Positions 1 through 64,000 are shown, counted from the first letter of the stretch. The stretch is 64,000 bases of DNA from Octopus sinensis (GCF_006345805.1 NC_042998.1:112778001-112842000); one strand, 5' to 3'. Numbers and translations are program-made. The notes: generated from the letters alone by a model not told the origin.

Positions 1-656
1 TGTGGAATAAATACTTTACCTGCAGGTACTTGATAACTCAACGATGCCAAATTTTGTTCATTTCCAAGAGAAGTCGTTACTAGTTACTTTTAAAGTTTTC
101 TTTGAATAGTCAGATATCAGTTTACCTAGAAAGAAACAAAGAAGTTATCAATAAGAAGAGTTGAAATAAATGTATTCAAAATTTCACCGCTGCAGCATCA
201 TTTCTTCATAGTCAGCCTATGATCTTTTCAGCCCACCTTCGTACAATGCAGATTGTAATGGTTCATCTTTATAAATTTAAGTGGCAAAAAAAAAGCAATG
301 GCAATGTTTCTGTCTTATCATACCTCCTTAGCGAAGGAGGCAAAAACATTACTCCGTGGGTGCTCAAAATCTAAAACAGCAATTATATAACAGAGTTAAA
401 CATGAGATTTCTTTTGGTAAGAAGGTATATCATCTAATTTAGTTCAGAATTACCTATAGTCGTAGACATTCCCATGGGCCTTTCTTTCCTTAGAATGACA
501 AATAAGTGGAAGGAATATATTACCAGTCAATATCCGTCAGCAACCACACCAATTCAGAGAAAGTAATTAACATAAAGGTAGGCAGTGCATTGGCATTTTC
601 ACAATGATATTGACATTTGTCAGTTTCCTTTTGGGCGTCTCCTCCCCCGCACTCAC

Positions 657-774
<118 letters not shown>

Positions 775-1161
775 GCTTCTCAACTCTCTCTACTTTTCGA
801 TAACTTTTATCTACCACGCAGGGAATATATATATATATGTTTGTGTGTGTGTGTGTGAATGTATGTATGTGTGTGTGTGTGCGTGAGTATATGTATATGT
901 GTATGCATGTATGTGTATCTGTTAATAAGGTAATTGAACAATTCGTTGCCTTACAGTGACCAGTGCTTTCATTCCAGTTGGGAATCCTCGGACTAATATA
1001 ATATTAGGGAGTTGGAAACATTAAATAGCATTCAGTAATTGTGTGTGACGTTTACGTTTTCCTTCTTATTTTTTCTTCTAATACAAAGTATGCTGACTCA
1101 TTTTTTGCATACTTCGTTTTGTATCTGATAGAGGACTTTTTACTTTATTTTTTGATTTGGT

Positions 1162-2330
1162 ATGAAGAATTTTAAGTGTTTGATTTGTTTCTGTTTTGTG
1201 CGGGAATGGTTTTTTTGTGTGTGTACGTGTGAATGTGAACCATACATAGCTCTTCACCCAAATACAAATCCTGACTTACCAAATGCTTTTCTGTCAATTA
1301 ACAACTTACAAAATTTGTTAAGACATTTTTACAGTTTGGTCATGAACTTTACACACATCAACAAATTGAACAAATTTCAGAGAGAACTAAAAATCAAAAT
1401 AACTTCAGACAAAAGAACATGTACGAAATACATTCAGCCACACACCCCAAACTTCATAGTGAACACATGTACAAGAATGCAACTTGAATCACACTGAGGG
1501 AAATTAACACCGAAGCAACCATGATAGCCATCAGTTTGAATATAGAAGATAGAATTGATCTGTTAGTTCTAACACACCAACAAATACATACAAAGATCAC
1601 AAGATCAACATCAGAACTAACACGTCTACAATACTTTTTAACCCAGAAAGACCCTGCCTGGGTAATGTCAATAACGCAATTTTGAACAACATGCATACGG
1701 TTAAAATGTGACACTTGGCTAACATTATGGAAAGATACAGACGCAGTCATCAAAAAGCTCAGATCAAAAAAAGCCTTTCATTTGCCCAATTCAACGTCAA
1801 CAACTACTACCCGTCGATTTCAAAGAAGCACTTTATAGAAGTAGTTCCCAATGCTAATACCCATATTTCCAAGTATGATTATATGTATCATTTTACACAC
1901 CAGAAAAATATTCTGCACAACGGAAATTCATGGATTGAGAAAAACTCCACCGTACTATTTGATGTTGTGTGGAATCATATACTGTAGAAATGAGTGTTTT
2001 GGTTGGCCTATTTTTATCGCATATAAATTACAAAATAGTATTTAAAACATTCAATGCCTCAGTGACCTGTTCCACAAAATTTAGATGTTGATGAGGTTAA
2101 AAAGCCATTAAGCAGTTGTTCTATGGTAAGGTACCAGTTAAGATGGATTACCTTCGGAGATTTACATACTTGGTCCATATAAATTGTTGAAAAGCATGTT
2201 AAACTTTTATATGTATTCTGGAATTGTGATACAGTCCTCTATCAATATAAGGATGCAACTACTGTTCATCAATATGCACATAAAGACAAAACAGCATTAC
2301 ACGATGATTATCGTTCACATTCTTTTCAAA
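1162..2330 (+). mobile_element. Decayed Penelope-like element RT fragment (YRDD/Hydra-like family)
   Basis: Frame-broken peptides FAQFNVNNYYPSISK, SWIEKNSTVLFDVV and EMSVLVGLFL match the family pattern FDI..YYPSI / W.KK..FDV.MG..D.AE...LVGLF seen intact at 15-16 kb. Confidence 0.65.
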
Positions 2331-2479
2331 CAACTGCTAGAAAAATCCTTCCTCGTTTCATTTTAGAGTTTAACGCACATCTTGTTCATATTTTCACACT
2401 TCTAGTCTTTAGTTTAGATTTTAATTCTCCTAGTCTTTGGCTATTGATTTCGATCTGGACTTAGGAAAGCTGATACGAT

Positions 2480-2950
2480 TTTTTTATTCATGTAAGTTCA
2501 AAAGAAAGCTCAAAAACATGATACGGAATTTTACATGACCTTCATAGACCTAATAAAGAGTTTGACACTGAGTATTCCAAATAAAATGGAAAAGGTTATC
2601 TTCTTTCACGAGGATATGATAGTAATTGTAATTCTGATGACCAATAGTCTGGTTCGTTTCATGTTTCAAATGGAACTAAACAAAGCTGCGTTCTTGCAAC
2701 GTTATTATTTGCCAGCGTCTTCTCTCTGATATGCCTTTGATAACTGAAATTATAATAAAAATATTCAGTTTTATTTTAGTACAGATCTGTTCAATGCAGA
2801 GATCAAAATGTCTGAGCTGATATGTGTGCTAGTCTTTGCAGATAACTGTGCACTCGGTACTAGTTCATCAAGAGGAAACCGAGACTTCGTAAATAGACTT
2901 TCCAAGACATACATCTTACCATTATCATCACAAAAACTGCAATCAATGTT
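2480..2950 (+). mobile_element. RTE-clade LINE RT fragment
   Basis: FIDLIKSL, FFHEDM, decayed GVKQG-like segment and LVFADNCAL (cf. LLFADDCAL). Confidence 0.6.
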
Positions 2951-2959
2951 TAGCCATGG

Positions 2960-3180
2960 GAAAGCGGTGAGCTGGCAGAATCGTTAGCATGCTAGACGTA
3001 ATGCTTAACGGCATTCCGCCAGTCAGTGGGTTTTGAGCTCAAATTCTGCCGTGGGTGGCTTTGCCATTCATCTTTTTGGGGTCGATAAATTAAGTATCAG
3101 TTGATCACTGGAGACGATGTGATCTACTTACCACCCATCCCCAATTGTTGACCTTGACCCAAAATTAGAAACCAATATTT
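2960..3180 (+). mobile_element. tRNA-derived cephalopod-type SINE (family A)
   Basis: ggtgagctggcagaatcgttagca...gagttcaaattc...ctttgcctttcatcctttcggggtcgataaattaagtaccag consensus. Other copies at about 8080-8205 (-), 39400-39725 (-), 49995-50385, 56725-57135, 59240-59420 and 62700-62890. Confidence 0.8.
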
Positions 3181-4224
3181 AACCATGGGATTGGCAATAA
3201 TCATGGGAATAAAAGATACTCTTGTGGAAGGATTCCGACCCCCCCCCCACACACACACACGCACACACCAACTGACTAAAGGCGGACTGACTCATTGTTA
3301 TAAAACAAAGAACTGTGAGCGATTAGCAGTTCGCATTGGTAAGCAGTTTACTGTGAGCCGTTGACTGAGAGCGCTGAGTCTCGTATAATAGTGATTGTAT
3401 TGCGTCATGTAAATACTTTCTTTCCCCACTGCCATATTAAATTATATATCCAACACCAGGATATAAATGATATCAAATTGCATAATCTTAGAAAAGTAAA
3501 TGATATAAATGATTTTGAAATTTTCTTGTTACTAACAGAAATACGCTGGCTGGGGTACGTCATTTTCAAGGAGCATACTAGAATCCGCCAAACATTTCTT
3601 TATAAACACCTTTCAAATCTCCTCCTGACATATTGAAAAACCACAGTTTCACTACAAAGATAAAATTAAAGAAGAGGTGAGACTATTGGAAATTATTCCT
3701 CAATTTTGGGAGTACTTATCACTCAAACGTCAAACCAAGCGCAGGAAGTGCTCTCGCAAAGCTCGTAGTTTCGAGAAAAGATGAGTACAACAATACACTC
3801 CATTCTACAGTAAAGGCTCCTTCCAGATAAACATGTCAACCAAATCCGCCAACTCTGCCGCAAGTCCAAGGTTGATCTTGCTATTCGTTGCAATTTTATT
3901 ATGTTTTATCAAATTTTTATCAATTCTATTTTTACTTAGCATTTATCGGTTTTTACTAACTATATTTTACCCATTTTGCTGATCTATCATAACTCATTCT
4001 TTAAGGGGAGTACATCAAACACACACACACATACGTACATACAAACACGACACACACGTGTACATACATATCTGCATATAAATGATGTGTGTGTGTAAAT
4101 GATATATACGCATATATATATATCACTTAATTCCAAATTGCATTGCAATGGTTTTCTAAACACTTTTATTCCTATTCCCCAATGCTTCATATAAACTATA
4201 CTGTTCTATACTACTTTAATATAC

Positions 4225-4784
4225 ATGTGCGTGTGTGTGTGTGTGTGTGTGTTGTGTGTGTGTGTGTTAGAGTAGCATATTTTGTATACTTCGTCGTCAT
4301 AAGAAGCATTGGGAAATAGAAATAAAAGTATTTAGAAAGCCATTACAATACAATTTGGAATTGAAAGAGTGAAACAGAAGCCAAACTATATCAAGAGAGA
4401 AAACGCAAACTCATAAGTGAAAGAAAGAGTGTGTGTGTGTGTGTGTGTGGTGTGTGTGTGTGTGTGTGTGTGTACGTGCGTGCGTGTATATATATGTGTG
4501 TGTGTGTGTGCGAAACCACGCCCGTGTGTGCGTGCGAGCGTGTGTGCATGAGCGTGTGCACGTGCGTGTGTGTGTATGTATATATGTACTTGTATTTATA
4601 TATTGGACATATATATACATATTTATAAGTGCCCTGGTAGGGTAGAAAAGCGGAAATTTTCCAAATGTAACATTAAGTGCGGAGTCATAATCATTTGCAC
4701 TGTGTGTGCGTGTGTGTGCATGTGTGTGTGCGCGTGTATGTGTGTGTGCGTGTGTGTGTGCGTGTACGTGTGTGTGTGCGTGTG

Positions 4785-4838
<54 letters not shown>

Positions 4839-4850
4839 CGTGTGTGTGTA
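4225..4850. repeat. Cluster of (TG)n/(TGCG)n microsatellites
   Basis: Runs at 4225-4268, 4425-4590 and 4700-4850. Confidence 0.95.
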
Positions 4851-5481
4851 TGATCCCCGGCTCAATTATATAGATTTATACTATTATTGTTTAATTTCAA
4901 ATTATTCTGTAATATATATCACTAGCATGAGTTCAGGGTGGGAGATTAAGGAGAACCGTGATGAACACTGATTCTGGTTAGTCACACTAGCACATTTTAA
5001 AGAATCTTTTGTTACCTCGGCCAATGAAGAGAGATACACTGAAGCATGTGATCTGTTTCCCCTTTGCTTTACCTATACAAACGAAAATATTTAGATTTTG
5101 GTGGTGCTTTTTTTTCTTCTTTAATTTATTTCTGTGTTCGTCCGAATATGAATGATATTGAAATGTTTTTCAATTGAAAGTGTACAAGCTTTCGGTCAAA
5201 TATTTGTCTTCACAAAACCTTATGCATGTACCTAAGAAAGTTTTAATTCAAATCTCATTTTCAGTGCTCTTACTTAATAGGAGTTTTTTTACACACATCT
5301 CTCCGTACAAACTTTGCTAACAACCCATGTACTTTCTTGACTATTAATAAAGTTGTTATAATTTATATGTTGTAAACAGTGTTGTGGAATAATTGTTCGT
5401 ATCCTACCCACGAGATCTAGCTTATGGTTCAATCTGCGAAAACCAAGGAGTTTGACAGCACTCACATAGACTTTGAAATGA

Positions 5482-5533
<52 letters not shown>

Positions 5534-5849
5534 CTATCTCTCCCTCTCACTCTCTTTTAAAGACAATGTTGAGAATGCTGCTTAAGAAATACCTTAATAT
5601 GTTTCCATATGTTAATGTCCATTTCCTAGTGTAAGTTGTGCCTTGTTAGCGTGCAAACTAATCGCCGGCTGGCCACCACAAGTAAACATCTATGTGATTA
5701 CTCGACCTGCTGAATATAGCAGTTAAGTTTCCCCCAGATCAGTCCGGTGGTCTACCGCTACTAGGACACAAGCTGGGACTTGATCAACTCTGGCTGGATC
5801 AACTGGACGAAGGGGTCAAAAGTTGAAAGACCCAAAACCCCTGAGACAC

Positions 5850-7860
5850 AAGATGTATCTTGAAACTAATCAAAAAGTAGAAATAGTTAAGATATTAAAA
5901 CTTATAGATTTTCCTATGAGCCAACTAAAGACCCTTACAAAGGTAAATCATAATTAAGAAATTCCAGCAAAAATAAAAATGCAAACTTGGTTGTTGTACG
6001 TTTAATGAAAATATATGAGAACTTCAATATTAGATGAACAAAGTAGTATGCAGTCTCCATAGTGATTAGGGATGTGGGTATTCTCTCAAAACTATTCATA
6101 AAGGAACTCGAGCTAAAAGTAGGAAGTGAACATACGTACGAAAAAAAGGAAGAAAAGATTTTTCGATTCTTAATGAAATCAACAACGAAAAGAAACAAAA
6201 GAAAAGAAAGATGCAAAAAATACAACACAAAATATATTAAAAAAACACATCAGAAATCACAAAGTTGCTAAAACTAAAGATTTTCGCTAAATTGTAAAGA
6301 ATCTATCCATATGAAAACGCGACAATGATTCTTTAAATAAACAACCAGTTCTAGCCAATCTCTGTACTAAGAACTAACTGATGAATTTTAAAACTTTTAG
6401 TTGAAATATGAAATAGACAACGACAAATTGCGTGAAAAAATATCCAATGAGTTATGGAAAGGGCCATAAACAACACCTTAATTGCAGAAACTAAAGAAAT
6501 AACAAATCACAAAACCTCTAGACCTACCTGTCGAACAAAGGTTCAACAACAGTATTATCGCAGATAAATGCTTATCCGGAAAAAAAAACACTTCAAGAAC
6601 AAAAGGAAACAGCAAAGACACACATGTATTTAAACATGAATAACTGCTCATCAAAGTTAGAACTAAAGATTAGAAAAATGAAGATGTGAGCTTCCTGATG
6701 TTGAAGAGTTTGAGTGAGTATAGAAACAATGCTGGAATAAACCGTTTAAGGATGATGGCACACTTCAGAATGCCTTGTTCAACTGGAGGCGTTTACATGT
6801 GATGATCAGGAGTATGGAAGTAGTAGTTTAGTAAAAGCTTTGATAAGAGTATGCAATATATAGTAGAGGGTATTTTATAACAACTGTTTAAGCTTCCAAG
6901 TTGTTAGGGAATTCATGAACTTAAAGTGTGATTACAATACAATGGAAGTTAGAAAAGAATATTGTATAAAACATTTAACAAAAGTAATGTTATTGACACC
7001 AATACTCTGATTATTCCAATACTGATTTAATTTATATTCACAACTAAATTAGACAGACGGACAAAAAGAATAATTATTATATCTAGAATACACTGTTCAA
7101 AAGCCGACAGTGAAAGATTATGTTTAACATGAATGAAGTGGAGTAAGCCGTTTTACAATTAGAAAACGATTAATATATCTTTACAGTAGGAGCACAGAAA
7201 TATCTCGTGTATATCAAAAGGAAACTAATACAAAGAGCTATGAACATAAACAAGACAAAACAAACTGTTATCTGTCCCAAAGAAGACAACAGATATAATA
7301 CAGGACTGGAGTAAGGACTGGAGTGATAGAAAAGAAATTTAAAATAACAAAAGTTTTTTTTTCAAAAAGTAACACTAATTGTAACACTAAGTGAAACTAA
7401 ATACAAAATCTGATGCTAAGACCTTGGTAAGAAAATGTAATTACTGAGAATGGAGAAGTAAAAAAAAAATACAATTTCACTGTTTCTGTCTGTGCACATA
7501 ACCAAATTCGAGTGTATAAATATAGAAGATTTGAGAGTCTTATGCCCTGGAAACTATCATTATGAAATACCGACGGAGAGGTTTTATACAAACCTACACC
7601 TGAACAGGTTTCAAAGAATGATGAAGTGACTATATTCTCAGATAGAGCCATTCATACAGACATGATGATTTTTAAAAATCTACCAGATATTGTCAATGAA
7701 AGTCGGAAATATAAGTCTTCTCACCGTTGTATCAATTCCAACAAGCAACCTAGCAACAGCGTATCTCTAAAAGAAATAGAGGAACTATTAAAATATAAAG
7801 ATAAGAGTAGAGAGAAAGTCAAATGTGGGAATTGGAAACCAAAACAGTCACCATACTAGC
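5850..7860 (+). mobile_element. Older RLE-type LINE remnant
   Basis: Frame-broken fragments such as EQKG..K.H..L.MN (about 6590) and NDEVTIFSD..IHTD....N.PDIV (about 7620-7700). Confidence 0.45.
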
Positions 7861-8239
7861 TGGTGTATCAATTGATTTGCCTCTGCATATGATAACTCTG
7901 TTACAAAACGATGCAAATATAAAAGACCACAATACCTCACCTGCTCCAGGAACACAGCACACAACCCGGTCTAGGAATTGAACACCTTAACCACTAAGCC
8001 ATGCGCCCTAAAATAGTAACAACAACAACAACAACAATAATAACAATAATAATAATAATAATAATAATAATGATAATAATCCTTTCTACTATAGGCACAA
8101 ACCTGATATTTTGTGGCAGGGGTACTTGTTGATTACATCGACACCAGTGTTTCATTGGTACTTAATTTATTAACCCCAAAAGGATGAAAGGCAAGATCGA
8201 CCTCGATCGAAAAACATCGAAAACGGTAATACGGTAGAC

Positions 8240-11200
8240 AATTACAGGCTTATATCCTGCTTGCCACTTATGTGGAAATTATTGACTGGAATAATCGCAG
8301 AGTCAATGTACGGACATCTGAAAAAAATGGAGTCCTGCCACATAAGCAGAAGGGTTGCAAGCGTAAGTGCAGAGGTACCAAGGATCAATTCCTGGTAGAC
8401 AAAATTGTACTTAGAGACTGCAAGAGGAGGAAAACTAACTTAGCCATGTCATGGATCGATTATCGTAAGGCGTACGATATGATCTCACATTCTTGGATTA
8501 TGGAATGTATGAACCTATTTGGTATTACATCGAATGTTGAGCGATTGCTTGGAAAATGTATGGCGAATTGGAGGACGGAACTAACAGCATATGGAAGAAG
8601 TTTAGGGACAATGGAAATCAGGACGGGCATCTTCCAAGAGGACTCCTGTCGCCACTGATCTTTATACCGTGCATGATACGACTATCACTGATTCTGAGGA
8701 AAGCAAAGGCTGGGTATTTATTCAAGAGCCACCAACAAAATGTCAAACTGTAAATTCAGGAATGAAGAAAAAGAACCTTGGTGGAAAAGTAGAATGAAAC
8801 AATCAATGAACGAACTACGAAAACATATCAACATCTTGGAAAGAAAAAACTGAAATCAAGAAGAAGGAGAAATATAAGGAACTAGAACGTAGCTATAGGA
8901 TAAAGAAAAAGAAGCTAAATGTAGTTCTTGAAGAGCTGAAACATAGATCGCAGGTTAAAGTGACAAAGATCAAGAGATATGACCAAAGAATCGAACAGAT
9001 AGTTCCAACAAGACCAGAAAAGGGTTTATCAGCAGCTGAACGGAAAGGTTAACAGCAATTTGAGACCAGATGCTGAAGAAAGTAAAAGGTTTTGGTGTAA
9101 CATCTGGGATAATGGAAGAAAGCATAACAAAGATGCTAAATGGTTGAAGGAATAAAGGTCAGAAATATGTGAAGTGAAATAGAGCAATATTAGAATAACG
9201 ACTGAAATGATAACCGAACAGACAACAAAGATCCCAAACTTGAAATGTTCAGGACTGGATGGGGTACGAGGATATTGGCTGAAAAAATTCCCAGCACTAC
9301 ACAGAAGACTAGCCACATATATGGATAAAATGATCAACAACGGTGTACAAATCGCAAAGTGGTTGACCACAAGTGAAACAATTCTTTGCCAAAAAAATCC
9401 CACAAAAGGCAATATAGTTGATAATTACCGACCTATCAGCTGTCTGCTCCTGATGTGGAAGCTGATGATAGGAATAATATCTAATTATATATAAAACTTC
9501 TTGGAAATTAATGACAAAGTGCCAGTGGAACAGAAAGAGTGCAGAAGGAAAAGTCGAGGGACCAAAAACCAGCTTCTGATAGACAGAATGGTACTGAACG
9601 GCAGCAAGAAAAGACTTACTAATCTAGGCATGGCGTGGATCGAATATAAGAAAGCGTATGACATGGTCCCCTGTTCCCCGAATTTTAGAAAGTCTTGAGC
9701 TGGTACAAGTGTCTGAAAACATCTAATTTTATTTTTAAAAAACTGGAATACAGAGTTAACTTCACGTGGAAAATTTTTGGCGCGGGTTAACATAAAGAGA
9801 GGTATATTTTAAGGAGATAGTTTATCACCATTGCTGTTTGTGATTTGTACGATACTCTTCACACAGATTCTACGGAAAGTGACATCGAGATACACCTTGA
9901 AAAGTGAAGGAAAATGAAATCATCTGTTATATATGGATGATTTAAAGACCTTTGGAAAGACCGAACATGAACTAAATGGCCTAGCTTCAACAGTGCAGAT
10001 ACTCAGTAAGGATATCGGAATGGAATTTGGGACTAAAAAGTGTGGTATGCTTATAATACAAAGAGGCAAACAGTGTCGTCTAATGGTGTAGAGCTACCCA
10101 GCGGCGAGAAAATCAAAGATATTGAGACTATTGAATATAAATACCTGTGGATTTTAGAAAACCTTAAAATTTTAGAATATCTTAGAAGAACCAAGTTAGT
10201 TATGGGAAGTAGACTCAATGAAAAAAACAAACTCAGGGCAAAGAATACACGGGTTGTTTCCTTAATGCGATACGGGACAGGTGTTGTTAGGTGAACAAAG
10301 AACGAGCCGGAGGAATTGGACAAAAAACTAGAAACGTGTAGACAATTAACAAGGAACTACACCCCAAAAGCGATAATGACAGACTGTATGTGCCTAGAAA
10401 TAGAGGTTGGAAGAGGTCTCCTAGGATGCAAGATCTGTATTGTCAATGAGAATAGTCTGGGGTAGCACATCAAACAGAAGAATGAATCCTTGCTTACTGC
10501 TGTTAGAATTAACAATATAATATATACCAAAAATGTGATGCACCCACAAACATTTAAGAAACAAGATGAAGAAGCAAACAGCTGGAAAATGAAACCACTG
10601 CATGGACAATACCTCAGAGAAATCGAAGGAAAAACCAAGATCAACACTTGGAGATGACTAAGAAAAAGTAAGGATGCTCTGAGAACTAATTACACCAAGT
10701 TCCAAATAGATAAGAGTAGCGAGTCACCCCTTTGTAGGATGTGTTGCAGCAGAAACGAAACAATCTCACATATTGTGAGTGATTGTAACAAGCTGGCTCA
10801 AAAGCACTACAAAAGGAGGCACGATAAAGTGGCTAAGTTCGTTCACTGGAGGCCATGTGAAACGTACGGCCTGAACAAAGCACAGAAATGGTACGAACAT
10901 GAACCAGGAGTCACCGAGAACAAGGAACATAAGATACTGTGGAATTTTATAATCCAATGTGACTCCCTAATCGATGCTCGGCGACCAGATATTGTGCTAG
11001 ATAAAGGGAAAAGGAAACCAAGACCATAGATATTGCAATGCCTAAAGATGGATGCAAAAGTGACAAAGAACTAGAATTGAATGAAAAATACAGACTACTA
11101 AAAAGACGAAATTGCAAGAATGTGGCCTATGAGGAGAGTGTCTGTCATTCCAGTATGTGTAGGCGCACGCGAAGCACTAACAACTAAGTTCGAGAAATCG

Positions 11201-11420
11201 GAATTGACATGAGAGCAGAGCAAGCCCAAGAAACTATTCTGCTGGGGACCGCCAGGATGTTGAGATTGGTATTTGGATGTTGAAAGACTCCCACGATAAT
11301 TAACAACCAAGTATCAAAGGAGACCCTGTGAAACCTCTGACAGCAGGCTGCTGTCCGCTCTCACAGAATCTATTAGAACAAACAAGACCGAACGTTCTGA
11401 GAAGTAAAATAATAATAATT
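8240..11420 (+). mobile_element. RLE-type non-LTR retrotransposon (R4/Dong-like): two partly overlapping decayed copies
   Basis: [29 protein letters not shown] (8272-8750) and again [26 protein letters not shown] (9500-9700); LLYMDDLK; CRMC...ETISHIVSDC...RRHD; RRPDIV; ends in (TAA)n at about 11406-11420. Confidence 0.85.
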
Positions 11421-12289
11421 ATTGGTGTTAACCATTACACCATAGAACCCACGTGTTAATGAAATATTTTTTGTTTGTTTGTTTTTTTTTTTTTTTTGTA
11501 AGAAAATCAAACATGTATTATTATAGATCTAATTAAGCAGTCCGAACAGTTACAATGAGATGAGCAGGGCCCTGTAACACAGGTGCGATCGGTGTGGCTG
11601 ATATTCAGTTAGAACACCTTTATAATAGTGTTCACAGAAGGAAAGATTGGTTGAGGTGACTACCAGACAATCTGAGAGTGGTAAAGTGTAAGAGGCGGTG
11701 CGAATATAACAGATTTCAGTAGAATTAGTATAGTAGTGACAAAATAGGTAGAGAGGCGAGAAAGTATGTCTATTCATTAGACTCACTCGACTTGCCTTTT
11801 TTCGAATCCAGTTTTAGATTACTGCGTATGGCATTCAATTCTAAAATATTTTGTTAACGAATTTATGAACTTCGAGAGAACATAAAATAATTCTTTTGTG
11901 GAACAGTGGATCTCGAAGCGGATAAAGCTACAAAAATGGGTTAACAAACCCTTTGAGCATTCGACTTTTTCTATCTAAAGTGGGGTTTTGGCCCTATATA
12001 TATACATGTTATTTGTTATAGCTTTATCTGCTTCGAGAACTACTGTTCTAAAGTATTTCTTCTATCCAATCATGGATCTACATAAATTTAAGTACGTGAC
12101 GATTCGTCAGTGATAGACCTACTTTGACTGATAGAATAAAATAAAGAGCAAGTATACATATTGGGAATATAAATACCATTATTAAACTTAATTATCCAGT
12201 AAACAGACAGGAGAAAATCAATATGTCGATGTCAAAATTATTTTTTTAACCTTAAAACAAGTATTTATATACTATATGTACAACTACAC

Positions 12290-12341
12290 TCACACATATA
12301 TACATGTGTGTATGTGTGTGTGTGAGTGTATGTGTGTATGC

Positions 12342-12402
<61 letters not shown>

Positions 12403-12887
12403 ATATATATATATTCTATATATATCTATATATATATATATATATCTAATATATCTATATATATATATATATATCTATATATATATATATATATATCTAT
12501 ATATATATATATCTATAATATATATATATATATCTATATATATATATATATATCTATATATATATATATATCTATATATATATATATATATCTATATATA
12601 TATATATATATCTATATTATATATATATATATATCTATATATATATATATATATCTATATATATAATATATATATATATCTATTAATATATTATATATAT
12701 ATATTATATATATATCTATATATTATATATATATATCTATATATATATATATATTATATCTATATATAATATATATATATATCTATATATATATATATAT
12801 ATATATCATATATATATATATATATATCTATATATATATATTATATATATCTATATATATTATATATATATATCTATATATATATAT

Positions 12888-12943
<56 letters not shown>

Positions 12944-12997
12944 CTATATATATCTATATATATATAAATTATATATATCTATAATATATAAATCTAT
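12290..12997. repeat. Imperfect (TA)n microsatellite with TC interruptions
   Basis: About 700 bp of TA dinucleotide; similar tracts at 17110-17975 (TA/TG) and 19930-20221. Confidence 0.97.
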
Positions 12998-13419
12998 TTT
13001 ATTATATAGAAGGAGCTTCTACAGGACTAGTACTGTTTCATTCAAGAGAAATCTTCAGGAAGCTATTTAACAAGAATTGTATTAGCATTTATACATTTAG
13101 GCAGGTTTAAAGGAGTGGTGGTGGGGGACTTTTTTGGGGGTAGGCATAGCGCAAAATATCATACTTGGGGGAGTGGTCAAGGAGTCAGTGGTAAGTTAGA
13201 TGAAAGAATAGATAAATAAAAAAATAAAAAATAAAAAATAAAAAATAAAAAATAAAAAAAAAAAAAAAAAATAAAATAAAAAAAAAATAAAAAAATAAAA
13301 TGTGTGCACATACATACATAAACACATATACATACACACACACATACGTACACATGTGTGCCTATACATACCTACACATACACACATACACATACATATA
13401 TATATATATACATATATAT

Positions 13420-13459
<40 letters not shown>

Positions 13460-13799
13460 CATATATACACAATCCAATACAGGCCCATTCCCTAATTTTA
13501 ATTTATTATCTTCATTTATTACTTTTGTTATCTTTGATCGCTAGAGCTAAGGATCCTGGCGATGGCAGCATGTCCAATTGTCTGTCTACTAGAAGGCAAG
13601 TACTCGTTCCCGCACGCACACTCATTAGCACGTACATACACCCATTCGTACATTCATACACATACACGTACGCACGCGTTATATTCATACATACAAACAT
13701 CTACATACGTTCACGTATATACACATACGTACTCGTACCTACAGATTCATGTCTACACTTTAGGAGGCTAGTCTATATATATACACCAATAAATATACA

Positions 13800-13831
<32 letters not shown>

Positions 13832-14210
13832 CACATATACACATACACACACACACACACATATATATACTCCTACATACAGATACATACCTATATATAT
13901 ATATATATATACCCACACATACATGTACATATATATATATACAATACATACATATATATATATATATATACATATATACATATATACATACATACATACA
14001 TACACACACACCCATATATATACACACACATACATACACATATATATACATACACAAACATATATACACACATATATATATATATACATATATACACACA
14101 TACATACACACACCTACATACATATACACACAAACCATACATACGTAAACATACATAATACATCCATACATCATACTTACATGCACTTATACGCATACAC
14201 ACACCCCATC

Positions 14211-14243
<33 letters not shown>

Positions 14244-14797
14244 ATATATATATATACACACTCACACATACATATACAAATATACGCCCACACATACATA
14301 CATACATACACGTATACGCATACACGCACATACACATATACATGCGTACCCATACACGTGCCCACACGCACATGCATCCATATGTATACACACACACACA
14401 TATATACACATGTGCAGCATACATACATACTCATACACGCACACATACTTACATATACATATATGCACACACTTACACACATGTATACATACACTATACA
14501 TGCATACATACATATATGCATACATACACATACACGCACATACACATATACACATGCGTACCCATACACGTGCACGCACGCACGCGCATCCATATATATA
14601 CACACGCACACATATATATACACGTGTGCAAGCATACATACATACTCATACACGCGCACATACTTACATATACATATATGCACACACTTCCACACATATA
14701 TACATACACATATACATGCATACATACATATATGCATACATACACACACGCGCACTCATATATACATATATATATATACACACATACACACATATAC

Positions 14798-14856
<59 letters not shown>

Positions 14857-14925
14857 TACACACATATACATACATATACACATACATATATATACACATA
14901 TACACATATATACACATATACACAT
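12998..14925 (+). repeat. Left arm of an approximately 1.9-kb inverted repeat
   Basis: Unique blocks (gaaggagcttctacaggactagtac..., ctagagctaaggatcctggcgatggcagc...) and the microsatellite pattern are reverse-complemented at about 17975-19865. Confidence 0.95.
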
Positions 14926-14929
14926 ACAC

Positions 14930-16522
14930 AAAGACCACAAAGACCATTTCGAAAATAAACCGTCGGTCCGTTTGATTAACCCAACCAAGTCTGACATCGG
15001 ATCCGTCAGCAAGAAGATCCTGGACAGGATTTTACCAAAAATGCGTGAAGCTTCACCCCTTCCACTCTGGAATAGGACCTCCGAGGCAATAACCTGGTTC
15101 CGGGATTTACCAGATAAAAGCAAACACCCGATTCCTACAACTGGATATCGAGGATTACTACGCCTCTATATCGGAGAGCTTGCTGATCGATGCGATTAAC
15201 TTCGCCAGGAGGTCCTCCACCATCACCGAGGCCGAGCAAGATGTGATCCTCCACGCACGTAAGACTTTCTTTTCTATGACGGATCCCACTGGATCAACAA
15301 AAAATCTGTGACCCCCTTCGACGTCAGCATGGGTGCTAACGACTCTGCTGAAATAAGTGACCTAGTGGGCCTTTTCATCCTCCATAGGCTGAAAACCCTA
15401 TTCACAGGCTCTCGGTGGTCTTTACCGAGATGACGGCCTTTTCGCCCCACAATATAAACCCCAGGACCACGGATGGGTTCCGGAAAAACCTTCACACCTT
15501 CTTTAAAAACTTAGGCCTTAGGATTACCCTAGAATCCAACTTAACAAAGGCTAACTTCCTCGATGTCACCCTCGACCTAAAAACCTCACTTTATTACCCG
15601 TACCACAAACCAAATGAATCCTTTGATATATAGATATCAATTCCAACAACCCAAAAATATATTAGATAACCTAATAAAAAGTGTCTCAATTAGAATCTCT
15701 AGCCTGTCCGCCACGGAAGATATCTTTAAAGCCGCAGCCCCCTATTACAACGAGGCCCTGGCCCGCAGTGGTTTTAAAGATAAGATTACCTACACTAGTA
15801 TAGCCCCACGCCAACCCAGGGAAAATAGACGAAGACACATTAGCTGGTACAACCCCCCCTTCAACCGTGAGGGTCGCTACACCTGTAGCTAAGATCTTTT
15901 TCACTCTCCTACAGAAACACTTCCCCACCCAACATAAGTACTACACTATCCTAAATAAGAACACTATTAGACTCTCCTACTCTACCACGCCCAATCTAGC
16001 CAGGAACCTAGCCAACAACAATGTGAAAAAACTTAACATATCTACTTTCTCCGGGGCCCATCCAACGTCCGATAGCAGTTGCAACTGCCATGATAAACCA
16101 CCTGCCCCCTCAACAACAACTGCCTACAGAGGGACCTAGTATATAAATGCGAGGTAAGATCAGGCCTTGACGATAAAAGTAAATCCTACATTGGAATGAC
16201 GTCAAACAGCTTTAAGACCCGCTGGTACGCACATACACACTCGTTCCGGCGACAGGATAAATCCAACCAAACTACCCTCGCCGCCCACATCTGGTACCTT
16301 AAAAGGAACTCAATCCCCTTCAAGACCAAGTGGAAACTACTACAGAAGGCGCGCTCGTACACAGGAGGACATACCTGCTGTGACCTATGCATATCAGAGA
16401 GCCTAGAGATCTTGTTCGCCAAAGGCCCTCTCCTTAACAAATTTTCAGAACACTCCCCTAATTGCATGCATAAGAAGTATGCGAACTACAAGAACTATAG
16501 ACCTACCCGGCAACCTGATTGA
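14930..16522 (+). mobile_element. 5'-truncated Penelope-like element, RT plus C-terminal GIY-YIG endonuclease
   Basis: [24 protein letters not shown]; LQLDIEDYYASI; FDVSMGANDSAEISDLVGLFIL; GLYRDDGL (about 15418-15440); CNC..CPLNNNC; VYKCEV...SYIGMTSNSFKTRWYAH; CDLC...CMH. Several single-base frameshifts. Hydra-clade assignment is inference. Confidence 0.9.
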
Positions 16523-17766
16523 TGACAACCCCCCCCCCTACAAACCCCCCCAACCCCACTGTTCCCCTAGCACCCCCGATTACCTTTTCTCCTAAGACCT
16601 TTCACATATTGTATGTGCACGCTTGTATATGTGTATCGTATGTATGTATATATGTATAGAAATGCATGGGTACAGTAGGAATATACGCATGTATTATGTG
16701 TGTGTGTGTGTGTATGTATGCATGTAAAAAAAATATATATATGTATATATGTTTGCATATATGAATATATATATATATATATATATGTATGTGCTTGTAT
16801 GTGTGCGTGTGTGTGTATATATGTATATGTGTTTGTACGTATGTGTATATACGTGTAAATGTATGTGGTTTTGTATGTGTATGTATGTATAAAATATTAT
16901 ATAATTAGGGCTTAGTAAAATAAAATAAATTACTTTGCCACATACTAAACTTTCTAGAAATAGCAGCCAATAAAGGTTTTTAGCCTCTTCCACTACTTAG
17001 AGAATTTTTTCCCTCTAACATTGTTTACTCAAAATAATAATGGTCCCTTTACATACTGAATTCTTGGTGAATTTGATTAATAACTAATTAACTTTACCCT
17101 CCCTTGTTGATATATATATGTATGTGTATGTGTACATGTATGTATATATATGTGTGTGTGTGTATGTGTGTATGTATGTATTTGTATATATGTGTGTGTG
17201 TATATGTATGTGCGCGCGTGTGTGTGTATGCATGTGTATGTATATTTGTATATGTATGTGCATGTGTATGTATATGTGTATATATATGTATATGTATGTA
17301 TATATATGTATGTGTATATATATATATATATATGTATGTATATGTATGTATATATGTGTGTGTATATGTGTATTATGTATGTATTTATATAGATATGTAA
17401 TTTTTTATATATATATGTATGTATATGCATCTGTCTGTGTGTGTGTATGTGTATATATGTGTATCATTATTGCGTATGTATACATGTATATGTGTATATG
17501 TATGTGTGTGTGTGTGTGTATATGTGTGTAATATATATATATATATATATGTATATATGTGGGGGTATATGTGTATATATATATATATGTATATATGTAT
17601 ATATATGTATATGTATATGTATATATATATATATATGTATGTGTGTATGTGTATATATGTATGTATATGTGTATGTGTGTGTACATGTTATATATATGTG
17701 TGTGTGTATATATATATATATGTTTATATGTGAGTATGTAGAGATATAAGTATATGCATGTGTATA

Positions 17767-17812
<46 letters not shown>

Positions 17813-17974
17813 GGTATGTGTATCCGTGTATATATGTATGTGTGTGTGTATGTATATGTATGTATGTGTGTATATATGTATGTGTATATGTGTATGTGTG
17901 TGTATATATGTGTATATATATATATATATATGTATGTATGTGTATGTGTATGTGTGTGTATGTGTGCATGTATG

Positions 17975-18046
17975 TGTATGTGTATATGTGTATATATATG
18001 TATGTGTATATGTATGTATATGTGTGTATGTGTATATGTGTATATA

Positions 18047-18090
<44 letters not shown>

Positions 18091-18625
18091 GTATATATGT
18101 GTATGTGTGTATATATATATATGTATATATGAGTGCGCGTGTGTGTATGTATGCATATATGTATGTATGCATGTATGTGTATGTAATATGTGTGGAAGTG
18201 TTTGCATATATGTATATGTAAGTATGTGCGCGTGTATGAGTATGTATGTATGCTTGCACACGTGTATATATATGTGTGCGTGTGTATATATATGGATGCG
18301 CGTGCGTGCGTGCACGTGTATGGGTACGCATGTGTATATGTGTATGTGCGTGTATGTGTATGTATGCATATATGTATGTATGCATGTATATGTGTATGTA
18401 TACATGTGTGTAAGTGTGTGCATATATGTATATGTAAGTATGTGTGCGTGTATGAGTATGTATGTATGCTTGCACATGTGTATATATGTGTGTGTGTGTA
18501 TACATATGGATGCATGTGCGTGTGGGCACGTGTATGGGTACGCATGTATATGTGTATGTGCGTGTATGCGTATACGTGTATGTATGTATGTATGTGTGGG
18601 CGTATATTTGTATATGTATGTGTGA

Positions 18626-18676
<51 letters not shown>

Positions 18677-19056
18677 TGGGGGTGTGTGTATGCGTATAAG
18701 TGCATGTAAGTATGGATGTATGGATGTATGTATGTATGTTTACGTATGTATGTGTTTGTGTGTATATGTATGTAGGTGTGTGTATGTATGTGTGTATATA
18801 TGTATATATATATATATGTGTGTATATATGTTTGTGTATGTATATATATGTGTATGTATGTGTGTGTATATATATGGGTGTGTGTGTATGTATGTATGTA
18901 TGTATATATGTATATATGTATATTATATATATATATGTATGTATATGTAATATATATATGTACATGTATGTGTGGGTATATATATATATATATATAGGTA
19001 TGTATCTGTATGTAGGAGTATATATATGTGTGTGTGTGTGTGTATGTGTATATGTG

Positions 19057-19088
<32 letters not shown>

Positions 19089-19433
19089 TGTATATTTATT
19101 GGTGTATATATATAGACTAGCCTCCTAAAGTGTAGACATGAATCTGTAGGTACGAGTACGTATGTGTATATACGTGAACGTATGTAGATGTTTGTATGTA
19201 TGAATATAACGCGTGCGTACGTGTATGTGTATGAATGTACGAATGGGTGTATGTACGTGCTAATGAGTGTGCGTGCGGGAACGAGTACTTGCCTTCTAGT
19301 AGACAGACAATTTGGACATGCTGCCATCGCCAGGATCCTTAGCTCTAGCGATCAAAGATAACAAAAGTAATAAATGAAGATAATAAAATTAAAATTAGGG
19401 AATGGGCCTGTATTGGATTGTGTATATATGTAT

Positions 19434-19481
<48 letters not shown>

Positions 19482-19865
19482 ATATAATGATATATATATA
19501 TATGTATGTGTATGTGTGTATGTGTAGGTATGTATAGGCACACATGTGTACGTATGTGTGTGTGTATGTATATGTGTTTATGTATGTATGTGCACACATT
19601 TTTTTTTTTTTTTTATTTTTTTTTTTTTTATTTTTTTTTTTTTTTATTTATCTATTCTTTCATCTAACTTACCACTGACTCCTTGACCACTCCCCCAAGT
19701 ATGATATTTTGCGCTATGCCTACCCCCAAAAAAGTCCCCCACCACCACTCCTTTAAACCTGCCTAAATGTATAAATGCTAATACAATTCTTGTTAAATAG
19801 CTTCCTGAAGATTTCTCTTGAATGAAACAGTACTAGTCCTGTAGAAGCTCCTTCTATATAATAAA
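17975..19865 (-). repeat. Right arm of an approximately 1.9-kb inverted repeat
   Basis: Near-identical reverse complement of 12998-14925; visible differences are mostly 1-nt indels and repeat-length changes. Confidence 0.95.
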
Positions 19866-19977
19866 TTATTTTACTCTGCTATGTATTGAGTACCTTACTT
19901 ACTGTGGTTAACCCCGATCAACCCGGGACCTACATATATATAAATCTATATATTCTATATATATATATATATATATA

Positions 19978-20014
<37 letters not shown>

Positions 20015-20101
20015 ATATATCTATCTATATATATATATATATCTATATATATATCTATATATAATATATATATATATCTATATATCTATCTATATATAAT
20101 A

Positions 20102-20142
<41 letters not shown>

Positions 20143-20190
20143 ATTATATATATCTATATCTATATATATTATATATATAATATCTATATA

Positions 20191-20223
<33 letters not shown>

Positions 20224-20289
20224 TCGTCGTTATCGTTAAGGGTGGGGGAGGCGACGGTGGTCGCGGTGGCGACGATGGCGGCGGCGGCG

Positions 20290-20578
20290 GCTTTACCTCG
20301 TATCAGAGAATCTATTTTCTTCTTTGCTGAAGGCTTCCTTTATGGTCATTCCGTTGATGACTCTGTGGACCAATTCTTGCATGGAAGAGTCGATGGCATT
20401 GACTGCATGGTAATGTTGGTGGAGGACGAAGATGATTTCGTCGAGCCTTTCTCTCTTGTCGTTTGATTTCTCCTATTCTCTCTACTGGTGGCTTCGAAGA
20501 TTTTGGTTCCCATGGTGATAGAACACCACCAGTTGGGATGGTCTCGGGCTTGCGTTTCAAACGATTTAGGCTCAAGTA
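20290..20578 (-). mobile_element. RTE/BovB-like LINE 3' end
   Basis: KRQERKARR...PTLPCSQCHRLFHARIGPQSHQR, the C2H2-like terminal motif of RTE ORF2. Confidence 0.7.
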
Positions 20579-20699
20579 ATATATATATATACATATAAAT
20601 ATATATATTATATATTATATATATATATATAATATATATATATATATGGGAAAAAAAGTCAAGATAGAAAATGCTAAAATAATTTTATAAAAAAATATT

Positions 20700-23280
20700 T
20701 TAGTACCGGTTTCAGTCATTGAGACTTTTTCAACTGTATGGAAAACAATTAAATCTGGAAAAATTAAAAGAAAGGTTTTTTAAAAGAATATTTGTATAGT
20801 GTTCAAATACAAGTTGCATTTTCCTTGTTTCTGCCTGTCTCTGCCTCTCTTGTTTACTCTTGTGGGTTCGAGGTCGTTCTGAATTCTTGGTAGGGAAGAA
20901 GAAGAAGAAGAAGAAGGGAGAATAAAAAGGAATGTAGTTAGTGTGAAAGTAGTATGGTGATAAATGTTCAAATGACTTAAAATTGGCACCTTATGAATTA
21001 TAGCAGTGATTGGGACTTATTTTTAATGAATTCTTGGGAATCTCTTGAGTGTATCATTTTTAATATTTGCGTGTGTATCTGTGTTATTCTAAGGCCGTGG
21101 TAGATAAGTTGTTTGTCGTAGATGCGTTCAAAAGGGGTCTGTATTTTGTAATAGAGTCTCTTTACTAATTCGTTGGCTCCAGGTTGTATCGTCCCTGAAT
21201 TGGTGGAGGGGAAAAATTCTGAAGCTTGATTTCTGTTATTGGCGCAAATGTCTATGTGTTGGCTGAATGCTATTTTTCTGTTCTGGGGAATTTTGATCTG
21301 GGATCTGTGCAGAGCCATTCTTTTACGTAGACTGTTTTTTGTTTGGCCTATGTATTGCTCTTGACACCTAGAGCAGGTTAGTGCGTAAATTAGGTTCTCC
21401 GAAGTACATGTGAAGTTGCTTTTCACTGTGAAACGTTGTCCCTGTTTGAAGGAGAACTCTGATCCTTCAATTAAATTGATGCATATCCCACAGTTGGGTC
21501 TTCCGCATTTTTTTACTGACGGCTTCTGTGTTGTTGAACGTATTCCGGCTTGTGTTAGGAGACTTTTCGTAGATTTGGGCTGTCTCTTGCTTTTTATGAT
21601 GGTGTGTGTTTGGAGGATTGACTTCATTCTGTGGTCCTTTTTTAGCAGGGGGTATGTTTTGGAGGATGGTGTCGAAAGTTTTATTGTTGAGAGTGTTGCG
21701 TGTGGAGATGTATGGTAGGACTTTTGGTTGTAAATGTTTCTTTAATTTGGGATGTCTGAGTTCCTGGATGTTGAGTAGAAGGGCACGTTGAAAGCATATG
21801 TCAATTAGTGAAGGTGGATAGTTCCTGGTGATGAGTGTATCCTTTAGTTCATGTAGTCATGTGTCTCTAGTGTTTGCATTAGAAACTATAGTACATATCC
21901 TTTTTGCTAAGTTGAAGGGGATATTCATTCTGGGGTGGCATGAGTTGAATGGTAGATATTGCTTGGAATCTATAGTATATATCTGTTTCTATTACATTGT
22001 TAGATTTCTTAATGAGGACGTTGAGGAAGGAAAGTTGTTGCTGGCTATATTCCATCGTGAATTGAATGTTTACATCAAGTCCATTTAAAAGTGCTTGGAA
22101 TTCTTTAAGTTTCTCTATATTTTCATGCCAAAGAATGAAACAGTCAACTAGGTATCTCTTCCAGTTATTTTCTATGTAGAGGGAGAAAGTGCTGCCGTAT
22201 CTTTCTAAAACCTTACGATAAAGACTAATTTCTAGATATCTCATGACTAGGATATCGCAATCCCCGATGTTTGTCAGTAGAAGTTGTTTTTGTAGGCGAA
22301 GTAGTTATTTTTCCAGGATGAATTTTAGCCCTTCTATCACGAATTCTTTTTTGATGCGATGTGGGGGAGTTCGTTGGCGTAATTCTCTAGCCAAAATTGA
22401 ATTGCCTCTATTCCTAGGTTGTGGGGGATATTGGAATAGAGGTTGAATACGTCGAAGGATACTGGTAGGGTATTTTTGTTTATTGTTTTAGGAAGGTGAT
22501 TGAGCATATCCAAGTCGTCCCTTATATAGCTTTCGACATGCTTGAGGAATGGTTTTAAGAGGATATCTAAAAAGTTACTGATGCGGTGGGTTTCGCATGC
22601 GGGACCTGCTATTATAGGTCTCAATTTGAGGACATTAGGAGTAGGGACTTTAATTATTATGTCTGTGGTTATCTTGCAAGCGTTACTTATTTTCTCACTT
22701 TTGTGTATCTTGGGAATACCGTAGAATTGGCTGGTTTTACTTTTGAAATTGGTCATAAAGTCATATTCTTTGTCGGTAAGCCCTTCTTTGTATAGGTTTA
22801 ACATGGATTTTAGGTCTCTCATTATTTTCTGCTGATTGTAGTGTTGGGCTTTTTCATAATATGTTGTGTCTTCCAATATGGATAGTACTAAAGTTATATA
22901 AAATATTGTGTCCATTAAGACAACTGCACTCCCTTTATCAGCCTCTTTGATTATTGTTTTGTCATCTTTTAATTTGTTCAGCTCAGCCCATTCTTTTTTG
23001 CTGAAGTTTGGTTTGCGTTTTTTGTTTGTGCACATGTTGATATGGGTAATTCGAGATGTGTTCACAGAAATGATCAAGAGTTTTGTTCTTACCTTTTGAG
23101 GGGGTGTAGTTACTCCTATTTCAGACCAACGATTTGCCCTCGTTGTATTTGTCGTATAGCTCCTATACGACATAGTATAAAGCTGCCTCATTCACTAGAG
23201 CAATCCACTCACTTGTCTTACAAGTTACTTGACAACCTCCCAAATGTGGGCACTGTGAAAAAAAGATTCAGTACTCAAGG
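20700..23280 (-). mobile_element. Neptune-like Penelope element (RT plus Cys-rich linker plus GIY-YIG), frameshifted
   Basis: IIKEADKGSAVV, FYGIPKIHK, LRPIIAGP, FDVFNLYSNIPH, YLVDCF (degenerate catalytic motif), CGRPNCGIC, NLIYALTCSRCQEQYIGQT..LRKRMALHRSQI. Confidence 0.88.
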
Positions 23281-23779
23281 TAAAAATGGTCGATGTTAGG
23301 TGGGGCATCAAGCAGTGGAAACTATGTCAGACACTGGAGCTTGATGCAGTTCTGTAACCAGATCCTATCAAACCACCCAACTCCTGCCAGCTTGCTCACG
23401 TTGAATTATGATGATGATGATGATAACTGCTGCATTTGCCCAATGCACGCATCCTAGAACTATGTAGTATGACAAATACATCCAAGAACCAAGTTCATTT
23501 AAAGTCAAAAGACAACAGAGTACATAATACAATATCATGTGGAGATGTGTCTTCCATCCATGCTGCAACAACTGCTGCTACTATAAGGTAGTTCTGTGCA
23601 GAGGTGCCTTTCAGCCATCATTCCTACTATGCTATTAACCTATCAAAGTGCTTTTTGAAGTCGTTGTCTTTCCATCTCTGCTTTTGCTGAAACAAGAAAG
23701 CCACCAGTCCTCTGATGTAACCAGACACCTCCACAATACTTTGCCAAATCTATCACAGTAAACTACATTCTTTAAACCT

Positions 23780-24218
23780 GATGACTGGCATCCGTGCTAG
23801 CGGGGTGCAAAGAGTACCATACGAGTGTGATCGTTGACAGAGCGGCTTTTCGAGTATGATCATTACCAGTGTCGCCTTACTGGCACTTATGCCTGTGCTA
23901 GTAGGGTGCCAAGAACACCATCTGAGCGTGATTGTTACCAACGTCGCTTCACTGGCACCTGTGCCAGGGGGCACGTGTAAAAAGATTCAAGCGAGGTCAT
24001 TGCCAGTACCGCCTGACTGGCCCCCGTGCAGTTGGCATGTAAAAAGCACCCACTACACTCTTGGAGTGGTTGGCGTTAGGAAGGGCATACAGCTGTAGAA
24101 ACTCTGCCAGATCAAGACTGGAGCCTGGTGCAGCCATCTGGTTGCCAGCCCTCAGTCAAAACCGTCCAACCCATGCTAGTATGGAAAACGGACGTTAAAT
24201 GATGATGATGATGATGAT
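23780..24218 (+). mobile_element. RTE 3'UTR-derived repeat
   Basis: aaaagcacccactacactc..ggagtggttggcgttaggaagggcat..cagctgtagaaac..ggacgttaaatgatgatg. Other copies at about 25700-25975, 43850-44150, 47060-47457, 55665-56115, 58250-58500, 58980-59180 (-) and 62135-62385. Confidence 0.85.
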
Positions 24219-24716
24219 TTGTTTTGGAATTCACCTCCATTAGTATTGTTTAACTATCATTGGCACTTCAATGCTTTTTCTGTCACCAACTCTCACCTAT
24301 TTCCAAGCCAAGTAATATTTCCACATGTCACCAGACATGGTTTTCATGGAAGACTGGAAATGAACAACACTGAACAACGATGTCAAGACAAGGACACACA
24401 CTCACACACACATATATACACACATATATACATACATATATATATATATATACACACACACACACGACACCATCAACCAAAACTCACTTACATGGTTTTG
24501 GTCAATCAGGGCTATAGTAAAAGACACTTGCCCAAGGTGCTGCACAGTGGGACCAAACCTTAGACGACAAAAATTTTCTTAACCATACACCCACATTTTT
24601 CATTACACGCTGAACTCAATCTACTGAATGACAAGTAAAAATTCCAGTTCTACTAACAAGAAAATTTAACACAAAACAACAAAAATACACAAGTAAAATA
24701 TACAAAATAGAAAGTT

Positions 24717-24812
24717 TTATTTGTCTAAATTTTCTTCACGGAATTTCATTTTCTTTGGAGAGCTTTCCCCTCTGTGAAAAGCCATGGAGCGATTTGGGCG
24801 TGTGATGAAAAG
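24717..24812 (-). CDS. Candidate terminal exon of the NOL8 C-terminal-like gene
   Basis: ctatcttctttccaatatcag| phase-0 acceptor; LFITRPNRSMAFHRGESSPKKMKFREENLDK* with AATAAA overlapping the stop. Homology is weak; chosen on splice signal and phase only. Confidence 0.4.
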   Translation of the reverse strand, partial: LFITRPNRSMAFHRGESSPKKMKFREENLDK

Positions 24813-26741
24813 CTGATATTGGAAAGAAGATAGAAAATAAAGATGAGATTCACGTTTAATTTAAAAACAAAAGGATTTTAAATTTAAAATCAAACAAGGT
24901 TTTTTACTTTACAATTCAAAATAGAAAATGCTAGAGCAAGATTTTAAATTCAAAACAGAAAAGGGATTTACATTTTAATTGAAAATAGAATTAGATTTTC
25001 CTTTTAATTTAAAATAAAACAGTATTTTACTTTTAAATTTAAAATAGAAAAGACTTTAAATGTAAATTTAAACAGAAATTTAAATTCCCCACCTGAGTAT
25101 GAACTACAAAAATGGATTATATCAATAGAGAGGGAGAAAGAAAAAGGGGCGAGAGAGCAAATATGAAATTAGACAAATATCTTAAGATCTCTAAATAAAC
25201 TTAATTAACACAAATCATCTCTTAAAAACTAAAAAAATAAGTGGTCTCTACAAAATAGAGCAAATGATTAAGAGATAATTTGCCTAAGAGATAAAAAAAA
25301 CCAAGGATTAAGAAAGAAACTTAACCAAGAGCAAGTAATTACAGATGGAAAATAGACTAACAAAATATTTCTCAGAAAAATGAGAATCAAAGATCTCAAA
25401 AGATTCATGAAGAATAAAGGGTAAAGAGAAGTCTATACTTCAAAGAGATGAAGTCATCCAAAAAGAAGATTAACTCTTTCAATAGCAATCCACCCAAAAC
25501 CAACTGTATTAACCCTCTGCTTATCCTAATATCACACATTAACCCACATGTGATACACAGGGTATATTTCTCTGGGTACCCATGCACCATATATGATACA
25601 CACTCCCAATGTTTTTCAATCACCAGACTGACTTGGAACTTACAAAAAGCAAGTTTTATATTACTCAGAACATATGATTTGGACAGGCAAATGGGCCTCA
25701 TAGAGGCAATGTAGCCGATGCCAGTGTCACATAACAGGCATGTAAAAAGCACCATTCAAGCACTGGGCCTCATGGAAGTAATGTGACCAATGCTGGTGTC
25801 ACATAACAATACCCATTACACTCTTTCAGTGGTTGGCATTAGGAAGGGCATCCAGCCATAAAAACCATGTCAAATCAGACTGGAGTCTGATGCAGCCCCT
25901 CAGCTTACCAGCCCTGGTCAAACTGTCCAACTCATGCCAACATGGACAACAGACATTAAATGATGATGATGATTACTGTCAAATATAATACTTATTTATT
26001 TGCATTGTTTTGAATTAGTTCTGCATTATCTTGTAGCTTCAAGATTTCAATGATGTGATTCTTTTTTAGAATGACATTTTGAGGTAGGTGTGAGAGGCCA
26101 GACCTGGCAGTTTGAACACAAATCAGGTGAAAATTTTGGTTGGTTTATTGAAGGGTTAATCCTTTAATTACAATAATTTTAATGAAACACACATTTTTTT
26201 TCATCTCTTACTCAGGAGGAAGGGCAGTGCTTCTAAGATTGGTAGGAGGGTGTAAAGAAAATATCCTCAAACACAGAGACCAAGCCTGAAAGCTTGCAAC
26301 AGGATGAGTTCTGCTAAAGGTAATCAAGGAGTAGGTGGGTAATGGATTAAGTGTAACACTCAAAAGGGGCAGTGGAATTTGAGCTCAGAATACAAAATAT
26401 ATGAAATAAACACAAGCCGACTCATGCTAGCAAAGAACACAGGCATTATATGATGATGATGATGATGATGATGATAATGAAGATGGATAAATGGAAATTT
26501 TAGTTATTTTATTAAATTTCCAAATTCTTGAATACTCTTTTACTTGTTTCAGTCATTTGACTGTGGCCATGCTGGAGCACTGCCTTTAGTCAAGCAAATC
26601 AAACCCAGGACTTATTCTTTGTAAGCCTAGTACTTATTCTATTGGTCTCTTTTGCCGAACCACTAAGTTATGGGGACATAAACATACCAGCATTGGTTGT
26701 CAAGCAATGTTGGGGGGGACAAACACAGACACACAACATAT

Positions 26742-26772
<31 letters not shown>

Positions 26773-26832
26773 CTATTATAATTATTATTATATTGATAGC
26801 TTACGTTTATTGAGTGTATTTAAATCTCAATT

Positions 26833-28940
26833 TTGTATGTTATGAAACTTACAGGTAAGATAGAACTACTATTTTGGAATTCATCTTTGAAGGATATTCC
26901 AATACCCCCTAGGAAAGAATTTATTTTGAAACTTATTAATAATATTAAGGATTTTGTTTCTTGGGTTAAATGGAAAGCCTACTGTTATAACTGTAATATA
27001 TCTAATTTTAACGATATTATGAATACATATGATTTTAATTCTAAATTTAAATCTAAAAATGAACCCCCATATAATAGAGATTTACAGGTCTTAGAAGATA
27101 ATATTTGGAAGGTGGTGAAAAATATTAAATTTCATAAATACCCAAACAGACATAATGAATATTTAAGAAATTTAGCTATTAGAATTAAAGAAATGAGAAA
27201 TATGGATGGTATTATTGTACAATCAGATAAAACTAGGAATCTATACAAACTGGATGTTAAATTATATGATAACCTTTTAGAGAAAGAGATAATTAAAAAA
27301 TATAAAATTGTTATAGAAAGTACACTTCATACTATAAACAAGGCCTCTAAATTAGTAATGATGAATTATAAGTTGGATAATAAAACTGAACCTTATGTAC
27401 CTATGCACCCTAGAATTACTTTGAAAGACCATAAAGTTAGATTAATTTGTCCATGTAAATCAAACCTTGGTAAATTGAGTAAATTAATTTTTGATAAATA
27501 AATTAAATAAATTAAACTACCTAAACTTATGGACTAGTAATAATAATACTCATATAAAGAATCTTGCAAACCAAATCCAAAAACAAAATTTATTTAGATG
27601 TTTATTTAATTAATATTATATTAATGAATTTTAATTACATTATAGTTTTTAAATTAATTTAGTTTATTAATTAGTGATCATAATATAGATAATGATTGAA
27701 TTACTACTGAGTTAATATTGAATGTGTCTAAAAGTTATTTTATTTAAACAATGATTTGACTCCAACGTAACCATATTTTTTTTATATATATGAAATAAAT
27801 TAATTTTTATAAGATTTTTAGAGTATATACAGTAAATGGTAGTTATATAAATTATTTTAATTTATAGAGTTTTGAGTATAATTTATTGTAGTTAATTCTA
27901 AATTTTAGTTTTATAGTGAAAGATATTATAGTGTATAGTGATTATATTCTCTATTAGTGACTTTGTTCTCTTTATCTATTAAAGCTAAAATATAGTTGTA
28001 GTTTTCATTGATAAAATATATTCATAGTTTTCATTGATAAAATATATTCGTAGTTTTCATTGTTAAAAGAATTTTTCTATCTGTTTGTTCTATTTCTGTT
28101 AATAACGTAATTCCACAAATTTTCTTTTCTGTTTTGAAATTTTAGTTAATGACACAGTTTTCGAGAGTTATGTAAACTTTTTTATTTAAGAAATTTTATT
28201 GTATTCTATATAACTATTGATTGTTAAATTTGAATCTATTATGTATATTTATTTAATTATTATTAGTATATAATTATTATAACTGTACGTAAATTTTAAG
28301 ATATCGGTTAGTCACTGTGGTATATAGATCATAAAATAGTCAAATGATTTTTTAAAGATAGGTTATACATTTTTAATTTGATTTTTAATTTTTAAATTGT
28401 ATTTCATAAATATATTCTATAGATATTTATAATATTTATGTAAGTAATAATGGACTAATTTATTTATTTTTGGTTATATGTTTATATATTTATTGATAGA
28501 GGAAATTTTAGATTTTTAATTACTATATTTGTTGATTATAATTTAGATACTTATTTTTATGTATTTATTATTTTATAATTATTAGAGGTGAACTTAAATC
28601 TAAAAATATTAATAGCGATTATTTTGTTAAATAATTTGTTAATTAAATATTGGAGTATAACTGAGTTAAAGATATTCGATAGTTTATGTTTTTTTAAAGC
28701 CAAATTATATCTTCAAAGATAAATACATATTTCTATCTATTTTTTTATCTTAAAAATTAAATATTTAACATAATAAATGGGTTGTAGGAAATAATCCTAA
28801 TGTTTTAAGTTTCTAATTTAGTTAATGGAATTTTTTTCTATAAGAAAAATTATTATTTTATTTATTTCTTAAATAAATATTGTTTAACTCTATTTGCTTA
28901 TTTATTTAACTATTTATCATTAACCTGAAGATTGACTATA
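26833..28940 (+). mobile_element. Penelope-like element (same YRDD-type family): intact 5' ORF part, heavily degenerate 3' part
   Basis: 222-aa ORF with SSLKDIPIP, WVKWKAY, QSDKTRNLYKL, ITLKDHKVRLICPCKSNLGKLSK. After 27501 only traces remain (LWTSN; F..NYY-like), in a very T-rich, C-poor sequence. The 3' extent is uncertain. Confidence 0.75.
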
Positions 28941-30480
28941 ATTTTAAATCAAATTTATTTCAATTGAATTTAAACTTAATTGTAATTCAAATTCAATTGT
29001 AGCCATGAAACGTACATTTTTTTTTTTACTTATTATATTATATATTGATCATTCATTTTTATACTTTTTGTTATTTGGTCAGATACTTAATATATTGTTT
29101 TTATTACGGTATTTTATACAACTTAACTTTTACAACAAGTTTAAATGGAGAGATCAAGCTGAATGCTTGGATTCACATTACTTTAACGGTTTATTTACAC
29201 GGTGAATTTTGATTTCTGTATCTTCCGTAAATCACTTCTTTTTTCTATACCTTAAATGTTTGTCAAATGAGTTTGCTTAGTTTCTATTTCTTTCGAAAGC
29301 TTTGTCTGAATACTTTCCAACCTTTGCCAAATATTAATCCTAATGTTTTTTACCCTTTTAGGCCATTTTTTTTTTATACATTAGGAATTACCCTTTCAGG
29401 CCTTTTTCTACATATTAAGAATTAGAATAGTTTTCAATTTAATGGTTTATAATACTATTTTTTTAGTTATTAGTATGTATGTGTATGTATATATATATAT
29501 ATATACATATATGTGTAAGTGGGTGTTTATAGGTATGTGTATATATGTATGCATGTATATGTATGTATGTATGTATGTATATAAGTGTGTATTTATGTGC
29601 TTATGTTTATCTATGTGTACATATGTGTATTTTAACCAACCAACCGTAACTAAGACAATGAAATTCAAATGTGCCAACCAATTGAATTGAGCTTGAGATT
29701 GTAAATAATCTATCAGCCCGTTAAGACCTATCACTCACCTATTGATCTGCGAACTATATGTATGTACATGCATATATAATTTTTGTATGATGTAAAAGGA
29801 TAATATCCCTTTATATATGTATATGTATTAATGGATGCTTTCGCGCATGTATGCATGTGCATGTATTTGGTACCTGTGTGTATATATATGTATGTAGATT
29901 TAGACTAAAGTTTCGATTTTCGCTGTATGATATATGAATATAATGACATTGTATATTGTTTTGCATTATTTTATTATATTGAATTAATTAATTTACTGGC
30001 ATCTCCCATATGCATCTGTCTATATATTAGGTTATACTATATTATATATTGCATATTTAATATGTAATATAATATATTATATTTTATTATGTTGTGTTAC
30101 ACTGTATTATATTATACTATATTTTATGTGGTATCTTCCATCTACTATGTATTGTGAATAGCAGAATGCACATATTCCTTTATTGGAATTATTAATAATA
30201 ATAATGATATTAATAGTTTTTAGTAATGTAATACAATGAACTTTGGACTTTGTATATGTACACTTTGATGTGGATATATATATATATATGTATATTCCAG
30301 TATATAGATCTGATTAACTGTAACCTTATGTGTATGTATATTATTATTATGTATATACTTATATATATGTATATGTAGGTGTATATACACTTATGTGTAT
30401 ATGTATATATGCATATTGTATATGTGTACCTTCTTTAATATTCATATTTGCATTTTATATCTTTATAATTGTACTTTATA

Positions 30481-30606
30481 ATCTCTGACGAGGCCTGGAG
30501 ATATATATATAAGTAACTCATTTTTAACTGCATATTACCTCAATACATCTGACTAATATGGGCATAATGAGATACTCTTATCTACAGGCTGAAACAGCTG
30601 TAAGAT
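30481..30606 (+). ncRNA. PLE-type hammerhead ribozyme motif with long stem II insertion
   Basis: ATCT-CTGACGA-GGCCTGGAGATA...TATCTACAGGCT-GAAA-CAGCTG-TA-AGAT; palindromic ACAGCTGT stem III; 11 of 12 stem II pairs. Confidence 0.72.
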
Positions 30607-30719
30607 CCATTTTATATGTATTATTCTTATGGTATTATCTTACTTATTGATGTATATTGTTTTATTCTGTATTATTCTGTTGGATTTGGATGTTCCTATT
30701 TAATCTAAATAATTAGTTA

Positions 30720-30783
30720 ATAAATTATATGAATTGGTATTATCTGTAAGTCGATGACTGAAAGAATCTATTCCTCCATTTTC

Positions 30784-30862
<79 letters not shown>

Positions 30863-31028
30863 GTATGTGTGTATGTATATGTATATATATATATATATAT
30901 ATATACATATACATACACACATACATACATATATATATATATATATAATATATATATATATATAAATAAGAAAATGGAGGAATAGATTTCTTTCAGTCAT
31001 CGACTTACAGATAATACCAATTCATATA

Positions 31029-31032
<4 letters not shown>
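30720..31032. repeat. Foldback: approximately 68-bp inverted repeat around a TA/TG microsatellite
   Basis: taaattatatgaattggtattatctgtaagtcgatgactgaaagaatctattcctccattttcttatt versus its reverse complement at about 30966-31032. Confidence 0.9.
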
Positions 31033-31085
<53 letters not shown>

Positions 31086-31242
31086 TACAACGCACTTCTT
31101 TCAGTTTCCATCTACCAAATCCACTCACAAGGCTTTGGTCAGCCCAACGCTATAGTAGAAGACACTTGCGCAAGGTTCCACGCAGTGGGACTGAACTGAA
31201 CCCGGTACCATGTGGTTCGTAAGCAAGCTACTTACTACACAC

Positions 31243-31504
31243 CCACTTCTACACCTTGAAACACTCACAGAGGCAATGACAAGAGATTGAGACCTTTGGC
31301 GATTTGCTGTGCTTGAGAAGACACATCAAGCCAAGTGAAATCATCATCATAGCCAGTGCTGGTGACATGTAAAAGACATTTGTGCCAGTGACACTTAAAA
31401 GGCACCCACAAGATTCTTGGAGTGATTGGCATTAGGAATGGCATCCTGTTGTAGAAGTGAAGCTAAATCAGATTGGAGCCTGGTACAGCTCTCCAGATTA
31501 CCAG
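31243..31504 (+). repeat. Approximately 260-bp local direct repeat, copy 1 (RTE 3'UTR-derived)
   Basis: Near-identical to 32587-32848, including idiosyncratic variants (acaagattcttggagtgattggcattaggaatggcatcctgttgtagaag). Confidence 0.9.
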
Positions 31505-32168
31505 TCCTGGTCAAACTATCTAACCCATGCCAGCATGGAAAACAGATGCTAAATGATGACGATGATGATGAAGATGACACTGTTGTAAGAAATACAGAAA
31601 TATGGTAAGGAGAGTGTTAAAAAAGAAAGAAAGAGACACTGAAATATCAAGTTGTTTAGGCTCAGGTCAGCCATGACCGAACAAACCTATGACCAAAAGC
31701 TAAGGCAATCCTAACATTTTTTTTTGTCTTTCAAGTGCAGTGTATTTTTATAGTTTAGTCAAAAAAGAAAGGTGGCAGTCATTTTTGAGAGCATTTTAAA
31801 CTAAAAGGAGGAAGTTATTCTCAGAACATAGAATTGGTCCAAACACTCGCATTAAAATGGACTTTAATGAATGTGCCCAAGGGTCATACTGAGGTGTTGA
31901 ATCAAGCAAAAGAGATTAATTTTGCCAACAAAAACTAGGAAAAGCTCCCTTGACAAAATTAATCAAATTTTACTGACAAAGTTTTAGTCAACCCAAAGTT
32001 ATATTACAAAATTCTTGCCTTAAGGTGCTGTGCAGTGGGATTGAGCCAACACCAGATGCAAAGCAAGATTCTTAACAATACAGCCATATCAGTACCCTAT
32101 TTAATAACAAAAAAAATAAGAAATAAAAATCAATGTTACACCCCAAAACAATAGCTGAAAAGGCTTAC

Positions 32169-32254
32169 ATTTCTGACATCTCTCTGAAATCCTGATGACC
32201 ATTTCGTCCATAATTCATCTCCAGAAAGCTTGCGGTGAAAATATTTAACTCCAT
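32169..32254 (-). CDS. NOL8 C-terminal-like gene, exon
   Basis: tttctttgttgtcttatag| and AAT|GTAAGC; 86 nt, phase 1 to 0; DGVKYFHRKLSGDELWTKWSSGFQRDVRN, similar in position and pattern to the recalled penultimate NOL8 segment (G..F.R......W). Confidence 0.78.
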
Positions 32255-32586
32255 CTATAAGACAACAAAGAAATACAAATTATGGTATTGGTGTTGTTTA
32301 GCCCCAGGTGAACCCTGACTGAGCAAGACTATTATCAAATGCATTCATACCATGACCATCAAGTGGGCATCTTTTTTTTAAGCTATATTCTCAAGATTAC
32401 ATCACTCTAATTACACATACCTCCTCTTCTTAAGACAGCAAGATATAATTTCTAGGTTGAAAAATCACAAAAGACCAACAAGAAAGCCTTCACACAGTCA
32501 CATGATCTACTAGAAATAGCCATCAAATTCCCCTAAAATTCACACTGTACCATCTTAAAAAAATGACAAGACTTATGACTAGCATG

Positions 32587-32848
32587 CCACTTCTACGCCT
32601 TGAAACACTCACAGAGGCAATGACAAGAGATTGAGACCTTTGGCGATTTGCTGTGCTTGAGAAGACACATCAAACCAAGTGAAATCATCATCATAGCCAG
32701 TGCTGGTGACATGTAAAAGACACTTGTGCCAGTGACACATAAAAGGCACCCACAAGATTCTTGGAGTGATTGGCATTAGGAATGGCATCCTGTTGTAGAA
32801 GCGAAGCTAAATCAGACTGGAGCCTGGTACAGCTCTCCAGATTACCAG
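32587..32848 (+). repeat. Approximately 260-bp local direct repeat, copy 2
   Basis: Near-identical to 31243-31504. Confidence 0.9.
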
Positions 32849-33086
32849 CAACAACAACCACAACTACATTGGCATGGAAGTAGGAAAACAAATTTGCTGA
32901 ATAGTATTTATTACAGAATTCATAAGATCACTGAAAGATATTATTTCTTATGGGCCAAACACTAACACATTTTAGTATTTTCTTGTTTTATGGTTTTATT
33001 GCAATTTTCTCATGCTTGTGTGGCTAGGGTCAATCATCTATTTTTACAGTTGAAGTATCCATATTTTAAAGAAAAATCTGTTGGCA

Positions 33087-33158
33087 GCCAGCCAATGAGA
33101 CTCGAACTCACATCCCTATGATTATGTGTCCAGTGCTTTACCATTAAGCTAAACTGAC
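33087..33158 (-). pseudogene. tRNA-like cloverleaf (pseudogene or SINE head)
   Basis: GTCAGTT-TA-GCTT(AATGGTA)AAGC-A-CTGGA(CACATAA)..-GTGAG(TTCGAGT)CTCAT-..GGCTGGC; D and T arms pair, anticodon stem disrupted. Confidence 0.6.
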
Positions 33159-33377
33159 CCAACGACAAATTTTTCTGCAAATTTAGGATATATAAATCTA
33201 GCTTTATAAGACACTATTGTATGTTGAAAGTCAACAAACAAACTTTGCTTTAGAAATGTTGAGATGTATTGAAAGATACAGATAAGGAAATAATTTTATT
33301 CTCAAACGTAGGATAATGCTAATAATATAGCATGAACAGGATAACCTATCCATATTTTGCAGAAAAATCTGTTGGCA

Positions 33378-33440
33378 GCCCGCCATGAGACTCGAACTCA
33401 CATCCTTGTGATTACACGTCCAGTGCTTGACCATTAAGCA
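33378..33440 (-). pseudogene. Second, 5'-truncated copy of the tRNA-like element
   Basis: GCTTAATGGTCAAGCACTGGACGTGTAATCAC..GATGTGAGTTCGAGTCTCAT followed by the same tail CCAACAGATTTTTCT...ATATGGATA. Confidence 0.6.
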
Positions 33441-33454
33441 TAAATATATATATA

Positions 33455-35215
33455 TATCATCATCATCATCATCATCGTTTAACGTCCGTTCTCCATGCTA
33501 GCATGGGTTGGACGGTTCGACCGGGGATCTGGGAAGCCAGAAGGCTGCACCAGGCTCCAGTCTAATCTGGCAATGTTTCTACAGCTGGATGCCCTTCCTA
33601 ACGCCAACCACTCCGTGAATGTAGTGGGTGCTTTTTACGTGCCACCTGCACAGGTGCCAGGTGAGGCTGGCAACGGCCACGGTCGGATTGGTGTATTTTA
33701 TGTGCCACCGGCACGGAAGCCAGTCGAGGCGGCGCTGGTATCGGCCACGAGTCGGATAGTGCTTTTTACGTACCACCAGACCAGGGATCCTGGCTGGTTC
33801 AATTCGATTTCGATTTCGCTTGCCCCAACATGTCTTCACAAGCAAAGGGGGTTGGCATGAGTGCCTGTCGTACGGTCGGATTGGAGTATTTTACGTGCCA
33901 CCGGCACGGAAGCCAGTCGAAGCGGCGCTGGCATCGGCCACGAGTCGGATAGTGCTTTTTACGTACCACCAGACCAGGGATCCTGGCTGTTCAATTCAAT
34001 TTCGATTTCGCTTGCCCCAACATGTCTTCACAAGCAAAGGGGGTTGGCATGGGTGCCTGTCATACGGTCGGATTGGAGTATTTTACGTGCCACCGGCACG
34101 GAAGCCAGTCGAGGTGGCGCTGGCATCGGCACGAGTCGGATAGTGCTTTTTACGTACCACCAGACCAGGGATTCTGGCTGGTTCAATTCGATTTCGATTT
34201 CGCTTGCCCCAACATGTCTTCACAAGCAAAGGGGGTTGGCATGGGTGTCTGTCGTACGGTCGGATTGGAGTATTTTACGTGCCACCGGCACGGAAGCCAG
34301 TCGAAGCGGCGCTGGCATCGGCACGAGTCGGATAGTGCTTTTTACGTACCACCAGACCAGGGATCCTGGCTGGTTCAATTCAATTTCGATTTTGATTTCG
34401 CTTGCCCCAACATGTCTTCACAAGCAAAGGGGGTTGGCATGGGTGCCTGTCGTACGGTCGGATTGGAGTATTTTACGTGCCACTGGCACGGAAGCCGGTC
34501 GAAGCGGCGCTGGCATCGGCCACAAGTCGGATAGTGCTTTTTACGTACCACCAGACCAGGGATCCTGGCTGGTTCAATTCGATTTCGATTTCGCTTGCCC
34601 CAACATGTCTTCACAAGCAAAGGGGGTTGGCATGGGTGTCTGTCGTACGGTTGGATTGGAGTATTTTACGTGCCACCGGCACGGAAGCCAGTCGAAGCGG
34701 CGCTGGCATCGGCCACGAGTCGGATAGTGCTTTTTACGTACCACCAGACCAGGGATCCTGGCTGGTTCAATTCGGTTTCGATTTCGATTTCGCTTGCCCC
34801 AACATGTCTTCGCAAGCAGAGGGAGTTGGCATGGGTGCCTGTCTCGGATGAGGTTCTATATCGACTTCGCTTGCCTCAACAGGTCTTTGTGTCCAAGGGA
34901 GGAAAGGCATTCATAAGTGGGCTGGGCTCACTTGTCCTGCCTGGTCTTCTCACGTACAGAATATTTCCAAGGTCTCGGTCGCTGGTCATTTCCTCAGTGA
35001 GGCCTAAAGTTCGAAGATCGTGCTTCACCACCTCGTCCCAGGTTTTCCTGGGTCTACCTCTTCCACGGGTTCCCTCAACTGCTAGGGATTGGCACTTTCT
35101 CACACACCTATCTTCATCCATTCTCGCCACATGACCATACCAGCGCAATCATCTCTCTTGCACACCACAACTGATGCTTCTTAGGTACAACATTTCTCTC
35201 AAGGTGCTAACGCTC
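33455..35215 (-). mobile_element. RTE LINE 3' end with internally amplified 3'UTR and (GAT)n tail
   Basis: MRWYGHVARMDEDRCVRKC...GRGRPRKTWDEVVKHDL (34876-35148), then UTR motifs and AAACGATGATGATG tail at 33458-33480. Confidence 0.85.
33680..34845. repeat. Tandem array, six copies of an approximately 190-198 bp unit
   Basis: Unit starts (acggtcggattgg..tattttacgtgcc) near 33680, 33871, 34064, 34255, 34453 and 34645. Confidence 0.92.
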
Positions 35216-35270
35216 TGTCGATATATATATATATATATATATATACTGCCATCTCTAACAGATGAAGTGT

Positions 35271-35320
35271 CCAGTACTGAAGAAAGGTAGAAATATCTTG
35301 AAACCAAACTGGTATGCTGG
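35271..35320 (+). ncRNA. Type I hammerhead ribozyme motif
   Basis: CCAGTA-CTGAAGA-AAGGTA(GAAA)TATCTT-GAAA-CCA(AAC)TGG-TA-TGCTGG: all three stems pair, core intact, GUA cleavage triplet. Confidence 0.85.
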
Positions 35321-37399
35321 TCCCATCACTTGAAGTTGGTAAAGACTCGTTCCCTTGCTTGCAATATATCGGATACAGCTGTGCATTGTTAACCAGCTAG
35401 AGGGGATGGCCTCTTGGGGTTAAAAAATTGCAGTAAAGTCCATTCGAACGGAACAGCCATGTTGAAATGGCTACAAACATTTCATGCTAATACAACAACT
35501 GTGATCATCTCTTAGAGAGATTTTAGAACTAGCTTTTTAGCTTGTAGCAAAATCAGCAACTATGTGTCACTTGAATTTATATATATATCAAGTAGAGGCA
35601 AGCTGCTGCAATCTCTCACAGACTCGGTTTTTTCCTCAGTTATGCGTCAATACGGGGCAGAAAATTTCTGAATTTTTGTGAACTGCAAACCTTTATAGGT
35701 TATTTTTGAAAATTTTTTCTCTTGTCATTTGTGACATGGTTCTCTTGTCTTTTGAGACAAGTTCTAAATTATGGAGTATGACCTCATGTCCAATAATGAT
35801 TTTCCCGAGATGGGAGGAAGTAAAAACAACAACGAAAATAAAAAGGACACCCAGGAAAAACAAAGTTTTTCGCCACTGTAGGTGCCAATGTCATCGAACT
35901 GGAAGTAGCCATGGACAAGCTCTTCCAGTTCAGAAAATTAATTGAAAAAACCGGAGAAGAAACTAAGTTAATACTGCCCCAGGAAACTGTTCAGGTGATT
36001 CGTGAAAAAACTGTCATCTACAAAGTTTACAGTATAAAGGAGAAAAGAATCACCGAAGTAAAAAATGAAGTCATCAGATGGTGCATAGCACCAGTATGGA
36101 ACAAGATTCGCTACATTAGCCGAGGTGTAAGAAGTGCCACAATAGAAGCACATTTGAGTCAGCTAATGTAGCAAAAGAAATTTTGACTCAAACATTGAAG
36201 AGCGAAGAGATTATGTTGCTGCCAACATATTTGGGTCGTCGAATGGCGAAAGTGATGGTTGAGGAGATACCTGTTGGTTACAAAGTCATGTGGATAGTGG
36301 CAGCAGTAATATTTGGCATCGAAGGGAAACTAACAATCCTGAGCATGAGGAAAAAGGAACCAACAAACTGGAGAGGACAAACGCTGGAAATGATCATACA
36401 AGCAGATAACCAAACACTAGAAAATTTGCCCGATAGAGTCTTTTTGTGGGGGAGGGGCATACAATTTGTGTGCCAATGGAGGGACGTAGGCCCAGGTGGG
36501 CAGAAGGGCCATGTTCACTCTACCTGCATGAAGAAAAGAACAGTTGAGGTCCCTCCTCAAAATGTAGAGAAAAATACAGAGAAAAAGAAACAGGAGAATG
36601 CAGCACTAACAAAAGAAAATAACGAAAAAAAGCAAAATGAAAAACAGAAGGATGGAAAGAAACAAAATGAAAAACAGAATGAAGAACAAAAGGAAGAAAA
36701 AAACAAACAAAAGAAAATGAACAAGTAGATATGGATTACACAACAGTTACCTACAAATGGAAAAAAGAAAGCACCCCGAACTCCCCTCCCCAAACAAAAA
36801 GAAAAACTACAAACACCAACGAACAACGCCAAAAAATTCCCCAATCCCACCCAGCTGGCACTACAATTATAGGGCAGCATTTCAACATACCCCATCCTTC
36901 AACACTAAAAGGTTTAAAAAAAACTAACAGGATTGTTGCTTTTGAAGTTAAAAATGAAAAGGTGTTACGCTTTATTAAAGCAAACCAATGTATTAAATTT
37001 TTTAAAGTGACAAAGAGTCTGACATTCGTTATGCCAAAGTCGGAGAGGAGTGGAAAGGAAGTATTGGGGAAGCAGGCAGACAAAAACTGCCATGTTCCCT
37101 CTTACAACCATAAGTATATCTGTTTTCTTTCTTCGATGATTAAGTTAGGTTAATCATTGAAGAATGAAAAAACTAGTTGCTGGACATTATAGGCTGCCGG
37201 GTTCATTTTTTGAACCTGCTGTTTTGATCTCTAGTTTTAATTTTAAAAAGAACATGAAAGTTCTTATTTTAAAGGCAAAAGTAAGCCAATTATTCGTTTA
37301 TTTCTCATTATAATTAAATTTTTAAAAGTTTCATTCTAACTCATATAACATTTTTGTATTTGTTTGTCTTGTTATGTCCTTTTCTATGTGTGATCAGTT

Positions 37400-37600
37400 T
37401 ACTCTTTTACTTGTTTCAGTCATTTGACTGCGGCCATGCTGGAGTACCGCCTTTTTTTAGTCAAGCAAATCGACCCCAGGACTTATTCTTTGTAAACCTA
37501 GTACTTATTCTATCGGTCTCTTTTGCCGAACCACTAAGTAACGGGGACGTAAAAATACCAGCATCGGTTGTCAAGTGATGTTGGGGGGACAAACACACAC
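37400..37600 (+). mobile_element. Interspersed SINE-like repeat (family C)
   Basis: tttacttgtttcagtcatttgactg.ggccatgctggag...ggacttattctttgtaa.cctagtacttattct..; a second copy at about 26535-26730. Confidence 0.8.
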
Positions 37601-37614
37601 ACATATACATATAT

Positions 37615-37775
37615 ATACGACAGGCTTCTTTCAGTTTCCATCTACCAAATCCACTCACAAGGCTTTGGTCGGCCCGAGGTTATAGTAGAAGACACTTTCC
37701 CAAGGTGCCACGCAGTGGGACTGAACCCGGAACCGTGTGGTTGGTAAGCAAGCTACTTATCACACAGCCACTCCT
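37615..37775 (-). mobile_element. tRNA-derived SINE (family B)
   Basis: Reverse strand: tgtg.taagtagcttgcttaccaaccac..ggttccgggttcagtcccactgcgtggcaccttggg.aagtgtcttctactata. Other copies at about 24480-24600, 31085-31245, 42960-43135, 45810-45960 and 61860-61960. Confidence 0.8.
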
Positions 37776-37824
37776 TTGCCTAGTTTGATCATAATAAAGA
37801 TTTTATCTCTAGAAGACGAGGTGT

Positions 37825-37874
37825 CCAGTACTGAAGAGAGACAGAAATAGCTTGAAACCAGACTGGTATGCTGG
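37825..37874 (+). ncRNA. Type I hammerhead ribozyme motif (second copy)
   Basis: CCAGTA-CTGAAGA-GAG(...)CTT-GAAA-CCA(GAC)TGG-TA-TGCTGG; core and stems I and III intact, stem II reduced to about 3 bp. Confidence 0.72.
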
Positions 37875-38079
37875 TCCCATCACTAGAAGTTGGTGGGGCT
37901 CATTCCCTTGCTTGCAATATATCAGATGTAGCTCTTGCGGGTTAAAAAGTTGCCTAAAAGTCCATTCAAACAGAACAGCCATTTTGAAGTGGCTACAAAC
38001 ATTACTTGCTAATACAACTACTGCGATCATCTCTTAGAGAGATTTTAGCACTAGCTTTTTAGTTTATATATATATATAC

Positions 38080-38400
38080 TCACACACAGAGCACCTATAC
38101 ATTTGTACATAATATAGCAGCTATATATTTCTGTATCATGTAGAATACTTTTATTTCTGCACATAATAATACACTTATATGTTTCCGAAAACAGTAATTA
38201 CCTATATATTTCTGTACATAGTATATTACCTCTATATTTCTGTATAAAGTATAGTACCTATATATTCATGTGTATAGTAATTCACCTATATATTTCTGCA
38301 CATAATATAGCATCTATATATTTTGTATACAGTAATACACCTACATATATTTTTTACAAAGTATCTATATATTTCTGTGCATAATATAGAACCAATGTAT
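38080..38400. repeat. Degenerate minisatellite
   Basis: Repeated acctatatatttctgtacata-like units. Confidence 0.6.
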
Positions 38401-40164
38401 CGGTAGAGCATCTGTATAGTTCTAAACATAGTACATGTATTTTGTTCATATTGTAAGATCACTAATGTCAGTACAAGAATATAGCTTTGCACTTCTTAAT
38501 GATAATAATAATAATAATAATAATAAATGCCCTGATGCAGTACCAGGCAGTGGCTCTCATGGCTTCTGATCTTAACTGATTGGAAGTGTTTTCATGTATA
38601 TTGTTTTGTCTTGGTATAAAAGATGGGCTACAGCAAATATTTTGCTCAATACCACAGATTTGCTTGTCAGTTGCCTGACCTTAACCAGTTGAGCATGTCC
38701 TTTGGTGGCTGATGATATGTGCATCTCTGATCACGAGCAGAAGTAGAGGGGGAGCATCATAGCCATGTGTTGAGAGGAATTCTTTGGGGTTTGGATAATT
38801 CACCCTTGAAAACATGGGTGTTTCATTCATCAGCCTTAAACAAACCTTATTCAGGGACCTTTTGTGTGTGATGGGTGACTCGACCTGAAGAAAATTCTAA
38901 CTGGGCCCCACCTGCAAGGTCATGCGCTGTTTATCTTGATATGAGATCACCATGTCGCATACATATATGGTTGTGATGCATGTGCTTGGTGTACCCTTAT
39001 CAGACAGGTAGTCATGATGAGTATACTGGGCTTGGTTTTTTTTTTTTTACCCCAGTGTCACTTTGATGGCATGCACTGCTCTCTCACTCAATAATAATAA
39101 TAATAATAATGATGATGATAATAATAATAATAACAATCCCATAGGAACTGCCCATATCCTACATAAAATACTGTCTATGTAATCTCAAATTTTAAAACAA
39201 ACTCACAATTTTCTTATGTTTTCTTAAACATTCTCTAGAACAATACTATGTGCAAAACCAAACAGCTGACACCCTAGGTATAACATCAACATGAACTTCT
39301 AACTTGTTGTCTCTTGAGGTCTCTGGGTGATACTTGGAGTCAACTTGTACAAATACAAAGCAAAAGTCAAACATATAATAATAATAATCCTTTCTACTAT
39401 GGGCACAAGACCTGATATTTTGGGAGAAGGGGCTAGTCAATTACAATGACCCCAGTGCTTGACTAGTACTCATTTTATTGACCCTGAAAGGATGAAAGGC
39501 AAAGTCGACCCCAGTGGCATTTGAACTCAGAATGTGAAGACAGATGAAATATCACTAAGCACTTTGCCCAGCATGCTACTGATTCTGCGAGCTTGCCACC
39601 TTAATAATAATCCTTTCTACTAAAGGCACAAGGCCTCAAATTTGTGAAAAAGGGACTAGTCAATTACATTGACCCCAGTACTCAACTAGCACTTAATTTA
39701 TTGACCCCAAAAGATGACAAGCAAAGTCATGTTTGGTTGTATTTGATACTTTCCAAGTATGAGCCAAGCATTCATTCTCCCAAACATTACTGAATAGCTT
39801 TAGGAGTTGGGCATTCACAGCTGGTTAGAGTCAAGTAAACTGATTACTGATATTCATTTTGCTGACCTGGTGGCTGAGAAATTGAAGGGACATAACTAAA
39901 TAGGTCGTATATTTTGCTTAGCACCATACACACCACCATTTCAAAGAGAAAAAGAAATGAGGAAGGAAAAAGGAGAAAATGGATGAAAAGAAAAAAAGAA
40001 AGACAGAAATAAGAAAAATTTGTAGAAAGTGTATAAGAAGAAAGAGAGCATGAGAGAGAGGTAGGATTGCAGAGGAAGAAGTGATATTGAAGTAACAGTA
40101 GTAAGAGGGGGAAATGATATTTATGACAACAGAAGTTGACAGATAAAGCAATGGTCCCACTTAC

Positions 40165-40262
40165 CAGACAATCTAGGATCATCATTGATAAAGAAAAACT
40201 TTCTGTCTGGTGGTGGCATAGACGTCTTCATCATCAGTGTTCTGTGATCTGTGACAGCAGCT
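40165..40262 (-). CDS. NOL8 C-terminal-like gene, exon
   Basis: tttatttccaacccttgcag| and CTG|GTAAGT; 98 nt, phase 2 to 1; AAVTDHRTLMMKTSMPPPDRKFFFINDDPRLS (cf. recalled NOL8 RFFFFSKNDERLQ). Confidence 0.8.
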
Positions 40263-40424
40263 CTGCAAGGGTTGGAAATAAATATTTCTATGAAGACAAT
40301 GGCAAGGATGACAGGATTTTGTTTTAAGCAAGATGGAACTTCTATCCTAACTTTCTGTACTTTACTGTCACAACTTCTAAATAGCAGGAACTACTAAATT
40401 ATTGGTTAATATTACAAAATATTT

Positions 40425-41285
40425 ACTGAGACGAGTCAAAAGTATCTGCATACATGCTAGTTTGTGGCATGTATATCACATAACAAGCAATTCAAGCCAT
40501 GGAAGGTACTCATGAAGTTTGTAGAATCAGACTAGTTTGTGTGCTGATATATTGTGCATTGCTTTACTCCATGTGGAAATTGCACAGATGAATGGGCAAT
40601 GTAGTCTAATTCAGGAGCTTATGCTTTATCAGACCAAACTAGACCATAATGTCACAGAAACAACCAAAACATTTGTTGTGTGAAAAATGAAAACACAGCA
40701 GAGGAACCAGATGGTACAAGAAATTTAGCTTGGGTTGCAAGAACCTTAATGATCAGGCAAGGTTAAGTAGGCCTAAAAACCATACATTCTGAAGCTGGGC
40801 ACAAAGCATAGATGCAAATCTAGTGACTGGCACTCGGAGAGTATCAGATAAGTTCAGCATTTCATGAATGTATGCCATTGTACAGCAAAAATATCCAGAA
40901 TGCAAGCTCTTCTGCTGCAAGATGACATAAGACTTTACACCACTTGAACCCAGAATAAACTCCAGGAAATTTGAGAGAATTGACCTGATGCCACACCCAG
41001 CGTGTAGTATGGACATTATTCTTATTTGTTCTGATCCATGGCTCACTTTCTGTGCTCATGGTGTTTCATCAATCTAGAGGAGGTTGAAGCTTCAGTGAAG
41101 AAGTTCTTCCCCTCAAAAGATAAGAACATGTATCAGCGTGGGATCAAAGAACTGACAGAAAGGTGACTTCAGACAATGCAATACAATGGCCTCTACTTTG
41201 AATGCCCAGCTGCTTTTGGTGTAACTTGAATACAACAAATAAGTAACCAAAATATTGCAAAACTTTTGATGCAACACAATATTTC
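40425..41285 (+). mobile_element. Highly decayed mariner remnant
   Basis: EEVEASVKKFFPSKDKNMYQRGIKELTER*LQTMQYNGLYFE at about 41078-41203 resembles a mariner C-terminus; weak TIR-like ends. Confidence 0.5.
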
Positions 41286-41822
41286 AAGCTTTACAATTTC
41301 TTTCTCTCTCTCTCACACAGACACACATGAACATATGAATATATAATGACTGTGCAGTTAAAACTGCTGTGTAACCATGTGGTTTTGGATTAACTCCCAC
41401 TGTGCAGCAACTAGGAGAAGTGTTTTCTGCAATAATCCTGGGAAAACTGACCAATGCTAGCTGGTTTCAGTCACTGAATTGTAGCCTTGCTGGGGCAATG
41501 CCTATATGTTTTTAGTCAATAATTTCAACCACACAATTTTGTCTGCTATTTATCTCATAAGCTACAAAATAGAGAGTGGTATAAGGAGAGATAACTCATA
41601 TGTATTTCCACTCAATTCTGCCAGTTCTAACTACACACATGCACATGCATATATCAGTGTGGTGTGAAAACTGGTATATACACATCAGCAGGCTTCTACA
41701 TGGTTTTTGTCAATTAAATTTTACTTACAAGGTTATGGCAGAAGATGCCCATGACTTACTTCTTAACTACATAGCCATGTCTGAACCCAAAATCTGAATG
41801 GAAAACAATAAAATTTACATAC

Positions 41823-41925
41823 TTGTTTTTGAGTTGTTGATCTCTGACTTTTGTTTCATCACATTCTTCACTACTACCTCCTTCATCGGAAGATTCATAT
41901 TGTTCCCTAGTTTCGATTGGTTCAT
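41823..41925 (-). CDS. NOL8 C-terminal-like gene, exon
   Basis: ctctctgttctgtttcaattag| and AA|GTATGT; 103 nt, phase 1 to 2; DEPIETREQYESSDEEVVVEECDETKVRDQQLKN, acidic SSDEE patch. Confidence 0.75.
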
Positions 41926-43631
41926 CTAATTGAAACAGAACAGAGAGGAGATGCTATGTTGTAAATATAATCAAAACTGACTGTGTGGTTGGGAAATGGT
42001 GATTATTCTAGTATATTAAGTTGTTACCTACACTCAAAAGACCATCTTGTTGTTTTAGAGGTATGTAGGATTACATTATCTAATTAATTTTTCCTTATAT
42101 TAAGGCAGTAGGGTATGATGAAGAACTTTGACTGTTACTTATAGTAAATCGGCAACTGCTGAATAGACACTCAATTCAACTAAGGGACATAATTCTTGTC
42201 CCAAACTGTAACAGAAGCAGTCATGAAATTATTGAGTAAGAGAATAAGACAAGCATATATATATATTATATATTACAAGAGCAAATATTACAGTAACACA
42301 TGAAGAAAAATCAGTAAAAGGAAGATAACTTCTCCCTTCCTCTTATCAGCCTCTGAGATCCTGGAATAACCTCATGGGCATCTCTACCACCATTGTTTTA
42401 ATGTCGGTTTCTACCTGCTACAATGAATTATATCATAGTTCATCATCAAATTATGTCAGTTTAACTTGAAGCAAGATATCAGTTTATCCCTAATATTACG
42501 TTAAATGTATATAATAATATTACAGCTTACAATATTATAGATCCAAACTGTTGTCCAGTCTTTCACATTCTGCATTGACACTGCCAAAATAATGCTACTG
42601 ATTGTCTGCTCAGAGAGACATATAACTATCCAGTTAATGTGATATTTCATACTGATACTGAGTATTATCAACAGAGCTATAACAGATGTAACTGTTTGAA
42701 AGACTTCTTTTAGTTTGAAGTATGTCGACTTATGATTTAAACAAAAGTTCCATTTTAAAGGTAGATACGTTATGGAAAATACAGCGACTATATAGAGAGG
42801 GTCAAGTGACTACATAAATGCTCGCTCATGGTGTGGGATGGATACAAATATTTTGTCTATATCAATACCCATTGTAGATTAAGAAAAACTTTCAGTTGCT
42901 CCTACAGCTCTCAGTATCAGAAGGAACAGCAAGTACAATGACTATTGAAATATAAGAGAGCATAATGAAGGTGTGGTTGTGTAGTTTAGATGTTCACTTT
43001 GTAGCCCATGTGATTTCAGGTTTCATTCGTCTGCACAGCACTTTGGGCAAGTGTCTTTTACCACAGCTTTAGGCTGATCAAAATTTTGTGGGTGATATTT
43101 CGTAAATGGAAACTGTTTGGAAGCCCATCCTGTTTTTCAGCAGTAGACTTAATCCATCACTCAGTTTAACATTACTCACTGGCCCATGGATTCCTTTAAC
43201 AGAGTTTGCTCTATTACAAGCATTAAGTCACATCTTGAATTTGACGATAACGTCCTTTCTCTCAACAGTTTCCTAGATCCTGCAAAAAGAGGTTATGAGT
43301 ACTGCCCCTCCAACAGTCAAGCTATAAAAAAAATTAGCTGATCTGGAAAGAAGATTATTTTATCCACAACAGGCTAATAGAATCTACTGGCTGCTATACT
43401 TCACTGATTGGTTAAAGCTAAGATATTTACAATTCCTGTTGTGACATACTAACAGGAATGGTAAGGAAAAGAATCAGATGCAAACAGTAAACAAGAGTGG
43501 AAATGTGATATCACTGACAGAACTTACAATGGACAGAAGTAAATTGTATATGACATCACAGTCACAGAGATGATCAAGTATTCCACAATCTCAAATTAAA
43601 AAGGAAAAAGATACTGAAAATAAGTACCTAC

Positions 43632-43777
43632 CTTCATTTTCCTGATCTTCAGAAACTTTTGTTTTACCAAATAAAGACAACAGTGAGAAAGAAGCACTAT
43701 CTGTTGATCTAAATGATGTAGCAATCGATTTTTCAACATGAAAATATTTCTCTTTGTTAGTTTCAGATTCTTTAGCA
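43632..43777 (-). CDS. NOL8 C-terminal-like gene, exon
   Basis: ttttttttcttag| and AAG|GTAGGT; 146 nt, phase 2 to 1; SAKESETNKEKYFHVEKSIATSFRSTDSASFSLLSLFGKTKVSEDQENE (cf. recalled VSKEMYYNIAMDLKEIF). Confidence 0.8.
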
Positions 43778-44250
43778 CTAAGAAAAAAAAGTACAAAACA
43801 ATATATTATATCAAACAACTGCAATACATATTCAAATCATTATACTTTTCAGTGTTGGGCCTCACAGAGGTAATGACTGAGACCATTGGCATTATGTCGT
43901 ACTTGAAAAGAAGACTCATCAAGCTGAACAAAATCTCTGTCAATGCAGATACCAGTGTCACATAAATGGCACCCATGCCAGATGCCAGTGGCACATAAAA
44001 GAAGCCATTACACTCTAAGAGTGCTTGGTGTTAGGAAGGGCATCTAGCCATAGAAAAACCATGCCAAATCAGACTGGAATCTGGTTCAGCATTCCAACCA
44101 TGCCAGCATGGACAATGGACGTTAAATGATGATGATGATGATGATGACAATGATTTTTAAAACATTTCAAAGTTTGAATTTTCACAGGTGGAATTTTTTA
44201 ATTACTGATGGAAATTTTGTAAACTTACTGGACAACAAATATGTAATATA

Positions 44251-45505
44251 TTGGGTCATCTCATAAATAATGCAGTTTTTTTCAATTGCATGAACTAAAA
44301 GTTGGAGGGGGATGGGATAAACTACTTGCATCAACTTGCTATAAAAGCAGGTAGTAATTTTATCTTGTACTTATTCTTAGTGCAAGTTTTGAAGAGTGCA
44401 GTTCAATTTTAACAGCTATTTTTTCAAAGCTATAATGGAAGTGACAAAGGAGCATATTTTGCTTTATGAGTTCAATAAAGGCAACAATGCAATGGAAAGT
44501 GTGTGGAATATTAATGCAGTATATGAGGATCACACAATAAGCATAAACCTGTGTCAGTGGTTCCAGAAATTCTGAGCCAGAAACTATAGCCTACATGAGC
44601 CGCATCATGAAAGATCTGTAGACCTTGATGAGGACATCCTGTAAACCCTGGCGGAACAAAATCCTATCGTAACTGTTGAGGAACTAACAGAAAAGTTTAG
44701 ACTTGGTCATTCAACCATTCATTGACATCTGCATGCCATCAGAAAAATTCGGCAAATTGGGTCAGTGGGTTCCTCATAAACTTTCTGAGTCTAATTGTGC
44801 ACAGAGAGTGAATGTGTGCTCTTCTTTGCTGTCACATCTCATGAATGAACCTTTTTTTGGATCACACAGTGGCTGGTGACAATAAATGTGTTCTCTTTAA
44901 AAAATGTCAAGCACCGAAGTCAGTAGGTAGGGAAAGGAGAAACGCCAGCATCCCAGGCTAGATGTCTTCACCCACGTAAAGTATTGTTATATGTTTGAAA
45001 GGTTTAATCCACTTTGAACTTTTAAACCCAAACCAAACAATAACAAAGATCTACTGTGAGCAGCTTAAGTCAACACTAGAAGAAAAACTACCATCTTTGG
45101 TTTCTAGATGAAAGGTGTTCTTCTATCAGGATAATGTTCGGCCACATACAGCAAGGATGATATTCCAAATGCTGGAGCAATTTGAATGGGAAACAATGCC
45201 CCATCCACCATATTCACCAAACATTGCCCCATCTAATTACCATTTATTCCGCAGTCTTCAAAATCATTTGGACAGAAAAAACATGAATTCTGTAGATGAG
45301 ATCAGAACAGTACTGGAGGAGTATTTTTCATCACAGACAAGTGAATTTTGGAAGAGGAGCCTTGTAAGTGTACTAGATAGACGGAAGAGCATTGTAGAAA
45401 ATGAAGGAGAGTATATTTTAGATTAAAAAAGAATTTCGTTTATCTTAATTTTGAAAAAAAAAAAAAGAAGTATATAAAAACCATATTATTTATGGGATGA
45501 CCCAA
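44251..45505 (+). mobile_element. Mariner transposon, full-length span, decayed transposase
   Basis: TIRs ttgggtcatc(t/c)cataaataat flanked by TA; WVPHKL at about 44766; QDNVRPH and YSPNIAPSNYHLFRSLQNHL. Confidence 0.92.
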
Positions 45506-47620
45506 TAACTACAAACTGATACACTGTGAAATCATTATACCACTAATCAGACTGATCAATTAGCAGGATTAATAAACAATTGGTCTAAACACATTGCAGT
45601 ATTTGGTTATGTCTCTGAGTACTGAGTTCAAACACTAAAGGTGTTAACAACATTAGTGACCCCTTTTAGTACCTCAGTAGCTGGTGGGAAGACGTTATTC
45701 TCAGATCAGAGAAGTGGCTCAAATGTTTGCACATGAGCCAAGTTGTGGTTTTAAGCTGGGTGATGGATTTAAATCAGCTATCCAAGAATAGGAACAGTCC
45801 CTCTGACGGGCTTCTAGATAGTTTCCATCTACCAAATTTCAGATACAAGGCTTAGATTGACCTAAGGCTATGATAGATGACATTTGCACAAGAAGCTGTG
45901 CAGTGAGATTGAATTCAAAACCACAAAGTGGCAATGAAAGCTTCTTTACAGATGCTTGTAGCCATAACTTCATCCACTTATTTCATAGGTCAATAAATTA
46001 AACGTCAGTCAAAGTACTTGGTTGATTAAACCACCTGTTTCCTCTCTCTTCCCAAAAATGTGTCCCTGTGTCATTTATAAAAAAGCATTATCAGCCTGAT
46101 GGTTACTAGAGAAACTATAATTCTAAATTCCAATGAGACTATGGGACTATTAGAACCAGGAAATATTTTCTTTTTCTTCTACTCGTTTTACTAAAGACTG
46201 CTATGAAAATTAGGGAGTTTATTTAGAAGTAACCAAATTACTCATCTGTCAGTTGTTAAAAAGAAGAAAATTAGATGGTTCAGTCCTATAAAGCAATGCC
46301 ATGACACACTATTTCTCAAGAATATGGTCATGTATGAACAAACTTTAGTTGAAAGTTTAAGACCACAAATGAGCTAGTTGAGCAAAATCAAGAAATGAAA
46401 GGGGAAGAGAATGGAAAACTTAAGGTTTGTTGATGACTGGGAAAGATGAAGGCTACAGCTTAATAACAGGGGGGGGGGTCTTCTTCTTTCACCTCTCATT
46501 TCATTATTCTACTGAATTTTGGAACAATTGAGTATTCCACAGGATGATGTTTCCAAACCAGTGATCCTTCTAATGAAAAATAACACTATAGCCATGAAGT
46601 AAAGTTAAACTTATTACTGCAGGCCAACAAACCATTCATGAATTTTACGCTAATGTCATTAATATGGTAGCTACTTAGAATAAAAGTAAATAATGGAATA
46701 GGCCTAAGGTTCAAATCAAGCCACTGATTTGCAGGGAAAACACTTTATCCTACATTACCTACAGTTCTCAATAGGAATATGCAACAGATGATCTAATATG
46801 ATACAAATATATCAAGTTCATGTTGGAAGGGTATCCATCCACAAGAACCAAATCAACAAAAATGATAGACACAACAACTAGCAGTTTACTTTGTAATACA
46901 GAAGAACTGTGACAGGTGGCAAGATGTTGTACTAGCACAAACCTGTCCAAACCGGTATCAGGACAAATTTTAAACAAAAAATATCAACTAATATTTTTAA
47001 TTTTTTTATAAAATTTCAGTTTCCTAAAATATTTTTATTATAAAAATCAAAAATCAAAATCAAATTCGATGACTGGCATCCGTGCTAGCAGGGTGCAAAG
47101 AGCACCATCCAAGCGTGATCGTTACCAGAGCGGCTATCTGGCCTCCATGCCAGTGGCACGTAAAAAACACTATTCGAGCGTGATCGTTACCAGCATCGCC
47201 TTACTGGCACCCGCTCCGGTGGCATGTGTAACAGATTTGAGTGAGGTCGTTGCCAGTGCCGCCTGACTAACCCCGTGCCGGTGGAACAAAAAAGCACCCA
47301 CTACACTCTCAGAGTGGTTGGCGTTAGGAAGGGCATCCAGCTGTAGAAACTCTGCCCAATCAAGATTGAAGCCTGGTGCAGCCATCTGGTTCGCCAGCCC
47401 TCAATCATACGTCCAACCCATGCTAGCATGGAAAGCGGACGTTAAATGATGATGATAAAGAAAGCACAATATCCCAGGAGGTACTGACTGCCAGGGAATT
47501 TTGTCTAGTGGGGATTTTGTTTGGAGGAAGATTTTGTCTTAGTACCATCCAAACCATTCTAGCAGCTCACAAAAGAGATATACACATATATAAAGGTATG
47601 TAATATTACTAATCACTTAC

Positions 47621-47728
47621 CTGAATGATGTTTCAGACTTTGCTGCTTCCTTTTTCTTTCTTTTACGTTTTTGTGAACTTTGGGCAATATTCTGTTGATT
47701 AAGCTCTACTCTAGGGCTGGCCAAATTT
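47621..47728 (-). CDS. NOL8 C-terminal-like gene, exon
   Basis: ttttcattattttgtag| and CAG|GTAAGT; 108 nt, phase 2 to 2; NLASPRVELNQQNIAQSSQKRKRKKKEAAKSETSF (basic NLS-like run; cf. recalled NOL8 KAKRKKKREEAEK). Confidence 0.8.
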
Positions 47729-48479
47729 CTACAAAATAATGAAAAAGATCATTAGGTTTTCACTTTTACTTCTGTATTTAGATGAATTCTCCAGATAAAC
47801 ATGGCTGAGATATCATTATCATTTCTTTAACATCTACTTTTCCATACTTGCATGGATCAGATGGAGATTTTTCTATAGTCACCAACCTACACATTTCCAA
47901 ACAAGGTAATATTTTCACATGGATAGATATGTTTACACAGAAAACTGTAAGATGGTGATGCCTGATTATCTCATAATATCAAGACAAGATTACACACTCA
48001 CTCACACACACATATTGGGTTGTTACTTAATTATTGCGGCTTTTTTCAACAAATTTTATTCAAAAAAATCAATAACAACATGTAACAAAAACATCTTTAA
48101 ATGATTATTCCGGAGCATATTTACCATCTACTTCAATTACTGCTTCCCATTTGCTTGGCAGACGGTCAGACCATCATTTAAAGATGTTTTTGTTAAATAT
48201 TGTTATTGTTTTTGTTGAATAAAATTTGTTGAGAAAAAAGGCGCAATAATTATGCACCAACCTAATACATACAGATATTTTATGACTTTACTTAGACATA
48301 GCAATATTAATAACCAGTTGTTAGAATTCAATACACTAATGCCTTAGAGTAAAGTATTAGGCAAGTACAGAGCATAATAAAAATTAATGACAACAGAATA
48401 GGAGTTACTCAGCTCTGAATGCGCTGCTGCTATAACAGTGAATGAAGATGATTACATGACCCCTGTTTGCATAGTCATG

Positions 48480-49180
48480 CGCATACAACAGAGTGTAGGC
48501 ACCTTGAGAGAAATGTTGGACATAAGAAGTATTGGATGTAGTGTGCAAGAGAGACATGTGCATTGGTATGGTCATGTACCAATGAGGAGAGCTGCGTGAA
48601 GAAGTGCCACTCCCAAACAGCGGAAGGAATCCAGGGTAGAGAGAGACCCAGGAAGACATGGGATGAGGTGGTGAAGCATGACCTTCAAACGTTGGGCCTC
48701 ACTGAGGCAATGACAAAAGGCCAAGACCTCTGGAGATATGTTGTTACTGAAAAAAAACAGCAAATAAAGTGAGTTCACAGCTGTAACCTACACCAGTATC
48801 ACATAACCAGCCCACTCGCCATGCTTGAGGAGACCTATTCAGTCAAGTACATCAAAATCAAATGGAAATTATAGTTGTGATCCCCATGCCGGTGGCATGT
48901 AAAAAACACAATCCAAACTTGGCTGATGCCAGCGCCGCCTTGGCTGGCTTCCAACCGATCATAGTCATTGCCAGCCCCCTCTAGCTCCTATGCTGGTGGC
49001 ATGTAAAAAGCACCCACTACACTCTCAGAGTGGCTGGTGTTAGGAAAGGCATCCAGCTGTAGAACCACTGTCAGATCAGACTGGTGCTTGGTGCAGCCTC
49101 CTGGCTTCCCAGACCCCAGTCGAACCGCCCAACCTATGCCAGCATGGAAAACGGATGTTAAACGATGATGATGATGATTT
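48480..49180 (+). mobile_element. RTE LINE 3' end plus UTR
   Basis: CVKKCHS...EGIQGRERPRKTWDEVVKHDLQTLGLTEAMT, then UTR and (GAT)n tail. Confidence 0.85.
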
Positions 49181-50412
49181 AATGTCCATGTTCCATGCTG
49201 ACACTAACTGCACAGTATGTCGTGTTCCAATGAGTAAAAAGAATGCAACAAGCTCGTATCAGCTTTGCCATGGTTTCTAAGGCTGACTGCCCTTCTTAAC
49301 ACCAAGTACTTTAAAGTGTGTACTGGATGCTTTTTCATGCCACCAGCACTATTGGGGTTGTCATGCAGCTTGCAAGACTACAAACCTCCAAGTGAACCAA
49401 CTTTATGATTGGAGATGAGGAGTAGGGAGGGACAAGGTATGAGGGAAAATGGCCAAGATAGATCATATTTCTTAATACAAAAGAGCTTCATGATTACTCC
49501 CATTTTAGAAGGGAAGATGGGAGTAATCAAGTGGAGCTGAAAGTGATAAAAATAGTGGTAATGAGGTGCCGGTGTGGTTCTTCAAGGTACGAGGTGGATA
49601 GGAATGAGTGAGGCGGTGGAGCCAGGAGTGAATAAGGGAGCAGGCGATGTCTGATAGTGCAGAACAGGAGAAATAGTAATGATGATACAGTAAACAAGAG
49701 GATTAAAGGGGGAGATATGACATGTTGTTGGATGGGTTGCAGAAGTAAATGAGGACAAGAGAGGGAAGAGTAATGTATGAGGAGGGTAAGGTACATGATG
49801 TGGGGGAAAGGAGAGACAATTTGGTGGCCCAGTGGGAATGGGTAGTCTATGAAAGTGTGGGTGAAGAGTACAGTATAAATGGATGAAGGATAACACATGA
49901 AGTGGTTCTGAGTAGTAAGAAAGTGAAGGAAGAACTGCAGCTAGGGAGAAACCAATAATACAATAAGATGGTGATATTAATAATAAAAAGAAGGCAACAA
50001 GCTGGCAAAATCGTTAGCACTCCAGGTGAAATGCTTAGCAGTATTTCGTCTGTCGCTACTTATAAAATAAGTACCAATTGAGCACTGGGGTTGATGTAAT
50101 TGACTCACCCTCTTCCTTGAAATAGCTGGCCTTAGGCCAAAAATTTGAAACCAATATTATAATTAGGAGGCAGTGAGCTGACAGAATCTTTAGCACACCG
50201 AACAAAATGCTTAGTGGTATTTCACACACAGCTACATTCCAAGTTCAAATTCCACCGAGTTTGACTTTGCCTTTCATCCTTTCAGGGTCAATAAATTAAG
50301 TACCAGTGAAACACTGGGGTTCATGTAATCAACTAGCCCCTCCCCAAAAATGTTGAGGCCTTGTGCCTCCAGTACAAAGGATATTAATAATAAAAAGAAA
50401 TAGAACATTTAC

Positions 50413-50483
50413 TTGGATGTTTTCTGCTTTGACTTAGCCAAATTTTTTTCATCATCTGATGACAAAATATTCATTATCGTCAT
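50413..50483 (-). CDS. NOL8 C-terminal-like gene, first coding exon (exon spans 50515-50413; ATG at 50483)
   Basis: tttttttattcag| acceptor at 50517-50516 and AA|GTAAAT donor; MTIMNILSSDDEKNLAKSKQKTS; its phase-2 end joins the next exon in frame. In-frame TAA at 50498-50496 upstream of the ATG. Confidence 0.6.
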
Positions 50484-50599
50484 ACTACTCCTTTCTTATT
50501 TTGTTTCAACAATTCCTGAATAAAAAAAATAGATTTCACTGAATAGAAATATAATCAAATAAACATTTATTTACAGTTCTATATTTAAGAGATGAGAAA

Positions 50600-50838
50600 T
50601 TATGTACATTATTTTCATTATTTACATTTGACGGATATTTATCATCTTGTTTGTTGTTAACACGTTTCAGCTGATATACCCTCCAGCTTTCATCAGGTGC
50701 CTTGGGGAAATTTCGAACCTGGGTACTCATCCCTAAGGTATTTTTCGATGTTATTATTATTATTATTATTCAGGTCACTGCCTGGAATCAAAATCGGAAT
50801 CTTTGGGTTAGTAGCCTGCGCTCTTAACCACTACGCCA
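50600..50838 (-). mobile_element. tRNA-headed SINE-like element with hammerhead-like segment (left, inverted copy)
   Basis: Reverse strand: TGGCGTAGTGGTTAAGAGCGC (A box)...TTGATTCC (B-box-like)...CCTGATGAAAGCTG..CAGCTGAAACG. Confidence 0.75.
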
Positions 50839-50846
50839 GGGGTATA

Positions 50847-51078
50847 TGACGTAGTGGTTAAGAGCGCGGGCTACTAACCCAAAGATTCCAGTTTGATTCC
50901 AGGCAGTGACCTGAATAAGAAAAATAATAACATCGAAAAGTACCTTAGGAATTACCCAGGTTTGAAATTTCCCCAAGACGCCTGATGAAGGCTGGAGGGT
51001 GTATCAGCTGAAACGTGTTAACAAACAAGATGAGGACGAATATCCGTCAAATGTAAATAATGTAAATAATGCAAACAT
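50847..51078 (+). mobile_element. tRNA-headed SINE-like element with hammerhead-like segment (right copy)
   Basis: TGACGTAGTGGTTAAGAGCGCGGGCTACTAACCC...GTTTGATTCC...CTGATGAAGGCTG(N10)CAGCTGAAAC; head-to-head with the left copy, 8-nt spacer. Confidence 0.75.
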
Positions 51079-52400
51079 TTATTTGGGTTTTTTTTTAAAT
51101 TCATATATTTTTAAAACATTCACTAAAACATTTATCGAAGTTGATCTTTTCATGAACCATACAGAGTTAAACTTAAGTTGGAATTACTGTGAACCACACA
51201 GGTTCAAATTTAAATTGAACCAATCATGAACCTCACAGATTCATATAATTACCACTTGACTCTGATTTCTGAAAATTTAGAAAGAAAATAATCAAACACC
51301 CCTTAAGCATAACTGAACCAATGATCCATATAATCATTTCTTCTCTACATAAAGACTATATTTTGAACATTTTATAACCCCTGGCTCAAAGTTTAATTTT
51401 TACCTCTAATTATATTGTTCTAGTTTTTGACAGCATCCAAAAAAAATACCACACAACTAAAAAGCATTAAGTCACTCGCTGGAGTACCCTAGCCTCAAGA
51501 CCACAGACGCATTGTCTCTTCTCTTGGCATTTTCTACCGCTATTGTTATGGCCTTTGCTCCTCAGTGCTGGCTGGGTTCTTGGTCCACTCGTCTTCCTCT
51601 TCTCATCACTGTTATGTCCGACACCCAATGCTCCATACTAATTACTATTTCACAATTCTTGTCTTTCACGCAGTTGTTGACTAGCAACAGTTCGAGAACA
51701 TTAATAACATCACTCTCACCTGTCTAGGAAACCACGAGCACTGTCCATTCCTCTAGACTTAAAAAAATAAAACAAGTATTAATAAGTACTATATCAGGCA
51801 ATATAATTCCTGATGTACAAAAAGACAAGATGGACAGAGTAGATCTAGGACTAAATAACAATCTGTTGTTTTTGTGTCGTCGCTCGATTTGCTAGAAATG
51901 ACAACCATATTTTCCACGGATCATACATTCTTAAATTATAATTCAAAATTATTTCGATATACAAACTTATAAGAAACTATCTAGAATGCAGTACCTCTCA
52001 GACATAGTCTCCAATAAGTTTTCAACTTCCATAAAGAAAACATCTATGCCTTGACAGAAATTCAACATGTGTTTATTGATTTAAAATCTAGTTCTCAGTA
52101 ATAAGAGCATTTCAACACACTATTCTTTTAATATATAATATTTCTTGATCGCATAAAACTGATTATATTAAATATCATTGTTAATTGAATATAAGTGATC
52201 AATAGTATTACTATTTGATGAAATGGAAAAATATGAAGTCAAAAGATTACGGAAAAAATGTTTTCGGATGTTCGAGATAACATTTTCAAACAGTATTCAC
52301 CAATTGTAATTAAATGATATTAAATATATATATAGACTTACGGAGATGTACTCGCATAGCAAGTGATTTGATCTGAGATCGTGTGCTGGAACGAAAACAA

Positions 52401-52680
52401 TTGCAGCGTGGAAGGTGTTTGTAAGCCATTTAAGAAACACACAAAAGCCGTTCGATTCACTTCAACATTTAAGTTTAATTTGTCAAAATATTTTTGTCGC
52501 TATAAGACCGCGACCCGTTCACTGACAAAAATCCAAGATGCAGCACGGATTTTTGTCAGTGAACAGGTCGCGGTCTTATAGCGACAAAAATATTTTGACA
52601 AATTAAACTTAAATGTTGAAGTGAATCGAACGGCTTTTGTGTGTTTCTTAAATGGCTTACAAACACCTTCCACGCTGCAA
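52401..52680. repeat. Near-perfect palindrome, 134-bp arms, 12-bp spacer
   Basis: 52401-52534 is the reverse complement of 52547-52680 with one visible mismatch; spacer aagatgcagcac. Confidence 0.95.
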
Positions 52681-52730
52681 ATATATAGACGTTTACTTTT
52701 TATCATTAATAAACCCAAACAAAAACTTAC

Positions 52731-53180
52731 GTCAATTATTTTCAGGAATGAAAACTTTCAGACACGTTTCGATTTGTAATTAGTAGAAACACATGGTGCT
52801 ACGCTATTATATTGGTCCACAACACAAGCGACACTTTCTCACTCTCTTCACACTTTTCAGGTGTACGTTAGTTAGATTCTTAACTCCGTCCAGTCAGTGA
52901 ACTTACGAATTCTTCTCACTAATTGTTGCCGACGGAGACCACCAGTAATTTCCTCAGACTTCTGTTTTATCCTAAAGTAACTTATTTAAGTAAAATTTTA
53001 ATCCACCAGGGACAACTATTTCCTGGCACCGCTTAAACAAGGGAGATAATGAAACACGTGGTCTGAGTTTTATATCTATGTTGACATGAAAATATCGCAA
53101 TAGTTCTAAATATCTTTATATATATATATAAATTCAATGTTCTTTAGTGTAACCTTGCTGAATGTCCGATTTTCGTAGAT
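52731..53180. promoter_or_regulatory. Putative bidirectional promoter / 5'UTR exon region
   Basis: Lies between the NOL8 ATG (53181, +) and two strong minus-strand donors (|GTAAGT at 52730 and 52906) that could splice to the acceptor at 50516. No TSS data. Confidence 0.5.
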
Positions 53181-53310
53181 ATGGAAGAGCCGAAGCGACT
53201 ATTTATTGGTGGACTTTTTGATAATGTGACGGAATGTGAAATTAAAGATAGGTTCAAACATTTTGGTAAAGTATCCGAAGTAGAGATTCGAAAGAAAAAG
53301 GATGAATCAG
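53181..53310 (+). CDS. NOL8: Nucleolar protein 8, coding exon 1 (RRM start)
   Basis: MEEPKRLFIGGLFDNVTECEIKDRFKHFGKVSEVEIRKKKDES has an RNP2-like LFIGGL and matches the recalled NOL8 N-terminus (KRLYVGGL...F.RFG.VS.VEI...KD). Ends CAG|GTATGT, 130 nt, phase 1. Confidence 0.9.
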
Positions 53311-53774
53311 GTATGTTATGGCTAAAGCAACATAAATTACCGTTTTCCGATTCAGCAACTTTTTGTATAATCACTATATTTGCATGTTTATATTTTGTAT
53401 TCAGGTGATTTTTCGTTTTAGAAGTGACTAGTGGATATGAGGTAAATTTTCCTGGTAACATTCTCCATGTAATCTAATAACTATTTCTATTGACCTAACA
53501 GCTAAGTAAACTGATAGAATAAAGTATTTTAGTCAGAAACACATGGAAGCTGTGGCAGTGTATTTCATCTTATAACCTATGGGCATAGTTTCGGTTGTAG
53601 TGACATGCGAAACTTCGCCAACCTATGAATAACCAATCTAGATATTCAACTTAAGTGCCTTGACACTCAACCAAAAAGGCGTGTGAAAACTTCAACGTTT
53701 GCATAGATTTTCAACTAAATTATCAATAATAAACACAAGTAATTAAGTGTAGTGAAATCTAGAATTTATCTATA

Positions 53775-54630
53775 TGAGGTCTGATCAATGAGTGTCCGAA
53801 CTGTTGCTATAGTAACGAAGCTAAAGCATGCAGAGTAGAGTCGCTTGGCAAAGATTGACCATGTGCTGTGCATGCGCATTAAGTTTTAACGTTCTAGCTC
53901 GCTTCTGCTGCTCACAACAGTGCTTGGAAGGAACGTGTGTAGCGTGTGACCGTCGCATTGACCATGACAGAGAAAGTTGTCATGGCGATACCTGCTCAGA
54001 GGCTCATTCTAAGTTGAAGAAAGTGTATGAAGTGGGGCGTATGAGCCGCACACGAGTGTACGAATAGTTCAGACATTTCCAAGATGGCCAAAACATGACG
54101 ATATTGACAAACGTTCTGGGAGACGTGCAACCAGCAGAACTGAGAAAAACATCACAGCTTTGAGGGTAAATCATTGAATCACCATCAGTGAGTTATCAGA
54201 GAATGTGCAGATTAGTTGTGATTCAGTTCAGTCCATTATCATTGAAGATTTGGGTATGAAATGCATGTCTGTCAAGCTTGTGCCAAAACTGCTTTCAGCT
54301 GACCAAAAGGAGACTCTTGTCTCAGTTGCACAAGATCTCCGAGAACGAAAACTTTGCGTAGGGTTTCTAGGCAGGTATCGCCAAGCTTTTGGCAGAATTT
54401 GATGCAGATTCTCTGCTCAATTCTCTCTGTCGTGGTCAATGCGACAATCACACGTTACACACCTCCCTTCCAAGCACTGCTGTTTACACACTGCAGAGGT
54501 GAGCTAGGATGTTAAAACTTAGTGCACATGCACAGCAGAGTTTAAGGTCATTCTGTACCAAGTAGCTTTACATTGTGTGCTTTAGCTTCATTACTGTGGC
54601 AACAGTCTGGATACCTATTGATTGACCACA
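53775..54630 (+). mobile_element. Internally deleted mariner-like element in NOL8 intron 1
   Basis: Long imperfect TIRs (tg(a/t)ggtc..atcaat..gt.tcc..actgttgc..agtaa.gaagctaaagca), TA flanks; HTH remnant KLKKVYEVG.MSRTRVYE.FRHFQDG. Confidence 0.8.
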
Positions 54631-56498
54631 TATATAAAATCAACAGTAAAAAGCAGGAAGTAACAAAAGGGAAACAGCAGAATAAATAATCAAAATAGAG
54701 GTATGCGATTCCATCTAATTTATACATCTTATGAGGAGTAACTGCTATTTTTCTCTAAAACATTAATGGCATTACAGTGGATGGTTGTAAGGCTGAGGTG
54801 CATAGAATAGCCAGGCAATCTCCTAGGTATCATCTGATATGTCAGTGATGCAGGTCACCAATGAAATGAAAAACTCTCTTGTCACTAGCCCAATACCCAC
54901 CAAGGTCTCAAAAACCATAAGCTGGAAAACCCTCATCTCCATTACTACATAAAGCATATGTGATGGAATTGAAAGGCAAAGTGTGAATCCATCAGGCTTC
55001 CTTTTGATTATTTTCTTTTTTTCCATCTTTTACATTATGTAAATTATGATTTAACCATTTAGTATTCAGCTTACTCTGTCAGGTATAATATTTATTTAAT
55101 CACATTTTATAAAATTAATCCTGTATTATTTTCAGCTTAGATATTTCAAAGATATGATCGTTTATTTTCAGAATGACATTGCAGGGTCAGTGTGAGAGGC
55201 CTGATCTGGTTAGTTTTATCTTAAAACAAGTAGAATATTTGAACTGTATATAGCCATTTTAAATGATGAAGAGTTAAAGCCATTCTTCTACCTGCCTCTA
55301 ATTATCCCATCTTTTTATCCAGACTTAAAATATTTAGGATAACATTCAATATTCCGTCTTTTTCTAAGACATAAGTGTAATAATGAAATAACAACAGAGA
55401 ATTATCCATATCAGATTGAAAGCTAGTTTATGTTGTTGATCTTTTACATCTAATTCGGTATCAAATTACTTGAATCAGAAATGACTTAGCAGAAAGGAGT
55501 TCCATCTGGATTAGAGTTGACAATAAGCAGAATGTTGAAACAAATGTCAGTGTGGAACAGCTGGACTTCCTACAGGAGTTTGACATTAATCACAGAAGCA
55601 AATTCACATGATCAGCAGATTGTGTGTTTTGCAAAAATAAGAATATGAATAGTTAGGATTGAAATCGAAATCAAATTCGATGACTGACATCTGTGCTAGT
55701 GGAGCGCTAAGAGCATGATCGTTGCCAGAGCAGCAAACTGGCTTCCGTGTCGGTGGCACGTAAAAAACACCATTCAAGCGTGATCATTACCAGTGTTGCT
55801 TTACTGGCACGTGAAAAGAACATTCAAGCGAGGTTGTTGCCAGTGCCGCTGGACTGGCTCCTGTGCAGGTGGCACATAAAAAACACCATTTGAGCGTGGG
55901 CATTGCCAGTACTGCTTGACTGGCCCTCGTGCCAGTGACACGTAAAAGCACCCACTACACTCTTGGAGTGGTTGGCGTTAGGAAGGGCATCCAGCTGTAG
56001 AAAGTCTGCCAAATCAGATTGGAGCCTGGTGGTGCAGCCATTTGGTTCACCAGTCCTTAGTCAAATCGTCCAACCCATGCTAGCATGGAAAGCGGATGTT
56101 AAACGATGATGATGAATTAAAACAAAAGTTTATGTTTGAGTTGGACAAACTCACTGCTATGTCCTTCTACTGATGGAGGCTCTACCTAGTCACATGGTCT
56201 GCTTGAAATAGTAGCAAAATCACATCTTACTATCTTAAATAAAGAAGGATACATTGAACAGTATGGTTTTAGATATATAAAAAGTGATTGTCATGACTGG
56301 AATACCTTTGATCAAAGATCAGGTCAGTCAATGCTGATCTGGAGCTGAACAACTTCAGTTTGTCACCTTCTCTCTTATTTAAACTCCCATTATTAGTTAA
56401 TCAGCCAACCTGCCTGAGCCTAAATTAAAATACTTTGTAACAATCTTTATTGTACGTTACTATCGGTTGTAATATTTTCTTCATATTTCTCTTCATAG

Positions 56499-56561
56499 GT
56501 AAACCAATAAAGACTTTTGCCTATATCAATATAAACACTACAGATGAAAAACTGAAATCTT
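56499..56561 (+). CDS. NOL8: NOL8 coding exon 2
   Basis: ttctcttcatag| acceptor and |GTAAGT donor; 63 nt, phase 1 to 1; (G)KPIKTFAYININTTDEKLKS, with RNP1-like FAYINI as in NOL8. Confidence 0.9.
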
Positions 56562-58870
56562 GTAAGTAATGTATATTATTTTTACTCACCAAGTAAAATA
56601 TAATACCAGTCAAATACTGGAATCAATCTAATCAACTCTAGCCTTCCCCCTATCTATTTCTACACTGATTTCTTGGTGATGGTGGCAGCAGTATTATTAT
56701 TATTATTATTATTATCAATAGAAAAGGCAGCAAGCTAACAGAATCGTTAGCATGCTGGGTAAAATGCTTTACGGCATTTCATCCATCTTTACATTCTGTG
56801 TTCAAATTCTGCCAAGGACAACTTTGCCTTTCATACTTTTGAGGTTGATAAAATAAGTACCAGTTGAGCACTGGGATTGATGTAATCGACTTGCCCACTT
56901 CCCTGAAATAGCTGGCCTTATGCCAAAAATTTCAAAACCAATATTATTATCAGGAGGTGGCAAGCTGGCAGAATCGTTAGCACGTCAGGCAAAATGCTTA
57001 GCAGTATTTCGCCCATCGCTTCGAGGTCAACTTTCACTTTCATCCTTTCGGAATCAGTTAAATAAGTACCAGTTACATACAGGGCTCAATGTAATTAACT
57101 TAATCCCCCCCCACAAGCTGCCTTTATGGGAAAAATTTGAACTCATTATTATTATTATTATTATTAGAAGGAAGAGGCTGATAGATTGACAATTTTTAGA
57201 GCATTTGACTAAATAACTAGTGGTGTAGATCAACTTTACCTGCCATGCTTCCCAGTTTGATAAAACAAATATCAGTAAGGCACTGAGGTCAATATTAAAT
57301 CAACTATAAACTCTGCTCCCAAATATTTATAGCTCTGTGACTGTATTTAAAATCATTGTCATTTCTAAAATTAAGTGACATAGTGCATGGCAGGGGGTTA
57401 AGTTGTTGAACTTCTGACCATATCACCATGTGTTTAAACTTTGCTACTGTTATGTCCCTTTGAGCGAGATATATGTACACCTCTTTACTCCAGTTTATCT
57501 GATATAGAGCAGGTTCCATTTACCTCATAGATGAATGATCTAAAAACAATTGCTCCACCAAGTAAACCATGTCACCAGGCGAATACAGACAAATGTATGT
57601 AAAACTGTTAGAGAAATGAAATAGATTCTAAGATAGAAAAGTTGGATACTTTCTTTTCCTTGTAATAAGTCCTTAGCCTTCATCCTGGTTATTACACATT
57701 TAGCCTAGTTTCCTGGGTCACAGTGGAGGTAGTAAAATGTTGTGCATTAGTAGATGTGCCAGTAGAAGAGTTGTTTGGCAAAAAGTGCCCATCATTTTTT
57801 GCCAGAGTTCCCAAATTAATGTAGGAAAAATAGGAAGACTCCTGGATTGATCTTAAACAAGAATTATGGCCAAGAATATTCACAACAGAGCAAACACTAC
57901 CCAGAGGTCATGTAGTGGTGTTGAACCAGGTGACAAATTATGTCTACAACAATCAAGAGACAGTAGAGTTTTGAAGGTCGACTACCAGAAATAAACAAAT
58001 CTTGTAAATAACCAACTGGTGATTCACTGCATCATTTGAAGAATGATGACCATCACCAATTGGTATTCATTCTAAAATATCTAAGATTGGGGTAATTGAG
58101 ACAATAATCTTTACCTTATAAGGCTGAATGTAACTGTTCAGGTTAACAACAGTCTTCTTTGTTTTAGTGAATGAGGACCAAGACACATAGTGCTTTGTTG
58201 TACTCAAGAAGACCTGCCCACTACAACAGAATCGAGATCCTAAAACCAAGGTGCTACATAAAAAGTATTGGTGTGGGTACTGGTGCTGGCACCACATAAA
58301 ATGCACCCAGTGTAATCTAAATGCTTATGTTGCTGCTTAACTCCAGGTCAGACCTGATCTAGCATTAAGAAGGGCATCCAGCCATAGAAACCTAGCCAAA
58401 ATAGACTACGGAACTTGATGCTGCCCCTAGCATTGCCAGTTCTTCTCAAGCCAGCCAACCCATGCTAGCATGGAAAATGGACTTTAACTGTTGATGATGA
58501 ATGTGAAAATATGGTAATGGGGTCGGGATTAATGTTAGAGAAATCTTGACCAACTACAGCAGTGCCACATTGACTTTGTTGTAAGAAGATAAATGTATTC
58601 TGTCCGATAAATTCTTTGATGCTAATCTAAATGCTTATGCTGCTGCTTAACTCCAGGTCAGACCTGATCTAGACCTTTGATCAAAGATCTTACAGTAGTG
58701 AGCATCCTATCTTTTATTGAGACATAGTTTACCTATGACTGTATTTTGCAGTATGTACTTTGTTTATAAGACATAAGTGTATGATGTCAAGGTGGTTTAG
58801 CTGCTCTATCTGGAAAGTCAGGCAGCTATGTGGAGGAGCTCATTAGCTCATAATCTGTTTTATTTTATAG

Positions 58871-58949
58871 GTATGAAGGCATTGAATTGTACAAAGTGGC
58901 GGTCTCATGAAATGAAAATTGAAATAGCTAAGCCAAGTTCTTACCATAA
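58871..58949 (+). CDS. NOL8: NOL8 coding exon 3
   Basis: tattttatag| and |GTAAGT; 79 nt, phase 1 to 2; (C)MKALNCTKWRSHEMKIEIAKPSSYH, similar to recalled CMSVLNKTKWKGGTLQIQLAKESFLH. Confidence 0.88.
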
Positions 58950-59836
58950 GTAAGTATCTTTCTAATCTCAGTTTAATATTCATCATTCCTTAATGTCTGT
59001 TTTTCACATTGGCATGGTTTGGACGGTTTGACCAGAGCTGACAAGCCAGAGAACTGCACCAGGTTCCAGTCTGATTTGACTTGATTTCTATACCTGGATG
59101 CCCTTCCTAACGTCAACCACTTTACAGTGTGTGCTGGGTGTTTTTAACATGGCACCAGCACAGGATTCTTGTAAGCCAATCTTCTTCACCAGAGGATATG
59201 GCCTTAACACTTCTGTTGTGGAGTGCAGGTCTTCTTGCAAAGGCAGTGAGCTGGCAGAATTGTTATCATTCATGACAAAATGCTTAGTTGCATTTCTTCC
59301 AACATTGCATTCTGAGTTCAGGTGCTGCCATGGTCAGCTTTGCCTTTCATCCTTATAAAATAAGTATCTGTTGTACCAGAGGGATCAATGTAATCAACTT
59401 ATCCCCTTTCCCAAAATTAAAAACATGTCTAAGCATAAATCTGTCCATGTCTGAAGGACTAAGGAGAAATATTACCTTGCTTGGAAAAACGGTGAGGTTT
59501 GATGACTGAAAGAGTGTCTGACCATGGAAGAATGGAAATGCAGACATTAAAACGATGATGAGGTTGAATTTTATTCTGGGTTTGAGATTAAGTAAGATAT
59601 TGGACTACTGACTATGTGGTCATGTGTTCAAACCTTACTATTGCAATCACCCCAGATCCAACTCTTTTGACCCCATTGATAGATTTGATTGAGAAAAATC
59701 AAAAAAATCAACTCACTTAAGTTTTCTATGCTCATGCTAGAGTTATGAGTCGATAATTGTTCTTTTTATATATTTATTTATATATATATATAATAAATTA
59801 TAAGACAACTAATAGCATATTTCTGTTTTATTACAG

Positions 59837-59987
59837 CTTGTTAAAAGCTATTGCTGAACAGAAAAGACAGCTGACAGAAAAGGAACCAGAGGAAATGGAG
59901 GTATCATCAAATGCAGGTTCTGATGTAAAATGGTCCAATAAAACCTTCCGTAATGCCAGATTAAGAAGGGAAGTTCCTGACAAGAAG
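59837..59987 (+). CDS. NOL8: NOL8 coding exon 4
   Basis: ttttattacag| and AAG|GTATTT; 151 nt, phase 2 to 0; LLKAIAEQKRQLTEKEPEEMEVSSNAGSDVKWSNKTFRNARLRREVPDKK; frame continues from exon 3. Later exons not seen before 64000. Confidence 0.8.
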
Positions 59988-62900
59988 GTATTTTAAGTTT
60001 ATTAATAATATGAAGAAGTAAGAAGTATGTTGTTTTTTTTTGAAAGGTTTCATGAGGATCTTTTCCAAAAAGTTATTTTCCTTCTTGTCCATCATCATAG
60101 ATTTTACATCCACTTTTCTTACTACGCAGAACTATTTCACTTGTTTTCCATCATTCTTATTACTGTCCTTTCCACTAACACATTACATTGATCACTCTCA
60201 ACTACACATCATCTCAATCTCTCTCTCTTTTTCTCATCCATCCCCTGTTTGTTGTACCATTATTATTATTGTATTGCTCTTCTCTCCCAGCCCATACCTT
60301 TTTCTGCAGTGTCAGTTATTTCTTACTCCTCTCTAGCTCCCCACATCACCTCATATCCACTATTCAACCTAGATTCAATAGTTGTCACCTAGTCTCCCCA
60401 CTTATCATTCCTTAATGCCTGTTCTTCCTTATATTCACCCCTCACCCATTCCCCATCTGTAACCATCTGCTCTCCCATATACTCTTGAAAATTCCACCCA
60501 CTCATTTTTACTCACCTCATATGTTGAGGATCCACCTTGTCAACACTGTTTTATCTCTTTCCAGCTCCACCCAAGTCACTTCCCACCTCTTTTCTATAAT
60601 ATGGGTAGCCTCTATAGCAAGAAACCTGTTTTGTTCTGGCCCCTTCTCACATACTTTAACCTCTTATCTCCTAGTATCAAGCCACCTCCCTCACTACTGT
60701 AACCTCGCTCATTCAAAGAGCATCTTAGTCTTCCAAACTGCATTGTATCTCCTCAGTGCTGATGCCACAAGAAAAAAGCACTCAGTACACTCTGTAAACT
60801 GGTTGATGTTAGGAAGACCATACAACCATAGAAGCCATTCCAAAGCTGACATTGGAGCACAATGCAATCCTCACACCCACTGGTTTCTGCCGACCCAAGC
60901 AAGCATGGAACATGTGCATTAAATGATAACAATCATTTTCTAGACTTGCATGGATCGGATGGAATTCATTGAGGCAGATTTTCCATGACTAGATGCCCTA
61001 CCTGTTGCCCACCTTCACTTGTTTCTAAGCAAGGTAAGATTTCCCATGACCAGACAAGTTTTCAGTGAAAAACTCAAAACAAACATTATCACTTGTATGA
61101 TGGTGATGCTCATTCAGAACCATCATGTGATGTCAAGACACACACACCACACACACACATATATATATATAAATATGCATAAATACAATGGACTGTTTTC
61201 AGGCAAACCAATAATAATATATTACTATTGTTTTTCCAGGATTGGGTCAAGTATAAACAAGCACTTCCAATAATGAGAATCCGCCAAAACAGATGGAAAA
61301 TATCCTTTCAGTTAACTATTTTCTTTTTAAGGTTTATTTTGCTATGGCTATTTGTTATTCAAGTTTTCTAATGAAGCATATTGGTGTTGCTAAAACACAA
61401 AATACTTTTTAACTTATAACAGTAGTATTTGGATACATTAATTTCTCTCAGTGAAAACACTTCTAATCCTTCATTCAAGTAACTGGAGATTATTTTTATC
61501 TCAAAGAGTTTTCTTCCGAGGTCACTATATTGGTATTTGGCTGGTCAAAAATAGGATTGTAATTGATGTATATTACCAATCTTATTTCCGCCTCAACTGG
61601 AAGATGAAGCCATGAATATCTCATCTTATATTCAAAGCGTGTCTAAGACTACATAATCCAATGTGTACTTTTTTTCTGAAGATAGTGGGATATGATTTGA
61701 GGGAAATTTTGCTGTTATTTCTAGCAAGTTCAGTGATTGCAGAGAGGTTCCCTCGTGTATGTATATTTGATAATAAACTTCAGTTTGCAGCTCTGCATTT
61801 GATTATGCAGTGTGATAAGTAAACATTATACAGGAACTTGTGTGCATGCACACACATACACTACAGTTCTGCACAGTTTCTGTCGACCAAATTCACTCAC
61901 AATGCAATGAGATTGAACTCAAACCATGTGTTTCGGAAGTAAACTTCTTAACTACACTACCCTGGGTCTAAAGACAATGTTGACTTTGACATAATCTAAA
62001 ACTCAGAATGTAAAGAGGCCACATGACATTTTCTCCAAATGATTTTGCTAATCAACTGCCCAACTCATGGCAACATGGAAAGCACATGTAAAATGATGAG
62101 GATGGTTATATGTAAACACATACACACACATATATTAGTGATATGCTGTGCTTGAGAAGACACATCAAGCCAAGTGAAATCATAGTTGTGGCCAATGCCA
62201 GTATCGTGTAACTGACACCATAAAAAGCACCCATTACATTCTTGGAGTGGTTGGTGTTTTAGGAAGGGCATCCAGCCATAGAAACCATGCCAAATCAGAT
62301 TGGGATCTGGTGCAGCTTACCAATTTCAGTCAAACTGTTTAACCCATGCCAGTATGGAAAGCTGATGCTAAATGATGATGATATATATATGTATATTATA
62401 TCCTTCCCTAATGATATGATAAATACAGTTGAAGTTAAACTTGAATTTCTCAGTTTTTAATCCCATCTACATTTCTAAAACTTCAGAAATTGTTCTCATG
62501 AAAATATTTTAAAAGTGAAAATGTTTGATTCATTCCAGAGTTTGCAAGTTCCCATTGATATTGATTTCTTACATATAAGCAGAAAGACTCTAGTTTAAAT
62601 TTGGGTTGTGTTGAATGCTCTTCTCTCTCATCCCAAATGATATCCCACTGATATTTACATGTTTGAAGTATCAGCATTACTAAAAATGATATTAAGATAG
62701 CAAGCTGGCACAATCATTATCACACTGGACAAGATGCTAAATGGCATTTCTCCCTGCTTTTTACATTACAAGCTCAACTTTGCCTGTTATCTTTTTAGAG
62801 TTGATAAAATAAGTACCAGTTGAACACTTGGGTCAACGTAATTGAATTTTCCCTTTGTTCAAAATTGCTAGCCTTGTGCCAAAACTTGAAACATTAAAAA

Positions 62901-63444
62901 TATTATTTTCTATGGTTGCTGCTTTTAAAAACACTTGCTTTCTGTTTCATATCTTAATAATATTGTTTTGATTGAGTCAGTTTTACTGATTTCACCATAT
63001 AATAATAATAATGATAATGAAATTATTGTGTATAGTGCTCAGGTGCACTACAACTCATCAAAAGTGCATGTACAGTACATAGAATTATGTACAAAAGGCA
63101 GGAAAGTCATGATATACATGTGTGCATGCATATGGAGGCAGGATATTGGGTGTAGTGTTGGCAAATTTCAGGAAGCATGGAAATTTTAAAGGATGCAATG
63201 TCTCAGCAACTAACAACTGATGCAGGTAGTTTGTTCCATGCTTCAGCAACTCTGAGTGTGAAAGAATGTTTCTGAAGTCATGGGAGCTGTGCTGTTTTCT
63301 GACTTTGTAGGCATGCTCATGTGACACATGGAGCTCAAAAAGGTGCTCAAGGTGGTTGTTGGTGCAATGGTTAATGTTTTTGTCCATGTGGGGTCAACAC
63401 CCTAGGGTCAACCTTGCACACGTTTCTATGCATCTAGAGTCTTT

Positions 63445-64000
63445 TTCATCATCATCATCATTGTTCAACGTCCGTTTTCCATGCTGGCATGGGTTGGACG
63501 GTTCAGCTGGGGTTTGGAAAGCCAGGAGGCTGCACCAGGCACCAGTCTGATCTGACAATGTTTTTACTGCTGGATGCCCTTCCGAGAGTGTAGTGGGTGC
63601 TTTTTACGTGCCACCAGCTCGGGAGCCAATCAAGGCAGTGCTGGCATTGGCCATGTTTGGATAGTACTTTTTACATGCCACCGGCACAGGGACCACATTT
63701 ACAATTTCCATTTGATTGTGATTGATATCATTTTGATGTTGATGTACTTGACTCAATAGGTCTCCTCAAGCACAGCATGTCGCCCTACGATCCAAAGGAA
63801 TTTTTTGAGTGGGCTGGTTATGCAATACTGGTGTAGGTTACAGCTGTGATCTCACTTTATTTTCCAGGTCTTCTCAGTCACAGCATATCTCCAGAGGTCT
63901 CTGTCTTTCGTCATTTCCTTTGTGAGGCCTAATGTTCAAAGGACATGCTTTACCATCTCATCCCACGTCTCCCTCTACCCCAGATTCCTTCCACTGTTCA
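63445..64000 (-). mobile_element. RTE LINE 3' end plus UTR
   Basis: (CAT)n tail at 63446-63460, UTR motifs, and the end of the RT region at the window edge. Confidence 0.75.

Follow-up and report, generated by a model that had tools for sequence, protein, structure and literature searches.

Probable fission of NOL8 into two divergent genes in octopuses and a cuttlefish

The window analysed here is a stretch of 64,000 nucleotides on chromosome scaffold C2 of Octopus sinensis (GCF_006345805.1 NC_042998.1:112778001-112842000; positions are counted from its first letter). Two genes of opposite orientation lie here, and both have a start and a stop of their own: LOC115232651 on the minus strand, referred to below as the C-half, and a plus-strand gene, the N-half. 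Six minus-strand exons had been proposed in a preliminary description of this DNA, and their coordinates, splice sites and frame all check, every exon having an AG acceptor and a GT donor and the chain reading as a single open frame from the ATG at 50483. A seventh, terminal exon (24812-24717), with the acceptor cag/ctt at 24812 and the stop codon TAA at 24719-24717, completes an ORF of 235 aa that is identical at every letter to the O. sinensis RefSeq entries XP_029658514.1/XP_029658515.1, annotated as "uncharacterized protein LOC115232651". The exons of the C-half are as follows.

50413-50515, minus strand: first coding exon, with 5' UTR at 50515-50484 (32 nt), ATG at 50483 and CDS to 50413
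47621-47728, minus strand: exon 2, with the basic stretch KRKRKKKEAAK, a putative NLS
43632-43777, minus strand: exon 3, with the motifs KEKYFHVEKS... and SFSLLSLFG
41823-41925, minus strand: exon 4, an acidic/serine linker with the weakest constraint of all parts
40165-40262, minus strand: exon 5, carrying PDRKFFFINDDPRLS
32169-32254, minus strand: exon 6, carrying DGVKYFHRKLSGDELWTKWSSGFQRDVRN, within the helical stretch that the AF2 model predicts best
24717-24812, minus strand: terminal exon, LFITRPNR...ENLDK, aligning with LFHTRQKH... of Sepia and of the protein P0007

Most of the motifs quoted earlier for this frame are present (KRKRKKKEAAK, KEKYFHV, FSLLSLFG, FFFINDDPRL and GVKYFHR...W); the one given as YESSDEE really reads YESSDEGGSSEE. 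The 5' UTR of the exon at 50515 contains an in-frame TAA, and an in-frame stop upstream of the ATG is kept in 4 octopods. Because this exon is preceded by a pyrimidine tract and a CAG acceptor that are conserved in the four octopods, a non-coding first exon is expected upstream of 50515. The C-half protein is predicted to be mostly disordered, with a short helical part (AF2 model), and neither an RRM nor any other Pfam match was found in it.

NOL8 (yeast Nop8) is a ribosome-biogenesis factor. The resemblance of the C-half to the NOL8 C-terminus, at first proposed from the order of its motifs, was borne out by profile search, hhalign and colinear alignment. The C-half profile matched named NOL8 C-termini with a probability of 96.7 % (hhalign, E 3.4e-10). 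An exhaustive C-half profile search gave 5 hits only, the best outside octopods being P0007 at its residues 226-425 (E 3e-11), and P0007 as query led to the named NOL8 of Saccoglossus, Xyrauchen and Eleutherodactylus and to a Solemya protein (E 2e-17 to 5e-11). Further matches of the octopod C-half profile fall at 648-804 in the C-terminal region of the Solemya protein and at 329-511 in the NOL8-like protein of Saccoglossus. In a multiple alignment that is colinear across the entire C-half, NOL8 C-termini and the octopod protein share, in the same order, an L.IL start, a basic stretch, KE.YF.V, FS[LF], an acidic SSDEE stretch, FFF..DD.RL..G..F.R...W and a basic tail; in the C-half the motifs read KEKYF.VE, SFSLLSLF and FFF..DDPRL..GV.YF...ELW.KW. 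Judged by these alignments, LOC115232651 encodes the C-terminal module of NOL8, detached from the rest.

The plus-strand gene spans 53181 to 65171 and encodes the N-terminal module of NOL8, made up of an RRM, a DWV..LP...PSKFC.N.KKF block and a lineage-specific S/K-rich tail. Its RRM ATG at 53181 lies 2,697 bp from the ATG at 50483, in agreement with the distance of about 2.7 kb to NOL8 RRM exons on the opposite strand reported in the preliminary description.

53181-53310, plus strand: exon 1, ATG and first part of the RRM
56499-56561, plus strand: optional exon, GKPIKTFAYININTTDEKLKSC, middle of the RRM; absent from (skipped in) O. sinensis isoform X2
58871-58949, plus strand: exon encoding the end of the RRM
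59837-59987, plus strand: exon encoding the linker after the RRM
61240-61299, plus strand: exon carrying DWVKYKQALPIMRIRQNRWK, followed by a U12-type intron
64296-65171, plus strand, just beyond the window: last exon, IITVNPSKFC..., 280-aa S/K-rich tail and stop

Pfam RRM_1 scored 33.9 bits on the N-half of O. bimaculoides and 24.7 bits on O. sinensis isoform X2 (cut-off 20.7 bits), and residues 5-188 of the O. bimaculoides N-half aligned with residues 2-188 of NOL8 from the fish Xyrauchen at 40 % identity (BLASTP, E 3e-41). The post-RRM block, DWV.K.G..LP......KI....PSK[FY]C.N.KK, is present in the N-half and matched in the Solemya protein too; the RRM and this block are shared with NOL8/NOP132 and invertebrate NOL8-like proteins (Xyrauchen P0013, Eleutherodactylus P0015, Saccoglossus P0012, Solemya P0014). 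The plus-strand gene contains no C-terminal NOL8 motifs and ends at its own stop at 65171, and no C-terminal or middle exons of NOL8 were found within 100 kb downstream, a search for such 3' exons beyond 64000 having been proposed as a check in the preliminary description. NOL8 is a single polypeptide in vertebrates, in a hemichordate and a bivalve, and in further invertebrates, the proteins compared here measuring about 600-1200 aa, whereas the octopod parts are two genes on opposite strands. Among these unsplit outgroups, a single protein holds both RRM and C-terminal block in vertebrates (P0013, P0015) and in an invertebrate transcriptome (P0018), and Solemya P0014 unites PSKFCHN with the middle and C-terminal blocks.

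Between the two start codons lies a region that was aligned with O. vulgaris and O. bimaculoides and that has the following features.

50516-53180, no strand: inter-start-codon region of 2.7 kb, presumed to hold a bidirectional promoter common to both genes, with TE insertions
52331-52680, no strand: foldback, MITE-like insertion with 134-nt arms that are 99 % complementary
53055-53060, no strand: CACGTG E-box, the sole copy in this region, 121 bp before the N-half ATG

Exactly one CACGTG E-box lies between the genes in each species compared, and CpG o/e exceeds 1 over 52.2-53.4 kb. The MITE-like foldback has many genomic copies at 94-97 % identity and the orthologous site in O. bimaculoides is without the insertion; from these comparisons we regard it as lying outside the ancestral structure of the gene pair. 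One promoter is presumed to drive both halves. Head-to-head gene pairs with a bidirectional promoter are a known general class, to which the pair is similar in its divergent orientation, short spacer (325 nt in Sepia), CpG o/e above 1 in Octopus and conserved E-box; it differs from the usual pairs of unrelated genes in that the partners are halves of one ancestral gene, and from short-spacer pairs in that TE insertions have stretched the spacer of Octopus to 2.7 kb.

When the entire 2.72 Gb genome of O. sinensis was searched in six frames, each half was found once. The head-to-head layout recurs in the assemblies of O. vulgaris, O. bimaculoides and Argonauta hians; neither ORF is interrupted in any of the 4 octopods, and O. 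vulgaris and Argonauta hians preserve all seven exons of the C-half with their phases. Evidence of expression comes from Sepia alone, in RNA-seq contigs from 10 runs, assigned to Sepia esculenta through papers citing the run accessions. These contigs carry a spliced 197-aa N-half and, divergently, a spliced middle-plus-C-half of ~474 aa, and they bridge both genes across a spacer of 325 nt between start codons that is identical across contigs. The 197-aa ORF is found on 126 contigs and is followed by its stop and a 3' UTR of ~0.9 kb, and the Sepia C-half is provided with a separate ATG and 5' leader. Orientation is divergent in every species compared, at start-codon distances of 325 nt in Sepia, 1.75 kb in Argonauta and 2.7-3.3 kb in Octopus. 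Since octopods and Sepia have the same layout, the split is probably older than the divergence of octopuses and cuttlefishes.

The two lineages differ in what the halves contain. The Sepia C-half, like P0007, retains the NOL8 middle region, and the Sepia N-half stops about 25 aa past PSKYCHN; the octopod N-half bears the 280-aa tail and the octopod C-half begins at the L.IL motif. The octopod pair is without the middle block of NOL8 proteins (KRLES..RQ, RF.IKPQFEG..G.KLM.LQ..FG.D.RF), which was not found with Solemya or Sepia queries in six-frame searches of the O. sinensis window plus 150 kb flanks or of the whole genome, these being weak negatives. Most likely, octopods have lost the middle region and translation of their C-half begins inside a once-internal exon.

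Two readings of the locus had been set side by side at the outset, and the single-copy halves, together with a plus-strand gene that has its own stop, favour a split of NOL8 into two divergent genes. Under the other, an inverted partial duplication, the plus gene would be a complete NOL8 and the minus gene an extra, RRM-less paralog with a captured promoter; head-to-head geometry alone would suit this reading, but it fails because each half is single-copy in the genome, a second copy of either part being absent, and the end of the plus gene at 65171, with C-terminal NOL8 motifs lacking both in it and in the 100 kb downstream, likewise makes it very improbable. A mis-join within a contig that inverted part of one colinear NOL8 had been named as a further possibility, and there are features that might invite it, in that the scaffold is chromosome-scale, an inverted repeat lies between the halves and a 100-N gap lies 6.7 kb left of the window. 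The window and the 100 kb to its right are free of N, however, the hairpin is the dispersed MITE-like element that is missing in O. bimaculoides, and the same layout in three further independent assemblies and in the Sepia contigs from 10 runs excludes mis-assembly so far that we grant it next to no probability. Rejoining of the halves in RNA by trans-splicing into a full-length NOL8 mRNA, for which the strong conserved acceptor opening the first coding exon of the C-half could be cited, is scarcely more credible, given the stop and 3' UTR of the Sepia N-half, the ATG and leader of its C-half, the closure of the octopod frame within the exon upstream of the ATG and the finding that no N-to-C chimeric contig was seen among the Sepia contigs. 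Because the octopod and Sepia pairs divide the ancestral protein differently (a short N-half with the middle kept in the C-half in Sepia, a 280-aa tail and a C-half starting from L.IL in octopods), it is thinkable that octopods and decapodiforms split NOL8 separately by two inversions and converged on the layout. We consider this unlikely, although less so than the foregoing alternatives: the same unusual event, an inversion of promoter and 5' exons, would be needed twice, one E-box is retained in both lineages, the apparent resemblance of the octopus N-tail to the beginning of the Sepia C-half falls short of significance, and the octopod state is explained by a secondary loss of 5' coding exons, to which the conserved acceptor before the ATG exon and the in-frame stops upstream point.

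It could also be proposed that the minus gene is a decaying, transcribed remnant without protein function. The intact C-half frame is more than chance: in neutral-substitution simulations at the Octopus-Argonauta divergence (32 % nucleotide), 0.1 % of sequences remained stop-free and 99.9 % gained stops. Between Octopus and Argonauta the C-half appears to be under moderate constraint (dN/dS 0.57, bootstrap 95 % interval 0.42-0.82), with ratios of 0.34-0.47 across its NOL8 motifs. Among Octopus species, with few substitutions, the ratio is about 0.9-1.0, and the selection proposed in the preliminary description is supported only moderately, by the comparison with Argonauta and not by that within Octopus. 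This within-genus ratio, the predicted disorder and the loss of the middle region would all suit a remnant; because the ratio of N-half exons 1-4 within Octopus is similarly high (0.64), however, the former mainly reflects low power. Between Octopus and Argonauta the ORF has survived with all seven exons and their phases, dN/dS is lower over the NOL8 motifs than overall, and the C-terminal part is the essential one in yeast Nop8; we therefore regard decay as improbable.

We therefore think it likely that coleoid NOL8 underwent gene fission into two single-copy divergent genes, and we infer an inversion origin, co-regulation and separate nucleolar roles. A single inversion would have turned the 5' part of the ancestral NOL8 round together with its promoter. 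The promoter would then have stood with its back to the 3' exons left behind, and its antisense firing would transcribe these from a new start codon. Under such a common promoter the two products may be co-regulated and may work in the nucleolus as separate proteins, with the N-half binding pre-rRNA and the mostly disordered C-half docking partners via short helical motifs. From homology and from the literature on yeast and human, both halves may be supposed to be nucleolar and to take part in pre-rRNA processing or 60S biogenesis. In yeast, Nop8p has been divided into engineered halves, N-Nop8p and C-Nop8p; the N-terminal half, which contains the RRM, was found in association with 5.8S rRNA, and the C-terminal half was by itself able to bind Nip7p and to restore growth (Santos et al. 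2011, PMC3126838). A C-terminal protein that lacks the RRM can thus work alone. The likeness to the cephalopod pair drawn here is one of modular function, and the yeast halves are laboratory constructs whereas the cephalopod split is natural and fixed.

Animal gene fission is known to proceed via duplication and complementary degeneration, as in Drosophila monkey-king. There, too, one ancestral gene became two, each keeping part of the coding sequence, but the NOL8 pair has no trace of a duplication stage; because its parts are single-copy and adjacent, a direct break by inversion fits. This would be a clean gene fission without duplication, in which one inversion would account for both the break and the new promoter of the orphaned half. 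No prior description of a NOL8 split was found.

The octopus-cuttlefish divergence is estimated at more than 200 million years ago. On a bolder reading, which we put forward tentatively and hold to be slightly short of evenly balanced, an essential ribosome-biogenesis factor has existed as two co-regulated polypeptides since before that divergence, its 3' exons rescued by antisense firing of the inverted promoter and its middle region dropped in octopods, and the two proteins re-associate on the pre-ribosome or became independent factors. If true, the pair would parallel in nature the dissection of yeast Nop8p into N-Nop8p and C-Nop8p. The finding is an evolutionary curiosity of modest mechanistic reach, a new example of gene fission and not a new type of system. 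It gives an identity to LOC115232651, which RefSeq lists as "uncharacterized", and to the orthologues of this gene in O. vulgaris, O. bimaculoides and Argonauta, and it means that cephalopod genes annotated "NOL8" hold the N-terminal module alone, which orthology and gene-content tables would otherwise score as truncation or loss. Octopuses and cuttlefish may provide a natural test of the separability of RNA-binding and partner-binding modules in NOL8/Nop8.

The minus-strand gene of the pair (LOC115232651, the NOL8 C-terminus-like gene, here C-half) was recovered as a complete coding model. All six minus-strand exons of the preliminary description were confirmed in place, each between an AG acceptor and a GT donor, and all in a single frame; joined, they gave 204 open codons starting from the ATG at 50483. 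An exact spliced-model search with the seventh exon added matched the C-half, in every letter, to RefSeq XP_029658514.1/XP_029658515.1, 'uncharacterized protein LOC115232651'. The motifs that had been read in this protein were likewise present, apart from 'YESSDEE', for which the actual letters are YESSDEGGSSEE. Features that complete or vary the C-half model are as follows:

24812 (acceptor) to 24719-24717 (stop TAA), minus strand: C-half seventh exon, which brings the protein to 235 aa
14424-14545 in compared locus L032 and 23200-23321 in the O. bimaculoides locus L033: C-half exon 5

The exon from 50515 starts with a 32-nt leader containing an in-frame TAA and is preceded by a pyrimidine tract and CAG that are conserved in O. 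vulgaris, O. bimaculoides and Argonauta hians. Therefore, the ATG exon is not the first exon of the transcript, and we infer an upstream non-coding exon 5' of 50515. Exon phases were identical across all seven exons in Argonauta, where the gene occupies only 10 kb. Exon 5 (40165-40262) measured 98 nt in O. sinensis and O. vulgaris and 122 nt in O. bimaculoides and Argonauta, an in-frame 24-nt difference on the acceptor side that suggests use of a shifted or alternative acceptor. In O. bimaculoides, the annotated C-half (221 aa; L033 24955-25073) runs through the exon-6 donor to a stop (…DVRNVSLFSYYFGV, then stop) without the last exon; since this locus contains 3,174 N, the missing end is probably an annotation or assembly gap and not a true difference. 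Within the 7.9-kb intron between exons 5 and 6, a 192-bp unit repeated six times in tandem (33679-34843; 94 % matches) coincided with the GC maximum of the window (0.47).

A Pfam search of the C-half matched no family; the NOL8 C-terminal block has no Pfam model, and homology was therefore shown through profile searches. Separately annotated orthologues were found by a word-indexed search in O. vulgaris (235 aa, 97 % identical), O. bimaculoides (221 aa) and Argonauta hians (240 aa, 51 %), and a profile built from these three was searched exhaustively against 1.84 billion representative proteins. Five matches were obtained in all, the top non-octopod one being P0007 (E 3e-11, residues 226-425 of 434), which as a query itself retrieved Saccoglossus 'nucleolar protein 8-like', Xyrauchen texanus NOL8, Eleutherodactylus coqui NOL8 and an 840-aa Solemya velum protein (E 2.4e-17 to 5.4e-11). 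The octopod profile also directly matched the C-terminal regions of the Solemya (648-804/840) and Saccoglossus (329-511/543) proteins, and the octopod alignment, compared profile to profile with the last ~230 residues of the four NOL8/Solemya proteins, scored a probability of 96.7 % (E 3.4e-10). The resulting nine-sequence alignment was colinear from the octopod start MTIMNIL, aligned with a conserved L.IL motif, through the basic tail LFITRPNR, aligned with LFHTRQKH. Thus, given these profile matches and the colinear alignment, the resemblance to the NOL8 C-terminus proposed in the preliminary description is now tested homology. PDB sequence searches found no NOL8 structure. AlphaFold2, run on the nine-row alignment, predicted disorder over most of the C-half, and the mean pLDDT of 53.8 was too low for a fold search. 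The helices that it predicted, at residues 76-83, 172-181 and 187-217 (pLDDT 70-81 for the second and third), correspond to the conserved motifs.

The plus-strand, RRM-bearing gene (N-half) starts at ATG 53181, 2,697 bp from the C-half ATG, and its last exon and stop fall just beyond the window:

53181-53310, 58871-58949, 59837-59987, 61240-61299 and 64296-65171, plus strand: N-half exons of the 431-aa RefSeq isoform, exact model
56499-56561, plus strand: N-half 63-nt exon in mid-RRM, encoding GKPIKTFAYININTTDEKLKSC

Pfam RRM_1 exceeded its cut-off in the N-half, and the first ~188 residues were colinear with fish NOL8 2-188 (40 % identity, E 3e-41), an alignment that covers the post-RRM block DWV..G..LP...KI....PSK[FY]C.N.KK. 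Beyond this block the protein continues for ~280 S/K-rich residues (17 % S, 17 % K) to its stop, a tail for which no significant match to other NOL8 proteins was found. The 63-nt exon contributes to the proteins of both O. vulgaris and O. bimaculoides and is skipped in O. sinensis isoform X2 (P0001), where the Pfam match is limited to residues 7-39; skipping would leave the RRM broken. The last intron (61300-64000, on to 64295) starts ATATCCTTT, carries TTCTTAAC ~10 nt from its 3' end and terminates in AT, as is characteristic of a U12-type (minor-spliceosome) AT-A intron. The RefSeq N-half protein could be reproduced only via this non-canonical junction, and the O. vulgaris model reads through it (…RWKISFQLTIFFLR…), so that the PSKFC block is absent.

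The headline of the preliminary description, two NOL8 halves head-to-head around one region, was borne out by four octopod assemblies and by Sepia contigs. Besides O. sinensis, the layout was present in O. vulgaris (GCA_951406725.2), O. bimaculoides (GCA_001194135.2) and Argonauta hians (GCA_054771915.1), each with an RRM_1 gene on one strand, the C-half on the opposite strand and the start codons 1.75-3.3 kb apart. Mis-assembly, one of the explanations raised at the outset, was excluded by this recurrence: the identical layout occurs in three more assemblies and in ten Sepia runs, and the window itself contains no N, the closest assembly gap (100 N) lying 6.7 kb leftward and the 100 kb to the right being gap-free. 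An inverted partial duplication had been the other proposal. In a six-frame search of the whole 2.72-Gb O. sinensis genome, however, the C-half exons and the N-half exons were each found at the window locus only, with next-best matches at E > 0.01 to unrelated RRMs; because a second copy is absent genome-wide, the duplication origin was rejected. A tblastx synteny comparison of the Argonauta gene downstream of the C-half (RCC1-like) with the left part of the window gave noise only. One structure between the genes was considered as a possible scar:

52331-52680, no strand assigned: MITE-like foldback, ~345 bp, with 134-nt arms 99 % complementary and a 280-nt hairpin at 52401-52680

The hairpin was rejected as a trace of inversion or assembly. 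It is a high-copy MITE-like element: among 2,195 first-look candidates genome-wide, no fewer than 40 copies were scored, at 94-97 % identity. O. sinensis and O. vulgaris share it at this site, but it is absent from the orthologous O. bimaculoides site; therefore, it is a recent insertion and no rearrangement scar.

The region between the genes aligned at 90-98 % across the three Octopus species, while with Argonauta only coding exons aligned. The CpG observed/expected ratio was 1.1-1.7 at 52.2-53.4 kb versus 0-0.8 in most adjacent 200-bp bins. Every species compared, namely O. sinensis (53055-53060), O. vulgaris, O. bimaculoides, Argonauta and Sepia, had exactly one CACGTG between the start codons, and the 5' leader of P0007 had one too; these copies (the window and loci L032, L033, L034, L036 and L035) were invariably followed by TT, in the context CACGTGTT, and the entire 64-kb window held 13 copies of the hexamer. 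The E-box is a motif typical of growth-regulated promoters, and the CACGTG at 53055 may be a conserved E-box of a shared promoter. Just upstream of the C-half ATG exon, nested inverted repeats at 50598-51080 (128-nt arms at 87 %, enclosing arms of 48 and 39 nt) that carry A/T-rich tails look like two SINE-like elements inserted head-to-head. At 20998-23191 on the minus strand, 1.5 kb past the C-half 3' end, retroelement-remnant ORFs, one with a GIY-YIG domain (Pfam 24.2 bits) and neighbours of 141 and 284 aa without a Pfam hit, suggest a Penelope-like element. Farther left, long TA/CA-type simple-sequence satellite blocks (13400-15200 and 17400-19130) encode the same peptides from opposite strands (13764, plus; 19124, minus) and make up one large inverted repeat of at least 1.2 kb.

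Sepia data were taken from Logan contigs, which papers citing the run accessions identify as Sepia esculenta larval transcriptomes. The contigs of P0011, a close relative of P0007, were ~3.2-3.4 kb long and carried two divergent, intron-free ORFs. The first (197 aa; found on 126 contigs) contains the RRM and PSKYCHN, shows 47 % identity with the octopus N-half (E 2e-52) and closes with a stop followed by ~0.9 kb of 3' UTR; the second (~474 aa from MKAIERPAK), a match to the octopus C-half (E 2e-14), has both the C-terminal block and the middle block of NOL8 (KRLESLKEWQKQ; FEGKSGKKLKELQRKYGNDDRFKL; FKDVTALRLDP). An identical 325-nt start-codon spacer and the same divergent structure were found in ten Sepia runs. 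The contigs are RNA, because both ORFs are spliced, and those spanning the spacer suggest overlapping divergent transcripts. P0007, from a sample other than the Sepia runs, had its own ATG (MKNIEKPAK) preceded by a 242-nt leader. Two 3' variants of the Sepia C-half were seen when contigs L036 and L037 were compared, …KTIKLLFHTRQKHIVRRLNYKKSAVFKK (P0025, 10 contigs) versus …KTIKLLGLIHTPTNLNLPGSTIY (P0011), the P0011-type end probably reflecting intron retention or the use of a different last exon. With divergent pairs in octopods and in Sepia, the split is thus present in both coleoid superorders. Among outgroups the parts reside in one protein in the vertebrates Xyrauchen (P0013) and Eleutherodactylus (P0015), in an invertebrate transcript protein (P0018; RRM and C-terminal block) and in the bivalve Solemya (P0014; PSKFCHN, middle block and C-terminal block).

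Of the Sepia C-half, only the final ~200 residues have an equivalent in the octopod C-half. The middle block, sought with Solemya and Sepia queries, was not found in the window plus 150-kb flanks, the other octopod loci or the whole O. sinensis genome, all of these being weak negatives. The octopod ATG exon may once have been internal and have taken over as the first coding exon when the coding exons 5' of it were lost, a reading that the conserved acceptor and the closed frame upstream of the ATG fit.

The observed arrangement can be derived from an ancestral gene ordered promoter, N exons, middle exons, C exons. Inversion of the segment comprising the promoter and N exons would yield an outward-facing N gene, then the promoter, then the remaining exons reversed; the stranded exons would require merely a start codon and antisense initiation at the same promoter, and the inverted N part would require a new 3' end, a requirement that fits the lack of homology between the Sepia and octopod N-half tails. 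The tail-to-tail layout expected had the 3' part been inverted was not seen. Two separate inversions, one in octopods and one in decapodiforms, seem unlikely to us. A tblastn likeness of the octopus N-half tail to the N-terminal residues of the Sepia C-half, if true, would imply breakpoint duplication or independent breaks, but shuffle tests gave p = 0.03, 0.70, 0.99 and 0.98 for four species pairs, and the likeness was therefore rejected as an effect of K/S-rich composition. A single inversion in the coleoid ancestor is, we infer, the most economical reading.

Between Octopus and Argonauta, the C-half showed dN 0.37, dS 0.65 and dN/dS 0.57 (bootstrap 95 % interval 0.42-0.82; 0 of 500 replicates reached 1), with ratios of 0.34-0.47 in the motif-bearing parts and ~1 in the acidic linker. 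When the observed 220 substitutions were scattered neutrally, the C-half frame stayed stop-free in only 0.1 % of simulations. The selection suggested earlier for this gene thus holds against Argonauta but does not show within Octopus, where the few changes gave 0.87-1.0; the RRM-bearing exons of the N-half gave 0.64 over the same distance, and the within-genus C-half ratios are therefore low in power. Constraint on the C-half is real but moderate.

In yeast, Nop8p residues 221-484, without the RRM, bind Nip7p and rescue growth of a Nop8p-depleted strain (PMC3126838). The two modules of Nop8p are separable by experiment, whereas the cephalopod split is natural, and this separability makes a viable natural split plausible. 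By analogy, the yeast result points to the C-half as the essential module that docks partners, and its KRKRKKK basic stretch could act as a nuclear/nucleolar targeting signal. Both gene models are already in RefSeq, with the C-half called 'uncharacterized' or 'hypothetical' in all four octopods, and full-text literature searches found no description of LOC115232651, of cephalopod NOL8 or of fission by inversion with a bidirectional promoter. The coleoid NOL8 pair is a new, well-supported instance of gene fission, of moderate interest overall, in which the head-to-head geometry is the instructive feature.
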